A stretch of DNA of 59,740 nt, filler included, from Nitrospinae bacterium RIFCSPLOWO2_12_FULL_45_22 (GTDB lineage Bacteria; 2-12-FULL-45-22), in the NCBI GenBank assembly GCA_001803565.1. It is 4 parts of 4 records of this genome, joined end to end, with 100 filler letters (N's around TTAATTAATTAA, not from the genome) between each part and the next. Parts side by side here need not be neighbours in the genome. Positions count along the whole stretch, not along the records: positions 52,776 to 59,740 come from MHDQ01000286.1; 3 more parts are not named here. One strand, written 5' to 3'. Shown in pieces: positions 1 through 59,740 of this stretch. Both the position numbers and the translations under genes were made by a program. Under the pieces are notes generated by a model. The model worked only from the letters and a program-made list of their open reading frames with translations, did not search any database and was not told where the DNA came from. Position 1 is the stretch's first letter. Every line of letters begins with the position of its first letter.

Positions 1-33
1 TAAGACCCAGCTTTTAATGAAAGAGGGCTTCAT
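1..33 (-). CDS. Possible 5' end of a gene running off the window (MKPSFIKSWVL...)
   Basis: ATG at 33 on the minus strand with a G-rich SD-like tract upstream, downstream of folD in the same orientation; only 11 codons visible. Confidence 0.3.
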   Translation of the reverse strand, partial: MKPSFIKSWVL

Positions 34-67
34 TGCCCCACCCCCGGAATAAAAACGTAAAGCTCAA

Positions 68-187
68 AGCAAGGCTTATCGTAAGACGTTAGGGGTAAGG
101 CGTGAGTAGAAATTTTTCTTACCCCTTACCCTCTTACTCCTTACCCCTCACGGTTGATTTGGCTGAAAGCTGATGGCTGAGCGCTCA
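68..187. repeat. Composite heptamer inverted-repeat element A (GTAAGGN / CCTTACN arms plus a GCTGANN arm)
   Basis: gtaagac gttaggg gtaaggc gtgagta ... ttacccc ttaccct cttactc cttaccc ctcac, then gctgaaa gctgatg gctgagc; overlaps the folD 3' end. Confidence 0.85.
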
Positions 188-1013
188 CTTGCAGCTTATA
201 AGCCGTTAGGGTATTTTTGAGGAGCATAGTTACGGTTAGAGGCCCAACCCCTCCTGGCACCGGGGTGATGTAGGAGACTTTATCCAGGACATTATCAAAG
301 TCTACATCACCCACGGTCTTCCCTTCTTTAAAGCTTATACCTATATCTATTACTACTGCCCCTGGTTTGACCATGTCCCGGGTTATCAGGCCAGATTTTC
401 CTACCGCACTAATCAGAATATCCCCCTCCCTGGTCACATAGGCTAATTCTTTGGTATATTTATGACAAACGGTCACGGTGGCCCCTTTATTTAGCAGCAA
501 TAAGGATAAGGGTTTACCTACAATATAGCTACTACCCACAATAACTGCATGCCGGCCAGCTATGGGGATGCTATTCCTTTCCAAAAGCCCCATTACTCCT
601 AATGGTGTGCAGGGTACTAAACCAGGATTAGCAGAGAAGAGCCGCGCTACATTATAGGGATGGAACCCGTCAACATCTTTAAGCCAGGAGATAGCCTCAA
701 TAACCCTGGATTCTCTGATATGTTCCGGTAAAGGTAGTTGTACCAATATACCATGAACATTTTGGTTTCCGTTGAGGTGCTGAATGATGCTAAGTAGGTT
801 ATCTTCCGGGATATCGCTGGGTAGGGAATAAGAATATGAGGCAATACCTACTTCTTCACAGGCCTTCTTTTTGTTCCTTACATATACCTGAGAAGCAGGG
901 TCTTCACCAATAAGGATAACGGCCAGGCCCGGGGGCTCAGGATAATGCTGGATTTCTTGCCTTATCTCTTCTCTTATCTGATCAGATAGCTCTTTGCCGT
1001 ATAAGATCGCCAC
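141..1013 (-). CDS. folD: Bifunctional methylenetetrahydrofolate dehydrogenase/cyclohydrolase
   Basis: Motifs ASQVYVRNKKKAC, GILVQLPLP, KDVDGFHP, PCTPLG, ITPVPGGVGPLT; GTG start. Confidence 0.97.
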   Translation of the reverse strand: MAILYGKELSDQIREEIRQEIQHYPEPPGLAVILIGEDPASQVYVRNKKKACEEVGIASYSYSLPSDIPEDNLLSIIQHLNGNQNVHGILVQLPLPEHIRESRVIEAISWLKDVDGFHPYNVARLFSANPGLVPCTPLGVMGLLERNSIPIAGRHAVIVGSSYIVGKPLSLLLLNKGATVTVCHKYTKELAYVTREGDILISAVGKSGLITRDMVKPGAVVIDIGISFKEGKTVGDVDFDNVLDKVSYITPVPGGVGPLTVTMLLKNTLTAYKLQVSAQPSAFSQINREG

Positions 1014-1020
1014 CGGGTCT

Positions 1021-1506
1021 TTATCTATTATAATGAAATGCCAGGTTCTGCCCTACTTCTTCAACTAATTCCTTCATAGCAAAAGGCTTCAGGATAAAAC
1101 CATCTGCCCCTTTACTAAGGGCATTTGCCCTTTCATCCTCGATCTTATCCCCACACATACCATAACTAGCCAGGATAATAGCCCTGGTCTGAGGATACTC
1201 CCTCTTTATATGGCGCAATAGTTTATAGCCGATATGTTCTTCTTGAATCTCCGGCAAGCAGCCTTTGATCTGTTCGGCCAATTGCCTTGATTCATAATCA
1301 CCACAGACAGAGATGTCTAATTCTAAGATGGCCAGATCAATCCTTTTAGTCCTAAAGAGTGCCAGCGCCTCTTCTGGATCACGGGTGCCCGCTACCGCAT
1401 ATGCTGCCTCCGGGTAAGTAAGCCCCAATAGTTCTTCTAAAGGCTCCATAAGTTTAGATGCCTGGCTATCCACCAACAAAACCTGAGTTTTTCTATCTAA
1501 CTTCAT
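1021..1506 (-). CDS. Stand-alone atypical response-regulator receiver domain
   Basis: VLLVDS...IDLAILEL...IILASYG...GADGFILKPF receiver pattern; phosphoacceptor position is Glu. Confidence 0.8.
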   Translation of the reverse strand: MKLDRKTQVLLVDSQASKLMEPLEELLGLTYPEAAYAVAGTRDPEEALALFRTKRIDLAILELDISVCGDYESRQLAEQIKGCLPEIQEEHIGYKLLRHIKREYPQTRAIILASYGMCGDKIEDERANALSKGADGFILKPFAMKELVEEVGQNLAFHYNR

Positions 1507-1528
1507 GCCCTCTAACCTCCTGATCAGA

Positions 1529-1714
1529 AGCTTTCAGTTGTCAGCAGTCAGTTTTCAGCCAAATCAACCGTGGGGCGTAAGGAGTAAAAAATCCGTAAGT
1601 CGTAAGGCGTGAGGAGAAATTCTTTTTACCCCTAACGCCTAACGCCCTCACGCTTTGTCCCTAACGGCTTACGATAAGTCTTGCTGATCGCTGAATGCGG
1701 AATGCTGACCGCTT
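1529..1714. repeat. Composite nested heptamer inverted-repeat element B, an inverted homologue of element A
   Basis: Outer arms tcagttg/tcagcag/tcagttt ... gctgatc/gctgaat/gctgacc; inner arms cgtaagg ... cctaacg/cttacg; 1553-1572 is the exact reverse complement of 149-168. Confidence 0.85.
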
Positions 1715-2220
1715 ATATTTAACCCTTCCAGCTCCAGTAGCCTCTTCTTTATCTCTACTCCGCCGGAATATCCTCCTATTTTACCATCAGAGCGGATTAC
1801 GCGATGGCAGGGGATAATGAGAGGGATGGGATTCTGCCCATTGGCTTGACCAACAGCCCGTTGGGCATAGTCTGATCCTATTTGTTGCGCTATCTCCTGA
1901 TACGACCTGGTATGGCCATAGGCAATCTTCTTAACCTCTCCCCATACTCGCCTCTGGAATGGTGTTCCTTGAGAGATGTCTAGCTCATACCCGGCAAACT
2001 CCTTCCTTTCGCCAGCCAGATAAGATAAGATACTCCTTTTTAGCTCTTTTCCTGACCCTGGGTCTTTAACTGTATGGGCTTTGAGGCGCTCCTTGAGCTT
2101 TTGACAAAACTCTTCCTCTCCTCGGTCATTCAATGATAACTGACATATACCCGTTGGAGAAAAGGCCATATATATCATACCAATAGGGGAAGCGAAATAA
2201 TTGTAATACACCCTTTTCAT
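1669..2220 (-). CDS. ogt: Methylated-DNA--protein-cysteine methyltransferase
   Basis: GTPFQRRVW, RAVGQANGQNPIPLIIPCHRV active-site motif; ATG at 2220 preceded by GGAGGT. Confidence 0.95.
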   Translation of the reverse strand: MKRVYYNYFASPIGMIYMAFSPTGICQLSLNDRGEEEFCQKLKERLKAHTVKDPGSGKELKRSILSYLAGERKEFAGYELDISQGTPFQRRVWGEVKKIAYGHTRSYQEIAQQIGSDYAQRAVGQANGQNPIPLIIPCHRVIRSDGKIGGYSGGVEIKKRLLELEGLNISGQHSAFSDQQDLS

Positions 2221-2345
2221 TATTAGACCCACCTCCTTACGGTTTATAATAGTCCGTGGGACAAACCATGTCAAATGGTAAAATGAGATGAGTATATGAC
2301 AAATGCCCAGAGATGAATGTTACGAAACATTAGCGGGAAATTTCC

Positions 2346-2374
2346 TTGACAACCCTAAAAACGATAGCTATAAT
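2346..2374 (+). promoter_or_regulatory. Sigma70-type promoter of the yceD-rpmF-fab operon
   Basis: Perfect TTGACA-N17-TATAAT ending 43 nt upstream of the yceD ATG. Confidence 0.85.
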
Positions 2375-2417
2375 CACCCATTCATTGATAAGTCCTCTGC
2401 CAAGAGGTGAGTAGCAG

Positions 2418-2963
2418 ATGAGTAATTTTTGGCTGGATGTAGCAGATTTACCCCAGGGTGGTCGGAAACTACAATATGTCTTTGATTTCAAGGGCTTAAA
2501 TAAGAGACTGGGTGATGTGAAGCTGGCTGCCCCAGTAGACTTTCACGGAGAGGTATATAAGTTTAATGAACAGGTTATCCTGAAGGGGGAGATATCATCG
2601 GTTTTAAGGCTGAGCTGTAGTCGCTGTCTGGAATCCTTTTCCTACCCTTTCCAGTCAGAATTTGTCCTGGATTATTTCCCAAAGGAAGAGGAGCTTCTAG
2701 AAGAAGAGAAAGAACTGGGAGAGAAAGATTTAATCGCCTCTCATTATACTAATAACCGAATTGACCTGTCAGCTACAGTAAGAGAGCAGATATTTTTGTC
2801 TATCCCGATAAAACCTTTATGCCTACCCCAGTGTAAGGGTTTATGCCTCGAGTGCGGCTCTAATCTAAATGTTTCTCATTGTGATTGTTTTACTGAGAGA
2901 ATAGATGATCGGTTATCAGTGCTAAAAAAATTAAAGGTAGAATTAAAAGAAAATAAAAAGTGA
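2418..2963 (+). CDS. yceD: DUF177/YceD family protein
   Basis: CSRCL and PLCLPQCKGLCLECGSNLN motifs; conserved position before rpmF. Confidence 0.92.
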   Translation: MSNFWLDVADLPQGGRKLQYVFDFKGLNKRLGDVKLAAPVDFHGEVYKFNEQVILKGEISSVLRLSCSRCLESFSYPFQSEFVLDYFPKEEELLEEEKELGEKDLIASHYTNNRIDLSATVREQIFLSIPIKPLCLPQCKGLCLECGSNLNVSHCDCFTERIDDRLSVLKKLKVELKENKK

Positions 2964-2975
2964 GAATGGATTAAG

Positions 2976-3158
2976 ATGGGAGTACCAAAGAGAAAAACTT
3001 CTAGAGCCAGGCGAGATAAACGTCGGACCCATAAAAAACTCCGGGTACCTAATATAACTCTCTGCCCCCAATGTCAGGAAGCGAGACTACCCCATCAGGT
3101 TTGCCTTAGCTGTGGCTTCTATGATGGGAAGCAGGTTCTAGAAGTCAAAGAAGGTTGA
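2976..3158 (+). CDS. rpmF: 50S ribosomal protein L32 (Zn-ribbon type)
   Basis: MGVPKRKTSRARRDKRRTH...CPQC...PHQVCLSCGFY. Confidence 0.97.
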   Translation: MGVPKRKTSRARRDKRRTHKKLRVPNITLCPQCQEARLPHQVCLSCGFYDGKQVLEVKEG

Positions 3159-4240
3159 AGATGAATGTCGCAGTTGATGCAATGGGTGGTGACTATGCCC
3201 CAGCGGCAGTAGTAGAAGGGGCGGTTTATGCCGCTAGAGAGGCCGGCCTCGCTATCACCCTGGTAGGCGATGAAAAGAGGGTCTTAGAAGAACTCAAGAA
3301 ATTTCCTCACGATAATCTCCTGATAACTATTAAACCCGCTTCCGACGTGATTGAGATGGGAGAGTCCCCTTCTTTAGCCTTAAGGAGAAAGAAGAATTCT
3401 TCCATAAAGGTAGCTATGGAATTGGTTAAATCGGGAGAAGCTGCAGCGGTAGTCAGCGCTGGCAATACTGGGGCAATCCTGGCTTCATCTATTATGATCC
3501 TTAAACCATTAAAAGGGATAGAGAGACCTACCCTGGCTAGCTTTCTTCCTACAGCCAAAAGCGGTCAGATGACTATATTGGTGGATGCAGGGGCTAATGT
3601 AGATTGTAAAGCCCATAAATTGCTTCAATTCGGCATAATGGGCCATGCTTATGCTCAATACATTTTGGATAAAGAGTCTCCTAAAATAGGGCTTTTAAGT
3701 ATAGGAGAAGAAGATAACAAGGGCAATGAAGCATCTAGAGAGGCATTCCAATTGTTTAACCGCTCCGGCCTTAATTTTATCGGTAATGTGGAGGCTAAGG
3801 AGGTCTTTCGGGGGACAGCCGATGTGCTGGTTTGCGATGGTTTTACCGGCAATATAGCCCTGAAGATCGGCGAAAGCCTGGCCGAGATGTTTATTAGTGC
3901 TATAAAGGGGGCCTTTTCCAGGAATCTCTTTTCTAAAATGGCTTATTTCTTTATGAAGACCCCTTTTCAGGAGCTCAAGGCAAAAATAGATTATTCTGAG
4001 TATGGTGGCGCCCCTCTGCTGGGCATTAACGGTATATGTATCATTGGTCATGGTAGCTCTTCCTCTAAGGCCATAAAGAATGCCATAATATTAGCCGCTC
4101 GGTTAGCAGAAAAAGACTTGAATGCCCGCATAAGCCAGGAGATAACCTCTCGTCTCGGTATCCAAACTGTCCCGGGGAAAAAATCGGCCTTTTTAAGCTG
4201 GATCAGACCATATCATCAGGGAGAAAAAGAAAACCTATGA
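3155..4240 (+). CDS. plsX: Phosphate acyltransferase
   Basis: AVDAMGGDYAP, VSAGNTGA, DAGANVDC, VCDGFTGN, YGGAPLLG. Confidence 0.97.
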   Translation: MKMNVAVDAMGGDYAPAAVVEGAVYAAREAGLAITLVGDEKRVLEELKKFPHDNLLITIKPASDVIEMGESPSLALRRKKNSSIKVAMELVKSGEAAAVVSAGNTGAILASSIMILKPLKGIERPTLASFLPTAKSGQMTILVDAGANVDCKAHKLLQFGIMGHAYAQYILDKESPKIGLLSIGEEDNKGNEASREAFQLFNRSGLNFIGNVEAKEVFRGTADVLVCDGFTGNIALKIGESLAEMFISAIKGAFSRNLFSKMAYFFMKTPFQELKAKIDYSEYGGAPLLGINGICIIGHGSSSSKAIKNAIILAARLAEKDLNARISQEITSRLGIQTVPGKKSAFLSWIRPYHQGEKENL

Positions 4241-5220
4241 TAAATGCAAAGATATTTGGGGTAGGATCTTATTGCCCGGAGCCGATTTTGGCCAATAAAG
4301 ACTTAGAAAATATAATAGAAACTACTGATGAATGGATCGTATCAAGAACCGGTATCAGAGAAAGGCGGGTCGCCCCTAAAGAAGAGATTACCTCTGACTT
4401 AGCCTTCAAAGCCTCTGAAAGGGCCTTAGCAGATGCTGGTATCAGTGCAGAAGAATTAGACCTGCTCATACTAGGCACTACTACACCAGATATGATCTTC
4501 CCCTCCACTGCTTGCTTTGTTCAGGCAAAGCTAGGGGCAAACAAGGCCGCCGCCTTCGACCTGGCAGCTGCTTGTTCCAGCTTCATCTATGCCCTGTCAG
4601 TAGCTAATAGTTTTATCAAAACCGGCTCTTACCGTACTATCATGGTCATCGGTGTGGAAATAATGACCCGGATAGTAGATTGGACTGATAGAAATACCTG
4701 TATATTATTTGGCGATGGGGCAGGGGCGGCTGTGCTAAAGAGGGCGGAGGATAATTCTAGCGGTATACTCTCGACCCATATCTATAGTGATGGTAATTAC
4801 ACTAAACATCTATATGGGCCGGGAGGTGGCACCCTTCATCCCGCCAGTCACGAAACCGTTGACCAGAGGCTCCATTTTATTAAGATGAATGGTAATGAGA
4901 TTTATAAAGGGGCGGTGAAGGCCATGACAGAAGCAGCCAGAGAAGCCCTTAGTTATAACAACCTCCAACCAGAGAATATAGACCTCTTCATACCCCACCA
5001 GGCCAATCGCAGGATTGTGGATGCGGTAGTAGAGAAATTACAAATATCTGTAGGAAAAACCTTTATCAATGTAGAAAAGTATGGCAATACCTCTTCTGCC
5101 TCTATCCCTATTGCTTTAGATGAAGCGGTAAAACAGGGTAGGATCAAAAAGAATGATTTAGTCTTGCTGGCCTCTTTTGGTGCAGGGTTTACCTGGGGCT
5201 CAGCCCTAATCAGGTGGTAA
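4237..5220 (+). CDS. fabH: 3-oxoacyl-ACP synthase III
   Basis: AACSSF, DRNTCILFGDGAGA, PHQAN, YGNTSSASIP, FGAGFTWG. Confidence 0.97.
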   Translation: MINAKIFGVGSYCPEPILANKDLENIIETTDEWIVSRTGIRERRVAPKEEITSDLAFKASERALADAGISAEELDLLILGTTTPDMIFPSTACFVQAKLGANKAAAFDLAAACSSFIYALSVANSFIKTGSYRTIMVIGVEIMTRIVDWTDRNTCILFGDGAGAAVLKRAEDNSSGILSTHIYSDGNYTKHLYGPGGGTLHPASHETVDQRLHFIKMNGNEIYKGAVKAMTEAAREALSYNNLQPENIDLFIPHQANRRIVDAVVEKLQISVGKTFINVEKYGNTSSASIPIALDEAVKQGRIKKNDLVLLASFGAGFTWGSALIRW

Positions 5221-5228
5221 TTTCTCTT

Positions 5229-6179
5229 ATGATAAAGACCAGATTATGTGACCTTTTGGGCATAGAATATCCTATTATCCAGGGGGGTATGGCCTGGGTA
5301 TCTACCGCAGAGCTGGCTGCCGCCGTATCAGAAGCAGGGGCGCTAGGAATCATTGCTGCGGGAAATCTCACGGCTGAAGAAGTCCGAAAAGAGATCAGGA
5401 AGGCTAAAGAACTTACCCAAAAACCCTTTGGGGTAAATGCCCTCCTTTTATCACCTTTTATTGAGGAGGTTATGGCGGTAATTATAGAAGAAGGGGTAGA
5501 GGTAGTAGCGACCGGGGCAGGCAATCCCGGCAAATATATCCCTGGACTAAAAGAAAAAGGGATCAAGATAATACCACTAGTAGCCTCGGTAGCGTTAGCT
5601 AAACGCCTGGAGCGACAGGGAGTAGATGCTGTGGTAGCAGAAGGGATGGAGTCCGGGGGCCACATCGGGGAAGTTACTACCATGGCCTTGGTACCCCAAA
5701 TAGCCCAGGCCCTTAAAATACCGGTCATAGCAGCCGGAGGTATCGCTGATGGTCGGGGTATAGTAGCAGCGTTGGCCTTAGGGGCTCAAGGAATACAGAT
5801 GGGATCTAGATTTGTCTGTTCGGTCGAGTGTACTGCGCACTCAGCATTTAAAGAATTCTACCTTAAAGCAAAGGATAGGGATACAGTGGTCACAGGATAT
5901 TCCACTGGTCATCCAGTAAGGATATTGAGAAATAAACTCTCGCGCGAATTTGAACGACTGGAAAGAGACGGGGCCTCACCAGAAGAATTGAATAAATTAG
6001 GGGAAGGAAAACTCAAGGCAGCAGCCGTTGATGGAGACATCGAATATGGGTCAGTGATGGCTGGCCAGATTGTGGGCTTGATCGAAGACATATTACCGGT
6101 AAAAGAGATAATACAGAAGTTAACCCAGGAGGCTGGCGAAATCATAAAATCCTTACCCCAGAATCTTATTAAGACGTAA
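5229..6179 (+). CDS. fabK: Enoyl-ACP reductase II (FMN-dependent)
   Basis: YPIIQGGMAWVS, EGMESGGHIGE, AAGGIADGRG, TGHPVR, MAGQIVG; located inside the fab operon. Confidence 0.92.
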   Translation: MIKTRLCDLLGIEYPIIQGGMAWVSTAELAAAVSEAGALGIIAAGNLTAEEVRKEIRKAKELTQKPFGVNALLLSPFIEEVMAVIIEEGVEVVATGAGNPGKYIPGLKEKGIKIIPLVASVALAKRLERQGVDAVVAEGMESGGHIGEVTTMALVPQIAQALKIPVIAAGGIADGRGIVAALALGAQGIQMGSRFVCSVECTAHSAFKEFYLKAKDRDTVVTGYSTGHPVRILRNKLSREFERLERDGASPEELNKLGEGKLKAAAVDGDIEYGSVMAGQIVGLIEDILPVKEIIQKLTQEAGEIIKSLPQNLIKT

Positions 6180-6256
6180 TTAGGTTAATAGGTCATCGGG
6201 TCACCAGGGGATTAGGTAACCTAATAACCCAATGACCCAATAACCCTATAACCCTA
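6180..6256. repeat. Octamer inverted-repeat element C between fabK and fabD
   Basis: ttaggtta ataggtca tcgggtca ... ttaggtaa / cctaataa cccaatga cccaataa ccctataa. Confidence 0.8.
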
Positions 6257-6260
6257 TAAT

Positions 6261-7208
6261 ATGACCATAAAAAAGATTGCCTTTATCTTCCCCGGTCAAG
6301 GTTCGCAATATGTAGGTATGGGGAAAGATTTTTTTGCTGCCTATCCGATAGCTAAAGAGCTCTTCTCTCAAGCTAATGCGATACTTGGATACGACATGGC
6401 AAAGCTATGCTTTGAAGGGCCAGAAGAAGAGCTAAGGTTAACTATCAATACTCAACCCGCTATCTTCTTAAATAGCCTGGTAGCTCATAGGATACTGGAA
6501 CAGGAAGGAATTCGACCGCAGATGGTTGCGGGCCATAGCCTGGGAGAGTATTCGGCCTTAGCAGCCGCTAACACTATTGGCTTTGCCGAGGCACTAACTT
6601 TGGTTAGGAAGCGGGGTCAGTTGATGCAAGAGGCTGTGCCAGCAGGTAAAGGGGCTATGGCTGCTATTATGGGCCTTGATACTCAAGCCGTGGAAAAGGC
6701 CTGCGCGAAGGTGAGTAATAAAAATAATGTTGTCCAGATAGCTAATTATAATTGTCCGGGCCAGGTAGTAATCTCTGGAGAGAAAGAAGCGGTAGAAGAG
6801 GCTATGGCTTATACTAAAGAGCTGGGGGCTAAAAGAAACCTCCCTTTGCCTGTTAGCGCTCCTTTTCATTGTCCGCTCATGGAGCCAGCCGAAGAAGGAC
6901 TCCTGGCTGAACTGGAAAAGATACCATTCAAGGACCCCTCCTTCCCTATTGTAGCCAATCTCAAAGGAGAGGCAGTATATACCGGTATAGCAGCTAAAGA
7001 AGCCTTAAAGAGGCAGATAACTTCACCGGTAAGATGGGAAGAGTCTATGCGGTATTTGTTGAGCCAGGGGATAGAGGCCGTAGTAGAAGTAGGCCCGGGC
7101 CAAGTCCTTTTAGGATTGCTGAAGAGGATAGACAAAGGAGTTATCGGGTTAGGGGTAGAAGGCACGGCTAGCTTGCAAAAGACTCTGCAAGCCTTAAAGG
7201 CCAGGTGA
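6261..7208 (+). CDS. fabD: Malonyl-CoA:ACP transacylase
   Basis: FPGQGSQYVGMG, TQPAI, GHSLGEY, ANYNCPGQ, VSAPFH. Confidence 0.97.
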   Translation: MTIKKIAFIFPGQGSQYVGMGKDFFAAYPIAKELFSQANAILGYDMAKLCFEGPEEELRLTINTQPAIFLNSLVAHRILEQEGIRPQMVAGHSLGEYSALAAANTIGFAEALTLVRKRGQLMQEAVPAGKGAMAAIMGLDTQAVEKACAKVSNKNNVVQIANYNCPGQVVISGEKEAVEEAMAYTKELGAKRNLPLPVSAPFHCPLMEPAEEGLLAELEKIPFKDPSFPIVANLKGEAVYTGIAAKEALKRQITSPVRWEESMRYLLSQGIEAVVEVGPGQVLLGLLKRIDKGVIGLGVEGTASLQKTLQALKAR

Positions 7209-7336
7209 TTAGGTCATTACGTTATTACGTGATTCCGTCATTGGGTTATTAGGTCATTGGGTAATTAAATCACCCAATAACGTAGTGACCCAATGACCTA
7301 ATCACCGTTGTTGCTGAGGGCTGATTGCTGAAGGCT
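7204..7336. repeat. Octamer inverted-repeat element D plus an orphan GCTGANN heptamer arm between fabD and fabG
   Basis: 7204-7218 ggtgattaggtcatt is the exact reverse complement of 7292-7306; 8-nt periodicity in the arms; gctgagg gctgatt gctgaag at 7313-7336; contains the fabD TGA. Confidence 0.85.
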
Positions 7337-7342
7337 TGAGAT

Positions 7343-8083
7343 ATGGTATTGGAAGGACAAGTAGCGATAGTTACGGGTGCAGCCCAGGGGATCGGTCGGG
7401 CTATTGCCCAGACATTGATCCAGGAGGGGGCTAATATTGTCCTCTCTGATATAAACCTTCCTAAGGCGGAAGAGACTGCTCAAGAGATCAGCGCTCTGGG
7501 TAGTGAAGTATTGGTTATTAAGGCCGATGTAGCAATACCTGAAGAGGCAGAACAGTTAGTCCATAGGGCTTTGGAGAAATGGGCTAGAGTAGATATCCTG
7601 GTAAATAATGCTGGTGTCACTAAAGATGCCCTGGTACTGCGGATGAGAAAAGAGGACTGGGATTATGTCCTAAATATTAATTTAACCGGCACTTTTAATT
7701 GTACTAAGGCATCAGTAAAGCCCATGATGAAACAGCACCGGGGTAAGATTGTCAATATATCTTCTGTAGTAGGGGTTATGGGGAATGCCGGGCAGAGCAA
7801 TTATGCTGCCTCTAAGGCCGGGATAATTGGCCTGACCAAATCCCTTGCCCGCGAGTTAGCTCCCAGGAACATAAATGTTAATGCCATTGCCCCGGGGTTT
7901 ATTGATACCGATATGACCCGGGGGTTACCGAAAGAAATAAAGGATAATATGATGAGCCAAATACCTATGGGCAGATTAGGTATACCGGAAGATATCGCTC
8001 ATTGTGTAAAGTTCTTGGTCTCAGAAGAGGCCAGTTATATAACCGGGCAGGTTATCCATGTAAACGGCGGGATGTATACCTAG
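7343..8083 (+). CDS. fabG: 3-oxoacyl-ACP reductase
   Basis: TGAAQGIG, NNAGVTKD, GNAGQSNYAASKAG, PGFIDTDMT, YITGQVIHVNGG. Confidence 0.97.
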   Translation: MVLEGQVAIVTGAAQGIGRAIAQTLIQEGANIVLSDINLPKAEETAQEISALGSEVLVIKADVAIPEEAEQLVHRALEKWARVDILVNNAGVTKDALVLRMRKEDWDYVLNINLTGTFNCTKASVKPMMKQHRGKIVNISSVVGVMGNAGQSNYAASKAGIIGLTKSLARELAPRNINVNAIAPGFIDTDMTRGLPKEIKDNMMSQIPMGRLGIPEDIAHCVKFLVSEEASYITGQVIHVNGGMYT

Positions 8084-8102
8084 ATAAGGAGGTGAGGATA
8101 AA

Positions 8103-8339
8103 TTGGCCACGATAGAAGAGAGGGTTATAAATCTTATTGTAGAGCAGTTGGGGGTTAGTCAAGATGAAATAACCTCAGAAGCCTCGTTTATTGAAGACCT
8201 GGGGGCAGATTCTCTGGATACGGTAGAATTAGTCATGGCTTTTGAAGAAGAATTTGATATAGAAATTCCAGATGAAGAGGCCGAAAAGATCGTGCGGGTT
8301 AAGGATGCCATCAATTACATCAAAACCCATGCTTCTTAG
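8103..8339 (+). CDS. acpP: Acyl carrier protein
   Basis: [23 protein letters not shown] start after AAGGAGGTGA. Confidence 0.97.
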
Positions 8340-8489
8340 TTAAACCCTAAATCCTAAATAAAGTCAAATGACCCGTGACCTTTAACCGTGAGGCCTAGCC
8401 AACGGACACGAAACACGGACACGGAGTTTTGAGATTTGGATTTAGAATTTTGATATTGTTTCGGATTTAGTGCTTAGGATTTAGAATTT
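8340..8489. repeat. Nested repeat element E between acpP and fabF
   Basis: Outer aaaccct aaatcct aaa ... tttgga tttagaa ... tttcgga tttagtg cttagga tttagaa; inner ccgtga..ccgtga / cacgaaa cacgga cacgga. Confidence 0.8.
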
Positions 8490-8564
8490 GTCAGCCGGGC
8501 TTGCTTTCATTAAATGTGACATTGTCAGGTTGAAGAAACAGAAATGATAAAGGGGTGATTTTTT

Positions 8565-9806
8565 CTGAAGCGAAGAGTAGTAGCAACTGGATTGGGCTTA
8601 GTAACTCCTGTAGGTACTGGCTTGCAGAAGGTGTGGGAAGCTATCTGCCAGGGGCAATCCGGTATAGATAAGATAACACGTTTTGATACCAGTGATTTCC
8701 CTTGCAGGATTGCCGGTGAAGTACGAGATTTCAATCCAGAAGACTATATTGATAAGAAAGAAGTCAAAAAGATGGATATCTTTATCCACTATGCCTTAGC
8801 GGCTGCTAGTATAGCTATGGCAGATGCTGGATTGAAGATCAGCGAAGAGCTAGCCGATAAGGCGGGAGTAATAGTGGGTGTGGGTTTAGGGGGGTTACCG
8901 GCATTGGAGCGGTATCATATTCTCCTGCAGGAAGGGGGGCCAAAAAAAATATCTCCTTTTTTTATCCCAATGATGATAGCTAATCTGGCCGCCGGGCAGG
9001 TATCTATCCACTTTGGTTTCAAAGGACCAAATTCTTGTGTAACTACGGCCTGTGCGGCTGGAGCGCATGCCATAGGGGATTCTTTGCGGCTGATCCAACG
9101 GGGTGAGGCCGAGGTTATGATAGCCGGTGGGGCAGAGTCAACTATTACTCCTTTAGCATTAGGTGGTTTTTGTGCTATGAGGGCATTAACCTTCAGGAAT
9201 GATACCCCGCAAAAGGCCAGCCGGCCCTTTGACAAAGACCGGGATGGTTTTGTCATGGGAGAGGGTGCCGGTATCCTTATATTAGAAGAGTTAGAGCACG
9301 CCTTGAGAAGGAAAGCCCGGATATATGCCGAGCTAGTAGGTTATAGTCTCTCCGCCGATGCCTATCATATTACCATGCCCGATCCAGAAGGAGGCGGGGC
9401 AGCCCGCTGTATGCAAGGGGCCTTAAAGGACGGAAATTTGCTACCCGAGGAGATAGATTATATAAATGCCCATGGCACCTCTACTCCCCTAAATGATAAA
9501 CACGAAACCATGGCCATAAAGAAGGTATTCGGAGAACATGCCTATAAATTAGCCGTCAGTTCTACTAAATCCATGACCGGCCACCTCCTGGGAGCGGCCG
9601 GGGGTATAGAGGCCATCTTTTCCATCCTCACTATCTATAATGGAATCCTCCCCCCAACTATTAACTATGAGACCTCAGACCCAGAGTGTGACCTGGACTA
9701 TGTACCCAATAAAGCCCGGAAGGCCGAGGTACGAACTGTGCTATCCAACTCCTTTGGGTTTGGCGGAACCAATGCCTGTTTGATCATTAAGCGCTTTGAA
9801 GGATAG
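8565..9806 (+). CDS. fabF: 3-oxoacyl-ACP synthase II, probable CTG start
   Basis: [52 protein letters not shown]; conserved N-terminus [10 protein letters not shown] begins at CTG 8565, upstream of the called TTG at 8592. Confidence 0.95.
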
Positions 9807-9813
9807 GGCCTAA

Positions 9814-10536
9814 ATGATCCTCCAAGAAGATAGGAAGCAGGCCCTGGAGCTATTTCAGCCCTTACTGGGTTATCATTTCAAGGACTTAGCTCTATTAAAT
9901 AATTCCCTGACCCATAAATCCTTTGCTCATGAGCAGGGAGAAGAGACCCAGGATAACGAAAGATTAGAGTTCCTGGGAGATACGGTACTCAATCTGATTA
10001 TTAGCCATTATCTACTGGATAAATTCCCTCATTATGCCGAAGGGGATCTAACCAAGATACGGGCCGCTATCGTCAATAACATCAGCCTGGCCAGAATGGC
10101 CCAGCAGATACAGTTGGGTGATTTTATCCTCTTGAGTAAGGGGGAGGAGCGCAGTGGTGGCCAGCATAAGCCTTCTATCCTGGCGGGCTGTCTTGAGGCC
10201 CTAATAGCAGCCCTTTATTTAGAAGTGGGCCTGGAGAAGGCTTCCAGTATCTTTTTTCACTGTTGGCAAAATAGGATAGAAGAGATTATTATCAGCAATG
10301 GGTCAGAAGATTATAAGAGTATTCTCCAGGAATTTATCCAGCGGGAATTGGCCTGCATGCCTGTCTATCAAGTGGTAGGTGATAGTGGGCCAGAGCACCG
10401 GAAAATGTTTGAAGTAGTACTAAGTATTAAGGGCCAGATATATAGCAGCGGTACAGGCCGGAGCAAAAAGGAGGCTGAACAAGAAGCAGCTATGCTGGCC
10501 TTAGAAAGCTTCCAGAAAGAAAGCCCCCCCTTTTAA
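9814..10536 (+). CDS. rnc: Ribonuclease III
   Basis: NERLEFLGDTVL signature; C-terminal dsRBD (DYKSILQE...GPEHRKMF...GRSKKEAEQEAA). Confidence 0.96.
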   Translation: MILQEDRKQALELFQPLLGYHFKDLALLNNSLTHKSFAHEQGEETQDNERLEFLGDTVLNLIISHYLLDKFPHYAEGDLTKIRAAIVNNISLARMAQQIQLGDFILLSKGEERSGGQHKPSILAGCLEALIAALYLEVGLEKASSIFFHCWQNRIEEIIISNGSEDYKSILQEFIQRELACMPVYQVVGDSGPEHRKMFEVVLSIKGQIYSSGTGRSKKEAEQEAAMLALESFQKESPPF

Positions 10537-10584
10537 AGCCCGGCATTATCACCTTCTTCATGCCCCGGATGGAAAGGGGCGTAA

Positions 10585-11490
<906 letters not shown>

Positions 11491-11491
<1 letters not shown>

Positions 11492-13140
11492 TGATTATGG
11501 CAGACGAGGCAGTTGTAAGCAACTATGCTGGAATAAGTTTTTATGAAGAGAAGGGGCGTTATAGTGGACTCCTCTCCTGGGTTTTTTCAACTAACCACAA
11601 AAGGATCGGGTTGCTTTACCTGATTTCCATGCTCACTTTCTTCGCCACTGGCGTATTCCTCGGGTTATTGCTGAGACTGGAATTAATTGCACCCGGGAAA
11701 ACAATTATGGAACCCCAAACCTATAATGCAATCTTCACCCTCCATGGGGTAATAATGATATTTTTGTTTATCATACCCGGGCTGGCAGCGCCTTTTGGAA
11801 ATTTTTTCCTGCCCATACTGATAGGGGCAAAAGATGTATTCTTCCCCAGGCTGAACCTGCTCTCCTGGTGGCTTTTTATCAGTGGGGCAATTTTGGCCAT
11901 AATATCTCTTTTCACTCGTGGTGGACCCATTGATACCGGCTGGACGTTCTATGCGCCATACAGCATCAAGACTGGGACAAATGTTTCTCTGGCCGTTTTT
12001 GCCGTATTTCTTATTGGTTTTTCCTCAATACTTACCGGGCTGAATTTCCTGACAACAATACACCGGCTCAGGGCACCAGGGATGAAGTGGCTCCGCTTAC
12101 CACTTTTTGTCTGGTCCCTCTATGCCACGGGTTGGATACAGATTCTTGCCACGCCAATTATAGGTATTACCTTGTTGCTGGTAATACTAGAAAGATTTTT
12201 CGGGGTCGGATTCTTTGATCCGGCTAAGGGTGGCGACCCCATATTGTACCAGCATCTATTCTGGATATATTCGCACCCCGCAGTCTACATTATGATCATC
12301 CCTGCGATGGGCGTCATCTCTGAAATAATCCCTGTTTTTGCCAGAAAAACAATTTTTGGGTACAAAGCCATTGCCTTTTCCAGCCTTGCCATAGCGCTGG
12401 TAGGGTCTTTAGTATGGGGGCATCATATGTTTGTCAGTGGACAAAGTTATACCGCCGACTGGATTTTCTCTTTGCTTACTTTTCTAGTTGCAATACCAAG
12501 CGGGATAAAAGTTTTTAACTGGGTAGCGACCTTATATAAGGGCTCCATAGAACTCGCAACCCCTCTTCTATATGCCCTTTCGTTTATTTTTCTATTCTCT
12601 ATTGGTGGACTATCCGGGGTAATCCAAAGCGCCTTAGCAGTAAATGTACATCTGCACGATACCTATTGGATTGTTGCCCATTTTCACTACGTAATGTTTG
12701 GGGGGGCAGGGTTTGCCTTTTTTGCTGCTTTGCATCATTGGTTCCCGAAGATGTTTGGCAGGATGTATAACAGAAGGCGGGCAAAATGGGCCTGGTTTAT
12801 TCTATTCATCGGCTTTAACACCCTCTATCTCCCTATGTTTATCCTTGGGTGGCAGGGTATGCCCCGGAGATATTATGACTACCTCCCACAATTTCATACT
12901 GGACATTTGATTTCTACTATCGGTTCCTGGATACTTGTCTCAGGTCTGATTTTAATGTTTGCTAATTTAATCCATGCCTTTTTTAAGGGTGTAAAAGCAG
13001 ATAATAATCCCTGGGGTGGCTCTACCCTGGAATGGCAGATAGCATCTCCGCCGCCGCCAGACAATTTTGACCAGATACCACTGATAGAACATGGGCCTTA
13101 TATATTTGGGACGCAGATTTTCGCAGATTCACGCGGATAG
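11491..13140 (+). CDS. ctaD: Cytochrome c oxidase subunit I, type A2
   Basis: HKRIG, TLHGVIM, GWTFYAP, WIYSHPAVY (YS motif), VWGHHMF, HDTYWIVAHFHY, GMPRRY. Confidence 0.96.
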
Positions 13141-13280
13141 CTAGAATACAGGAGTCAGTAGTCAGCATTCAGAAGGGAAGGTGATTGTTCCGTTCATACT
13201 GGCTTCTGGATTCTGACTCCTGTATTCCCTAAGCAGTATGATCTGCGTCGGGTACCCACGGAGTGGGTGTGCATCCAAAA
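13108..13280. repeat. Nested element G: outer CGCAGAT-type arms, inner heptamer hairpin, and a small palindrome
   Basis: 13144-13158 gaatacaggagtcag is the exact reverse complement of 13213-13227; outer acgcagatt ttcgcagat tcacgcggat ... atctgcgtc; acccac-gga-gtgggt inside the right arm. Confidence 0.85.
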
Positions 13281-13320
13281 GGGCAATTCCTATGCTATGA
13301 ACTTAAAGGAAGGCGCTAAA

Positions 13321-13923
13321 ATGAGTGATGAAAGACATAGGGATTATGCTGGTGCAAAAATAGGGATGTGGCTGTTCCTCTTTACCGAGATACTCCTTTT
13401 TGGAGGGATGTTTTTACTCTATTCCGTCTATCGCTTAAAGCACCCGCAGGATTTTCATAATGCTGCCGGGGAACTAAACACAATAATAGGCGCTCTAAAC
13501 ACCCTTATCCTTATTACCAGCAGCTTAACCATGGCCCTCTCCATTTCGGCCACCCAGAAAGGACACAAGAAATTATCTACCCTGTTCCTGGTTTTAACTA
13601 TCCTTTTAGGTACTGCATTTCTGGTAGACAAATACTTTGAATGGGGTGCCAAATTCCATCATGGTATTTATCCCAATTCTCCTGAACTTTTAACGTACAC
13701 CAAAGGCAAGGTGCTTTTTTATGGACTCTATTTTGTAATGACTGGTTTCCATGGGCTACATGTGCTTATTGGAGTGCTTATACTTTCAGTGATGTTAGTT
13801 TTAGTCATGAAAACAAAAATCCATAAGACAGATTTTATTAAACTAGAAAATTCTGGCTTGTACTGGCACATGGTTGATATAATCTGGATTTTTCTCTTCC
13901 CCCTCTTTTATTTAATAACCTAG
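13321..13923 (+). CDS. ctaE: Cytochrome c oxidase subunit III
   Basis: GMWLFLFTEILLFGG, NTLILITSS, TGFHGLHV, GLYWHMVDIIW. Confidence 0.94.
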   Translation: MSDERHRDYAGAKIGMWLFLFTEILLFGGMFLLYSVYRLKHPQDFHNAAGELNTIIGALNTLILITSSLTMALSISATQKGHKKLSTLFLVLTILLGTAFLVDKYFEWGAKFHHGIYPNSPELLTYTKGKVLFYGLYFVMTGFHGLHVLIGVLILSVMLVLVMKTKIHKTDFIKLENSGLYWHMVDIIWIFLFPLFYLIT

Positions 13924-14009
13924 CCGCACCGGCTTACGGTGCCAGTAACTATTGGCATCGCAAGGCGATGCTGCTACGATGAATGGGAGAAATGATAAAG
14001 GAGATGACA

Positions 14010-14300
14010 ATGGACCAAAAAGAGACACAGTATCATATTGTAAACTATGGAACTTATATGCTGGTGTGGATCGGTTTGGTAATCCTGACAGGAATTACTA
14101 TTACAGCAGGAAGTATGAATTTAGGGGGCTTAAGTATCTTAACCCCATTGCTCATTGCCTTGTTAAAAGCGGGATTGGTACTCTATTTTTTCATGCACCT
14201 CAAATATGAGGAAGACATTTTTCAAATTATATTGCTTTTCCCGGTGATAATACTAACCATATTCATCGGGCTTACCTTCTTCGATATCTCTTTCAGGTAG
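14010..14300 (+). CDS. Cytochrome c oxidase subunit IV (caa3-type)
   Basis: Three TM helices; IALLKAGLVLYFFMHLKYE motif; AAGGAG upstream. Confidence 0.9.
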   Translation: MDQKETQYHIVNYGTYMLVWIGLVILTGITITAGSMNLGGLSILTPLLIALLKAGLVLYFFMHLKYEEDIFQIILLFPVIILTIFIGLTFFDISFR

Positions 14301-14309
14301 GGCTAGGTC

Positions 14310-15230
14310 ATGATTTCTGGGTATTCTAATTTGGCAGATACGGTAAGCAGTGTTTTTCTGTTTATTGGTGGGATATGCGTTGCTCTCCTGGTGTTGATTA
14401 CCTTTTTTATGCTCTATTTTGTAATAAAATACAATAGGAAAAAAAACATTCCCCCAGTTAATATTGAGGGGAATACATTTCTGGAAATCACCTGGACAAT
14501 AATACCTACCATTCTGGTGCTGGTGATGTTTTATTATGGCTGGACGGGGTATAAGGTAATGAGAGTTGTGCCAGAAGACGCCATGGTTGTGAAGGTAACA
14601 GCCCGGATGTGGTCCTGGCTCTTTGAATATGAAAACGGGACACAGAGCGATGTATTAAATCTCCCGGTTGGAAAACCGGTAAAGTTGCTGCTGTCTTCAC
14701 AGGATGTGATACACAGTTTTTATATCCCTGCATTCAGGATAAAACAGGATGTTGTCCCAGGAATGGAAACCTACGCGTGGTTTACACCTGCTGAGTTAGG
14801 CCCATATGATGTCTTTTGTGCTGAATATTGTGGCCTGCGGCACTCATACATGCTGGCAAAGGCTGAGGTAATGCCCGAGGAGAAATTCAATGAGTGGTAT
14901 AGCAAAGAAATACCAACGGAGAAAATAGCCAAAAAAGAACCCCTGGGATTGGAACTTATAAAGGCTAAAGGATGTGATGGGTGCCATACCAGAGATGGTT
15001 CTCCCTTGTTGGGACCAACATTCAAAGGAGTATTCGGAAGGAAGGAGAAGGTTCTGACGGGCACTAAAGAGAGAGAGATTATGGTAGATGAAGAATATAT
15101 ACGGAAATCAATGTTAGAACCCATGGCTGATCAAGTAGCAGGATTCCCGCCAATTATGCCATCCCAAAAAGGTTTACTAACCGAGGCTGAGATTGCAGAG
15201 ATAATAAAATATTTGAAGGAATTGAAATAA
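14310..15230 (+). CDS. ctaC: Cytochrome c oxidase subunit II with C-terminal cytochrome c domain
   Basis: LEITWTIIP, DVIHSF, CAEYCGLRHSYM (CuA), CDGCH (heme c). Confidence 0.95.
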   Translation: MISGYSNLADTVSSVFLFIGGICVALLVLITFFMLYFVIKYNRKKNIPPVNIEGNTFLEITWTIIPTILVLVMFYYGWTGYKVMRVVPEDAMVVKVTARMWSWLFEYENGTQSDVLNLPVGKPVKLLLSSQDVIHSFYIPAFRIKQDVVPGMETYAWFTPAELGPYDVFCAEYCGLRHSYMLAKAEVMPEEKFNEWYSKEIPTEKIAKKEPLGLELIKAKGCDGCHTRDGSPLLGPTFKGVFGRKEKVLTGTKEREIMVDEEYIRKSMLEPMADQVAGFPPIMPSQKGLLTEAEIAEIIKYLKELK

Positions 15231-15234
15231 AAGT

Positions 15235-15805
15235 ATGAGGATACAGAAAATAGGATACAGGAAACAATTGACATTAGAGGAGTTTGGAGATTTAGTTGTT
15301 TGGCAAAAAGTGCGCCAACCTTATCCCCCCCTTTATCCTGTTTTCTATACCCTGTATTCTAAGATCAAAATATTCTTCGAGCTGAGCAAAGTAAAGATAT
15401 CGCTCCTGGCGGCTCTATCTACTGCCACGGGTTTTATCCTTGCTACTGATGGATTATTAGCCGAAATAATTATTCCGACACTAGGAATTTTTTTGCTCGC
15501 ATGTGGCGCCTCTGCGCTAAATCAATATCAGGACAGAAAAATAGACGCATTGATGGATAGGACAAAACTGCGGCCAATACCCTCAGGAAAAGTGCCGCCA
15601 TTCAGGGCTTTATTTGTTGCATTATTACTGATCTTTGCTGGCTCCTTAATACTTTTCTCTGGCTCTACCTTAGCGGTATTGGGTTTAGGGGTCTTCGCAG
15701 TCTTATGGTATAACGGCGTCTATACCTATCTTAAAAGAAGGAGTACCTTTGCGGTGTTACCCGGTGCCCTGATTGGTGCGATACCCCCAGCTATAGGCTG
15801 GGTAG
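15235..15805 (+). CDS. ctaB: Protoheme IX farnesyltransferase, 3'-truncated by the contig end; N-terminal ~42 aa repeat-derived
   Basis: ASALNQYQDRKIDALMDRTKLRPIPSG, YTYLKRRS, GAIPPAIGW. Confidence 0.92.
15238..15360. repeat. Heptamer inverted-repeat element H enclosing a four-helix-bundle-like peptide remnant
   Basis: aggatac agaaaat aggatac aggaaac ... ttatcct gttttct ataccct gtattct; the loop reads FGDLVVWQKVR (15283-15315). Confidence 0.75.
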
Positions 15806-15905
15806 NNNNNNNNNNNNNNNNNNNNNNNNNNNNNNNNNNNNNNNNNNNNTTAATTAATTAANNNNNNNNNNNNNNNNNNNNNNNNNNNNNNNNNNNNNNN
15901 NNNNN
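15806..15905. other. Artificial contig linker
   Basis: 100 nt of N with a central TTAATTAATTAA (stops in all six frames). Confidence 0.97.
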
Positions 15906-15919
15906 CTATATTCAACTAT

Positions 15920-16009
15920 TCAACCCGACTTTGACGTTACCCTGCGGACTATCTCTAAAAGGGTATTCTTAGCCTTAGTTATCGGTATATAATCTTGAAT
16001 TTCTTTCAT
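15920..16009 (-). pseudogene. Truncated Phd/YefM-family antitoxin (MKEIQDYIPITKAKNTLLEIVRRVTSKSG*)
   Basis: Translated by hand; GGGAGGG SD; IPITKAKNTLLEIVRRV matches the Phd/YefM N-terminal pattern; ends in a ttgaatag ttgaatat repeat. Confidence 0.6.
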
Positions 16010-16093
16010 GGCATACCCTCCCTTAATGGCCATTTTTCTGGCTATGATAATAGATTTTACCATTAAATCAAGGATTTTATCAAATTTAGTTCC

Positions 16094-16723
16094 TTGATGA
16101 TATTGCGATATTTAAGGGAAGAAGGGTTTGGCCCTTTTCTGGCAAGGGGTATTAAGGAGCTGGTATCTCCTATATTCTTGTCTCAGAGGGAGATCTTTCT
16201 GGAGAGGTTTCTCTGTCCCGGGATGGAGGTACTGAAGCCAGGGATTAGTGTAACATTTAAGGAGGCCGCTGGCGATGAACTATCCCTGGTGGAGAAGGCT
16301 ATGTACCGGGATGGGGATAAGGTTCGGGAATGGGTAGCGCAAGGGAAAAAGTGTTTTATAGCCAGGGTAGGAGAAGAGCTGGCCCACTATAGTTGGTTGA
16401 GCTTTCAGGAGGAATATATAGATAAATTGAGAAAGACAGCCAGATTTGCTGAAGATGAGGGGTATATCCATACCTGCCGCACCTTGACTCCCTTTCGTGG
16501 CAAGGGTATCTGGCCTTTTGTTTTGGGCAAGATCTGTGAATATCTATTAGCAAAGGGTTATTCCAGGGTCCTTATTTGTGTGGAGCCCCAAAATAATGCC
16601 TCCATTAAAGCCATTGAAAAAGCCGGTTTTAGGAGGACCGGAGAGGTAAAATATTGGAGATTAGTAGGTTTTTCAAGGTATGATTACAATGGGACAAAGG
16701 TAAGATGCTTGGAGACAGATTAA
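16094..16723 (+). CDS. GNAT family acetyltransferase
   Basis: YIHTCRTLTPFRGKGIW (motif A), NNASIKAIEKAGF. Confidence 0.88.
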   Translation: MMILRYLREEGFGPFLARGIKELVSPIFLSQREIFLERFLCPGMEVLKPGISVTFKEAAGDELSLVEKAMYRDGDKVREWVAQGKKCFIARVGEELAHYSWLSFQEEYIDKLRKTARFAEDEGYIHTCRTLTPFRGKGIWPFVLGKICEYLLAKGYSRVLICVEPQNNASIKAIEKAGFRRTGEVKYWRLVGFSRYDYNGTKVRCLETD

Positions 16724-16943
16724 AGGAAGTGAATAAGAAGGATGGATTGGAAGTGCTGGAGTATGCGGGGGATGGGAGGGACCCATAAAAATCAAGTAAG
16801 GATTTCTTCCTGATAGGTTTAAGGACAGCATGATCTCCCACTACTGTGAAAACAACCGAATCGCCCTCTTTAATGACCAGGGCATTTCGGACCTCTTTCG
16901 GGGTGGTCACCTGTCCTTTAAAGGTCACCTTTGCCTGGGGCAT
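16629..16943 (-). CDS. AbrB/MazE-family antitoxin, orphan; low-complexity C-terminal read-through overlapping the GNAT gene
   Basis: AKVTFKGQVTTPKEVRNALVIKEGDSVVF; GGAGG SD; no toxin downstream. Confidence 0.75.
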   Translation of the reverse strand: MPQAKVTFKGQVTTPKEVRNALVIKEGDSVVFTVVGDHAVLKPIRKKSLLDFYGSLPSPAYSSTSNPSFLFTSFNLSPSILPLSHCNHTLKNLLISNILPLRSS

Positions 16944-17053
16944 AATATTACCTCCTTTCATATTCATTACCAATGAATATTAGCATTACTTTCATCCCAT
17001 AGAGGGAATTAGTAAAGTTGGGCAAATAGTTCAATAGGGGGAAGGATTTGGAT

Positions 17054-17428
17054 CTATTCAATAAATGCAAAATCAGAGATATTACTCGTCACAAGGCGAA
17101 GATCCTTAGCCCAGGCTGTGGCAGCAATAAGGGCGTCAGCCTTAAAGAGACCCCGGGGGCGATATTTACTAAGCAGTATGTCGTAGCACTCGAGAATGCG
17201 ATCATCAAGGTTTACCTGGCGCATTCTCGTTAAGAGTTTGGCAATAGCTTGAGCCTCTGATTTTTTGAGCCCCCGTTTGCTGTAAAGCTCCTTTTTAGAG
17301 ATTGAAGCGTAATAGAAGATGAAGGATTGTTGATAGGGAAGAGAGGAGTAACCGGGAATATGCCTCAAAATGTTGATAAGCACATCAGTATCCAAAAGGA
17401 ATCTTCCCCTAGCGGAACCCAACCTCAT
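17054..17428 (-). CDS. vapC: PIN-domain (VapC-like) toxin
   Basis: FLLDTDVLI ... KKEL ... ADALIAATA ... LVTSNISDF; ATGA overlap with the upstream HTH gene. Confidence 0.88.
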   Translation of the reverse strand: MRLGSARGRFLLDTDVLINILRHIPGYSSLPYQQSFIFYYASISKKELYSKRGLKKSEAQAIAKLLTRMRQVNLDDRILECYDILLSKYRPRGLFKADALIAATAWAKDLRLVTSNISDFAFIE

Positions 17429-17733
17429 TCAGTGGCTTTGACCTCAGCGAGGAACTCTTCCCTGGTTTTTTCAGTCCCATCGGGGTTAAGCTCCGAGCTA
17501 CGCCGTATTTCCCGGACATATGCAGGGGCATCCTCAACATCAGCGAAGATTTTCAGGCTGCCAAATCCCAACTCATCTATTGCCGATTCAGGAATTAAAT
17601 ATCTGCGGCCAATCTTGATAGCCCGAAGTTCTCCTCGACGGATCATTGACCTTACTCCTCCAGGGCTACAATGGAGAAGCTTGGCAACCGCTTCTACGGG
17701 ATATGTTACTTCATACTTGGCTTTAAGCGACAT
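17425..17733 (-). CDS. Excisionase-like HTH protein, probable antitoxin
   Basis: YPVEAVAKLLHCS..GVRSMIRRGELRAIKIGRRYLIPESAI (MerR/Xis-like HTH_17 pattern); translationally coupled to the PIN gene. Confidence 0.8.
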   Translation of the reverse strand: MSLKAKYEVTYPVEAVAKLLHCSPGGVRSMIRRGELRAIKIGRRYLIPESAIDELGFGSLKIFADVEDAPAYVREIRRSSELNPDGTEKTREEFLAEVKATE

Positions 17734-18320
17734 AAATCCTCCTCTTTCTATTTTTACATGAGTAATATTTTATTAAATAATTAATGTCAATAACAAAATT
17801 TACAGTAAAAACATTATTAAACGCCCTGGCCATAAAAGAACCTCTAAACCAGGTAATAATATCATCAAATAGTTGGACCAGCGATAGTTCAAAAATAGAT
17901 CAAAATTCCCGCAACTTTCCCTATTAAACTCACTAAACGCTAACCCCTATCCGCTATATGCTATCCAGTGAGAAGGTTGATATTGATAGAAATACCCCCG
18001 GTCCCAGGAGAAGAATTTAACCAGTTTGGATTTCAGGATATCTTTTACCAGAGAGGCATCTTCGGTCTTCTGTCCCTTATCAAAATCACTTGCCCTGGCC
18101 TTTGGAAGACGATCTTACTATAGTCCAGATAAGTGAATGGAAAGCCTAAGAAGGATTGCGCTCCGTTATTGAGAGGGGAGAAATATACGTTATCTTTGCC
18201 GCCGCTGTTCTTTTGGAAAAGGCAGACAAATTGGGTAAACATAAACGATCTCTTCTTTATTATATCTAAACCCATATAACCAGATCTACGGCCAATAACT
18301 CAGTATGCGATACGAATGTA

Positions 18321-18839
18321 ATGCATGCCAATAACGCTGCTAGCGCCATAAACGCTATGAACCTAATAATTCCACCAACTCCCTTAGAATTACCCCGGCT
18401 CTATTATTCCCAAACCCCTCCGGCTGCTCCAGGCGCCACAAACGCCACAAACGCAATGAACGCCATAAACTCAACCAGCGCCATTCACGGTATAAGCGCA
18501 AATAAATTATTATAAAACTCAACCATCAAATAACCTGGGATACCATATTGAAGGACGGGAAGCATGCCGACCTCGCCCCCCCTCCTTTACTATATAATGA
18601 AATCCTACCAATTGACTGACAACTGTCGACTGATGACTGACGACTTTACCTCCGCCAACACCATAAACTCAATGAATGCAATATACGCATCACTCAAAAA
18701 ACACTATTACGATAACCTGGTCAGGAACATGCTCTTTTACGATGAGCTGGATAGGGTCTTAAGGGGCTTTAAGAATAGAGGTATTAAGGAAGATGAGGAT
18801 GAGATCAGCAAGAGGCTACAAGCCCTCGGGTATATATAA
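18321..18839 (+). pseudogene. Decayed paralogue of the 23208-24287 nucleotidyltransferase, interrupted by 9-mer repeats and fused to an LQALGYI tail
   Basis: TPLELPRLYYS vs TPLELLNLYYS; PLLYYIMK vs PLLFYVITK; LKKHYYDNLVRNMLFYDEL vs LQKYYQNSLKRNIILLEEL; split by a stop. Confidence 0.75.
18332..18500 (+). repeat. Degenerate 9-mer tandem repeats (AACGCNATN), recurring at ~18657-18690 and ~23179-23220
   Basis: aacgccaca aacgcaatg aacgccata aactcaacc agcgccatt. Confidence 0.8.
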
Positions 18840-18916
18840 ACACGATGCAAGATAGATTAAGGCTGAACAAAAACCCTTTTTCACCCATATCTAACGCTTA
18901 ACCTCAACCAACAGTT

Positions 18917-20230
18917 ATGATCTTTATCAAAAATAGAAAGAGACGTCTGGTAATAATAGGGGTTGATGGCGTTCCTTACCGGCTCATACGGGATCTTTCC
19001 CAGACCGGCATCATGCCCCACACCGCATCCCTCATCAAGCAAGGCATCTTACGACAAATGGCTTCTTCCATCCCTGAAGTCTCCTCCGTAGCATGGAGCA
19101 GCATAATAACCGGTAAGAACCCAGCCGAACATGGGATATTCGGGTTTACTGATCTTGCCCCTGCAACTTACCGATTATCCTTTCCAAACTTCAGCGATCT
19201 TAAAGCACCACCGTTTTGGTACCATGACCCCAAGAGAAGATCAGTAATCATCAATGTCCCTTCGACCTATCCTGCCGAAAGCCTGAATGGGGTATTAATT
19301 TCTGGTTTCGTAGCCCTGGATATAGAACGGGCCACCTATCCCAAAACCCTTATCCCCAGGCTAATGGATATGGACTATAGGATAGATGTGGATTCTCAAA
19401 AGGCCCATAGCTCCCTCGATCTATTCCTTAAACATCTGGACCAGACCCTCAAAGCCCGCATAAAGGCTTACCGGTATCTCTGGGAGAATATAGATTGGGA
19501 TACCTTTATGGTGGTATTTACCGAGACAGATAGGCTTTCCCATTTCCTCTGGGATGCCTATGAAGACCCATCACATAAGTATCATCAGGCTTTCTTAAGG
19601 CATTTTTCTCAGATAGATGAAGCAATCGGAGAGATCAAATCCCGAACAAATGAGGATGATTCTATCATACTCCTTTCCGACCATGGCTTTGAGCGAACAG
19701 AAAAAAATGTTTATATAAGCTCCTATCTGAAAAATGAGGGATTCCTGAAGCTCAAAAAACCCTCTTCAGGTAATTACTCTGATATCGATCATCATACCAG
19801 GGCCTTTGCCCTTGATCCAGCAAGGATATATATCCATTTAAAAGGGAAATATCCCCGCGGTTCAGTAGAAAAAGAAGACCGCGATAAAGTAATTTGTGAT
19901 CTGGAAGCCCTCTTTAGCTCTATAGAAATACAGGGGAAAAAAGTGATCAAGAGGATCTATCGAAAAGAAGAGATCTTTTTCGGCCCTCTCTCTCCATATG
20001 CCCCCGATCTCGTCCTTCTCCCTCATCAAGGCTTTGACTTGAAGGCCGGCCTGAAGGCAAAAGAACCCTATGGCAAAGATATCTTTACCGGCAAACATAC
20101 CCAGCATGATGCCTTTCTGTTGGTAAGTGATCATTCCGATGACGATATTATGCCCAATAACCCATCCGTCTTTGATATTGCGCATATAATAGGAAGGCTT
20201 TGCAATGGAAACACGACACCTAATGATTGA
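18917..20230 (+). CDS. Type I phosphodiesterase/nucleotide pyrophosphatase (AlkP superfamily)
   Basis: IIGVDG, PEVSSVAWSSIITGKNPAEHGIFGF, INVPSTYP, ETDRLSHFLW, LSDHGF, TGKH. Confidence 0.9.
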   Translation: MIFIKNRKRRLVIIGVDGVPYRLIRDLSQTGIMPHTASLIKQGILRQMASSIPEVSSVAWSSIITGKNPAEHGIFGFTDLAPATYRLSFPNFSDLKAPPFWYHDPKRRSVIINVPSTYPAESLNGVLISGFVALDIERATYPKTLIPRLMDMDYRIDVDSQKAHSSLDLFLKHLDQTLKARIKAYRYLWENIDWDTFMVVFTETDRLSHFLWDAYEDPSHKYHQAFLRHFSQIDEAIGEIKSRTNEDDSIILLSDHGFERTEKNVYISSYLKNEGFLKLKKPSSGNYSDIDHHTRAFALDPARIYIHLKGKYPRGSVEKEDRDKVICDLEALFSSIEIQGKKVIKRIYRKEEIFFGPLSPYAPDLVLLPHQGFDLKAGLKAKEPYGKDIFTGKHTQHDAFLLVSDHSDDDIMPNNPSVFDIAHIIGRLCNGNTTPND

Positions 20231-20278
20231 AGTATTGAGAATCGAGGGGAAAATCAAAAAAAGGAGAGAGGTGAGTAA

Positions 20279-21805
20279 ATGAGCGCGTATTCCATGCACA
20301 ATCAGGACAAAACCTGTTGGAATTGTCCGGCTATTGACCTTGCAGGAATGGTCGATTTTCGGGCCTGCGGTCAGTCACTCCAAATTAGCAAGGCCCGGAG
20401 TGACGATTCAGATACCTACATCCTGGCCAGGTGTAAGAGAAACCCTGGCCTGGGAGTTTATGATCCTACGACGATTACCTTTGCTGAATGTCCAGAATGG
20501 ATAGAGCGCCCATATGGATACCTCCTTAGAGATATGAGGGTCATGATCCTGGGTATAGATGGCTATCTGGGATGGACCCTGGCCCTCTGGCTCGGCAATT
20601 TAGGCATTAAAGTAAGTGGTATTGACAACTATAACCGGAGAAATTGGGTAAAAGAAAGAGGAGCCCATACCGTAGTGCCTATTTCCCGGATGAGTGAGAG
20701 GCTCCATGCCGCTACGTCTGTTTTGGGAATAGACATAAACTTTCGGGAAATAGACATCATGGATCGGGCAAGACTTGCCGAGTTTATCGATGAGGTGAAG
20801 CCCGAGGCCATTGTCCATTATGCCGAGTGCCCCAGTGCACCCTACAGTATGATCGATGCCGAGCATGCCATTCTGGTACAGGAGAATAATGTCCTGGGGA
20901 CCCTGGGGCTTCTATTTATCATGCGGGATCTGGTCCCCGAGACCTCCCTGATAAAGCTGGGAACCATGGGAGAATACGGTACCCCATTGACTGGACGTCC
21001 CATTTTTGAGGGGATCTTCCCTGCCGATGCGATCCTGAAATGGGACAATCGCGAATGGAGCCTGGGCGGTGAGCTAACTCCCCGGGATCCAGTAAGCTTC
21101 TACCATGTGAGCAAAGTCCAGGATACCTTCAATGTGTATGAGTCATGCAAATATTGGTGGCTCCGTTCCTATGATGTCATGCAAGGGGTGATCTACGGTA
21201 TCCATACCGACCAGGTAGCTGCCGATGAAAGGCTCCGGACCCGGTTCGATATCGATGAATGGTTTGGTACCGTAATAAACCGCTTTGTCGCACAAGCCGT
21301 TATTGGGTTCCCCTTGAGTATCTATGGGGCGGGCGAGCAGCTTAGAGGATTTATTGCCTTAGAAGATGCTATGCAGTGTATGGTTAGGCTTATCGCCTCT
21401 CCTCCCGATCCCGGTCAATACGGCGTAGTAAACCAGATGTCCGGATACTGTAGCATAAGGAGTTTGGCAGAAACAGTAGCAGAGATAGGGAGCCAGGAAT
21501 TCGGCCTCACAGTAAGAATACAGAGGGTAGAAAATCCCCGGGTAGAGGCGGACATACATCCCTTTGAGCCCATATATGACAATCTTCCCAAAGAGTTTGC
21601 TTTCCAACCCAAGGTATCACCCGAGATGGAAATTTACCGGATGTTCGAACTCTTGACCCAGCCGAGCATTAAACAAAGGATAGAAGAGAAGAAGCATCTT
21701 ATCCTCCCCCGGACCTGGTGGTCAGGACAGAAAAAACCAGTGGAAACCCTTGAAGTCATTGATGAGGTAGAATATGCCCCCAGAGCTAAAGTTTACCTCA
21801 GCTAA
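20279..21805 (+). CDS. sqdB: UDP-sulfoquinovose synthase (SqdB/Agl3-like) with an 85-aa Cys-rich N-terminal extension
   Basis: ILGIDGYLGW, PSAPYSMID, NNVLGT, KLGTMGEYGTP, SFYHVSK, QGVIYG, FGTVINRF, YGAGEQLRGF. Confidence 0.85.
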   Translation: MSAYSMHNQDKTCWNCPAIDLAGMVDFRACGQSLQISKARSDDSDTYILARCKRNPGLGVYDPTTITFAECPEWIERPYGYLLRDMRVMILGIDGYLGWTLALWLGNLGIKVSGIDNYNRRNWVKERGAHTVVPISRMSERLHAATSVLGIDINFREIDIMDRARLAEFIDEVKPEAIVHYAECPSAPYSMIDAEHAILVQENNVLGTLGLLFIMRDLVPETSLIKLGTMGEYGTPLTGRPIFEGIFPADAILKWDNREWSLGGELTPRDPVSFYHVSKVQDTFNVYESCKYWWLRSYDVMQGVIYGIHTDQVAADERLRTRFDIDEWFGTVINRFVAQAVIGFPLSIYGAGEQLRGFIALEDAMQCMVRLIASPPDPGQYGVVNQMSGYCSIRSLAETVAEIGSQEFGLTVRIQRVENPRVEADIHPFEPIYDNLPKEFAFQPKVSPEMEIYRMFELLTQPSIKQRIEEKKHLILPRTWWSGQKKPVETLEVIDEVEYAPRAKVYLS

Positions 21806-22097
21806 TTTTCAGACAGAGGTGATCGGGTCAGATGTCCCGGTAATGGTAGATTTTTGGGCCTCCTGGTGTCTCCCGTGCAAGGCCATAGAACCGATACTCT
21901 CAGAGCTTGCAGAAGACTATAAAGGTAAGGTCAAGATTGGTAAGATAAATGTGGACCAAAATCGCAAAATAGCTTCCCAGTGCGGAATCCAGGGACTACC
22001 CACCTTTATCCTCTTTAGCTCGGGAAGAGTCATTGACCGCAGAACCGGGTCCCAGTCCAAATCCCAGCTAAAAGAAATGCTCAATCGCGTGAGCTAG
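21774..22097 (+). CDS. trxA: Thioredoxin
   Basis: PVMVDFWASWCLPCK, KINVD, IQGLPT; overlaps the sqdB 3' end. Confidence 0.92.
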   Translation: MPPELKFTSANFQTEVIGSDVPVMVDFWASWCLPCKAIEPILSELAEDYKGKVKIGKINVDQNRKIASQCGIQGLPTFILFSSGRVIDRRTGSQSKSQLKEMLNRVS

Positions 22098-22104
22098 AAG
22101 GAAA

Positions 22105-23211
22105 ATGGTTCTACACGACTCACCCATTAATACGGTATTAATCACTGGTGGATGCGGGTTTATCGGCCTGAACCTGGTGGATTATCTATTAAAGAACTGA
22201 TCATATTCCCTCCGTATCCTCGATAATCTCTCTATAGGAAGCCTGGACCATCTCAAGGAAGTTGTTACATCCCATAATCTCCACCTCCAGACCATATACC
22301 TCGGCCAGGACCCACAAAGCCCTCCGGCTGCCGGACCTCAACCACCAATAGTTGACCTTTATATTGGCGACATCAGGAGCTTGGATACATGCCTTAAGGC
22401 TATGGAGGGAATAGATGCCATTGTACACCTGGCTGCCCATGCCGGCGTAATCCCCTCCATAGGGAACCCAAGGTTTGATTTTGAGGTAAATGTCCTGGGC
22501 ACCCTGAACCTCCTCCAGGCCTCCGTTCAGAAGGGGATCAACAAGTTCATCTTTGCCTCTTCCAACGCCCCTCTGGGTGATCAGGAGCCACCCATGAATG
22601 AAGATAAGGTCCCAAGGCCTCTTTCCCCCTATGGTGCCGGTAAATTGGCCGGGGAAGGCTACTGCTCGGCATATCATGGATCTTACGGACTAAAGACTGT
22701 TTCTTTACGGTTCTCCAATGTCTATGGGCCTTACTCGACCCACAAAGGGAGTGTGGTGGCCCTATTCATCAAAAAGGCCATCGAGGGAAAGCCGCTGGTT
22801 ATTTATGGTGATGGCAATCAAACACGTGATTTCCTTTATGTACATGACCTCTGCCGTGCCATCCATCTAATCCTCAATCCTTCAATCCTTACCCTTGTCT
22901 TTAATCCCGAATCCTTACCCCGTAATCCTAAAATATGGGGTCAGACCTTCCAGATTGCCACCGGCAGAGAAACCACCATAAATATCATTGCCCAAAAGAT
23001 CAAAGCACTCGTAGAGAAAGACACTAATCAGAAAATCAATATAGTGTATGGCGATAAACGAAAAGGGGAGATAATCCGTAATTGTTCAGATATTACCAAA
23101 GCCCGCACATTTTTCGGGTACAGCCCCACATATGACCTGGATATCGGTCTGGAAAGTACCTGGAATTGGTTTTTGAAAAACATCAACCCGATCAACTCTA
23201 TAACTCTATGA
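22105..23211 (+). pseudogene. NAD-dependent epimerase/dehydratase with an in-frame TGA at codon 32 (22198-22200)
   Basis: ATG 22105 gives VLITGGCGFIG...LLKN*SYSLRILDNLS, in frame with the called 22381 ORF (HLAA, PLSPYGAGK, LRFSNVYGP, GDGNQTRDF). Confidence 0.85.
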
Positions 23212-24287
23212 ACTCGATACACGAGGTTCATATAAACTCCTATACACCCCTTGAATTACTCAACTTATATTATTCAGATGGGCAGTGCGAAGGCAATAAA
23301 GGGAACAAGTTGTGGCAAAAGATGAACTCCCTTCTCTCCTGGCATAATCTTCTAAATCACAATTATCAATCGGATTTATGTCCTTTACTGTTCTATGTTA
23401 TCACTAAGGCCCTACCCAAACTGAATAGTAGGATTTTGCAACAAGATCGAACCTTTGATGAATGGGTCCCTGACCCTATTCTGGCACAACTCCAGAAGTA
23501 TTACCAAAATAGTCTCAAAAGAAACATAATTCTCCTGGAGGAATTAAAACAAATTATTCAGGAGTTAAAAAAACAAGGTATTCAATTAGTCATTCTTAAA
23601 GGAGCTTTCTTAGCAGAGAATGTGTATAAGAATATTGCCTGTCGGCCCATGAGTGATTTAGATATATTGATTAGGAATGCTGATCGAGAGAAATGCTATG
23701 AGATACTCCTGAATATCGGTTACAGAAGGATACCTGAAAGTCAACAAACGGAGACCCTGCACTATAAATTCTTTAAGGATTTCTTAGGTAAAACTGTGAT
23801 AATTGAGATACACCACCGGTTGGTTAAGGAAAAATTTCAGACTAATTTCAACCTGGAAGAGATTTTGTTTTGGGGCTATCTTCCCATCGAGGACCACCTG
23901 GTGCATCTTTCCTGGCACGCAATTAGGCATGGTATCATACGGCTTTTATGGCTCTGTGATATCGCGCAGATTATCAAGAATAACAAGAATTCAATTAATT
24001 GGGAAGTTGTAAGCCAAAAAAGTATAAGTTCCAACACCAAAAAACAATATATCCTTGTTGTGCATTTGACTACTACTCTGCTTATGCCATCATTTTGGAA
24101 TAATCGAGCCAGTCTAATTACTTATCCGATACATCGTATTTCTGAGGTCTTATTTTTATCGATACAAAAAAAAGTGAAAAACCTAGAGGATCCAAGAACA
24201 TTGAGGTATCTGTTAAATATGTGCCTGATGAGGCAAAAAGATCTTAAAAAACCCATTCAACAATACATTCATTACCGACTAATGTAA
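23208..24287 (+). CDS. Nucleotidyltransferase family protein (NTP_transf_5-like)
   Basis: VILKGAFLAENVY...RPMSDLDILI, IEIHH, LWLCDIA; ATGA overlap with the upstream gene. Confidence 0.85.
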   Translation: MNSIHEVHINSYTPLELLNLYYSDGQCEGNKGNKLWQKMNSLLSWHNLLNHNYQSDLCPLLFYVITKALPKLNSRILQQDRTFDEWVPDPILAQLQKYYQNSLKRNIILLEELKQIIQELKKQGIQLVILKGAFLAENVYKNIACRPMSDLDILIRNADREKCYEILLNIGYRRIPESQQTETLHYKFFKDFLGKTVIIEIHHRLVKEKFQTNFNLEEILFWGYLPIEDHLVHLSWHAIRHGIIRLLWLCDIAQIIKNNKNSINWEVVSQKSISSNTKKQYILVVHLTTTLLMPSFWNNRASLITYPIHRISEVLFLSIQKKVKNLEDPRTLRYLLNMCLMRQKDLKKPIQQYIHYRLM

Positions 24288-24389
24288 CACCTGTTTTTAC
24301 ATTTCTAGTAGTTTTAAAGTGGGCTTAGTTCCATTCCGGACATAATGATACTACTAAAAGCCATTTAGACCACTGTCTAGTTGTGGAGG

Positions 24390-24619
24390 GTCACTGCACA
24401 CATTATGATCCGTGGTGACGAAGTAAAAGTTATAACGGATACCCCTCTGGCTATTAAGCGCGGCGTTGGGTGGTGAAGCGAATGTACTCTTTGGATAAAC
24501 CGCTTTCGTCGCCTTTTGATCCGTTGGGAGAAGAAGATGGGAAACTGTTTAGCGTTGCTCCATTTTGCTTGCTTATGGATTACTTTCCGTACAGTCGAAT
24601 TTTTCAGATATGCTCTTAG
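24390..24619 (+). mobile_element. Frameshifted 3' remnant of an IS5-family transposase with its right end
   Basis: Fragments TAHIMIRGDE, RRWVVKR, WINRFRRLLIRWEKK..N.LALLHFACLWITFR; ends gatatgctctta. Confidence 0.75.
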
Positions 24620-24646
24620 CAGCCCATTTTTTATTGAAAGGTAGCT

Positions 24647-25945
24647 ATGCATAGGGATAAGCTCTTAATCTTAGGTGCTGGCATAACAGGTTTAAGTGCA
24701 GGGGTAAGTCTAAGTAAAGAAATTTATGAAGCGAATAATATTCCGGGTGGTATTTGTACTTCTTATTATGTGAATCCTGAAAGTAAAAAGACTTATCTTT
24801 ATACAGATGGGGAGACCTACAGATTTGAGATAGGTGGGGGACACTGGATCCATGGTGCGGACGATTATGTAATGAAATTCATAAACAGGCTGTCTCCGGT
24901 AAAATGTTATGAGAGGAAATCAGCCGTATATTTCCCTGATTGGGATCTGTATGTTCCCTATCCTTTACAAAATCATTTATCCTATCTCCCAAGGGATATT
25001 GCTCGTAAGGCATTAGATGAGATTATCCAGTCCGATCATAGAAAAGATGTCTTTATACTGGCCGATTGGCTTAGGCTACACTTTGGTAAAACCTTATGTG
25101 AGTTGTTCTTCTTTCCCTTTCATGAATTGTATACTGCTGGCCTTTTTACTAAGATTGAACCTCAGGATAAATACAAAACTCCGGTTGATAAAGAACAGAT
25201 CATCAAAGGATTTAAGGAAAAGATACCGCCGGCGGGATACAATACCACTTTTGTCTATCCTGAAAGGGGTCTGGATGGGTTAATAGACAAGATGGCCAAG
25301 GCATGCAAGGTAAATTTTAATAAGGAAGTTAATGAGATAGATACTAAAAAAAGAGAAATTTTTTTTAAAGACGGTACTAGTGCTAAGTATAAGGATTTAA
25401 TTTCCACCTTACCTCTAAATAAGGTTATAAAGCTAACCAACTTAAGCGTTGATGAACTAGAGCCACCTTACACATCTGTCCTCGTGATAAATATCGGTGC
25501 GAAGAAAGGCAGCAGATGCCCGGATCATCACTGGCTTTATATCCCAAAAAGTAAATCAGGTTTCCACCGGGTCGGTTTTTATAGTAATGTTGACAGTTCA
25601 TTTTTACCTAAATCTTCAAGAGGGAATAATGATAGAGTAGCCATATATGTAGAAAAAGCATATTTACCCAAAAAAAACCTAGAGGCTGAGGAAATAAAAA
25701 GATCATGTAATGAAGTTGTGAAGGAACTACAAAGTTGGATGTTTATAGATGAAGCAGAGGTTATAGACCCTACCTGGATTGAGATTGCCTATACCTGGTC
25801 ATACCCTGGTTCTAAATGGAAGCATGGGGCAATACAACTCTTGAGACAAAATGGCATCTATCAAATTGGCCGCTATGGTTTGTGGGAATGTCAAGGTATA
25901 GCAAAATCGATAAAAGATGGGTTGCAGGTTAAATATGGAAGATAA
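24647..25945 (+). CDS. FAD-dependent oxidoreductase (HemY-like fold), candidate UDP-pyranose mutase
   Basis: ILGAGITGLS, GGICTS, FEIGGGHW, YPLQNHL, FVYPERG, FHRVGFYSN, IGRYGLW; next to a GT2. Confidence 0.75.
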   Translation: MHRDKLLILGAGITGLSAGVSLSKEIYEANNIPGGICTSYYVNPESKKTYLYTDGETYRFEIGGGHWIHGADDYVMKFINRLSPVKCYERKSAVYFPDWDLYVPYPLQNHLSYLPRDIARKALDEIIQSDHRKDVFILADWLRLHFGKTLCELFFFPFHELYTAGLFTKIEPQDKYKTPVDKEQIIKGFKEKIPPAGYNTTFVYPERGLDGLIDKMAKACKVNFNKEVNEIDTKKREIFFKDGTSAKYKDLISTLPLNKVIKLTNLSVDELEPPYTSVLVINIGAKKGSRCPDHHWLYIPKSKSGFHRVGFYSNVDSSFLPKSSRGNNDRVAIYVEKAYLPKKNLEAEEIKRSCNEVVKELQSWMFIDEAEVIDPTWIEIAYTWSYPGSKWKHGAIQLLRQNGIYQIGRYGLWECQGIAKSIKDGLQVKYGR

Positions 25946-26888
25946 AAGAAAAGAAACTATTTGTGCAGTTGTAGTTACCTTTAATCGCAAAAAACTATTA
26001 GGGGAATGCTTGGATACCTTATTGGTCCAGAGGAGACCTCTGGATTCAATCATCATCATAGACAATGATAGTTCAGATGGAACTGAAGAATTCTTAAAAG
26101 AGAAATATCTCAATAATTCGGTTTTCCATTATGTACGCCTCCCAGAAAATACCGGAGGAGCAGGCGGTTTTCATGAAGGTATGAAGAAAGGCATTGAAAG
26201 AGGCTTTGATTGGTTATGGCTAATGGATGATGATGGAAAAGCTAACACCACGACATTAGATGCTCTCTATAAAAAAGCAAAGGAGCTAAACATAAAAGCT
26301 ATAGCTCCCTTGGTGGTTTCTATTGAGAACAAAGGGAGTCTATGCTCTCGCTTATCGAACAAATCAAAGAAAATATATGATGTTTCCACTGCGTTGGCAC
26401 TTTCAGATGAAAATGGCTGTATATGGAATAGTGCTAGTTTTTTTAATGGCTTATTGATCAATCGAGACGTCATACAAAAAATAGGGCTTACCATTAAAGA
26501 TTTTTTCATATGGGGTGACGAAAGAGAATACCAATCCAGAATCATAATATCCGGGTTTAGACTTTGTACATATGTGGGCGCTATTTTTCAACACCCTATA
26601 ACAAAAACCAGACTGCATCCCATTTTGTATGGATTAATACGCGTTAAATGGACCGATAATAATCTAAAAGATTACTGTGCTACGCGCAATTGGATATATA
26701 TTACTAAAAAATATAATACTTACTCTTTTTTCCTTAAAAAAGTTATAATCCATTTATTAAAGTATATTTATTACTTTATTTTAGTTCGAAAATTTGATGT
26801 GAAAAATCTCCGAATATATTTTTGTGCATTAAGGGATGGATATCTTGGTAATCTTAAGCTACATAAGAAATATATGCAACAATTATAA
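25935..26888 (+). CDS. Glycosyltransferase family 2 (GlfT1/WbbN-like)
   Basis: AVVVTFNRKKLL, IDNDSSDGT, ENTGGAGGF, WLWLMDDD, FFIWGDEREY. Confidence 0.9.
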   Translation: MEDKRKETICAVVVTFNRKKLLGECLDTLLVQRRPLDSIIIIDNDSSDGTEEFLKEKYLNNSVFHYVRLPENTGGAGGFHEGMKKGIERGFDWLWLMDDDGKANTTTLDALYKKAKELNIKAIAPLVVSIENKGSLCSRLSNKSKKIYDVSTALALSDENGCIWNSASFFNGLLINRDVIQKIGLTIKDFFIWGDEREYQSRIIISGFRLCTYVGAIFQHPITKTRLHPILYGLIRVKWTDNNLKDYCATRNWIYITKKYNTYSFFLKKVIIHLLKYIYYFILVRKFDVKNLRIYFCALRDGYLGNLKLHKKYMQQL

Positions 26889-26995
26889 ATCTTTTTTGTA
26901 ATGGTTTGCAGCCGACTCTAATGAGTTTCATTTCCCAATAGCCCTTTTCCATTGGGGTTTAGTATCGCCCAGGGTTAAGGGATAGGTTTCCCAGC

Positions 26996-28552
26996 ATGAG
27001 ACAATCATTCATTGAGGATTCATCCATTCCAAAGGATCTAGCTGAGGATATTACCAAAGTGGCCAGGGAGGCTGGGACTACTCTGATCGGGAGTGTAATA
27101 GGGCGTGGGCTCTTTTTCATCACCCAGGTGATCATCGCTCGTTTCCTTGGGGCAGAGGTGTTTGGCCTGTACATCCTGGGCCTAACTATCCTCAAAATCA
27201 CCGAACTAATCTCCAGGTTTGGCCTTCATACAGGGGCCATGCGGTTTGTGTCCATCTATCGGAAAGAGAGCCCATCCAGGGTCAAAGGAACCTTAACCTC
27301 CACCTTATCTATCTCTTTTATAAACGGGATCGTCCTGGGAGTTATTCTATTCTTATTGGCCGATCTTATCTCCCGGATTATCTTTCATAAATCCGAGCTA
27401 AAAAATATCATTCAGACCTTTGCCTTCTGTGTTCCCTTTATGGCCTCAATGACGGTTGTAGCTACTGCCTCTCAAGGGTTCCATACAGCAAAGTATGCTG
27501 TCTATATAAAAAATTTCATCCAACCTTCAGCCAACTTTGCGTTGATTTTTCTCTTCACCTTGCTCGGCCTGGGCCTTTCAGGAATTATCTATTCTTTCGT
27601 GATCTCCCATATCATCGCCTTGATGGTAGGACTCCATCTTATAAAGAAGCTCTTCCCTGGCTTAAGAGACCGAACATTAAGACCTGACTATGAAATAAAA
27701 AACCTCCTGATCTACTCAACCCCCCTTGTTTTTACAGATTTTTTACATTTCCTTCTTTCCTGGACAGATATCATGATGCTTGGAATGATGAGGGCCTCTT
27801 TCGATGTAGGGATTTACCGGGCTGCGTCTCAGGTGCCTCACTTTCTCACTCTTATTTTAAACGCCTCTAATTCTATCTATGCTCCCGTTATTGCAGATCT
27901 ATTCTATCAGGGGGAAAAAGAACGTCTAGGAAAAATTTTTAAGACCACCACCCGATGGGTTTTCTATATTACCCTGCCTGCCTCATTGATCTTTATCTTT
28001 TCTGCCAAAGAGATCATGTCTATCTTTGGAACCACATTTGTATCGCAAGGTGCTATTGTTCTAATCATCCTAACTATTGCCCAACTCATCAACTGTACCA
28101 CAGGGGGCGTTGGTGTCACTCTTACAATGACTGGAAAACAGAATATGGAATTTGGCAATTCTGCTACCCTTGCTCTTCTCAATATCTTCCTTAATACGCT
28201 ACTTATACCAAAGTATGGGGTCATTGGTGCCGCTATCGCCACGACCATCGCGATCAGTACAATCAATATTGTTCGGCTCATTGAAGTCTTTCTTCTTTAT
28301 CGAATTCATCCTTATGACTTAGAGTATCTAAAAGGCTGTCTAGCCTTTATCTTTTTAATTCTTGTACTCTTTATTTTAACATACATGGATTTACCCAATT
28401 TTATCTCCCTCCTTACTAATACGGTCGCAGTATTGGGTATATTTATCCTTATTTTGATGCGATTGGGATTTAATGGTGAAGATAGATTCATCATCGAGAA
28501 AGTGAGGTCAAAGCTCGTTTTCAAGCATGGCTTAGAAGGAGCGGGGCAATGA
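26996..28552 (+). CDS. Wzx-type polysaccharide flippase (MOP family)
   Basis: Many TM helices; IARFLGAEVFGLY, WTDIMMLG, VGIYRAA, LLIPKYGVIGAAIAT. Confidence 0.9.
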   Translation: MRQSFIEDSSIPKDLAEDITKVAREAGTTLIGSVIGRGLFFITQVIIARFLGAEVFGLYILGLTILKITELISRFGLHTGAMRFVSIYRKESPSRVKGTLTSTLSISFINGIVLGVILFLLADLISRIIFHKSELKNIIQTFAFCVPFMASMTVVATASQGFHTAKYAVYIKNFIQPSANFALIFLFTLLGLGLSGIIYSFVISHIIALMVGLHLIKKLFPGLRDRTLRPDYEIKNLLIYSTPLVFTDFLHFLLSWTDIMMLGMMRASFDVGIYRAASQVPHFLTLILNASNSIYAPVIADLFYQGEKERLGKIFKTTTRWVFYITLPASLIFIFSAKEIMSIFGTTFVSQGAIVLIILTIAQLINCTTGGVGVTLTMTGKQNMEFGNSATLALLNIFLNTLLIPKYGVIGAAIATTIAISTINIVRLIEVFLLYRIHPYDLEYLKGCLAFIFLILVLFILTYMDLPNFISLLTNTVAVLGIFILILMRLGFNGEDRFIIEKVRSKLVFKHGLEGAGQ

Positions 28553-30009
28553 ATGTGCTGATTTATGTGCTGGATTGCCTTAGGAAGGATCACCTCACGG
28601 TTTATGGATATTCGAGGGAAACGGCTCCTAATATATCGCAATTAGCGATGGAAGGGGTTATTTTTGACAAAGCTTTTTCCCAGGCCACCTGGACCCGTCC
28701 TTCTGCTGGCTCAATGCTTACCGGGTGCTATCCTACAGTTCACGGTGCCGTAACCATGCAAGATTGTTTATCTAACAAGGTACCAACTTTGCCTAGCCTT
28801 CTACAGAATATAGGCTATAGGACTGCCGGCTTCTTTGCCAACGCGCAGGTATCCTCTTTCGTGGGCTTTAATCGAGGCTTTGAATTTTATGTTGATCTTT
28901 TTAAAGAGAAAGAGATAACGGGGAAGAGGTACCTCAGGGAAAAAAAAGGCGATGTAGATGTAATACAAGGAAATGTTTTTCCGACCAGTGAGGATATCAA
29001 TCACTACTTCCTGCCATGGCTTAGAAACCATACGAGGGAGAATTTCTTTTCCTTTCTCTGGTCCATAGATACTCATCTACCTTATTTCCAGGGCAAAGAT
29101 GGAAGATTCTTCGACCCGAACAATAAAGGTGTATTTGACGGAAGACGCGCTAGCATCAAAAAGATTAAGACCCAGGACGACTTTTCCCAGTTTATTAATT
29201 ACTATGACAGTGAAATTTACTATAACGACTACCAGATCGGTGAAATTATCACGGAACTGAAACGATTAGGTATTTATGAAGAAACCATGATCGTAGTATT
29301 GGCTGATCATGGGGAGATTTTCAATGATCATAGCCGTATAGATGATCTGTTTATTACAGACCTTCTTAAACGATATAGGCTGTTTCTTAGGAACAATCAT
29401 TACTATAGAATTAGGTGCCATAGTTCTATGCTTCCATATGATGTATTGATCAATGTGCCATTGATCATCAAGTTTCCTCATGGAACCTTTGCTGGTCAAA
29501 GAATTGATGCCTTAGTCCAGCTCATTGACTTGGCCCCTACTATTTTGGACTATTTAATGATTCCTGATGAGCTATGGGTTCTAAGGATGCAAGGTAAAAG
29601 CATACTGCCTGTTCTAAAAGAAAGTATGGAGGAGATTAACCAATTTGTTTTTTCTCACTCCCAGTTTCATCGTCATCAAGATTGTTATAATTCCGTGAGA
29701 AGCCAAGATCAAAAGCTTATTATAGCCATCCCTCCTAAGTTTACATGGAGCAATTTTCGCTCAAGGCCAAAGGGGTTTCTCCGACGCTACCTAGGCCCAA
29801 GAAAGAGGTTTTTCGACTGCACGATTGGCGAAAAGGTTAATTTACTGTATAAAAGAAAGAAAGAGTCTGCCCAATTGTTTGAGGTTCTGATAGAGTGGAT
29901 TAAGCAAAATGACGAGCAGCGATGCAGGATAGGTAATACTCAAATGAAAATCGATGTTAATGATGAAATTGTTAAGGGACAATTGAGGGCTCTTGGATAC
30001 TTCGACTGA
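28549..30009 (+). CDS. Sulfatase-like AlkP-superfamily protein (T-x-P-S-A motif, no signal peptide)
   Basis: VLDCLRKDH, ATWTRPSAGSMLTG, DTHLPY, ADHGE, VPLIIK, C-terminal LRALGYFD. Confidence 0.88.
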   Translation: MNVLIYVLDCLRKDHLTVYGYSRETAPNISQLAMEGVIFDKAFSQATWTRPSAGSMLTGCYPTVHGAVTMQDCLSNKVPTLPSLLQNIGYRTAGFFANAQVSSFVGFNRGFEFYVDLFKEKEITGKRYLREKKGDVDVIQGNVFPTSEDINHYFLPWLRNHTRENFFSFLWSIDTHLPYFQGKDGRFFDPNNKGVFDGRRASIKKIKTQDDFSQFINYYDSEIYYNDYQIGEIITELKRLGIYEETMIVVLADHGEIFNDHSRIDDLFITDLLKRYRLFLRNNHYYRIRCHSSMLPYDVLINVPLIIKFPHGTFAGQRIDALVQLIDLAPTILDYLMIPDELWVLRMQGKSILPVLKESMEEINQFVFSHSQFHRHQDCYNSVRSQDQKLIIAIPPKFTWSNFRSRPKGFLRRYLGPRKRFFDCTIGEKVNLLYKRKKESAQLFEVLIEWIKQNDEQRCRIGNTQMKIDVNDEIVKGQLRALGYFD

Positions 30010-30051
30010 GTCACCTCAATGAAAAGAAATTAAAGCTGACGTAAGGGTAAT

Positions 30052-31209
30052 ATGAAGAAGAGAATAATATTTTTTGAATCCTACTATCGATCCTTCTATG
30101 GTGCGCAGCAGAATCTACTTAGGCTTATACGGTTTCTTGACCGATCGAGATTCGAGCCGCTAATCATTATGCCTGGAGATGGGCCCTTGCGCATCGCTGC
30201 TGAAAAATATGGCATTCCGGTGAAGATCATTCCATATCCTCAGGCGCTCGATGTATTTGGTGGAAAACTGACCAGTTCAATGTTTTATCAGCTATCTGCC
30301 TGCTTTCACTTAGTAAGATATAGTCTTCAACTCTATAAATCTCTGAAGAATGAGCAAGTAGATATTATATGTTGTAATCAACGGCGTTCGCTTCTAACGA
30401 TTGGATTTATGGCAAAGCTCTGTAGAATCCCTCTAATCTGGTATCTCCGTACTGACATACCCAAGAGATTCCTGGATGATATAGGCTTATTCCTTGCAGA
30501 TAAGATTGTTTGCGTATCAGAAGGTGTGGAAAAAATTTTTACTGATAGGCAGAAACGGCATTATTCGAGGAAGTTTGTGGTTATTCATAATGGAGTAGAG
30601 CTGGATCGCTTCTCCGGCGAGATTGAAAGCTTTCGAAAAAGCACCTCTATTCCTGAGAAGGACTTCGTTATTGGTATGGTTTCAGCGATTCGCCCCCTAA
30701 AAGGGCACCGCTTCTTTATTGAGGCAGCTCGAAGGATGCTGCGAGAATACTCTCATGTTCATTTTGTTATCGTGGGCGGGCCGAACAATAACGAAGAATC
30801 CTCTTATCTGAACCAGTTGAAAGATCAGGTTCAACAGCTAGGAATTGGAAACAGAGTACATTTCTTAGGATTTAGAACTGATATCCCTTCAATCATGAAG
30901 GGGCTTGATCTTCTTGTTCTGCCAAGTTTTGCTGAAGGCCTTCCTAATGTCATCTTAGAAGCAATGGCTAGCGGTAAAGCAGTAATTGCTTCTAGGGTCG
31001 GTGGAGTAGAGCAGGTTGTAGTCGATCATGAAACGGGTTTACTTGTCCTTCCTAGAGACACTGAGGCGCTTTATAAGGCAATGCTCGAACTGATTAAGAG
31101 GCCGGCCAAGGTGAAGGTGATGGGAATTAAGGGAAAGGAAAGAGTGGAGAAATACTTTAGTATGAGCGGCTGTGTTAGAAAATTTGAGGATGTTCTTACA
31201 ACGATATAA
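30052..31209 (+). CDS. Glycosyltransferase family 4
   Basis: YGAQQNL, IHNGV, LKGH, FLGFRTD, PSFAEGLPNVILEAMASG. Confidence 0.92.
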   Translation: MKKRIIFFESYYRSFYGAQQNLLRLIRFLDRSRFEPLIIMPGDGPLRIAAEKYGIPVKIIPYPQALDVFGGKLTSSMFYQLSACFHLVRYSLQLYKSLKNEQVDIICCNQRRSLLTIGFMAKLCRIPLIWYLRTDIPKRFLDDIGLFLADKIVCVSEGVEKIFTDRQKRHYSRKFVVIHNGVELDRFSGEIESFRKSTSIPEKDFVIGMVSAIRPLKGHRFFIEAARRMLREYSHVHFVIVGGPNNNEESSYLNQLKDQVQQLGIGNRVHFLGFRTDIPSIMKGLDLLVLPSFAEGLPNVILEAMASGKAVIASRVGGVEQVVVDHETGLLVLPRDTEALYKAMLELIKRPAKVKVMGIKGKERVEKYFSMSGCVRKFEDVLTTI

Positions 31210-31222
31210 CTTGGGAAACATC

Positions 31223-32167
31223 ATGAAAGCCATCAGTGCTTTTCTTTCTATATATATGATTATGCTCGTTACAGCCATTTTATATTCGTCTAACGAATTG
31301 AAAATTGAGCCATTATCGATGTCAAAAGCCTTGGGAGCTGAGAGAGGCAATATCAAGTTTGGCCTGTATTCGGCCATTCCGATGAAGGGATCGCGAGAGG
31401 AGCAGATTGCACGGATGAAAGAATTACAAGCGATGGCTGTGAATACGGTGATTGAAGGGCGGTATAATCTTGGCGAACGATTTACACAGTTTGTTCGTGA
31501 CCTTCATGCCCATGGGATCAAACTGGCTGCCAGGGTAACTAAATCGAAGGATTGGTACGGCCCAGGAGGGAAAGGGAATTTTGAGCTATCCCAAGCAGAA
31601 AAAAAACTAAGAGAAGCCTCTACCTTCGCAGAATTTTTTGACTATCTTTATTTAGCCCATGAAGTCCATGAGTTTGCGACCCACGAAGAGAGAGTAAGGA
31701 TGTATAGACTTGCCAAGCAGTATTTTCCCGAAACCCCCATCATTATGTATTACGGCGCGTCTATTGATCGGATGGAACAAAAGCCCGGTAAGCTGAACCA
31801 TCGATATGGTCCGGGTGAATGTGATATAGCCCTTATCAGTGTCGGAAAAGCCAGGATTGATGGTAAGATTGATATAGAAGACGCTCTAAAAAGACTTGGA
31901 CAGCTTAGGGATATCATCAAACAAAGATCACCCACAGTAGAGGTCTGGGTTGTTAGGAGTTTTGCCCGTGATGATGCTATGAGAAGTGAGAAAACAAGTA
32001 TGTGGTTTCCAGAGGAAATACGATCATATGGAAGAGCTTTGATACAGTCCGGTAAGTTGGATGGGTTTTTCTTTAGAGGCTATGGCAGATTCACCTACGA
32101 CCTGGGTTATCCTGAATGGGAGGAGCAACGTAGAGCCTTCGGATCTATAGCCCCAATGAAAAAATAA
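31223..32167 (+). CDS. Exported hypothetical protein, possibly a TIM-barrel glycoside-hydrolase-like fold
   Basis: N-terminal hydrophobic segment; LHAHGIKL, YLYLAHEV, DGFFF(R) alternating beta/alpha pattern. Confidence 0.55.
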   Translation: MKAISAFLSIYMIMLVTAILYSSNELKIEPLSMSKALGAERGNIKFGLYSAIPMKGSREEQIARMKELQAMAVNTVIEGRYNLGERFTQFVRDLHAHGIKLAARVTKSKDWYGPGGKGNFELSQAEKKLREASTFAEFFDYLYLAHEVHEFATHEERVRMYRLAKQYFPETPIIMYYGASIDRMEQKPGKLNHRYGPGECDIALISVGKARIDGKIDIEDALKRLGQLRDIIKQRSPTVEVWVVRSFARDDAMRSEKTSMWFPEEIRSYGRALIQSGKLDGFFFRGYGRFTYDLGYPEWEEQRRAFGSIAPMKK

Positions 32168-32195
32168 CGATTAAAGCAAATGGAAAGCAAGATTT

Positions 32196-33686
32196 ATGAA
32201 CAAAAAACCCAACATTGTATTAATTGTTCTTGATACAGCCAGGGCCCAGAACTTTTCCTGCTATGGCTATCCCAGATCAACGACACCAAATATTGATGCT
32301 ATAGCAAAGGAAGGCACTTTGTTCTTAAACACCATAACACCTTCTCCCTGGACTCTTCCCTCACATGCTGCTATCTTTACAGGGATGCTTCCCTCAAAGC
32401 ATGGGGCTCATGAAAAACATAAATTCCTTGACGGTTGCCACAAGACATTACCTGAGGTTCTAAAATCTACCGGCTATTATACCTGTGCCATATCCAACAA
32501 TAGCTGGGTCAGCCCTTATTTTGGCTTTAGCAAAGGATTTGATATTTTTTTTAAACTATGGCAACTTTTCCAAGATGACTCTGATCCTCTTCCGGCTCTG
32601 AGAAAAAGATTCCTTGAAGAAAGAGATGCACGTGGGATCATTTTGGAGCTGTTGAGGCAAGGAAGCTTTAAAACCTTTGCTAATGGTTTATACAAACGTT
32701 TCTTTTATAAGAAGAGATATGACTGCGGAGCCAGACGGATTAATCGAATCGTTAGTCACTCACTTTTAAATATTCTTGGGAAAAAACAGCCATTCTTTTT
32801 GTTTATCAATTATCTCGAGACTCATCTTAAATATCAGGCACCAGAACCCTATTATGGGCAGTTCCTACCAGAGGGCATGAACAAAGGGATTGCAAGTAAG
32901 GTTAACCAGGATGCATTCAAATACATTGCAGGACAGGTTGAAATGGATAGGCTTGATTTTGAAGTATTGACCGCCCTATATGATGGTGAATTAGCCTATC
33001 TCGACTTTCGGATTGGTGAATTATATAGTCATCTCAAGGGAAAAGGGTTATTGGATGACACCCTTTTAATTATAACGAGTGATCATGGTGAAAATCTCGG
33101 TGAGCACAATCTGATGGATCACCAGTACTGCCTTTATGATACATTACTCAGAGTTCCTTTGATCGTTAGATACCCCGGGGTCTTTCCTGCTGGAGAAATG
33201 GTATCAACACAGGTTCAACTGGTGGATATTTTCCCAACTATCATGGATATTCTCCAAACTGATGACAAAGAGATGTCCCATGAGCTACACGGGCAAAGTT
33301 TGCTACCCCATAAGTTGGGGGACCAAGAACGTACCTTCGCAGTGGCAGAGTATCTTGGCCCTCAGCCTGCTATAGAGATAATGGCAAAGCGATACCCTGG
33401 GAGCGAGCGCTATTTGAATAAATTTAATCGCAGCCTTTTTGCGATTAGGACCTCCAGCTGGAAGTTTATAGAGTCCTCCGATGGAAGAAATGAGCTTTAT
33501 AACATTCGGGATGACCCGGGAGAAGTCAACAACCTGATTAATACCCAACCGGCTAAAGCAAGGGAGCTTGAAAGGACACTAAAGGAGTGGAAAGAGAGCA
33601 ATAATACCCGCTATATTGCTTCTGAACAGAAGGTAATAGATGGTGAAGTAAAGAAACGGCTGGAAGCCCTCGGGTATTTTACATAA
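32196..33686 (+). CDS. Sulfatase-like AlkP-superfamily protein (T-x-P-S-H motif, no signal peptide)
   Basis: PNIVLIVLDTARA, SPWTLPSHAAIFTG, PFFLFINYLETH, TSDHGE, RVPLIV, ELYNIRDDPGE, LEALGYFT. Confidence 0.9.
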   Translation: MNKKPNIVLIVLDTARAQNFSCYGYPRSTTPNIDAIAKEGTLFLNTITPSPWTLPSHAAIFTGMLPSKHGAHEKHKFLDGCHKTLPEVLKSTGYYTCAISNNSWVSPYFGFSKGFDIFFKLWQLFQDDSDPLPALRKRFLEERDARGIILELLRQGSFKTFANGLYKRFFYKKRYDCGARRINRIVSHSLLNILGKKQPFFLFINYLETHLKYQAPEPYYGQFLPEGMNKGIASKVNQDAFKYIAGQVEMDRLDFEVLTALYDGELAYLDFRIGELYSHLKGKGLLDDTLLIITSDHGENLGEHNLMDHQYCLYDTLLRVPLIVRYPGVFPAGEMVSTQVQLVDIFPTIMDILQTDDKEMSHELHGQSLLPHKLGDQERTFAVAEYLGPQPAIEIMAKRYPGSERYLNKFNRSLFAIRTSSWKFIESSDGRNELYNIRDDPGEVNNLINTQPAKARELERTLKEWKESNNTRYIASEQKVIDGEVKKRLEALGYFT

Positions 33687-33696
33687 AACTGTTATC

Positions 33697-35010
33697 ATGT
33701 CCAATATTTCCCAAACCTATATCTCCAAGAGCAATAAGTTTGCTTATTTTTTACTGATTACAGTTTTCTTGCTGTCACCAATATATCTTTTTGCGTCAGG
33801 CGGACCACAACTCGTGGATGCCCCTATTCTGCTTGCCATGATTTATATCCTTTTAACGCTTTATGACCATGAAATTCAATTATTAAGTCTTATTCTTATT
33901 GCTTTTTCCGCTTTTGTCTCATGGGCCATTGGGGTCAATATATATTATTATATGGATAGTTATAATCCATTTTATATTAAAGCGTCTTTGCAACTTTCTT
34001 ATGTCATGATGTTATTTCTCATATTTACTATTTTGTTTTTTAGGATATTAAATAAAAATGTAATTCCTTATATGTACACTGCACTATTATTAGCCATAAT
34101 TACGCCACTGTTCATAAAGGGAAAAACAGAAGCTGGATTTATGGCCAGGCAAGCTCTATCTTTTAATAATCCAAATCAGATAGCCCTATACGCATTGTCG
34201 ATAATGGCCATAACACTTGTTCTGAATAATTACTTTACATTTCTAAGCAGAAGAGAAAAGATTTTGAGCCTCTTCGTATATACCGTTGTATTTATCTTGG
34301 GACATTACTTTATAGTATTATCAGCATCCAGGGGCGGGCTCATAAGCTTAGTTTTGATAGACATGATTGCTATTTGGAAAACAAAGAAAAAAGCGCTATT
34401 TGCCATATTAATGCCGGTAATTTTTGTAGCTTTTATATTTTTGCCCGATCGTGTTATTTCCCAATACAATTTATCTGAAATGAGGGCTGTAAAGAGATTG
34501 GTAAACGCTGATCTTTCTGCGCTTTTAGCTAAAAGAACAGAGGGAAGGTTTGTTTTCCAGGATATTAGCATAATCTTTGGGCGTGGCAAAACCAACACTA
34601 CTATCGGGAAAAAAGAAGTTCATAATACGTTAGGTGATATTCTCTATTCCTACGGTGTAATTGGTATTTGTTTATTTTCTATTTTCCTTGTTTTCTATTT
34701 GAAACATTGTATTTGTGTTAGCTACAATATTCTAATCCTACTGGCTTTTGTCCCAATGAATATTTCCCATAATCTTTTTCGGTTTAGGACGATATGGATT
34801 CTTCTCGCATTAGTCTATAGCATTGGATTAATTCGTGGTAATTCATACCCGCCTGAGCGGGATAACTCCTGTATCGAAGCCGATCTTCAATGGGATATGG
34901 AATACCATCCTAATCCTGGCGCTCCCGCAGTAAACAAGGCTGTATCTTTACCCAAAAATTGGCCTGCCCAGAGGATGGGGGGAAATATCGTAAAGCATTG
35001 CCTCCCATAA
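33697..35010 (+). CDS. Wzy-like O-antigen polymerase/ligase family membrane protein
   Basis: Multiple TM helices; SFNNPNQ, SASRGG, EVHNT. Confidence 0.78.
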   Translation: MSNISQTYISKSNKFAYFLLITVFLLSPIYLFASGGPQLVDAPILLAMIYILLTLYDHEIQLLSLILIAFSAFVSWAIGVNIYYYMDSYNPFYIKASLQLSYVMMLFLIFTILFFRILNKNVIPYMYTALLLAIITPLFIKGKTEAGFMARQALSFNNPNQIALYALSIMAITLVLNNYFTFLSRREKILSLFVYTVVFILGHYFIVLSASRGGLISLVLIDMIAIWKTKKKALFAILMPVIFVAFIFLPDRVISQYNLSEMRAVKRLVNADLSALLAKRTEGRFVFQDISIIFGRGKTNTTIGKKEVHNTLGDILYSYGVIGICLFSIFLVFYLKHCICVSYNILILLAFVPMNISHNLFRFRTIWILLALVYSIGLIRGNSYPPERDNSCIEADLQWDMEYHPNPGAPAVNKAVSLPKNWPAQRMGGNIVKHCLP

Positions 35011-35032
35011 ATCTTAGTCCTCCACAAAAATC

Positions 35033-36178
35033 ATGAGCAAGAAAGCCCTCTTCGTTGCCAATACGGGTTTTGCCCTGCTTAATTTCAGGCTCCCTTTAAT
35101 GAAATTTCTATCTGATAAAGGATGGTCTGTAGTTGCAGTGGCCAATGACGAAGCAGATTTTGCGAAAAGATTTGCAAAAGAAGGGATCAAATTCATAAAT
35201 ATGTTGATCGATCACAAAGGAACAAACCCCATTGCTGACATGGGCCTTATCCGGAGATTGAATGCACTTTACAAAAAAGAAGCCCCGACTCTTGTCCATC
35301 ATTTTACCATCAAGCCTGTTATATTTGGCTCACTTGCTGCTAAATGGGCAAAGATTCCCGCTATTGTCAACACTATTACCGGCTTGGGTTATGTATTTGA
35401 GAAGGGCGGATTCATGATGCGGATTGTAATGGAACTTTATAGACTTGCTTTATCAGGTAGACCGCAAGTAATTTTTCAACATAATGATGATTATCGTTTT
35501 TTCATTTCCAATAATATCATCAGAGAGACAAAAGCCCGAGTAATATTGGGATCTGGGGTTAATACTGAAATTATACATCCGACTATGGCCAAAAAGTATA
35601 ATGGCGGCTTAAGATTTTTATTCGCTTCAAGAATGCTATGGAGCAAAGGTGTTCGCGAATACGTCAGTGCAGCAGAAAAAATCAAGGAACAGTTTCCTGA
35701 AACCAGTTTTATTATGGCTGGTGGGGCATCTGGCGGCAGTGCAAAAGGAAATCCAGAAGCGATTCCTGAGAAATGGCTATATGATGTTAATACAATAGGA
35801 AGCGTAATATGGATGGGACGCATTCCTTTTGAAGACGTTATGCGTCTGTTAGATAATTCGGACGTGTTTGTTTTACCGTCATATTACCCAGAAGGGATAC
35901 CGCGATCACTCATAGAAGCTGCTGCTAAAGGAAAAGCGATTATAACAACAAATACACCAGGTTGCCGAGAAGTTGTTATTGATGGTACCAATGGTTTTTT
36001 GGTCCCGCCAAAAGATGTAAATTCATTAACAAATAGTTTGCTTAAATTTATTCGACAGCCAGAGTTGGCGGATCAAATGGGTACGGCAAGTCGTAAACGG
36101 GCGGTAAATATCTTTGATGAAAAAAAGATTTTAGATCAAACTGCCCTGGTCTATAAAGAAGTAGGGGTTATCTTGTAA
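35033..36178 (+). CDS. Glycosyltransferase family 4 (CapM/PglA-like)
   Basis: NFRLPL, HHFTIKPVIFG, TITGLGYVF, GSGVN, SRMLWSKGVREY, EGIPRSLIEAAA. Confidence 0.92.
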   Translation: MSKKALFVANTGFALLNFRLPLMKFLSDKGWSVVAVANDEADFAKRFAKEGIKFINMLIDHKGTNPIADMGLIRRLNALYKKEAPTLVHHFTIKPVIFGSLAAKWAKIPAIVNTITGLGYVFEKGGFMMRIVMELYRLALSGRPQVIFQHNDDYRFFISNNIIRETKARVILGSGVNTEIIHPTMAKKYNGGLRFLFASRMLWSKGVREYVSAAEKIKEQFPETSFIMAGGASGGSAKGNPEAIPEKWLYDVNTIGSVIWMGRIPFEDVMRLLDNSDVFVLPSYYPEGIPRSLIEAAAKGKAIITTNTPGCREVVIDGTNGFLVPPKDVNSLTNSLLKFIRQPELADQMGTASRKRAVNIFDEKKILDQTALVYKEVGVIL

Positions 36179-36395
36179 ATGTAGGGCTATAGTGTCAAAT
36201 TTAAAGATGCAGGCATGGAATTCTAGGTTGTTGCTTCTAAATATGGAGAAAGCAATTTAAGAAACTGGTGGCATTATAGATATGTGACGCATACAGTATT
36301 ATTCGAGTTTCTTAGATTATGCACTTCTTATTTTGATCCTCTCTTACATCTTTCCTTTCGTGATAAACTTCTAACAAGATAAGAGTAGAAATTTA

Positions 36396-37799
36396 GTGAA
36401 AAGAGCAAAAGTGCTATTGATAAGTCCACCTAAAGGTTTATTTGCTGGATGTCCTGAAAAACCCAAATTTCAGACACATCCCCAAGGTCTTCTATATATA
36501 GCCAGTATACTTCAAAAAAATAAGCATTATGTTGAAATCCTCGATGCTTGGAGTTTTGGTCTAAACTTAGATTCCATTAAAATAAAAATAATAGATTTCA
36601 ATCCCCACATAGTTGGTATAACTGCTATGACAATTTTGGCTTACGATGCCTATCTGGTTGCTAAAGTGGTTAAGGAAATAGACTCTAAAATCGTCACTGT
36701 AATGGGAGGACCCCACGCAACTGCACTACCTGAGGAACCAATTAATACTGATAATATAGATATCGCTGTAATAGGCGAGGGGGAGTATACTATGGTGGCA
36801 ATATGTAACCAAGTTGCCCAAGGAGGTGAAGATCTAAGTGAAATAAGGGGTATAGTGTATAAGTGTGGCAAAAAAGTTATAAAAACAGATCATGCTTACA
36901 GAATAGAGCAATTAGATAAGATACCATTTCCTGCTTATCACCTTTTACCTTCTATGGCAGATTACAATCCACCTCCCCATTGGGGCAAAAAGGGTAAGTT
37001 TGCTTCTGTTATAACCAGCCGTGGTTGTCCTTATGGATGTGCCTTCTGCTGTGTAAGTGAGGCTTGGGGTAGAAAGTATAGATATCGAAGCCCTGACAAT
37101 GTAGTTGATGAGTTGGAGTTTTTAAACAAAAAATACGGTATAACCTTTATCTCTTTTAGAGATGCGGTAGCAACTCTTCACAAGCAAAGAATGATAGAAA
37201 TATGTAAAGGTATAATCGACAGGAAATTAAAGATGAAATGGAACTGTAATGCTAAGGCTCATGAAGTAGATGAAGAACTTTTGAGATGGATGAAAAAGGC
37301 AGGATGTAAAACTATTATGTATGGCATAGAATCTGGAAATGAGCAGATATTGTCTCAATTTAAACGGGCTGATAAGAAATTCATTGAACAGGCTATAAAT
37401 CTTACTCATAAAATCGGTATAACTCCCTATGGTTATTTTATGTTTGGTTTACCAGGGGAGACAAAAGAGACTATGAGAGAAACGATTGACTTTGCTAAAA
37501 GCTTAAAATTACATCAAGCTGGGTTTACTTCTGTAATACCTTTTCCTGGTACAAAACTATGGGATTATTGTATTAACCATAATCTTATCCTAACTACAGA
37601 TTGGAGTAAATATGATTTAAAAGGTCTTCCACCAAGTAAACACCTAAATTTGAAAGCGGAAGAAATTCTTAGGGCTCAGAAAACCGCTTTTAGAGAATTC
37701 TACATGAGACCAAAAGTTATATTCTATCAGTTAAAAAACATTAGGAGTTTTAATGATCTAAAAAATTATATCCTTGAAGCGCTTATAAATTTAATTTAA
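36396..37799 (+). CDS. Cobalamin-binding radical SAM protein (class B methylase-like)
   Basis: N-terminal B12 domain (GLLYIAS, MGGPHAT, GEGEYT); TSRGCPYGCAFC; YGIESG; FMFGLPGET. Confidence 0.92.
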   Translation: MKRAKVLLISPPKGLFAGCPEKPKFQTHPQGLLYIASILQKNKHYVEILDAWSFGLNLDSIKIKIIDFNPHIVGITAMTILAYDAYLVAKVVKEIDSKIVTVMGGPHATALPEEPINTDNIDIAVIGEGEYTMVAICNQVAQGGEDLSEIRGIVYKCGKKVIKTDHAYRIEQLDKIPFPAYHLLPSMADYNPPPHWGKKGKFASVITSRGCPYGCAFCCVSEAWGRKYRYRSPDNVVDELEFLNKKYGITFISFRDAVATLHKQRMIEICKGIIDRKLKMKWNCNAKAHEVDEELLRWMKKAGCKTIMYGIESGNEQILSQFKRADKKFIEQAINLTHKIGITPYGYFMFGLPGETKETMRETIDFAKSLKLHQAGFTSVIPFPGTKLWDYCINHNLILTTDWSKYDLKGLPPSKHLNLKAEEILRAQKTAFREFYMRPKVIFYQLKNIRSFNDLKNYILEALINLI

Positions 37800-37846
37800 G
37801 AGAATGAAAGAATATCTATTTACCCCTGTAAAAAAAACCGCCGGAT

Positions 37847-39265
37847 ATGATTTTTTTACTAAGAAATAAGCCGCAAAAGGCCCAGGTTATCCTTGTTTTG
37901 GGAGATGCCATCATTGTCCTGGCTGGCCTGGTATCTTCTTATATCGTCAGGATCTACTTATTTAATGAAGGTTCAGGGTTACTCGAGACCCTATCAGGCA
38001 AGATCAGCTTTAATTTTGTGGTAGTCATCCTGGCACATATGCTGGCCTTTTACATATTTGAGCTATATGATACCGAAAGGCCATTCACCAACCTAAGGGG
38101 CTTATTGAATGTCTCTTTAGGAACTTTTTTGGCTAGCCTTGCCTTGGCTATATATTTTTATTTTCTCCCCAAGGGCAAGATCGGTCGAGTAGTGGTTATT
38201 ACATATATCCCTCTTATAATATGGTTGATATTTTTATGGAGAAAGATATTCTTCAGCCGATTGATGGCAGCCATCCCTTGGTCAAATGTCCTTTTTGTGG
38301 GAGCCGATTCTTCTAATGAGCTGCTGGCTAAAGAGATGCTCGATGGGCATGGCAGGAAATATCGTCCTATAGGATTTCTCGATGTGACCGGGGAAAGTAT
38401 ATCCCATTCCCTCATGGGGCTCCCCGTCTTTAATGATAACACGGGCCTGGAAGGGTTAATCAGGAAAAATGATATCAAAACAGTTATCCTCTCTCCAAAT
38501 GCGAATGCATCACCCATGTCTGAGGGGCTGATGAAGGAGGTCTTAAAATTAAAATTTGATGGTATAGGGGTATATGATATGCGCATTTTTTACCAGTATC
38601 TCACCGGGAAGATCCCGGTATTTCACGTAAAGGACAGCTATTTCCTCTTCTCTGCTGAGCTAAATCTTATCCATTCCCTCTATTACAAGCGGGTAAAGCG
38701 GTTATTGGATATAGCGGTCTCCCTGGTTGGATTGTTGATCAGCCTTCCTGTCTTGCTCTTTACTGCCCTGGCTATCAAAATTGACTCCAGAGGACCGGTA
38801 TTCTTCGGGCAGGAGCGGGTGGGCCTTCGGGGCCAGAAATTTACCCTGCTCAAGCTCAGGACCATGATACCGAATGCTGAAGCCCTGACTGGTCCTAAAT
38901 GGGCGGAGAAGGATGACCCCCGGGTTACCCGGGTGGGTAAGCTGCTCAGGAAGACCCGGATAGACGAGGTCCCCCAGTTGATCAATATATTAAAAGGGGA
39001 CATGAGCTTTGTGGGTCCCAGGCCTATCCGGAAATATTTTCTGGATCAATTAGCAGAGAGTATACCGTTCTATCACCTGCGCCATTCAGTCAAGCCCGGG
39101 TTGACCGGCTGGGCCCAGGTTTGCTATAATTATGCCTCCTCAGAGGAAGACCAGTCCGAGAAACTCCAGTACGACCTCTACTATATCCATCATATGTCTT
39201 TCTTCTTCGACCTGTTCATGAGCCTTAAGACTATCCAGACCCTTCTGTTCAGACATGGACAGTAA
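37847..39265 (+). CDS. Priming polyprenyl glycosylphosphotransferase (WcaJ/WbaP-like)
   Basis: KRLLDI, DSRGPVFF, KLRTM, DDPRVTRVG, RIDEVPQ, GDMSFVGPRP, VKPGLTGWAQV, YDLYYI. Confidence 0.93.
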   Translation: MIFLLRNKPQKAQVILVLGDAIIVLAGLVSSYIVRIYLFNEGSGLLETLSGKISFNFVVVILAHMLAFYIFELYDTERPFTNLRGLLNVSLGTFLASLALAIYFYFLPKGKIGRVVVITYIPLIIWLIFLWRKIFFSRLMAAIPWSNVLFVGADSSNELLAKEMLDGHGRKYRPIGFLDVTGESISHSLMGLPVFNDNTGLEGLIRKNDIKTVILSPNANASPMSEGLMKEVLKLKFDGIGVYDMRIFYQYLTGKIPVFHVKDSYFLFSAELNLIHSLYYKRVKRLLDIAVSLVGLLISLPVLLFTALAIKIDSRGPVFFGQERVGLRGQKFTLLKLRTMIPNAEALTGPKWAEKDDPRVTRVGKLLRKTRIDEVPQLINILKGDMSFVGPRPIRKYFLDQLAESIPFYHLRHSVKPGLTGWAQVCYNYASSEEDQSEKLQYDLYYIHHMSFFFDLFMSLKTIQTLLFRHGQ

Positions 39266-39410
39266 AGTAAATTATTTGCAAGTTGACCTAATAACTAAAA
39301 GGGTGCAAAGATCTATACTGAGGTATCGAAGGTAAAAGTACTTCTCAGGGCATGAGGGTTTCGAATGAATGCAGCCTAGTTAATTGGAGGTTTCTGTCGA
39401 GTTAACCAGA

Positions 39411-39479
39411 TTAAGATAACGCCAGATGAATCTTTATGGCCTTGTCAATAGGGCCCATTTCTCCCCTTTTAATATTTAT
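39411..39479 (-). pseudogene. Internally deleted MazF/PemK-like toxin remnant (INIKRGEMGPIDKAIKIHLALS*)
   Basis: Translated by hand: N-terminal IKRGE joined to C-terminal IDKAIKIHLAL; ATA where ATG is expected; overlaps the upstream antitoxin-like stop. Confidence 0.6.
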
Positions 39480-39546
39480 CCCACCCCTCCAGGTCAATGG
39501 GTTCAAACTCTTTTGCTATAGCAAGGCCCTCTTGTTTGGTGGCACG
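39469..39546 (-). CDS. 3' end of a probable MazE-like antitoxin (...RATKQEGLAIAKEFEPIDLEGWDKY*), cut by the contig end
   Basis: Acidic C-terminus ending in W-D-x-Y, overlapping the toxin remnant. Confidence 0.55.
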   Translation of the reverse strand, partial: RATKQEGLAIAKEFEPIDLEGWDKY

Positions 39547-39547
39547 A

Positions 39548-39647
39548 NNNNNNNNNNNNNNNNNNNNNNNNNNNNNNNNNNNNNNNNNNNNTTAATTAAT
39601 TAANNNNNNNNNNNNNNNNNNNNNNNNNNNNNNNNNNNNNNNNNNNN
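39548..39647. other. Artificial contig linker
   Basis: 100 nt of N with TTAATTAATTAA. Confidence 0.97.
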
Positions 39648-39758
39648 GACCTTTCTCCGTTGTGGGATAGCCAATTTTTCGGCAAAAAGGTCTAATACTT
39701 GTCGTACAAAACCCTTTCTGTCTTGGGTCTCCTGGACATAGATAGTAGCTTTTCCCAT
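39648..39758 (-). CDS. 5' end of a gene cut by the contig end (MGKATIYVQETQDRKGFVRQVLDLF...), possibly DUF362-like
   Basis: ATG at 39758 after a GGGGGA SD; only 37 codons visible. Confidence 0.45.
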
Positions 39759-39786
39759 CTTATTTTCCCCCCAGGTTGAAGTTGTT

Positions 39787-39953
39787 ACCACAAAGACACA
39801 AAGGACACCAAGCATTTAATATTGGTTATTAAGTTATTGCGTCATTAGGTCATTGGGTTATTGCCTTAAGGTTGCTGAATGCCCTAATTGCCTAATGACC
39901 CAATTACCCAATGCCCTAATCACTCTTCTTTTTGTGCTTTGTGGCTTTGTGGT
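39787..39953. repeat. Nested element I: outer CACAAAG-type arms, inner octamer arms of the C/D family
   Basis: accacaaagacacaaaggacaccaag ... ctttttgtgctttgtggctttgtggt; inner attaggtc attgggtt ... aatgaccc aattaccc aatgccct. Confidence 0.85.
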
Positions 39954-39964
39954 TTATCTTACAC

Positions 39965-41020
39965 TCAGGGCAAGGGTAGATGGCGTGAAATGAGCCAGTC
40001 CTTCAATTTGCCGGTAATAACCAGTTTTTGCTGCTGGAGTTCGGTCAGATTGCGGCATCCGGTTAAGAGCATAGCCATACGTAATCCCTTAACTAGATAA
40101 TCAATATAGGCCTCTACCGCCGACATCCCTCCGCTAGCGTATTCTTTCAGGAAAGGCAAGGCTATACCTGTTACTGTAGCCCCTAGAGCAATGGCTTTAG
40201 CTATGTCTAACCCGTTCCTTATACCACCCGAGGCAATAGTAGTAAAGCCAAGGTTTTTCAGCTCACATAAACTAGCTGCGGTAGGGATACCCCAGTCCCA
40301 AAATAGCTCCCCTAGTTGTTTCGCTACCCCCTGGCTACGCAAAGATTCTATCCCTACCCAGGATGTCCCCCCAGCCCCACCTATATCTACTAAGTCTATC
40401 CCGATGGCTTTGAGCTTTAACCCTACCTCGCGAGATAAGCCTCCCCCGGTCTCTTTAACAATTAAGGGGCATTTAAGGCTTTGGTTCAATCTCTCTAGTG
40501 TTTCATAACTTTTACTAAAATCTGTATCACCTTCTGGCTGGATCAATTCCATAGCGGTATTGAGATGGATAGATATGGCATCAGCCTCGATACTATCTAC
40601 CAGGGCCTGTATTTCTTCTGAGGATATATTCCGGGCCTGTTGGATACCAAGATTAGCCAGAAATAGGATGTCAGGAGCTACATCCCTGATCTGGTAAGTA
40701 AGGGCTAAAGAGGGCAGCTCATGCATGGCCCGCTGACTACCTACACCGAAACCCAAACCATACTTGGCGGCGGCTGAGGCTAAAGCCTTATTAATAGCCT
40801 GAGCCCTTTTGGTCCCTCCAACCATCGCCCCAATCAGGATAGGGGCTTTTAACCTTTTAGATAGAAAAAAAGTACCCGGGTCAACTTCATCCAGATTTAC
40901 TTGAGGTATAGAATTAGGGATAAATTCTATATCTTCAAACAGGGTAGTCTTGTTGCGGGATTCTACCTGAGCCTGGAGACAAAGTTCTAGATGATCTTCT
41001 TTCCTCTTTTGTATGCCCAT
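39965..41020 (-). CDS. fni: Type 2 isopentenyl-diphosphate delta-isomerase
   Basis: RKEDHL, GAMVGG, GVGSQRA, IHLNTAME..QPEGD, VKETGGG, GAGGTSW, WDWGIPT, ASGGIRNG. Confidence 0.95.
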   Translation of the reverse strand: MGIQKRKEDHLELCLQAQVESRNKTTLFEDIEFIPNSIPQVNLDEVDPGTFFLSKRLKAPILIGAMVGGTKRAQAINKALASAAAKYGLGFGVGSQRAMHELPSLALTYQIRDVAPDILFLANLGIQQARNISSEEIQALVDSIEADAISIHLNTAMELIQPEGDTDFSKSYETLERLNQSLKCPLIVKETGGGLSREVGLKLKAIGIDLVDIGGAGGTSWVGIESLRSQGVAKQLGELFWDWGIPTAASLCELKNLGFTTIASGGIRNGLDIAKAIALGATVTGIALPFLKEYASGGMSAVEAYIDYLVKGLRMAMLLTGCRNLTELQQQKLVITGKLKDWLISRHLPLP

Positions 41021-41048
41021 TGTTTACTATCCCTGCCAATGCATTAGG

Positions 41049-41804
41049 TCAAATCATAGGGAGGAGTTCCTGTACTAATAGGGTTAGCCGGGTGGTGGCT
41101 TTTCTAATATTCTTTTTCATCTTGCCCAGTTCCCATAAGGCCATGGGGTGCCTCAAGGTATATTTTATAAATTTGGCAGGATTGAGCTCACCATTATCTG
41201 TTATCTGATTGACCTCTACTTTAAAAGTGTAATCGGCAATGTCAGAGATAGATCGCAGCGCAAGGAAAGGGCATCCTTTCTGGGCAGCTTCCAGGCCAAT
41301 AAATGCCGTCTCCATCTCTACGGCCAAGGCCCTGGTATCGAGGAATATTGCCTTTTTCTCCTCCGAGCTACCGATTACCCTGGATACCGTAATAAGATCT
41401 CCCAGGTAAGGGGTTAACTGGAGCCTGCGGCAAGCTACCGAGGCTAGCTCGACCAATCTATCCAACGATACTGCCGCTATTTGAGGAGAATTTTGCACCA
41501 ATACCCTCCGACCAATCACCAGATCTCCTACCTTCAATCGGCTGTCCACTGCCCCAGAAATACCAATAGAGATGAGAGATACCGGATTAAAGTGGTCTAA
41601 TAGGACTTTGGTAGCCTCCCGGGCATTTTTTTCGCCCATGCCAGATAGAGCCAGTATGATCTCTCGGTCTTGATAGCGACCCTGGTAATATAAGAAAGAA
41701 TTCAGGGTCATCTTGGCCTTAAGGTCTATCTCCCTCCTAATACCATCAATCTCATCCTTTAAGGCACCAATAATAGCTATACAATTTGTCATAAGTGACC
41801 TCAA
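41049..41804 (-). CDS. Nucleoside phosphorylase family (MTA/SAH nucleosidase or HpnG-like)
   Basis: IAIIGAL..E, SGMG, IGISGAV, AVEMETA, LRSISD. Confidence 0.85.
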   Translation of the reverse strand: MRSLMTNCIAIIGALKDEIDGIRREIDLKAKMTLNSFLYYQGRYQDREIILALSGMGEKNAREATKVLLDHFNPVSLISIGISGAVDSRLKVGDLVIGRRVLVQNSPQIAAVSLDRLVELASVACRRLQLTPYLGDLITVSRVIGSSEEKKAIFLDTRALAVEMETAFIGLEAAQKGCPFLALRSISDIADYTFKVEVNQITDNGELNPAKFIKYTLRHPMALWELGKMKKNIRKATTRLTLLVQELLPMI

Positions 41805-42023
41805 AAAGATAAGTATCCTTATGAAAATCTTCTTTAGCGAAGCTAGAAAAATCCTTATAATTTTTCGTGATAGGCAGGCTGGTTAATTATTATCCCTCAA
41901 ATATATGTTGACGTCAACTATAGGGTAGTAGAAATACGATGGAATATTGAGCAAAATTACTTTGAGATTGATTCTTACCGGTTCTATTGCTAAGGCCATA
42001 TATTTTATTGGTATACAATCTCT

Positions 42024-42051
42024 TTGACATAAATAAAAAGGGGAGTATTAT
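42024..42051 (+). promoter_or_regulatory. Putative sigma70 promoter for the DUF116 operon
   Basis: TTGACA-N16-TATTAT in the divergent intergenic region. Confidence 0.5.
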
Positions 42052-42206
42052 ATACTTATATTTTCCTCTACTCCTATAACGAGCTGCTGCCCGGTAGCGG
42101 AAAGGCTTCCTGATAGCATTGTAGAGATACTAAAGGATCACTATATGACCCGAGAATATCTGCTCTATATTATAATGTATAAGAGAGATTGCTGGAAGGC
42201 TTTAGC

Positions 42207-43028
42207 ATGACTCGTACCAGACAAATATTCCGATTCACCCATGCAAGTTGGAGTAAAGAGAGGTTATTTTTTTCTCTCTTATTCCTCCTTCTCCTGGGTA
42301 TCGCAGGAGCTACTTACGTACTATTCAAAATAGCTTCAGGATTGACTAAGCATTACAATCCGTATTTTGGCCTTTTAATAAAGGGGGGGGTGATAGGTTT
42401 TTTCCTAATAGTGGGTTCCAGTATTTTTTTGCTAGGAATAAATCTATTCACGGGGATTGAATTACCTTTCAATGATAAGATAAAAAAAATAACTATCTCC
42501 TTTTTCTTTCCTCTTACTGTATCAGTGGGAAAAATCTTACGTATCTCGAAGGAACAAATCCAGGAATCCTTTCTTGAAGTAATTAATAAACTTATCCGGG
42601 CTAAGACATACCGCATCTATCCTCAAAAGATACTGCTCCTCCTGCCCCATTGTTTACAAAATTCCCGTTGCCCGATTAGGCTAACTCCACAGGGGAGTAA
42701 TTGTCAGCGGTGTGGGGAGTGCGGGATTAAGGATTTATGCGAGATAGCAGATGGATATGGGGTGAAGCTGACTATTGTAGCTGGTGGGGAACTCGCCCGA
42801 ACATTCATAAAAGATATTAAACCTGAGGCAGTGGTGGCTGTAGCCTGTACCAAGGAGATGATCTCCGGCATCCAAGATACTTATCCATTATTAGTCTTGA
42901 GTGTATTGAACCAACGGCCCAATGGTCCTTGTATTGATACCAGGGTAAATTTAGGAAGGGTGGAGGAGGCTATAAAATTCTTCCTGGGTGATAAAGGAGC
43001 CGGGCAGACTCATAGTGTGCTCTCATGA
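42207..43028 (+). CDS. DUF116 family membrane-anchored Cys-rich protein
   Basis: LLLPHCLQNSRC, CQRCGECGI, VAGGELAR, AVACTKE, NQRPNGPCIDT. Confidence 0.88.
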   Translation: MTRTRQIFRFTHASWSKERLFFSLLFLLLLGIAGATYVLFKIASGLTKHYNPYFGLLIKGGVIGFFLIVGSSIFLLGINLFTGIELPFNDKIKKITISFFFPLTVSVGKILRISKEQIQESFLEVINKLIRAKTYRIYPQKILLLLPHCLQNSRCPIRLTPQGSNCQRCGECGIKDLCEIADGYGVKLTIVAGGELARTFIKDIKPEAVVAVACTKEMISGIQDTYPLLVLSVLNQRPNGPCIDTRVNLGRVEEAIKFFLGDKGAGQTHSVLS

Positions 43029-43150
43029 TGCAATCTACCCCCTGAATTGATAAAGGTCAAAATGATTATCAGTTAAATAGTGCTATTGCCCGGGCGCAAA
43101 AATTCCTTATGGAACTACAGGATAAACAGGATGGCTTTTGGGTAAGATAA
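43028..43150 (+). pseudogene. N-terminal stump of a squalene-hopene cyclase-like gene
   Basis: Translated by hand from the TGATG overlap: MQSTP*IDKGQNDYQLNSAIARAQKFLMELQDKQDGFWVR*, containing a QW-motif helix. Confidence 0.65.
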
Positions 43151-43154
43151 AAAA

Positions 43155-44249
43155 ATGGGACAATTTAGCTTTGATAACCGCTACTGTAATCCGGATAAAG
43201 AAAAGCCCCAGATAGGCTATCTCTGTTCCTATACACCAATAGAAATTATTGTAGCAGCCGGTCTCCAACCCATAAAACTGAATACCCGGGATGAGGCGAT
43301 AAAGCAAGCCGATGGTTATACGCACAATACCATGTGTGCATATGTGAGGCAGATACTGGATATAGCCCTGGAGGGTAGTTATGACCAGTTGGCCGGGGTG
43401 ATATTCGTCAACTCTTGTGATGCCATGAGGCGATTACATGATCTCTGGCGCTATTATATAAAGACTGGCTTTACCCATATTATAGAATTGCCCAGAGATG
43501 ATACGGTATCGAAGAGGGCCTTTTACATTAAGGAATTAAATACATTTGCGCAGAAATTGGAGGAGCGTTTCTCATTAAAGATAACAGACGATAACCTCTG
43601 GGGAGCTATCCGGCTAATCAACCAGACCCGACGACTATTGCTGGAATTATCACGCCTCAGAGAGGGTAACCATTACTCTTTGAGGGCCAGCGAAATATTC
43701 CCTATTATGCTGGCCAGCACAAAGTCTGATCCAGCCAGGTTCAATGAGGAGTTGGAACGCTATCTGGAAGAGATAAGAAAAGATTTATCTATGCAGGATA
43801 AAACCAGGCAACCCAGGGTCTTAATAACTGGCAGTATTATAGACCGGGGGGATATCATTGAGTTAATGGAAGATTTTGGCCTCTCCATAGTAGCTGAAGA
43901 CCTTTGTACCGGCCTGCGGGGCATAGGTCAGTTAGTAGCAGAAAGGGATGATCCCTGGGAAGCCCTTGCGGAACGATATTTAGAAAGGGCCCCCTGTGCG
44001 CGGATGAAGGGGCTGGAGCAACGCCTAAAATTTATTTATCAACTAATTGGTGATTACAGAGTAAATGGGGTAATTTCTTACTCCTTAAAATTCTGTGACC
44101 CAGAGTTGATGTTTTATCCTTTTTTGAAGGCAGATCTAGAAAATAAGGCCATCCCCCATTTGCATTTGGAAGGCGATGGTACTACCGCTAGCCTTGGTCA
44201 GTTGAAGACCAGGATCCAGGCCTTTATCGAGATGCTGACAAAAGGTTAA
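43155..44249 (+). CDS. 2-hydroxyacyl-CoA dehydratase / class I benzoyl-CoA reductase family subunit (HGD-D)
   Basis: IGYLCSYTPIEI, MCAYVR, NSCDAMRR, EDLCTG, PCAR, LKFCDP, GQLKTRIQAFIEM. Confidence 0.9.
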   Translation: MGQFSFDNRYCNPDKEKPQIGYLCSYTPIEIIVAAGLQPIKLNTRDEAIKQADGYTHNTMCAYVRQILDIALEGSYDQLAGVIFVNSCDAMRRLHDLWRYYIKTGFTHIIELPRDDTVSKRAFYIKELNTFAQKLEERFSLKITDDNLWGAIRLINQTRRLLLELSRLREGNHYSLRASEIFPIMLASTKSDPARFNEELERYLEEIRKDLSMQDKTRQPRVLITGSIIDRGDIIELMEDFGLSIVAEDLCTGLRGIGQLVAERDDPWEALAERYLERAPCARMKGLEQRLKFIYQLIGDYRVNGVISYSLKFCDPELMFYPFLKADLENKAIPHLHLEGDGTTASLGQLKTRIQAFIEMLTKG

Positions 44250-44262
44250 GGGAGGAGATAAG

Positions 44263-45462
44263 ATGGCTAGCTTAAGAGAGGTCTATCAGGAATTCTATCA
44301 AATCGCAGAAGCCAGGGCCCAGAGGAAACCTTTTGCTAGTAACCTGGCTTTATGGGAAATGGCTAAGAATTGCCAGCGCCAGTTGACAGGTAATGAGCCG
44401 TTGGTCTGGACCCGCTGTACCTTTCCTCAGGAGCTGATATGGTCTTTTGGTATCTTGCCTGTCTATGCAGAGATGGTAACTACAATAATCGGCCATGTGA
44501 AGAAATCCCCGGACTTCCTCATGGAGACCGAATCCGCCGGATTTAGTACCGATAGTTGCACGGTGCAACGGACTAGCCTGGGCGGCATCCTATCGGATAG
44601 TTACTTGAAGCCGGTTTTATTGATCGGCTCTACAGATTTCTGTGAGGATGGCATGCGCTTTTTTGAGCATGCCAGCCGCCATTACCAGACCGAGTATTTC
44701 CTTCTGGAAGTGCCGCCTATCTGCTCCCCGGAGTCTGTAGATTATGTAGAAGAACAGTTAAGGAGCATAATCGCTAAGCTTAGCCAGGCTACTGGGAAGC
44801 CCTTTGATCAAGAGAAATTAAAGGGGTTAATAAGGTGCAGTAATCAGATCCGGGCTATCCAACTGAAGATCGAGGAATGGAAAAGGCAGGTCCCAGCCCC
44901 GATATATGGCCGCAGGGAAGATGACTTTTTTGGCCTGCTTAATATGGGTATCTGTGGTAAGGTAGCCGGGGAACTGGCCAGTAAGTATTATGAAGAGATA
45001 GTTGCTCGGGCCGCTCAAGGGCTCAGGGGCGCAGAAAAAATACGCCTCATGTGGCTCTACGCCCTACCACCGGTCCCTAAGGTCTTTGAATTTCTGGAGG
45101 AGCTGGGCGCCCATCTAGTAGCTACCGAACAGAACAGTATCCATTGGGACGAGATGTATGAGAATGAACCGGTGAGAGCCCTGGCTAAAAAGATCTGCCA
45201 GAGCCGGACCATTGGCCCGATAGAGAACCGGCTCCGGCATATCATTAGAATGGCAAAAGATTATCAGGTAGATGGAGCTGTCCATTTCTCCCATTTTAGC
45301 TGTGCTTATAGTGTTGGTGGTATAAGGATCATAAGGGACGAGTTGGCCAGGCAAGGCATTTCCTTCCTGAACCTGGATGGTGACTGTGCCGTAGCTCAGC
45401 ATAATAATATAGACCAGATGAGGGAGACTTTAGAAAGCTTTGTGGAAAGGCTCACGCATTAG
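44263..45462 (+). CDS. 2-hydroxyacyl-CoA dehydratase family subunit (HGD-D)
   Basis: GFSTDSCT, FCEDG, YQVDGAVHFSHFSC, LDGDC. Confidence 0.85.
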   Translation: MASLREVYQEFYQIAEARAQRKPFASNLALWEMAKNCQRQLTGNEPLVWTRCTFPQELIWSFGILPVYAEMVTTIIGHVKKSPDFLMETESAGFSTDSCTVQRTSLGGILSDSYLKPVLLIGSTDFCEDGMRFFEHASRHYQTEYFLLEVPPICSPESVDYVEEQLRSIIAKLSQATGKPFDQEKLKGLIRCSNQIRAIQLKIEEWKRQVPAPIYGRREDDFFGLLNMGICGKVAGELASKYYEEIVARAAQGLRGAEKIRLMWLYALPPVPKVFEFLEELGAHLVATEQNSIHWDEMYENEPVRALAKKICQSRTIGPIENRLRHIIRMAKDYQVDGAVHFSHFSCAYSVGGIRIIRDELARQGISFLNLDGDCAVAQHNNIDQMRETLESFVERLTH

Positions 45463-46342
45463 TCTGAGAAAATCCATCTTCCTTACTCCCGTAATCATTA
45501 CCTTCTCTATTTATTTGATCCTTTTCTTTACCACCAGGGCGGACCCCTGGGGATTAGAGACCCACAAGGTAGTTAATGATCTGGCCTGTGAGACGCTGCC
45601 TCCCTCACCCCTAAAGACTTTCTTCATTATCCATAAAGAATATATCTCTGAGCATGCGACGGACCCGGATATAGCCCTCAGAGAGCTTTATGGTGCCGAG
45701 GAAGGGGTAAAGCACTTTATCAACCTCGATGCTTATGGCCCATTCCCCTTTAAAGAGCTACCCAGAGATTATCAGCAGGCGGTTAAAAAGTTTGGCCGAA
45801 AAATGATCCAGCAGGAAGGCATCTTACCCTGGTGGATCATTTGGTCACAACAAAGATTGCAACGGGCTATGGAACAAGGAGACTGGAAGGGAGTGCGGCA
45901 GAGAGCCAGTCATCTAGGACATTATGTAGCAGACCTATTTATGCCCCTCCATACTACTGCTAATTATGATGGTCAACTGACGGGCAATGATGGTATCCAT
46001 AAACGGCTGGAAGATAGCCTGGTAGATGCCCGGATAGAACAGTACCGGGTAGAAATGAGGAAGCAGCTTAAAAAAACCTCTCCAGAAATGGTTAGGGTAG
46101 AGGATATTTTTGGTTATTCCTTAAAGGGTTGGTTAATAGTAGAAACCATTTTAGAAAATGATCGTCAGGCTAACAAGGAGATATTAGGGTTTTTCAGTAT
46201 TAAGGGGTTTTATTATCAACGGCTGGATAGAAGATTAAAACCTATCATAATAAGGCAATTGGTGGAGGCCTGCCAGCTCTTAGGCAATATCTGGTATTCT
46301 AGCTGGCTCCAGGCCGGCAAACCTGCCCCCATTATTAAGTAA
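45440..46342 (+). CDS. S1/P1 nuclease / Zn-dependent phospholipase C family exported protein
   Basis: Signal-like segment then WGLETH, ATDPD, HFINLD, LGHYVADLFMPLHTTANYDG, GIHKRLE. Confidence 0.85.
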   Translation: MWKGSRISLRKSIFLTPVIITFSIYLILFFTTRADPWGLETHKVVNDLACETLPPSPLKTFFIIHKEYISEHATDPDIALRELYGAEEGVKHFINLDAYGPFPFKELPRDYQQAVKKFGRKMIQQEGILPWWIIWSQQRLQRAMEQGDWKGVRQRASHLGHYVADLFMPLHTTANYDGQLTGNDGIHKRLEDSLVDARIEQYRVEMRKQLKKTSPEMVRVEDIFGYSLKGWLIVETILENDRQANKEILGFFSIKGFYYQRLDRRLKPIIIRQLVEACQLLGNIWYSSWLQAGKPAPIIK

Positions 46343-46409
46343 GGAGTAAGGAGTGAGCCGTGAGTAGTTAACGACTGACGGCTCACTTCCTCACTGTTTA
46401 CTTACTGAC
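46339..46409. repeat. Heptamer inverted-repeat element J between convergent genes (possible bidirectional terminator)
   Basis: gtaagga gtaagga gtgagcc gtgagta / gactgac ggctcac ttcctcac; gtgagccgt pairs with acggctcac; contains the nuclease TAA. Confidence 0.75.
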
Positions 46410-46418
46410 GGGCGGATT

Positions 46419-48044
46419 TTAATACATATCCATCCCACCACCATGGGGCGGCATAGGTGGCATCTTCTCCTTCTCGGGCATATCGGTAACTAAGGCCTCG
46501 GTAGTTAGCATCAAACCAGCTATGCTGGCGGCATTCTGCAGGGCAATCCGAGTTACTTTGGTCGGGTCAATGATCCCTTCTTTGATCATATCTACATACT
46601 GACCGTTATTAGCATCAAACCCAATATTGTCCTTCGAGTCCTTTACCTTATGGACCACAATTGATCCATCTACGCCAGCATTTATCGCTATCTGCCGTAA
46701 AGGTTCCTCCATGGAACGCTTTATTATGTTAGCACCCACCTGCTGATCCCCTTCTAGCTTCAGTCTTTCTAAGGCTGGGATACACCTCAGGTAGGCCACG
46801 CCACCACCGGGGACAATACCCTCTTCTACCGCAGCCCTGGTGGCATTCAGGGCATCCTCTACCCGGGCCTTTTTCTCTTTCATCTCGGTCTCAGTAGCGG
46901 CCCCTACCTTGATTACTGCTACCCCACCGACCAGTTTAGCCAGCCGCTCCTGGAGCTTTTCCCGGTCATAATCAGAGGTGGTCTCTTCTATCTGGATCCG
47001 TATCTGCTTTACCCGGCCTTCGATATCCGAGGATTTACCATAACCCTCTATTATAGTAGTGTTTTCCTTGTCAATAGTAACCCTCTTGGCCCGGCCCAGG
47101 TCATCTAGCCTGACATTCTCCAGCTTAATACCCAGGTCTTCAGAGATAGCCTTACCTGCGGTTAGGACCGCAAGATCTTCCAGCATGGCCTTACGCCGAT
47201 CGCCAAAACCCGGGGCCTTGACAGCAGCACATTTAAGGGTTCCTCTCAGCTTATTAACAACCAAAGTGGCCAGGGCCTCTCCTTCTACATCCTCCGCAAT
47301 AATCAGGAGCGGCCTACCCATCTTGGCTATCTGCTCCAATAGGGGGAGCAATTCCTTCATATTACTAACCTTCTTCTCATTGATTAGAATATAAGGCTCC
47401 TCCAATACTGTATCCATTCGCTCGGCATCAGTCACAAAATACGGTGAAAGATACCCTTTATCAAACTGCATCCCCTCAACAATTTCCAGGGTGGTATCCA
47501 TTGCTTTCGCTTCTTCTACTGTTATTACCCCATCCTTTCCTACCTTTTCCATAGCTTCCGCTATCAGATCACCAATAGTGGGGTCCTGATTGGCCGAGAT
47601 AGTACCCACCTGGGAGATTTCTTTCTTCCCTTTAGTGGGGGTACTCATCTTCTTAATCTCCTCAATTACCGCATTTACGGCCTTTTCTATGCCACGCTTC
47701 AGGTCCATAGGGTTAGCGCCTGCGGTCACATTCTTCATCCCCTCGCGATAAATGGCATATGCCAGCACCGTTGCCGTTGTGGTGCCATCACCCGCTACAT
47801 CACTGGTCTTACTGGCTACTTCCCGGACCATCTGGGCACCCATATTCTCAAACCTGTCCTCCAGCTCGATCTCTTTGGCAACCGTGACACCATCTTTCGT
47901 ACTGGTAGGGGAGCCAAATTTTTTGTCCAGGATGACATTGCGGCCCCGGGGGCCCAGGGTTACCCGCACCGCATCAGTCAGTTGGGTTACCCCTTTAAGC
48001 ATCTTTTGTCTAGCCTCCTCGTCATAAAGCAACATCTTTGCCAT
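46419..48044 (-). CDS. groL: Chaperonin GroEL
   Basis: [45 protein letters not shown] tail. Confidence 0.99.
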
Positions 48045-48098
48045 ATGTTTTCTCTCCTCTTATTAACGTTATTTTCGGTTAAACTTTCAACATCTTCT

Positions 48099-48389
48099 TT
48101 ATTTCTCTATAATTCCCAATACGTCGTCTTCCCGCATCATCAACAGCTCTTCCCCATTGATTTTCACTTCGGTACCGGCATATTTGCCAAATAATATCCG
48201 GTCCCCTTCCTTAACCTCCAGGGGTTGCCGCTTACCATCTTCTAATATCTTGCCACTACCTGCTGAAACCACCTTGCCTTCCTGGGGTTTCTCTTTTGCA
48301 GTATCTGGGATAATAATAGTGCCTTCCTTGGTCTCTTCCTCTTCTATCCTCTTAACCAGGATCCGGTCATGCAATGGTCTAACCTTCAT
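48099..48389 (-). CDS. groS: Co-chaperonin GroES
   Basis: [34 protein letters not shown]. Confidence 0.99.
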
Positions 48390-48461
48390 AGATACCTCCC
48401 TCCTTAACGATTATCTAACCTTGGCTCATAAGAACAAACTAAAAACTTCTCCCTCTTCCTA

Positions 48462-48488
48462 TTAGCACTCTAATTAATCGAGTGCTAA
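48462..48488. promoter_or_regulatory. CIRCE element (HrcA operator) upstream of groES
   Basis: Perfect TTAGCACTC-N9-GAGTGCTAA; on the minus strand a TTGCCA-N16-TATATT promoter lies just upstream. Confidence 0.95.
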
Positions 48489-48577
48489 TAGGAAGAAATA
48501 TAATATTTTTTTTAAAAATGGCAAGGAGAAAATTTTATTTGGTCCCAGTAATGCAGAGGAACTTAAGTCGCAACATT

Positions 48578-48708
48578 ATCCCGAATTATGCAAGCTTCAT
48601 GGCAAAGCATTGTTGGGCAAGCCTTTAGGCTTGCGTTATATCACCACAGTTGCCGGGCTAAAGCCCTGCCCGACAAAAGATTAGGCATATGTTTGCATAA
48701 TTCAGGAT
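48578..48708. mobile_element. MITE-like element with 18-bp terminal inverted repeats enclosing a REP-like pair
   Basis: atcccgaattatgcaagc ... gtttgcataattcaggat (16/18 match); inner ttgttgggcaagcctttaggcttg ... cgggctaaagccctgcccgacaa. Confidence 0.65.
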
Positions 48709-48840
48709 TGTTTTTTATAGTATAATAGATGGAAAGTGTGCTGTCATCTTTCACAAGGAATAATTGGCCTTAAAAATTAGGGCACTCACCCCGAGAGGCG
48801 CTTGCATGAATAGTCTATTCAAAGGGCGCTAATTTGCGAT

Positions 48841-49206
48841 ATGGAGCAAAAGATAAAGGAAGCAGTGACCATTATGTTAAGGATACTCAGGAGCCGCTCC
48901 CCCGCTGATCCCCTTTGTCGGGAAGATCTGGCTAAGCTCTTGATGTTATATCGAGAAATATTTACTCAGGGTGAGGTTTATTTAGAGCCGTGGAGGGAGA
49001 AGCTCAAAGACACCTTATCAAAAGAAGAACTTGAATTACTGGAGATATTACATCAAGCCCTCTTGTATCGAGTACAGGATGAGGAAGAAAAGTTAGAAGG
49101 GCGGGCTAAACAAAGAGAGGTTGAAGTAGAGAAGCTATTATCCGACCTGGAAAAAGAGATAATGAGAAAGAAAATAGCCGAAGGGAATATAAATGAGGAA
49201 ATTTAA
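48841..49206 (+). CDS. Hypothetical helical protein
   Basis: 121-aa ORF overlapping the GT9 start; no motif recognised. Confidence 0.6.
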   Translation: MEQKIKEAVTIMLRILRSRSPADPLCREDLAKLLMLYREIFTQGEVYLEPWREKLKDTLSKEELELLEILHQALLYRVQDEEEKLEGRAKQREVEVEKLLSDLEKEIMRKKIAEGNINEEI

Positions 49207-50332
49207 CAGTATGTATGAGTATAGATTAGACTGCCGACACCTGGTTCAACAACTTCCTTGCCAGTATCATAAAAAATCCGGGCAAACCTGTCCGACATGT
49301 GATCATTATGAACCTATCCAGACAAACATATTAATTATAAAAGTAGGGGCCATGGGCGATGTCCTGCGTACTACCACTATCCTACCTGCCCTAAAAAAGA
49401 AATATTCTCTTAGCAGAATAACCTGGGTTACTCAACAAGACTCTTATGAGCTATTACTATCTAATCCTTATATTGACAATATCCTCGTAGCCGAAAGGGC
49501 TGTGACCTTCCCCGTGCTCCTGGCGGAGGAATACGCTACCGCTATAAACCTGGATATAGATCCCCACGGTTCTGCCTTATTAAAGCTCTGCCATGCCCAG
49601 GAGAAATTGGGTTATGTCCTGGACAACCATGGTGGGATAAGACCGGCCTCAGTAGAGGCGGAAGAATGGTTTGAGATGAGTATAGATGACCGGCTTAAAA
49701 GGGCCAATAAAAAGACTTATCAGGAGCATATCTTCCGCATCTGCCAGTTGCCTTATAATAAAGAGAGGCCCCTGCTTACCTTGACCGATGCTATGAAGAC
49801 CTTTAGTCAAGAGACTTGCCAGCAATACTCTTTATCAGACCAGGATATTATAGCAGGTATTCATTCCGGAGCAGGTAACCGCTGGGAGAATAAAAAATGG
49901 ACTCTGGAGGGTTATAATTTCCTGATAGAGAGTTTATTAGGTGACAGTCCCTTAATAAAAGTAATTCTATTTGGTGGTGATGCCGAGCAGTGCCGTAATA
50001 AACATATCCAGCAAAGATTTCCTGAAAGAGTCTATAATATAAATACTCAAAATAATCTTTCTGGTCTTATAGGGCTGATAGGTATCTGCCGGGTGCTGGT
50101 ATGTAGCGACACCTTACCATTGCATATTGCTACTGCCCTAAAAGTGCCAGTAGTGGCTATTTTTGGTCCTACTTCCCACCATGAAATCGAGCTATATGAG
50201 CTGGGGACCAAGATAGTCTCTGAAATTGACTGCCTTTGCTGCTATCAACAGCGGTGCAAACGTGAACCTAATTGTATGCAGATGGTAGACCCCGAGTTAG
50301 TGGTACGAGGTGTCTGGGAATTCGTGAAATGA
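49193..50332 (+). CDS. Glycosyltransferase family 9 (heptosyltransferase-like) with an N-terminal Cys/His motif
   Basis: IIKVGAMGDVLRTT, KKWT, SDTLPLHIATAL, AIFGPT; N-terminal DCRH..PC..H....CPTC. Confidence 0.9.
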   Translation: MRKFNSMYEYRLDCRHLVQQLPCQYHKKSGQTCPTCDHYEPIQTNILIIKVGAMGDVLRTTTILPALKKKYSLSRITWVTQQDSYELLLSNPYIDNILVAERAVTFPVLLAEEYATAINLDIDPHGSALLKLCHAQEKLGYVLDNHGGIRPASVEAEEWFEMSIDDRLKRANKKTYQEHIFRICQLPYNKERPLLTLTDAMKTFSQETCQQYSLSDQDIIAGIHSGAGNRWENKKWTLEGYNFLIESLLGDSPLIKVILFGGDAEQCRNKHIQQRFPERVYNINTQNNLSGLIGLIGICRVLVCSDTLPLHIATALKVPVVAIFGPTSHHEIELYELGTKIVSEIDCLCCYQQRCKREPNCMQMVDPELVVRGVWEFVK

Positions 50333-50334
50333 AC

Positions 50335-50553
50335 TTACCTCTTTGGGAGATAAGACCTGAGCCTTTGTAGGTAGTGATTTTGCTTTAATTTAGCCAGGAG
50401 GGCCTCTTTCTTATCAAAATCCAAGACCGTTATCCCGAGGAATATGAGGAGTACCCCTTGTAGTATGGGTAGGAAAAGACCTACGATGCCTAAAAGGATT
50501 AATATGGTACCAATAATATTCCGTATGATCTTCTTTGGGGAATAGATAGCCAT
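50335..50553 (-). CDS. Small membrane protein (PGPGW/DUF454-like)
   Basis: GTILILLGIVGLFLPILQGVLLIFLG. Confidence 0.7.
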   Translation of the reverse strand: MAIYSPKKIIRNIIGTILILLGIVGLFLPILQGVLLIFLGITVLDFDKKEALLAKLKQNHYLQRLRSYLPKR

Positions 50554-51344
50554 TAACGGTCCTTAGGTAACCTTCTCTCGATCTCCTCTATAGCCTTACC
50601 TATCCGTTTTTTTATCTCTGCATAGTGTTTTCCTGATGCAGTTAAACAGACTTCTAGCTCTACCTCTAAGCCAAAATGGGTGGGTTTGGACTTAAGATAT
50701 ACCTGCGGCACTATAGTCCTGACTTCGTGTAAGATACTGGTAAGCTGAGACTCATCCCTCAAGGGTGTCTTGATAACTCTATCCAGATGATAATAGGGGC
50801 CAAGGATGTTTTTCAGGCGTGGCGCGATAGACTCGTTGAAGATAGTCTTTAATTCCTGGGGTACACCAGGTAAGGATATTATGTGGCAGGGGCCGTGATC
50901 CAACCATATTCCTGGGGCGGCCCCGATGGGGTTAGGGAGCATGGCAGCCCCTTGAGGTAAGCGGGCCATCTTCTCCCGCTCTGGGGATATAATATCACTG
51001 GCTACATAGCCCTGGGAGCTGAAGTACTCATATCTCTCTTTTACGAACCCTAATGCCTTAGGGTCTAGTTGCAAGGGTTTATTGATGGCCTTTGCTACCC
51101 CTTCTAAAGTCTGATCGTCAAAGGTAGGGCCCAGACCGCCCACGGTAATAATAAATTTAGCGCCATTACCCATAGAGGTTCTTATCTCCGTAGCAATAAC
51201 ATCTATCACATCATCTACCACAACAATCCGCCTAACCTCGCCCCCTAAAGCAGTAACCTGTCCTGCTAGCCAATGGGAGTTACTATCCAGCACCTGGCCT
51301 TGCAATAACTCTCTCCCAACCGCAATAATCTCAACCCTATCCAT
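50553..51344 (-). CDS. CinA-like molybdopterin-binding-domain protein
   Basis: IIAVGRELLQGQVLDSN, VGGLGPTFDD, NPIGAAPG, SLPGVPQE. Confidence 0.9.
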   Translation of the reverse strand: MDRVEIIAVGRELLQGQVLDSNSHWLAGQVTALGGEVRRIVVVDDVIDVIATEIRTSMGNGAKFIITVGGLGPTFDDQTLEGVAKAINKPLQLDPKALGFVKERYEYFSSQGYVASDIISPEREKMARLPQGAAMLPNPIGAAPGIWLDHGPCHIISLPGVPQELKTIFNESIAPRLKNILGPYYHLDRVIKTPLRDESQLTSILHEVRTIVPQVYLKSKPTHFGLEVELEVCLTASGKHYAEIKKRIGKAIEEIERRLPKDR

Positions 51345-51488
51345 AGCATTACTGCTGTATGAGGCTTCTTGCGATAAAAGGTGTGACCCACTAAAATTAT
51401 CATAGTATAATCTTGGATTCCATGAAAGGAAAGAGGGGAGTAAAGAAATAATTAGGGCTGATTTTCTAAGGAAAGAAAGAGAAACCAG

Positions 51489-51824
51489 GTGGATATTTCT
51501 GGGCAGATAGAAGCCATTAGCAGAGATAACCTTTTGAAAGCTTCAGCACGAAGCATATTCCGATGGGTCACGAAGTTTAAAGAAGGAGGGGTGGAAGGAT
51601 TAAGAGACCGGCCTAAAGGGCATATGAGATCTAAACTGACAGAAGAGCAGAAAAAACACATTGAGCAATGGATTGTAAGCGGTAAAAATGCCCGAGGGGA
51701 AACGGTGCCTTGGACATTGAAAAAGTTAAAAAAAGAACTGGAAAATGAATTTGGGATAAACATAGGCACAACGCCCCTATGGAAACACCTTGCTCTTATT
51801 TATGACATGTCATGGGGAATTTGA
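51489..51824 (+). mobile_element. IS630-like transposase N-terminal (HTH) fragment without a DDE domain
   Basis: IFRWVTKFKEGGVEGLRDRPKG..SKLTEEQ, WTLKKLKKELENEFGI. Confidence 0.75.
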
Positions 51825-52016
51825 TATTAGAAGGGCATTACCGATAATGATGAGTGTAGGGATAGATTTTTCTCCCTTAATAGTTGTTTTCGCCATCTAT
51901 TTCCTCCAGGTTTTTCTAGTCGGCTCTCTCCATGATATAGCCTTCCGCTTGCGCTAAGTTTAGTTATAATAATAAGAGCTAATATCGGCTGCTATTGTAA
52001 TACCGAGGATCGAATA

Positions 52017-52675
52017 ATGAAGCCCCATTATAACCATGGATTATTTTCTAACTATTACCTGAATGAACTCCTTCCCCGGGAGGAAGAATTAAAGACTTTC
52101 CAGTCTGCAACGCAAAAGGCATTTGATAATATTAAAGTCTTATGGAGTTCAGTAAAGGCAAACATCTCGGTCCTCAACGAAGATCAACTCCGCAAGCATT
52201 TTTTGGACAAGGTCTTTGATATGCTGGGTTGGACCGTTGATGTAGAACCCCCTGTTCCTTCGGGAGAATGGTCTAAGCGCCCTGATTATGCCCTTTTTCC
52301 GGATAAGGAGAAGCTTCAGACCGCCCAAAAAGCCTCTAAAGAAGAATATTTCAAACAAGCGGTCTGTATAGGTGAGGCCAAACGTTGGGGAAGGTCTCTG
52401 GATAAAAAACTCAAGGCAGAAAAAGACCCATTCGAGGTACAGAATCCCTCCCTCCAGATCAGTCGTTATCTATGGCTTACCGAGGTCAAGTGGGGTATCC
52501 TTACTGGCGGTAAATATTGGAGACTCTATGAAAGAGAGACCTCTAAGCGATTAGATATCTATTATGAGGTTGACCTCCAAGACCTCTTAGAAAACGGCTC
52601 TGCCGAAGATTTCCGCTATTTTTATCTCTTCTTTGGCAAGGAAGCCTTCCCCGCTTTTATCGAGAAGGTTTATAA
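52017..52675 (+). CDS. Type IIG (Eco57I-like) restriction-modification enzyme, N-terminal part cut by the contig end
   Basis: GLFSNYYL, RPDYALF, IGEAKRW, QISRYL, WGILTGGKYWRLY, FRYFYLFF. Confidence 0.8.
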
Positions 52676-52775
52676 NNNNNNNNNNNNNNNNNNNNNNNNN
52701 NNNNNNNNNNNNNNNNNNNTTAATTAATTAANNNNNNNNNNNNNNNNNNNNNNNNNNNNNNNNNNNNNNNNNNNN
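52676..52775. other. Artificial contig linker
   Basis: 100 nt of N with TTAATTAATTAA. Confidence 0.97.
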
Positions 52776-52850
52776 TCCCTATCCCTTCATCACCTCTGGC
52801 ATACACTTTTTCGGGTTAAAAGTGTTAAACGAAAAATAAAGGATGCCCAA

Positions 52851-52909
52851 TTTTGTATAAATTTGTATAAAATAAATATGTTCGATTTGGCCACTAGTTA
52901 TGGTATCAT
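52851..52909 (+). promoter_or_regulatory. Putative promoter of the mutase operon with an upstream direct repeat
   Basis: tttgtataa twice at 10-nt spacing (52851-52872), then TTCGAT-N17-TATCAT with a TG extended -10. Confidence 0.35.
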
Positions 52910-53047
52910 AGACTTCGGTCTAAGAAGAAGGTGAGGGATAGGAAATAACCCTTTTGGAGTTTCAAGACAACCTTTCGGCCAAGGGATTCGTTTATAGACA
53001 ATCCTATGCGGTGCATAGGTTGGGTTAATTAAGGGAGGGAGAGAGTA

Positions 53048-54760
53048 ATGTTTTCTAAGGAAACTTTGCAGAAAGACAAGGGCCTGAAAGAAAAGTGGGA
53101 AAAAGCATCTAGCGATATACTCACAGGGCAGAAATTGAATCTGAGAACTAGTTCAGGTATAGAACTCAAACCATTATATACTCCAGAAGATTTAGCTGAA
53201 ATGGATTATTATAAGTTGGGAGTGCCAGGAGAATATCCTTATGTACGAGGCAATTATTCGTTACAATACCAGATAAACCCTTTTATCCAGAATCAATTTT
53301 TTGGGTTCGGTACGCCGAGCGAGACCCGTGGTAGGAGAGACTGGTTAGCCAAACTCGGCTGTAGCTATAAAGTCGGCACTGAAGAACAACTTCCCTTAGT
53401 TATTGCTATGGATTTACCTACCCTTAAGGGGTTGGACCCGGACGAGCCAGAGGCCCGTGGGAGGGTGGGCCATGGCGGGGTATCTATTAGTACTATTGAT
53501 GACATTGGAGTAATAATGGAAGGGCTCCCTCTGGATAAGACATGTGTAATATGGAATGCTTTTGATGGAACATTGCCCATCCATGCCTTATATTTTGCTT
53601 ATGCCCTGGATATTCGTAGGGAGCCATTAGAAAGGCTCTTTATGGCTATCCCTAATAATATAAGTAACCAGTGGGCACATGACTGGGCAGGATTCCCTCA
53701 TAAAACCGCAATAAAACTTGAAATAGAGCTTATTAAGTTTATTATTGATAATTGTCCTACCTCCCTCCATACCGTCATTGAAGGCTATGAAACCGCTGAA
53801 GCAGGTGCTACCCCGGTTCAGGAAGTAGCAGTTATGCTAGCTTATGCTATTTATTTAATGGAAGAATGTATCAAAGCAGGTCTTGATCCAGATGCTGTAG
53901 CACCTGGCCTTTGGGCCCACCATCATCTCAGCCTAAATATCTTTGAAGAGATAGCTAAACTGAGGGCAGCCAGAAAACTATGGGCAAGAATCTTTAAAGA
54001 GAGATTTGGCTGTAACAAACCAGAATCCATTAAGTATAAAATAATAGCCGCCGAAACTGCTGGGATAGAATTAACCGCTTTGGAGCCCTTAAACAATATA
54101 ATACGATTAACTATCATGACTTTGGCAGGAATATTGGGAGGGGTGGAAGGGATTTTTACGGCTGCCTATGATGAGGCGCTAGGTATTCCTACTGAAGAAT
54201 CAGCCCAAGTTGCAGTAAGAACCCAACAGATTTTAGCGGAAGAGACCGATCTCTGCTGGGTTACTGATCCCTTGGGCGGTTCATACTATATAGAATGGCT
54301 CACCAAGAGAATAGAAGAAGAGGTGGTTAATTTATTGGGCAGGATTGAAGAAATGGGCGGTTTCTTAAGAGCCTGCGAATCTGGTTGGATAAGGCGAGAG
54401 ATAGCAAGGAGTGCCAACGAGCGGCAAGAAAAGATTAAGCAGGGGGAGAAGGTAATTATTGGGGTAAATAAATATAGAATAGAACAAAGACCTAAGATTA
54501 AAGGATTCAGGGTACCACTGGAAGTGGAGGAAAGAATAAGAGAGCGGTTAGGAAGGTATAAGAGAGATCGTGATAATAGTAAGATCAAGAGCTCACTCGG
54601 ACAAATTAAAGAGGCGGCAGAGAAAATCGAGAAAGAATGGCCTGAATCCTGTGGGAGCTTGATGCCTGTATTAATAGAGGCCTCCCGTGCCGGGTGTACC
54701 CTGGGAGAGATGCATGGGGTTCTTAGGGAAGTGTTTGGCTATGGTTTTTATTCAGGATAA
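53048..54760 (+). CDS. AdoCbl-dependent acyl-CoA mutase large subunit 1 (MCM family, divergent)
   Basis: SGIELKPLYTP, PGEYPYVRG, DLPT, EEIAKLRAARKLWA, EPLNNIIR, YDEALGIPTE, DPLGGSYYIEWLT, IGVNKY. Confidence 0.92.
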   Translation: MFSKETLQKDKGLKEKWEKASSDILTGQKLNLRTSSGIELKPLYTPEDLAEMDYYKLGVPGEYPYVRGNYSLQYQINPFIQNQFFGFGTPSETRGRRDWLAKLGCSYKVGTEEQLPLVIAMDLPTLKGLDPDEPEARGRVGHGGVSISTIDDIGVIMEGLPLDKTCVIWNAFDGTLPIHALYFAYALDIRREPLERLFMAIPNNISNQWAHDWAGFPHKTAIKLEIELIKFIIDNCPTSLHTVIEGYETAEAGATPVQEVAVMLAYAIYLMEECIKAGLDPDAVAPGLWAHHHLSLNIFEEIAKLRAARKLWARIFKERFGCNKPESIKYKIIAAETAGIELTALEPLNNIIRLTIMTLAGILGGVEGIFTAAYDEALGIPTEESAQVAVRTQQILAEETDLCWVTDPLGGSYYIEWLTKRIEEEVVNLLGRIEEMGGFLRACESGWIRREIARSANERQEKIKQGEKVIIGVNKYRIEQRPKIKGFRVPLEVEERIRERLGRYKRDRDNSKIKSSLGQIKEAAEKIEKEWPESCGSLMPVLIEASRAGCTLGEMHGVLREVFGYGFYSG

Positions 54761-54775
54761 TGGAGTTTAAGGGCC

Positions 54776-55186
54776 ATGGAAGAAGGGGATAGGAAGAAAA
54801 TCAGGGTACTATTAGCTCAAACTCGCCTGGATTCCCATGGTGTAGGCTTACGGTACCTGAGCAGGACCTTGATGGATGAAGGGATGGAGGTAATAATAGT
54901 CCGATATGGCGTTATAGAAGAGGTAGCAAAGGCAGCCTTGGAAGAGAATGTTGATGTTGTCGGATTAAGTTATTATTTTCCTGGGTTTGAGTATGAAATT
55001 CCTCTACTGATGAGGCTGCTGAAGGAAAAGGGTATGGATGATCTAATAATCATTGTGGGCGGTATAATAGATGACGAAGAAGAGGCTAAATTGCTGGAGT
55101 GGGGCGTTAAAGGGGTCTTCACTCCAGGTAGGCCAGTACAGGACGTAATTGAATGTATAATTTCTCATGTTGGAGTCAGGTCTTGA
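54776..55186 (+). CDS. Cobalamin-binding mutase small subunit 1
   Basis: DSHGVG (DxHxxG), GMEVI, VDVVGLS, IVGGII, GVFTPG. Confidence 0.92.
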   Translation: MEEGDRKKIRVLLAQTRLDSHGVGLRYLSRTLMDEGMEVIIVRYGVIEEVAKAALEENVDVVGLSYYFPGFEYEIPLLMRLLKEKGMDDLIIIVGGIIDDEEEAKLLEWGVKGVFTPGRPVQDVIECIISHVGVRS

Positions 55187-55199
55187 TAGGAGGCTAGCA

Positions 55200-55607
55200 A
55201 TGGAAGGAAAGAAAAATATTAGGGTGCTCTTGTCCAAGAGTGACCAGGATGCTCATGAAGTTGGTATAAGGTATGTGGCCAGCTCTCTTAAGGATGCGGG
55301 AATGGAGGTGATTTTCACCAGATACACAATCATAGATGAAGTAGCTGAGACAGCCTTACAAGAAAATGTGGATGTTATAGGATTGAGTTTCTATGGTGCC
55401 GGCTTGAGGTATGATATACCAAGGTTGATGGAACTTTTAAAAGAGAGAAATATAGAGGATACAAGGGTCCTAGTTGGTGGGACAATAACAGAACAAGAAA
55501 AGGCCGAATTGCTGAAGACCGGTATTAGAGGGGTTTTTACTCCAGGCAGCGGTTCAGTACAAGGTATTGTCAACTTTATAACCTCTAACATCTATGGAAC
55601 GGGATAA
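55200..55607 (+). CDS. Cobalamin-binding mutase small subunit 2
   Basis: DAHEVG (DxHxxG), DAGMEVI, VDVIGLS, LVGGTI, GVFTPG; AGGAGG SD before ATG 55200. Confidence 0.92.
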   Translation: MEGKKNIRVLLSKSDQDAHEVGIRYVASSLKDAGMEVIFTRYTIIDEVAETALQENVDVIGLSFYGAGLRYDIPRLMELLKERNIEDTRVLVGGTITEQEKAELLKTGIRGVFTPGSGSVQGIVNFITSNIYGTG

Positions 55608-55673
55608 ACCTTGATTAGATAGCTAAAGATTTACCCAAATTGGGGTGCACTACAAAGAAAAGGAGGATCAGCT

Positions 55674-57383
55674 ATGTTCAGCAAAAAAGTAGAGGATGAG
55701 AACAAGATCATGGAGGAAGAATGGGAAAAGCAATATTCTATAATGATGGATAAGTTGAAAGCCATTAATAGATCAGGCATTGAGCTTAAGCCTTCTTATA
55801 CCCCTACGGATATCCAAGGGATGGACTATAAGGATATAGCACTACCTGGGCAATATCCTTTTACCAGGGGGAATTATCCTTTTCATTATCAGGTCATGCC
55901 CTTGATGATGATGCACGGTTATGGTTTTGGTACTGCAGAGGAGACCCTCATGAGGAGGGAGTGGCTTTCGAGACTGGGGAGTCGCCTGAAGGTGGGCACT
56001 GAAGATGACCTTACAGTGTGTATATTTACCATGGATCTGCCCACCCAGAGGGGCTATGACCCTGATGAACCAGGGGCAAGGGGAAGAGTGGGAGACTGTG
56101 GGATGTCCCTGAGCACCATCAAGGACATGGAGGCGATCTTTGAAGGATTACCTTTGGAGAAGGTTCTTACAACCTTTATTGGATTCGATGCCAGCATGAT
56201 CCTTGTTGCTCTGTATGCAGCTTACTGTAAATATATCAGGAAGGAGCCATTGGATAAATTATACATGCTGTGCTGTAATCTCTTTCATCACCAATGGTTC
56301 TGGGATAGTGCTGCATTTCCCCCTGAGACAGCCATGAAACTGGAGACAGAGTTTGTAAAGTTCATAGTGGAAACCTGCCCCATGTCTTATCCCGGGGTTG
56401 TGGATGGTTACAATGTTGCTGAGGCGGGGGCAACCCCAGTGCAGGAAGCTGCCTTTTCCATTGTCGCTGCAGTGAGTCTAATGGAGGAGTGTGTAAAGGC
56501 AGGTCTTGATCCTGACAAGGTAGCTTCCAGATTTATCGGCCATCCCCATATCAGTCTCAATTTCTTTGAGGAGATAGCAAAGTTAAGGGCCATGAGGAAA
56601 GTATGGGCTAAGATATTAAAAGAGAGGTTTGGCTGTAAAAGGCCCGAATCCCTTCAGCTAAAGTTCCTTGATGCCCAGACAGCGGGCTTTGACCTTACCG
56701 CTCAGGAGCCCCTCAATAACATTATAAGAACTACCATCATGGCCCTGGCAGGCATGCTGGCGGATGTAGAAGGTATGTGGGTTTCCTCCTATGATGAGGC
56801 CCTGGGTATTCCCACTGAAGAAGCAGTCCAGGTAGCTGTCAGGACTTACCAGATCCTCCATGAAGAGACAGACATACCCCATGTTACCGATCCCTTGGGG
56901 GGCTCTTATTATATAGAGTGGCTTACTACCAGGATGGAAGAGGAAATCATGGGGTTAATGAAGAAGATGGAAGACCTGGGAGGATACATGAAGTGCTGGC
57001 AGACGGGCTGGATAAGACAACAGGTGGAGAAAAGTGCCAATGAGAGGCTTAAAAAATTGAATGAAGGAAAGGAAGCAAAGATAGGAGTGAACAAATATAG
57101 GATTGAAGAGGTACCGAAGATGACTGCCTTCAGGGTTCCACCTGAGGTAGAACTCAAGGCTATAGAAAGGGTAAAGAAATACAGGCAGGGGAGGGACAAT
57201 TCCAGGGTTGAATCTGCTCTGGCAAAGGTAAAGGAGGCAGCTATTGCCATAGATAGAGATTGGCCCAGATCCTGTGGAGTACTCATGCCTGCCTTAATTG
57301 AGGCTGCCAGGTGTGAGGCCACTGCCGGGGAGATGCACCGTATCCTTAGAGATATTTTTGGATTTGGCTATTATTCAGGTTAA
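55674..57383 (+). CDS. AdoCbl-dependent acyl-CoA mutase large subunit 2 (paralogue of 53048-54760)
   Basis: PGQYPFTRG, DLPTQRGYD, FFEEIAKLRAMR, QTAG..LTAQEPLNNIIR, SYDEALGIPTE; both paralogues end FG(Y/F)G(F/Y)YSG. Confidence 0.92.
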   Translation: MFSKKVEDENKIMEEEWEKQYSIMMDKLKAINRSGIELKPSYTPTDIQGMDYKDIALPGQYPFTRGNYPFHYQVMPLMMMHGYGFGTAEETLMRREWLSRLGSRLKVGTEDDLTVCIFTMDLPTQRGYDPDEPGARGRVGDCGMSLSTIKDMEAIFEGLPLEKVLTTFIGFDASMILVALYAAYCKYIRKEPLDKLYMLCCNLFHHQWFWDSAAFPPETAMKLETEFVKFIVETCPMSYPGVVDGYNVAEAGATPVQEAAFSIVAAVSLMEECVKAGLDPDKVASRFIGHPHISLNFFEEIAKLRAMRKVWAKILKERFGCKRPESLQLKFLDAQTAGFDLTAQEPLNNIIRTTIMALAGMLADVEGMWVSSYDEALGIPTEEAVQVAVRTYQILHEETDIPHVTDPLGGSYYIEWLTTRMEEEIMGLMKKMEDLGGYMKCWQTGWIRQQVEKSANERLKKLNEGKEAKIGVNKYRIEEVPKMTAFRVPPEVELKAIERVKKYRQGRDNSRVESALAKVKEAAIAIDRDWPRSCGVLMPALIEAARCEATAGEMHRILRDIFGFGYYSG

Positions 57384-57401
57384 CTGCTACGTTGTTATGG
57401 T

Positions 57402-57595
57402 GTAACTATTCAGGCACAAAGAGACAAAGGCACATAGGCACAAAGTTCTAGGAATACGATCGGAATGTAGGACACAACCTATCCAAATACCGTTTTTGTA
57501 AACATCTTATGGGAAGTTAAGCAGCTCATTCTCTTCAGTTCTCTCGACTTTGTGCCTTTGGTGCTCTGTGCCTTTGTGCCTACCTGAATAGTTAC
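57402..57595. mobile_element. MITE-like element K: 13-bp perfect TIR, internal octamer arms, probable 7-8-bp target-site duplication
   Basis: gtaactattcagg ... cctgaatagttac; ggcacaaa gagacaaa ggcacata ggcacaaa / ctttgtgc repeats; flanked by GTTATGGt (57394-57401) and GTTATGGa (57596-57603). Confidence 0.8.
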
Positions 57596-57611
57596 GTTAT
57601 GGAGGTCCTCA

Positions 57612-59740
57612 ATGGAACATAATAGTTTAGAAAACCAGGCTGATGATACCTGGCTACCGAGTATGTGTGGCATGTGTATGAATTCGTGCGGCATACTGGT
57701 TCATCGTATAGATGGGAAGGTAGTAAAGATCGAGGGGAATCCAGAATGTCCCAATAGCCGGGGGCGACTGTGTCCCAAAGGGCAAGCGGGCATGATGCTC
57801 CTTTACGATCCCCACCGCTTAAAAACCCCGATGAAGCGGACAAACCCGCAAAAGGGTATTGGTATAGACCCTCAGTGGGTAGAGATCAGTTGGGAAGAGG
57901 CCCTTGATACCATAGCAGAGAAGCTCAAGCAGATAAGGAGCGAAGACCCCAGAAAAGTCATTTATGCCTATAATGTTTGTAATATCGCTAAGACTTTCTT
58001 TACTATGGCCTGGGCGGGGGCCTTTGGTACCCTAAACACTTATACCTCCGCTGGAATCCATTGTGGTATGCCGGGCCACCTATTCCGGGGATTAATGAGC
58101 GGTTCATGGTGGCATACTCCGGACTACAAATTTACCAACTATTTAATATCGGTAGGGTCAGGCGATGGCACTCATTCAGGGTATGCCTTTACTTCTTTTG
58201 CACAACAATTTGCCGAGGCCAGGGCGAGGGGGATGAAGGTTATTGCCTTTGATCCATTATTGAGCCCTACCGCGGAAAAGGCCGATGAATGGGTACCAGT
58301 GAGGCCCGGTACCGATGGGGCATGGGCATTGGCCATGCTCAATGTAATCCTGAATGAGTTGGGTCAGTACGATAAAAAATATATCAAAGAACATACTAAC
58401 GGCCCCTACCTGATCGGACCAGATGGCCATTATGTGAGAGACAAACAGACTAATAAACCAATGGTGTGGGACTTAACGGAAGAGTGTGCTAAGCCTTTTG
58501 ATGACCCCAACATAAGCGATTATGCCATTTTGGGTTCTTATAATGTCAATGGAGTAATATCTAAACCGGGCTTCCAGTTATTGAAAGACTGGGTCAAGAA
58601 GTATACCCCAGAGGAAGCAGAAAAGATAACTACTATACCAGCCAATACCATACGCCGCATAGCCAGCGAATATGTGAATGCTGCTAGGATAGGAAGCACT
58701 ATAGTTATTGATGGTCATGAGCTACCTTATAGGCCCGCCTGTGTCCGAACATTCAAAGGACCAGACGGCCATAAGCACGCCACCCTTTCCGCCATGGCCT
58801 TAGAACTCTTAAACGAAGTTGTAGGGAATCCGGGTGCCGTAGGAGGCATCCTGGGAAATGCCTCCCGATGGTTCGGCTATCCTCAAACCAGTTTGCCTGC
58901 CTGGGANNNNNNNNNNNNNNNNNNNNNNNNNNNNNNNNNNNNNNNNNNNCTTAAGCGAGTTTTTCCCTTACCTGGGGATGTCGTGGATAACCCCCATAGT
59001 CGTTGGAGAAGAGGAAAAGTGGGGGATACCCTACCAGGCAGAGATGCTCATTAACGGTGGTACTAACATAGCCATGGCCTTAGGAAATCCGGGGACAATG
59101 GTCGAGGCCTTCAAGAAAATACCCTTCATTGTACATTTCGCCTTGCACCTGGATGAATCAGCCGAGGCCTTTGCTGATATAGTTTTGCCCGATACCTGTT
59201 ACCTGGAAGAGCTTATGTATCTCCCTTATACCTGGGTTATGGGCGGGATGTGTACCGGGGGAATGGCAGAACCGGATTGGGGACTTTATATAAGACAACC
59301 CATAGTAGACCCACCACCCGGTATCATGTCCCAGGCAGTCGTATTAATGGATCTGGCAGAGAGAGTCGGGTTTCTGCCGGATTTGTACGCATTAATAAAT
59401 ATCTTCCTGGGGCTTAAGGAACCTTATACCCTCAACCCTGAGAGAGAATATACCATTGAAGATATAGTGGATAGACAGTGCAAGAGCCTTTTCGGTGAGC
59501 AGCATGGCCTGGACTGGTTCAGGAAGCATGGAGTGATGTCATGGCCTAAAAAGGTGGAAGAGATTTATTGGAAGAATTTTATCAAGGTGCGGGTGCCTAT
59601 TTACTTCGAGAATATATTGACCATAGGCCATCAGATAAAAAAGACAGCGGAAGATTTGGGCTGGCAATGGGATACCTCGGACCATCAACCCTTACCGGAT
59701 TGGAAGCCCTGTCCTTCCTACCTATTAAAAGACCCGGGAT
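57612..59740 (+). CDS. Molybdopterin (bis-PGD) oxidoreductase catalytic subunit, DMSO-reductase family; spans the gap and runs off the window
   Basis: CGMCMNSC...CPKG [4Fe-4S] motif, HRLKTPMKRTNP, ISWEEALD, ADEWVPVRPGTDGA; after the gap the frame from 58951 gives FADIVLPDTCYLE; no twin-arginine signal. Confidence 0.9.
58907..58949. other. Scaffold gap within the molybdoenzyme gene
   Basis: 43 N with no linker motif; coding continues in another frame after the gap. Confidence 0.9.

Follow-up and report, generated by a model that had tools for sequence, protein, structure and literature searches.

The eleven hairpin elements in the window (the whole stretch of DNA that was analysed, 59,740 nucleotides) are probably, for the most part, empty copies of insertable cassettes, built on the same plan as rRNA intervening sequences. 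A complete cassette consists of a promoterless gene of about 110–140 codons located between two inverted short tandem arrays. The cassettes fall into two classes: the first carries a four-helix-bundle protein (PF05635/TIGR02436, '23S rRNA intervening-sequence protein') and has mostly 7-nt units; the second carries a minimal Cas4/RecB-like PD-(D/E)XK nuclease (PF13366/TIGR04256, GxxExxY) and has units of 8–10 nt. We consider it probable that the window elements, members of a population of at least 163 loci in the genome, are gene-less, decaying copies of such small hairpin-bounded cassettes, the complete forms bearing one or other cargo and the stems being presumed substrates of RNase III. A published description of such cassettes was not found in the literature searched, in keeping with the first-pass annotation, which had supposed an undescribed system.

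Hairpin elements in the window

Each of the eleven elements, 71–194 nt in length, folds into a long imperfect hairpin (MFE −27.5 to −71.0 kcal/mol) whose arms are tandem units of 7–10 nt. This agrees with the single architecture claimed in the first-pass annotation, and the unit sequences named there are all present. Tandem Repeats Finder (TRF) located short-period arrays (periods 6–16) in ten of the eleven, 13108–13280 being the sole case without one. Inverted pairs are observed in at least seven of the eleven among the 25 pairs listed, and our own tandem-arm hairpin detector at strict settings found eight again. Nine are multi-copy, occurring on 4–37 contigs of this genome by blastn.

The composite at 68..187 (−37.1 kcal/mol; TRF period 7; inverted pair; 25 HSPs on 21 contigs) has an inner hairpin of 7-nt units (GTAAGGN, core 87–152) adjoining half a TCAGC-type outer arm, and covers the last codons and stop (141–143, minus strand) of folD. 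At 1529..1714 (−64.4 kcal/mol; detector match 1540–1709; 27 HSPs on 19 contigs) a nested composite with TCAGCNN arms outside and GTAAGG-type hairpins inside sits between a response-regulator gene and ogt, and covers the 3′ end of ogt (stop 1669–1671, minus strand). The final ~16 codons of both folD and ogt are made of element sequence.

The housekeeping operons fab and cox hold elements between co-directional genes. The hairpin at 6180..6256 (fold, coordinates and blastn; 43 HSPs on 22 contigs), with 8-nt units of the TTAGGTCA/GGGTTATT family, occupies the whole fabK–fabD spacer; its first base directly follows the fabK stop (6177–6179) and its end is 4 nt short of the fabD ATG (6261). The element at 7204..7336 (−60.0 kcal/mol; four inverted pairs among the 25 listed; 64 HSPs on 37 contigs) comprises an 8-nt-unit hairpin of the same family (7203–7306) and then a TCAGC-type stretch. 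Its first unit contains the fabD stop (7206–7208), and the fabG ATG follows 6 nt past the element's end. A 7-nt-unit hairpin (AAATCCT) at 8340..8489, identified by TRF and fold, has an inner array at 8402–8425 and begins at the base next to the acpP stop (8337–8339), with fabF downstream; it gives 29 HSPs on 22 contigs and a depth peak in four metagenome runs. The gene for the host RNase III, rnc (9814..10536, plus strand; Pfam Ribonucleas_3_3, Ribonuclease_3 and dsrm), is a context gene outside any element. Between rnc and a SCO1-like gene is a 10-nt-unit hairpin (ACACGAATGA) at 10585..10712 with arms of the nuclease-class type and a 68-nt loop (−31.4 kcal/mol; TRF period 10; three inverted pairs among the 25 listed; single copy by blastn).

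In the cox operon, 13108..13280 is a three-layer composite (fold, inverted pair and blastn). Its outer arms are 10-nt units of the CGCAGAT type (nuclease class), its inner hairpin (13144–13227) has 7-nt units of the AGTCAG type, and a small hairpin of 20 nt (13250–13269) is inserted into the right outer arm. The element contains the ctaD stop (13138–13140), and ctaE starts at 13267; the 25 HSPs on 18 contigs include near-full copies of the composite. The hairpin at 15238..15360 (−35.4 kcal/mol; TRF period 14; single copy by blastn), with AGGATACAG-type units, is just past the coxII stop (15228–15230) and either precedes the ctaB frame or overlaps its 5′ end; in the long version of that frame the UbiA domain begins only at residue 61. 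The placement claimed earlier, at or across stop and start codons in the fab and cox operons, agrees with the coordinates at fabK, fabD, acpP and ctaD.

Three elements lie elsewhere. The nested composite at 39787..39953 (−58.1 kcal/mol; two inverted pairs among the 25 listed; 31 HSPs on 22 contigs, including two near-full copies) has outer 8-nt CACAAAG arms (nuclease class) around an inner 8-nt GGTCATTA-family hairpin (39828–39912), with 12 nt between its end and the stop of the gene at 39965–41020 (minus strand). At 46339..46409 a 7-nt-unit hairpin (GTAAGGA/GTGAGC; −35.5 kcal/mol; inverted pair; 12 HSPs on 11 contigs) separates convergent genes, whose stops lie within its first unit (ORF 45440–46342) and 10 nt past its end (groEL). 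The 8-nt-unit hairpin (GGCACAAAG, nuclease class) at 57402..57595 (−71.0 kcal/mol; three inverted pairs among the 25 listed) lies between genes for methylmalonyl-CoA mutase and a molybdopterin oxidoreductase, and has one full-length copy (86% identity) on contig C50. No gene remnant was detectable in its 100-nt loop, nor any PF13366 match on its contig, C286.

Genome-wide population and cargo genes

Tandem-armed hairpin loci number 163 in 3.67 Mb; two block-wise Markov shuffles gave 5 and 6. Of the 163, 153 are less than 50% coding (an ORF proxy gives 83.6% for the genome). They comprise many unrelated unit families with one common architecture. Nesting, also claimed at first pass, is found at 23 of the 163 loci and within the window at 1529–1714, 13108–13280 and 39787–39953.

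Full-length versions bearing cargo do exist in this genome. There are nine four-helix-bundle genes and 12 PF13366 matches, of which five are near-full and seven are C-terminal pieces; in the latter, the element retains just the C-terminal third of the GxxExxY nuclease gene. NCBIfam agrees on the family identities (TIGR02436 and TIGR04256). Inverted arms scoring above 12.5, the top shuffled-control score, are present beside eight of the nine four-helix-bundle genes and four of the five full nuclease genes. In other genomes arms above the top shuffled control were observed at 52–53 of 77 evaluable GxxExxY loci, in more than 12 phyla, and at 21 of 28 four-helix-bundle loci; between roughly one quarter and one third of the foreign cargo genes had no detectable arms (24/77 nuclease, 7/28 four-helix-bundle). 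PF05635 itself occurs in 58 of 151 sampled genomes. The link between such arms and these two gene families, made in the first-pass annotation, holds here and in many other phyla. Unit length tracks cargo, four-helix-bundle arms having mostly 7-nt units and nuclease arms units of 8–10 nt; in the other genomes alone, the ratio of arm periods ≤7 to ≥8 is 17:3 for the former and 0:29 for the latter.

Gene-bearing, truncated-gene and gene-less forms have arm families in common. The arms of a four-helix-bundle gene on contig C124, which is flanked by the unit family of 6180..6256, were found at 43 other places, 31 of which are short hairpins. A detectable gene remnant was seen inside only four of the 163 short hairpins. 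For most of them, the proposal that they are deleted remnants of cassettes is based on shared arms and not on residual gene sequence. For the GTAAGG, TCAGC, AAATCCT and AGTCAG families a gene-bearing copy was not found in this 85%-complete assembly.

The GxxExxY nuclease is under purifying selection, with dN/dS about 0.1 (0.088–0.124, six unsaturated pairs); its D..ExK and GxxExxY motifs are intact. The best structural match to its AF2 model (pLDDT 94.7) is Cas4 SSO0001, with Holliday-junction resolvases among the weaker matches. The PF05635 profile matches the pentameric structures 2gsc and 2rld. Arm units are 77–94% identical over 32–47 aligned columns, whereas third codon positions are only 40–49% identical.

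Dispersal and turnover of units

Arms and gene move together, entering unrelated contexts and crossing phylum boundaries as one unit. The cassette on C8 shares 74–80% amino-acid identity with five foreign copies, in MAGs labelled Nitrospinae, Nitrospirota, Planctomycetota and others; the homology reaches outward on both sides only as far as the arms do, and the flanks are unrelated. Cassettes are placed just downstream of a co-oriented gene. In this genome all 12 cassettes that have an ORF on either side share the orientation of both neighbours, and at foreign loci the upstream neighbour is on the cargo strand in 60 of 71 cases; the downstream neighbour is so in 35 of 62 (baseline 36/62). Composites, in which one hairpin lies inside another, later spread as a unit, the type at 13108..13280 having at least seven near-full copies in the genome. 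Arms also gain and lose whole units, and natural strains differ by one arm unit: one 7-nt unit at 13153 is absent in contigs of two runs that are anchored in unique flank. Insertion polymorphism was not seen: in four other samples, whose strains are >99% identical, every bridging contig carries the elements. Target-site duplication was not found (the distribution is the same in the data as in the permuted control), nor was a target motif at the element insertion sites.

Interpretation and related systems

We suggest that a cassette would be transcribed by read-through from the upstream gene and that its arms would pair within the transcript, giving a long double-stranded stem. The host RNase III may then cut this stem, by analogy with 23S rRNA intervening sequences; the cut would free the cassette RNA, making the element cheap to tolerate in operon spacers, tRNA spacers and rRNA. 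More tentatively, the cargo proteins might recognise the units of their own arms and so carry out or direct movement at the DNA level, which might proceed with neither a classical transposase nor target-site duplication.

Alternatively the elements could act as DNA only, as non-autonomous palindromes moved in trans by the cargo nuclease or four-helix-bundle protein working on DNA in hairpin or cruciform form. No role would then fall to the RNA stem, and operon tolerance would be a mere selection filter. G·U versus A·C stem mismatches show no sense-strand bias (136 sense, 130 antisense; 122 loci) and compensatory change was seen in none of 33 pairs of a 7-copy family, a comparison whose power is limited because divergence is low. 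The gene-less copies thus give no sign of selection on their stems as RNA structure, which speaks for the DNA-only account. Also consistent with this idea are the purine-rich 5′ arm on either strand (126 vs 32 in this genome, 46 vs 3 in foreign nuclease loci), the binding of unit length to cargo class, the conservation of arm units beyond synonymous saturation, and the Cas4/RecB-like fold of the nuclease with its resolvase matches. It does not, however, predict that cargo orientation follows the upstream gene, as it does both here and at the foreign loci, and a nuclease is absent from the four-helix-bundle class. Processing at the RNA level has been demonstrated for the homologous rRNA elements (PMC4990558). 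Nor was any target-site duplication or target motif found that might hint at the chemistry. Overall we regard this account as rather unlikely.

Roles in differential mRNA stability and processing have been proposed for REP/BIME and ERIC-type repeats. The hairpins might similarly serve the host as operon punctuation, setting stability or processing between cistrons, with the small genes incidental. Their position inside the fab and cox operons fits, as do the co-directional gene pairs flanking 117 of 142 classified loci and the many starts near an upstream stop codon (41 of 113 within −30..+10 nt). Yet the orientation mix equals the genome baseline, one architecture spans many unrelated unit families, copies decay without compensatory change, arms and gene cross phyla together, and fabD-adjacent spacers at 27 loci of other lineages are short (median 15 nt; 37 of 47 ≤40 nt; nearest FabD anywhere searched 53% identical); we consider such a host function very unlikely. 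It is more improbable still that the hairpins are REPIN-like repeats mobilised by Y1 (RAYT/IS200-type) transposases. Palindromic repeats are abundant and the genome has five Y1_Tnp matches, but none of the three Y1 genes examined lies between tandem-unit arms; one sits between GTAG-tagged palindromes, a separate repeat family here, and the GTAG tag is absent from the tandem-armed hairpins. Ordinary intrinsic terminators, or local palindromes made by slippage and lacking mobility, would account for stem-loops at gene ends, and unit number does vary by slippage. None of 22 terminator-like sites in 1–15800 falls in an element, though, and no excess of elements was seen between convergent genes (10 hairpin loci; baseline share 258/2576); these are not ordinary terminators. 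Near-identical composite copies are found on many contigs, a dispersal that contradicts the terminator or slippage reading and leaves it with a negligible probability.

Gene-less copies of hairpin-bounded cassettes, the reading we prefer, share features with several known systems. In REPIN–RAYT systems too, one gene lies between inverted palindromic repeats and many gene-less palindromes belong to that sequence family; the present cassettes, however, lack the GTAG tag and carry no Y1 transposase as cargo, and the GTAG-tagged repeats of this genome are a separate set with their own Y1 genes. The Correia/NEMIS elements of Neisseria are hairpin-forming MITEs that are co-transcribed with genes and cut by RNase III. 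MITEs resemble the present elements in being short, multi-copy, intergenic, bounded by inverted repeats and tolerated in operons, with longer gene-bearing relatives; unlike in MITEs, target-site duplication was not found here, the long form has no classical transposase, and the arms are tandem arrays whose sequence varies by family. Integron cassettes with attC are likewise promoterless small genes expressed from outside, with imperfect inverted repeats conserved in structure and not in sequence. The gene here lies between two arms, not beside one folded site, and the cassettes are scattered singly, not arrayed at an integrase gene.

Dispersed heptamer repeats include the cyanobacterial STRR set. 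Another, the TAACTGA repeats of Beggiatoaceae, Cyanobacteria and Bacteroidetes, is patchily spread across phyla with no evident mechanism, according to PMC4679880. Such repeats share with our elements the intergenic tandem heptamers beside start and stop codons and the patchy distribution across phyla; those reported there are mostly direct arrays with proposed regulatory roles (PMC4679880), whereas the arrays here are complementary pairs linked to a cargo gene.

Among known systems the closest relative is the ORF-bearing intervening sequence (IVS) of 23S rRNA (S23p; Coxiella burnetii helix-45, Leptospira), which is cut by RNase III. As described in PMC4990558, it has a small four-helix-bundle gene in the loop of a terminal-inverted-repeat stem of 28 bp, three tandem heptamers, varying in number between strains, in the arm that precedes the ORF, a position within a host transcript and a sporadic distribution that suggests horizontal transfer; its protein is probably untranslated. 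The present elements differ in lying in mRNA and tRNA spacers, in being mostly gene-less and numbering in hundreds, in having a second cargo class, the GxxExxY nuclease with longer units, and in being nested, one inside another. For the IVS, cutting of the stem by RNase III was demonstrated in vitro and by RACE (PMC4990558); the enzyme may act likewise on the elements here.

Hairpins with tandem-unit arms in the window and the genome

All eleven stretches singled out by the first-pass annotation (68-187, 1529-1714, 6180-6256, 7204-7336, 8340-8489, 10585-10712, 13108-13280, 15238-15360, 39787-39953, 46339-46409 and 57402-57595) fold into long imperfect hairpins, with MFE values of -27.5 to -71.0 kcal/mol. 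TRF detects short-period arrays in ten of them and inverted pairs are found in seven, among the 25 repeat pairs listed, in keeping with the two inverted arms of short tandem units described for them. The placement at stop and start codons was also borne out: the elements occupy stop-to-start spacers and several supply the last codons or the stop of the host gene. Hairpins of this kind break assemblies and mislead start-codon calls, and they lengthen predicted ORFs, here those of folD, ogt, ctaD and ctaB. At 6240-6263 the ATG of fabD directly follows the pyrimidine-rich 3′ arm of a hairpin (...AACCCTATAATATG) without a Shine-Dalgarno-like run. Two tandem arrays about 150 nt apart, one of 9-nt units (CGCCACAAA-like, 18434-18484) and one of 7-nt units (GACTGAC, 18614-18645), have no complementary partner; they could represent single arms or an element that has been rearranged.

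The surrounding genes are all of ordinary kinds. The window starts with folD, a response regulator and ogt; it also holds a fatty-acid region (yceD-plsX-fabH-fabK-fabD-fabG-acpP-fabF-rnc, then an SCO1-like gene), a cox region (ctaD-ctaE-coxIV-coxII-ctaB), a polysaccharide cluster, groES/EL and methylmalonyl-CoA mutase genes. The N runs around TTAATTAATTAA at 15806-15905, 39548-39647 and 52676-52775 are artificial contig joiners, so no feature should be taken to span them; the stretch at 58907-58949 consists of N alone. The genome, assembled from a metagenome, comprises 321 contigs, several of which are joined in the window (3.67 Mb, 45% G+C, 85% complete). Genes were called with a greedy ORF proxy (2897 ORFs, 83.6% coding), which leaves start codons uncertain. 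The lineage is isolated: species representatives include one genome of the same order (68% complete), the other 29 of 30 sampled being related only at the domain level, and a metagenome scan returned no FabD relative above 53% identity. DNA of this genome is present in groundwater, soil and sediment metagenome runs.

A custom detector (seeded with 8-mers; minimum arm length 20 nt and minimum complementarity 72%; maximum loop 260 nt; period score no lower than 0.65 for periods of 5-11) was applied genome-wide and yielded 701 inverted-repeat loci, 163 of them with tandem-periodic arms. It recovers eight of the eleven window elements; as it misses gapped or short-armed elements, and also merges nested ones, 163 is a lower bound. 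Periods of 7 nt (80 loci) and 8 nt (54) predominate, followed by 10 nt (14), 9 nt (8), 11 nt (5) and 6 nt (2). Two block-wise Markov shuffles, which keep only first-order composition within 300-nt blocks, gave 5 and 6 tandem-armed loci, and 247 and 245 inverted-repeat loci overall. The tandem-armed loci are concentrated in non-coding sequence: 153 of the 163 are less than 50% coding and six lie wholly within an ORF, in a genome that is 83.6% coding by the same proxy, whereas non-periodic inverted repeats are evenly split (167 of 350 less than 50% coding). No Rfam family reaches its gathering threshold in the window. In 677 kb of unrelated loci the detector flagged 12 sites, about five of them convincing, a density of 18 per Mb against 44 per Mb in this genome.

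Cassettes and their cargo

The first-pass annotation had mentioned similar arms beside four-helix-bundle and GxxExxY genes, and inverted short-unit arrays do adjoin almost every such gene in this genome, the unit varying by cassette. There are nine PF05635 (four-helix-bundle) genes, all above the Pfam cut-off, and twelve matches to PF13366 (GxxExxY nuclease), five near full length and seven covering only the last third of the profile. The NCBIfam models agree, with 100.9-110.5 bits for TIGR02436 in the three proteins tested (cut-off 24) and 136.8 and 155.9 bits for TIGR04256 (cut-off 35). The arm score exceeds 12.5, the highest value in shuffled controls, for eight of the nine four-helix-bundle genes and four of the five full nuclease genes. 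These cassettes are single and scattered, and the twelve that are flanked on each side by an ORF no more than 260 nt away all share the orientation of both neighbours. One four-helix-bundle cassette (at 154-510 in C129:1-900) sits in a tRNA spacer, with tRNA-Ser(gct) downstream at 565-657 and, read by eye, the apparent 3′ half of another tRNA upstream, truncated by the contig start; this stable-RNA operon context resembles the setting of intervening sequences (IVS) in rRNA. The nuclease-class arms contain no single conserved motif, the commonest 4-mer occurring in 24 of 52 arms.

Cassettes of both classes are found in other genomes. A search with the nuclease of contig C8 against species representatives gave 164 relatives, of which 80 from more than 12 phyla were kept. 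In 53 of 77 evaluable GxxExxY loci the best inverted pair across the gene scores above the highest shuffled control, and 31 of these are periodic; recounted with the true stop codon, the figures are 52 and 29. Of 151 genomes sampled from different families, 58 have PF05635, and Bacteroides thetaiotaomicron, in the control set, matches it too; of the 28 evaluable four-helix-bundle loci, 21 have arms scoring above 12.5, 20 of them periodic. The closest nuclease relatives are 74-80% identical to the C8 protein though their MAGs are labelled as different phyla. Alignment of C8-type cassettes shows that they are homologous only as far as the outer arm ends, where a short terminal inverted repeat precedes the unit array; the flanks are unrelated, so that what is transferred is the gene together with its arms. 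Two foreign GxxExxY loci are examples of arm expansion and cassette decay. One (L133) has a perfect five-fold expansion of an 8-nt unit in its left arm, with units in the same orientation replacing the complementary arm downstream; in the other (L137) the gene is frameshifted near its 3′ end.

Unit length follows cargo, which is among the regularities new here. In other genomes four-helix-bundle arms have a period of 7 at 16 loci, 8 at two, and 9 and 6 at one each, whereas nuclease arms have periods of 9 (17 loci), 10 (7) and 8 (5), and 7 in none. The Fisher p of 2e-10 for this association is overstated because relatives are not independent; the cassettes of the present genome agree with the rule. 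The 5′ arm is usually purine-rich, at 126 versus 32 loci in this genome and 46 versus 3 foreign nuclease loci, compared with 190 versus 127 for non-periodic repeats. A palindrome has the same sequence on either strand, so the bias belongs to the architecture itself; it places Shine-Dalgarno-like runs directly before the cargo start. The upstream neighbour lies on the strand of the cargo in 60 of 71 foreign loci; for the downstream neighbour the count is 35 of 62, with a local baseline of 36 of 62. This layout puts the cassette behind the 3′ end of a transcribed gene, the position that a gene without a promoter needs. Arm units are 77-94% identical over 32-47 aligned columns where third codon positions are only 40-49% identical, although repetitive arrays are easier to align and too few columns of the flanks could be aligned for these to act as "controls".

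The substitution pattern of the nuclease indicates that it is under purifying selection and functional: dN/dS is 0.088-0.124 in the six pairs unsaturated at synonymous sites, the other four pairs being saturated. The D, E and K of the catalytic D..ExK are invariant in 38 sequences. A confident structure model (pLDDT 94.7) is closest to the Cas4 protein SSO0001 (TM 0.62 over about 100 columns), then to RecB-family, lambda-exonuclease and Hjc folds; by sequence there was no match in the PDB. GxxExxY proteins had no match among 50,697 phage records and were found in eight plasmid records, mostly very large replicons.

Dispersal and apparent decay of gene-less copies

By blastn, 10585-10712 and 15238-15360 are the only single-copy elements of the eleven in the window; the other nine each have related sequences, 75-94% identical, on 4-37 contigs. 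Nesting, as noted in the first pass, is found at 23 of the 163 loci when each arm pair is required to reach 20 nt, usually with arms of 8-11-nt period outside and hairpins of 6-8-nt period inside. At least seven near-full copies of the three-layer composite at 13108-13280 have both outer and inner arms in common; after it has formed, a nested composite thus spreads as a whole. Hairpins of only 20-25 nt are inserted in the arms or loops of some copies of this family (13250-13269 in the window; C257:2915-3014 and 6639-6725 elsewhere in the assembly) and are absent from others, which suggests a further, smaller layer of insertable elements. Arm units also slip: at 13153, precisely one 7-nt unit is missing from contigs of two other samples that are anchored by unique flanking sequence. 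We saw no insertion polymorphism, contigs of four runs all carrying the elements where bridged, but the strains are more than 99% identical and this carries little weight. The same-order genome has neither a match to the 13108 composite nor a PF05635 gene, an absence that means little at 68% completeness.

The suggestion that such hairpins are deleted remnants of cassettes stands in part. Arm families are common to gene-bearing and gene-less forms, but a gene remnant is found in only four of the 163 short hairpins, and none of the eleven window elements bears a four-helix-bundle gene. The arm family of contig C124 (6180-6256, 7204-7306 and 39828-39912 in the window) recurs at 43 further sites, of which 31 are short hairpins; that of contig C67 occurs at 30 others, 16 of them hairpins, and CACAAAG-type nuclease arms at 15-30 others. 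Flanking direct repeats give no sign of target-site duplication, the longest at each locus being distributed as in permuted flanks (163 loci, boundary shift of up to 3 nt allowed). The stems argue against strong RNA-level constraint on the gene-less copies: G·U wobble has no strand bias (136 versus 130), mismatches are not enriched in transitions beyond about 38%, and none of 33 pairs in a seven-copy family is compensatory. On these grounds the gene-less copies look like neutral, decaying ones.

Mechanism and relation to known systems

By analogy with the IVS, a cassette would be transcribed by read-through, its arms would pair in the transcript as a double-stranded stem, and the RNase III of the host, encoded at 9814-10536, would cleave this stem; these steps would explain why the elements are tolerated inside operons. 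For movement at the DNA level, recognition of the arms by the cargo proteins is the most attractive hypothesis, as unit length is cargo-specific and the units are conserved. We put forward tentatively, as a possibility we would not yet bet on, a wider proposal. Both cargo proteins would be the machinery of transposase-free mobile elements, each reading its own arm units (7 nt for the pentameric four-helix bundle, 8-10 nt for the Cas4/RecB-like nuclease) and mediating copying or insertion of cassettes downstream of transcribed genes, with RNase III clearing the transcript; IVS, the unexplained excess of bacterial heptamer repeats and both large "unknown function" protein families would then belong to one element superfamily. 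If this picture of the cassettes is right, it would explain the origin of ORF-bearing rRNA intervening sequences, the abundance and patchy sharing of heptamer and other short-period repeats between distant phyla, and the purpose of the very large TIGR02436 and TIGR04256 families. It would also point to DNA movement with neither target duplication nor a known transposase, and suggest that, as a general strategy, selfish inserts avoid harming operons by folding out of the transcript. The sole reverse-transcriptase domain of the genome lies at C291:14072-14662, within an open frame of 1003 codons.

Several familiar explanations for dispersed hairpins were weighed. An intrinsic terminator has a short G+C-rich stem and then a T run; positions 1-15800 of the window contain 22 such terminator-like sites, all of them outside the eight elements of that region. 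The genes flanking tandem-armed loci (++ 63, -- 54, -+ 15, +- 10) mirror the genome baseline (++ 1061, -- 1016, -+ 241, +- 258), and there is thus no terminator-like excess between convergent genes. Unit slippage does occur, as seen at 13153; as a purely local source of the elements it is contradicted by the near-full composite copies dispersed on many contigs. MITEs are flanked by a target-site duplication, of which there is no sign here. Longer, gene-bearing forms do exist, as for MITEs, but the product is either a four-helix-bundle protein or a Cas4/RecB-like nuclease, and neither of these is known as a transposase. Integron cassettes form an array next to intI and attI, whereas those described here are single and scattered. 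A REPIN-RAYT origin would call on the Y1_Tnp genes, of which the genome has five matches (among them C282:6629-6952, C37:2469-2714 and C49:7499-7822); none of the three inspected has tandem-unit arms.

A separate family of GTAG-tagged palindromes is present (for example on C34, at C11:22221-22450 and at C81:13645-13820), GTAGTGG plus palindrome occurring in 33 copies and GCAGGCTnnAGCCTGC in 27, and the C49 Y1 gene is flanked by such palindromes. Together with the Y1 (RAYT/IS200-type) genes they look like a classical REP/RAYT system beside the tandem-armed hairpins, sometimes nested within them. A conserved tail of about 30 nt (AAAATGAAAATTCCTATnCnATnAAnTTA) follows the 3′ arm of several hairpin families and of the GTAG palindromes at 46 places in the assembly (for example right of 13280 in the window and at C12:1170, C174:20059 and C247:5653), often within a unit of about 75 nt bounded on both sides by TTAAATTA. 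Both neighbouring genes are on the opposite strand to the tail in 23 cases and on the same strand in eight. It could be a target site, the outermost element layer or a host signal.

Full-text searches of a collection with few subscription journals found no paper linking these proteins to hairpin cassettes. The closest known system is the ORF-bearing IVS of bacterial 23S rRNA genes. The report on the IVS of Coxiella (PMC4990558) describes a 28-bp terminal stem around an S23p four-helix-bundle ORF, with three tandem heptamers upstream of the ORF whose number varies by strain; RNase III was shown in vitro and by RACE to cut the stem, releasing a labile RNA, and a horizontal origin is suspected by the authors. 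Cross-phylum heptamer repeats are likewise documented, with the remark that "no mechanism is evident" (PMC4679880). The PF05635 profile matches the pentameric structures 2gsc and 2rld. As in the IVS, terminal complementary sequences here form a long stem around the insert, and the four-helix-bundle ORF of the ORF-bearing subtype is represented by the nine PF05635 genes; set against the Coxiella IVS, the anatomy agrees in every point save location. An IVS is inserted in helix 25 or 45 of a 23S rRNA gene, whereas all eleven window elements and all 14 full cassettes separate protein or tRNA genes and so lie in mRNA and tRNA spacers. The IVS plan is further extended here by another class of cargo and by many copies that lack a gene.

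Follow-up and report, generated by a model that had tools for sequence, protein, structure and literature searches.

We propose that the locus described here probably encodes two separate two-subunit AdoCbl mutases, L1+S1 and S2+L2, whose sequences point to new specificities that differ from each other. The window, that is, the whole stretch of DNA that was analysed (59,740 nucleotides), consists of four MAG contigs concatenated with runs of N, and the locus is located on contig C286 (52776-59740, 6,965 bp). Its four genes are tightly packed on the + strand at 53048-57383 in the order large-small-small-large (L1-S1-S2-L2). The features of the contig are as follows:

52776..53047, no strand: start of contig C286 and region 5' of L1, 272 bp, with a GGGAGGGAG ribosome site before the ATG
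53048..54760, + strand: L1, acyl-CoA-mutase-type large subunit, 570 aa, PF01642
54776..55186, + strand: S1, B12-binding small subunit, 136 aa, PF02310, DSHGVG motif
55200..55607, + strand: S2, B12-binding small subunit, 135 aa, PF02310, DAHEVG motif, strong GATAGGAGG site
55674..57383, + strand: L2, acyl-CoA-mutase-type large subunit, 569 aa, PF01642
57402..57596, no strand: MITE-like intergenic element of about 195 bp with terminal inverted repeats of roughly 40 nt
57612..58906, + strand: Mo/W-bisPGD oxidoreductase, PsrA/PhsA-like, N-terminal 431 aa, closest solved relative 2vpw_A (E 6.7e-40)

A preliminary description of this DNA had proposed the large-small-small-large mutase arrangement, which is borne out by the ORF map and Pfam. 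The two DxHxxG small subunits that it named are present, and so are its motif pairs in L1 and L2, namely FIQNQFFGF/LMMMHGYGF, PNNISNQW/CNLFHHQW, GYETAEAG/GYNVAEAG and GIFTAAYDE/GMWVSSYDE. Its view that neither large subunit is a methylmalonyl-CoA mutase (MCM) and that the two differ from each other agrees with the family scores, the phylogeny and the pocket residues given below.

On C286, the genuine genomic context of the locus amounts to 272 bp on its 5' side and a single gene on its 3' side. Since this contig is separate and joined to the others by N's, GroEL and the other genes upstream in the window are not true neighbours. In the 272-bp region 5' of L1, no riboswitch was found and no promoter-like site was above chance. 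As the contig is merely ~7 kb long, the absence of an adjacent meaB or epimerase carries no weight; other parts of the genome encode one MeaB and two PduO-type adenosyltransferases. An assembly artefact does not account for the gene order, since most of the locus is spanned by single contigs in two other public runs, one covering 53495-57447 (3,953 bp, 4 differences) and the other 53708-57430 (3,723 bp, 10 differences), although one of these two runs may be the source sample. Of the population variants listed in the four genes, 13 of 18 are synonymous and 5 of 18 are conservative and lie outside the tabulated pocket positions.

L1 and L2 are full-length, alpha-type acyl-CoA mutase domains that share 56% identity (318/571). 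PF01642 covers the whole length of both (E 3.1e-140 and 7.4e-136) without large deletions, and the domain models TIGR00641 (431 and 408 for L1 and L2, cut-off 303.8) and TIGR00640 (93 and 91.7, cut-off 57.45) are exceeded. Both proteins score far below the NCBIfam cut-offs for MCM (356 and 339 bits, cut-off 876) and IcmF (167 and 146 bits, cut-off 1500), and also below that for the inactive beta subunit. The AF2 model of L1 (pLDDT 74.4), which is poor at residues 56-83 and 373-381, exactly the stretches bearing pocket residues, matches the catalytic alpha chains of MCM and HCM (TM 0.76-0.78, E about 1e-33) better than the inactive beta chains (TM 0.53-0.58, E about 1e-15). HCM and MCM are the closest solved structures for L1 and L2 (E 3.9e-85 to 6.6e-91), with HcmAB of Aquincola tertiaricarbonis (PDB: 4R3U) at the top for both (E 3.9e-85 and 6.6e-91). 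HcmAB shares their fold (TM 0.78 by query, 0.80 by target) and, like the present proteins, is divided between a large substrate subunit and a small B12 subunit (about 135 aa), but the identity is only about 31% and L1 and L2 belong to a different clade.

To MCM (P. shermanii 1REQ, human 2XIJ and E. coli ScpA), L1 and L2 are related by domain family, fold and DxHxxG cofactor binding, and they keep Tyr243, Asp118 and the cofactor-side Asp369/Glu370 (MCM numbering), while their B12 domain is a separate protein. The numbering was tested against PDB chains: the alignments to 1req_A and to the Y89F mutant 5req_A differ only at the column of L2 Gly82, and His244 corresponds to chain index 243 plus 1. 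Position 89 is occupied by Phe84 in L1 and Gly82 in L2. In the pocket of L1, Tyr89 is replaced by Phe84, Gln197 by Pro202, Arg207 by His211, His244 by Glu248, Phe287 by His291, Gln330 by Glu336 and Asn366 by Ala372, and Asp375/Glu376 are kept. In that of L2, Met78 is replaced by His71, Tyr89 by Gly82, Ala139 by Cys142, Arg207 by Trp210, His244 by Asn247, Phe287 by His290 and His364 by Trp369, and Asp374/Glu375 are kept; the Gln197 column holds Cys201 (MAFFT) or Cys200 (ungapped phmmer alignment to 1req_A), its register being uncertain by one residue. The two proteins are thus unlike at most pocket positions. Substitutions at most of the positions that we take to line the CoA channel introduce larger, often hydrophobic side chains: Thr77 becomes Leu/Phe, Thr85 Ile/Met and Ser285 Trp/Ile, Arg82 and Arg87 are lost, and nearly all of the small polar residues of the channel that do not vary among 28 canonical MCMs have been exchanged. 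Judged by these alignments, L1 and L2 would be unlike all studied mutases in that the MCM carboxylate clamp (Tyr89, Arg207) and the conserved His244 are gone, and they appear to depart further in the CoA channel, whose polar lining is largely replaced. The carboxylate clamp is likewise absent from isobutyryl-CoA mutase (ICM)/IcmF and the pivalyl-CoA-converting variants, but L1 and L2 have no fused G-protein of the IcmF type, and the ICM-like paralogue own_C220 of the same genome (Phe89/Gln207/His244) keeps His244, which they do not.

In a tree of 159 sequences, L1 and L2 fall in a separate, unnamed clade of 97 sampled sequences (support 1.0), with canonical MCM, the ICM-like paralogue, HCM-like paralogues and ECM all outside; the references in the tree include neither an ICM nor a PCM whose function is proven. 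The phylogeny proposed in the preliminary description therefore placed the two proteins inside none of the MCM, ICM-like, HCM-like or ECM groups. Conservation across the clade is high for Glu370 (97/97), Asp369 and Asp118 (96/97 each) and Tyr243 (91/97), whereas none of the 97 members has His244 and 83 have His at 287. Neither histidine is found in 36 of the 159 tree sequences, and the idea of a relocated histidine would draw mostly on a single ancestral change, with one further case outside the clade (G516_C5). Within the clade, L1 and L2 belong to sister orthogroups that reach into another phylum (genomes G425 and G406). All five L1-type members share Phe89, Gly139, Asn166, Phe168, His287, Glu330, Phe364 and Ala366. 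Among the 24 L2-type members, His287 and Gln330 are invariant, His78, Ile166 and Asn244 occur in 23 each, Cys139 and Cys197 in 22 each, Trp364 in 20 and Gly89 in 19.

Could L1 and L2 be ordinary but divergent members of MCM, ICM/IcmF, HCM, ECM or PCM? HCM and MCM are their closest solved relatives, and L1 carries Phe at 89, presumably an ICM signature. Every equivalog cut-off is nevertheless missed, the clade is separate, the HCM markers of 4R3U (Ile89, Asp116, His244) are replaced by Phe/Gly, Ala/Thr and Glu/Asn in L1/L2, and the ECM reference (MeaA) keeps the Tyr89, Arg207 and His244 that both have lost, so that we regard this as very improbable. The loss of His244, Tyr89 and Arg207, which we assume to be important for MCM catalysis, suggests that at least one copy may be a catalytically dead relic or a regulatory B12 binder; Tyr89 and His244 were also said in the preliminary description to shape MCM specificity and radical control, which we take to be so, in agreement with PDB entry titles naming the mutants Y89F and H244A. 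On the other hand, the reading frames are intact with mostly synonymous population variants, each orthogroup preserves its pocket residues across phyla, and Asp369/Glu370, Tyr243 and DxHxxG are kept in proteins that are alpha-like. As His244 is absent from the whole clade and Glu370 present throughout, its loss is a trait of a maintained family rather than decay. A dead copy, which the preliminary description had counted against its own proposal, is hence unlikely.

How the subunits pair is suggested by comparison with G425. S1 and S2 are 52% identical (66/128), where S2 more likely starts at the ATG at 55200 than at 55167, from which a longer ORF (146 aa) overlaps S1. S1 shares 72% identity with the small subunit beside the L1-type orthologue of G425 and 53% with that beside the L2-type one, while S2 is 62% identical to the latter and 51% to the former. 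By these identities, S1 is the predicted partner of L1, and S2 that of L2. The alternative raised in the preliminary description is that L1 and L2 form a heteromer. They would then resemble the paralogous alpha/beta chains of Propionibacterium MCM, and either just one large subunit would be active and the other structural, or two different active sites would serve one pathway intermediate. The mirror order of four genes packed on one strand would fit such a complex, as would the finding that both genomes with the L1 type (G000 and G425) also have the L2 type, and mutases frequently occur as tandem pairs in G516. However, in G425 the two types are found on separate contigs, with a small subunit of its own after each, G406 (84% complete) shows the L2 type only, the small subunits track their own large subunits, and L1 and L2, both more like alpha than beta chains, retain the residues on the cofactor side as well as a conserved pocket. 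We therefore consider a heteromer disfavoured and fairly unlikely. Slightly less likely still is that the substrates are not CoA thioesters but free acids or other carrier-bound compounds. The replaced channel residues would be consistent with such substrates, but also with a reshaped CoA channel, and the genes next to the L1 and L2 types encode Mo/W enzymes, UbiD and DUF1329 proteins, with no CoA ligase or transferase seen beside them on short contigs. These contexts are too short for judging neighbours, though, and the whole domain aligns to PF01642. Moreover, the surroundings of two of the four clade members in G516 were read, and both are in operons that include solute-binding proteins and CoA ligases (PaaK-like or AMP-binding); acyl-CoA dehydrogenases, a thiolase and a carboxyltransferase additionally adjoin one of the two. 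From these operons we infer CoA-ester substrates.

Downstream of L2, the oxidoreductase gene is interrupted by a scaffold gap (58907-58949), and its N-terminal 431 aa have no twin-arginine signal. A contig of run X3, and likewise a joint in run X11, connects it to L2 as a neighbour; a functional link with the mutases is a candidate only. The MITE-like element between the two genes lies outside the enzyme system. It has a further copy on contig C50 (85% identity over 195 bp), its arms occur alone on C242 and C83, and its DNA fold is at -36.2 kcal/mol. Its read depth is 2-4 times that of neighbouring sequence, and several loose ends occur there; in two other runs, 30-36 nt stand in place of its inner 101 bp.

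Under the favoured reading of two separate mutases, and by analogy with MCM and HCM, S1 and S2 would each bind the cofactor base-off/His-on via DxHxxG, and the large-subunit barrel would hold the acyl thioester. Homolysis of the Co-C bond would then generate an adenosyl radical that abstracts hydrogen from the substrate, and the thioester-bearing carbon would migrate to the adjacent carbon. The His at 287, fixed in both L1 and L2, may substitute for His244. Guessing from residue chemistry, the two added acidic residues in the pocket of L1 (Glu248, Glu336) suggest a polar or hydroxylated acyl group, while the pocket of L2, which has room at 89 owing to Gly and contains many Cys, His and Trp residues, suggests a bulky, non-carboxylated one. 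Most likely, the two enzymes would act on different substrates, in parallel or sequentially, in anaerobic organic-acid breakdown. The two successive rearrangements put forward in the preliminary description, and its bulky, branched or aromatic acyl substrate, are conjectural. The rebuilt pockets imply that compounds outside the range of the studied mutases are probably rearranged.

The locus consists of four closely spaced mutase genes, all on the plus strand, followed by a MITE-like element and one further gene:

53048-54760, plus strand: L1, large mutase subunit, 570 aa
54776-55186, plus strand: S1, B12-binding small subunit, 136 aa
55167-55607, plus strand: open reading frame of S2, the second B12-binding small subunit; likely start at ATG 55200, giving 135 aa
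55674-57383, plus strand: L2, large mutase subunit, 569 aa
57402-57596: MITE-like element of ~195 bp bounded by terminal inverted repeats of roughly 40 nt, lying between L2 and the Mo/W gene
57612-59740: gene of a PsrA/PhsA-like Mo/W-bisPGD catalytic subunit, split by a scaffold gap and reaching the contig end

We place the start of S2 most likely at the ATG at 55200, since this codon is preceded by a GATAGGAGG ribosome site, gives an N-terminus that parallels that of S1 and removes the overlap with S1. L1 and L2 share 56% identity, and S1 and S2 share 52%. All of the motifs quoted in the preliminary description were found in the translations of L1 and L2.

The order large-small-small-large is real, as it is spanned by single contigs of two other public runs (53495-57447 with 4 differences and 53708-57430 with 10 differences), one of which may be the source sample itself. 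A near-identical locus was present in 20 DNA runs, which come from 16 groundwater, soil and sediment studies; no RNA runs were listed among the 21 runs. Thirteen of the 18 population variants listed in the four mutase genes are synonymous. No riboswitch was found at the locus with Rfam, and promoter-like and terminator-like sites were not in excess of shuffled expectation. The contig that carries the locus, C286, is 6,965 bp long; it occupies positions 52776-59740 of the window and is interrupted by a scaffold gap at 58907-58949. Runs of N at 15806-15905, 39548-39647 and 52676-52775 separate C278, C284, C285 and C286, four contigs of a metagenome-assembled genome, and the genes flanking these runs are not neighbours; GroEL/GroES, a heptosyltransferase and a CinA-like gene were ruled out as context of the locus, being encoded on C285. 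As the true context is limited to 272 bp upstream to the contig end plus one downstream gene, the earlier remark that no meaB or epimerase is adjacent carries no meaning on so short a contig. The genome (3.67 Mb in 321 contigs, 85% complete) encodes a single MeaB, located on C153, as well as two PduO-type adenosyltransferases.

By fold, cofactor subunit and cofactor-side residues, the four proteins belong to the acyl-CoA mutase superfamily. PF01642 matches the whole 512-position model in both L1 (E 3.1e-140, residues 33-564, profile 1-512/512) and L2 (E 7.4e-136), and both exceed the cut-off of TIGR00641, a general model of the domain (431.1 and 407.8 bits; cut-off 303.8). PF02310 matches S1 and S2, which score 93.0 and 91.7 bits with TIGR00640 (cut-off 57.45) and carry the DxHxxG motif as DSHGVG and DAHEVG, respectively. 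The more specific models scored far below their cut-offs for L1 and L2: 356.5 and 339.2 bits for the methylmalonyl-CoA mutase (MCM) model NF006944 (cut-off 876), 166.7 and 146.2 bits for NF045497, the IcmF model of isobutyryl-CoA mutase (ICM; cut-off 1500), and 173.9 and 161.5 bits for TIGR00642, the inactive beta subunit MutA (cut-off 617.25). Unlike MutA, L1 and L2 are each paired with a DxHxxG small subunit of their own. The best solved relatives of L1 and L2 are the 2-hydroxyisobutyryl-CoA mutase (HCM) of Aquincola tertiaricarbonis (4R3U) and human MCM. An AF2 model of L1, built from a 25-sequence alignment (pLDDT 74.4, pTM 0.76; weak at residues 56-83, 106-115 and 373-381), superimposes on the alpha chains of MCM and HCM with TM 0.76-0.78 (E about 1e-33) and on beta chains with TM 0.53-0.58 only. 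The ESM Atlas model of L2 has a pTM of 0.90, and the ESM Atlas clusters pointed to generic mutase only.

To compare the active sites we used the numbering of P. shermanii MCM, anchored at the column, aligned with Gly82 of L2, in which 1req_A and its Y89F mutant 5req_A differ; His244 and Arg207 correspond to the chain index plus one. The Tyr89, Arg207 and His244 of MCM (EC 5.4.99.2) are replaced by Phe84, His211 and Glu248 in L1 and by Gly82, Trp210 and Asn247 in L2. Gln197 becomes Pro202 in L1 and, in L2, Cys201 in the MAFFT alignment or Cys200 in the ungapped phmmer alignment to 1req_A. Gln330 becomes Glu336 in L1 and is kept as Gln335 in L2, Asn366 is replaced by Ala or Ser, His364 by Phe or Trp, and Phe287 by His in both proteins. 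Asp118 is retained in both, as are Asp375, Glu376 and Tyr247 of L1 and Asp374, Glu375 and Tyr246 of L2, the counterparts of Asp369, Glu370 and Tyr243, which we take to be cofactor-side residues; the roles of the other pocket residues are likewise assumed by analogy with MCM. The PDB titles show only that Y89F and H244A mutants of MCM were studied, and no residue tables were found in passages of PMC6759758, PMC2847961 and PMC11599936.

The replacements set L1 and L2 apart from each of the mutases compared. ICM and IcmF are marked by Phe89 and Gln207 with His244 retained, which differs from the Phe/His/Glu of L1 and the Gly/Trp/Asn of L2. HCM, according to the alignment with 4r3u, has Ile89, Asp116 and His244, where L1 has Phe84, Ala120 and Glu248 and L2 has Gly82, Thr119 and Asn247. 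A Ruegeria 'protein meaA', which we compared for ethylmalonyl-CoA mutase (ECM), has Tyr89, Arg207 and His244, and both copies differ from this signature too. The replaced defining residues and the low NF006944 scores bear out the preliminary view that neither copy is an MCM. One might also think of a candidate Cys2His2 metal site in the L2 pocket, formed by His71, Cys142, Cys201 and His290.

Relatives were sought among 5.8 billion clustered proteins, and the best 120 matches were listed. About 90 of these 120 are metagenomic proteins with 38-86% identity, the few named organisms among them are Thermodesulfobacteriota or Syntropharchaeia, and canonical archaeal MCMs enter the list from about 44% identity downward. 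One relative, P0006, is 86% identical and lies on a 245-kb contig; of other close relatives, P0014 and P0017 share a contig of 9 kb and P0028 lies on one of 27.8 kb. In a library clustered at 50% identity (1.84 billion representatives), the closest entry shares only 47% identity with L1; an L1 search of the genome contig collection gave only 7 distant loci (35-39% identity), and a search of metagenome contigs with the 25-sequence alignment and the generic pattern DPLGGSY[YF][IV] gave 80 relatives of 35-46% identity, none of them close.

The tree was built from the protein-search matches, the paralogues of the window's own genome and of three other genomes, E. coli ScpA, Ruegeria MeaA and a Roseovarius mutase, excluding sequences shorter than 500 aa and four duplicates of L1 and L2 (MAFFT fast mode, then FastTree; 159 sequences, 534 columns). 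It was rooted arbitrarily on the single MeaA, and with MeaA as the outgroup the comparison with ECM relies on the residue signature. L1 falls in a clade of five sequences (support 0.986) and L2 in a clade of 24 (support 0.776); the two types are joined in a group of 30 (support 1.0), which lies within a larger clade of 97 (support 1.0). A phylogeny with the known mutases had been proposed in the preliminary description, and in ours L1 and L2 are separate, with support 1.0, from all canonical MCMs and from the ICM-like and HCM-like paralogues, which lie outside the 97-member clade.

His244 is found in 28 of 28 canonical MCMs vs none of the 97 clade members; these fractions, like those that follow, describe a sample of best L1 matches and chosen genomes and not the family at large. 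The canonical MCMs are invariant at 25 of 32 tabulated positions and slightly variable at the other seven. In the 97-member clade, Glu370 is present in all members, Asp369 and Asp118 in 96 each and Tyr243 in 91. Position 244 is most commonly Asn (59), followed by Asp (7) and by Val, Ser and Gly (5 each), whereas at position 287 most members (83) have His and 12 have Gln. Other pocket and channel positions are highly variable between subclades and conserved within the L1 and L2 orthogroups, as is to be expected when enzymes remain functional but diverge in specificity. Nowhere in the 159-sequence tree do His244 and His287 occur together: 84 sequences have His at 287 only, 39 at 244 only and 36 at neither. 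Such mutual exclusion fits a histidine that has moved to the neighbouring strand, in a pattern that owes itself largely to one ancestral event and one case outside the clade (G516_C5). Neither a mutase clade lacking His244 nor large expansions of mutases were described in the open-access papers searched. L1 and L2, which depart from the defining residues of MCM, ICM, HCM and ECM, represent an unstudied clade.

The arrangement of four genes could encode one heteromer, as the preliminary description had suggested, or two enzymes. G425, a genome from the phylum of the QrcB-positive genome taken as search centre, has its L1-type gene on C48, in the order UbiD (divergent), large, small, and L2-type genes on C98, C38 and C54. 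On C98 the large and small genes face two large-subunit genes of xanthine-dehydrogenase-family Mo hydroxylases and a gene for a DUF1329/LolA-like lipoprotein. S1 is 72% identical to the small subunit of C48 vs 53% to that of C98, and S2 is 62% identical to that of C98 vs 51% to that of C48. These identities, together with the separate loci, suggest that the pairs are L1-S1 and S2-L2 and that they are able to exist apart. In another genome, G406 (84% complete), only an L2-type gene was found (on C99), with a DUF1329/LolA-like lipoprotein gene directly after it. With the two types on different contigs, small subunits that track their own large subunit and a genome with the L2 type only, the heteromer loses ground, and the evidence favours two separate two-subunit enzymes. 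It is compatible with such separate enzymes that both may act in one pathway.

The L1/L2 family is rare. In a domain-wide sample of 401 genomes, only that of the window contained it at E <= 1e-130, and of 401 genomes in the phylum of G203, another sampled genome, 10 did; the GTDB order and phylum of the window's genome contain only two genomes. Thirteen PF01642 matches, spread over 11 contigs, were counted in the window's genome. They include L1, L2, two gap-split halves of one gene and one short fragment, and the paralogues comprise, by signature, one canonical MCM, one ICM-like and one HCM-like paralogue and several more types without His244. The complete genome G516 (3.1 Mb, 100% complete) has 29 PF01642 matches, several of them in tandem large-small-large-small order, and the five of its loci that were read (among L155-L179) lie in islands that also encode acyl-CoA dehydrogenases, CoA ligases, TetR regulators and solute-binding proteins. 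A first look at seven further sampled genomes of its family gave 19-35 candidates each, and 22 matches were counted in G007, which comes from the domain-wide sample.

Three other loci of the window's genome carry related genes. On C318 (L127:4782-14604), a mutase pair with Val243/Asn244 and no His244 stands beside an 847-aa glycyl-radical enzyme, two radical-SAM activase-like genes, two HGD-D-type genes and ferredoxins, a layout that recalls, by analogy, fumarate-addition pathways followed by skeleton rearrangement. The neighbours of a pair with Arg243/Asn244 on C85 (L128) are a family-III CoA transferase in duplicate, another CoA transferase and a homologue of old yellow enzyme. On C300 (L125), a clade member split by a short N gap adjoins a B12-binding radical-SAM protein and a short-chain dehydrogenase.

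What L1 and L2 act on may be approached from the pocket and from the surroundings of their relatives. Positions that are invariant in canonical MCMs, and which we take to line the pantetheine channel, are mostly replaced in L1 and L2, and this speaks against CoA esters and for a non-CoA substrate. Against a non-CoA substrate stand the genes found around two of G516's four clade members: both members lie in operons with PaaK-like or AMP-binding CoA ligases, which also encode solute-binding proteins and TetR or LuxR regulators, and one of the two also adjoins acyl-CoA dehydrogenases, a thiolase and a carboxyltransferase. Because clade members sit with CoA ligases in G516, we retain, by analogy, acyl-CoA as the likely substrate class and treat a non-CoA substrate as its rival.

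The gene downstream of L2 encodes a Mo/W subunit whose best solved relative is 2vpw_A (E 6.7e-40). It has an N-terminal Fe4S4 motif and, as it lacks a twin-arginine signal, is probably cytoplasmic. A single contig of run X3 and a joint in run X11 connect it to L2. The MITE-like element between them has a further copy on C50, and its arms alone occur on C242 and C83; its depth is 2-4 times that of its neighbours, and in two other runs 30-36 nt stand in place of its inner 101 bp. In the Mo/W gene, population variants are concentrated at residues 279-302, most of them non-synonymous. Near L2-type genes, Mo enzymes occur in three places and belong to three families, which may be chance.

The boldest reading of these data, to which we give only a small chance of being right, is that the clade lacking His244 and carrying His287 rearranges carbon skeletons outside the known chemistry, with acid-base function by His287 or by Glu/Asn244, and that the locus runs two such steps of one anaerobic degradation pathway. 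Examples would be ring contraction or expansion and quaternary-carbon shifts of alicyclic, isoprenoid-like or aromatic-derived acyl groups, and the neighbouring Mo/W enzyme would possibly take part as well.

To our knowledge, only about half a dozen acyl-CoA mutase specificities have been studied, all of which retain His244. A maintained and diversified clade without this residue, and genomes with 13 to 29 mutase-family matches each, point to a large untapped set of radical rearrangements, by which anaerobes could deal with carbon skeletons that are branched or blocked in some other way. The L1/L2 locus offers a compact test case, with two sister pockets, both intact, and cofactor subunits of their own. 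Knowing the substrates of L1 and L2 would extend B12 enzymology and provide new catalysts for pathway design, and could account for steps by which recalcitrant organic matter is degraded anaerobically in groundwater and soil.
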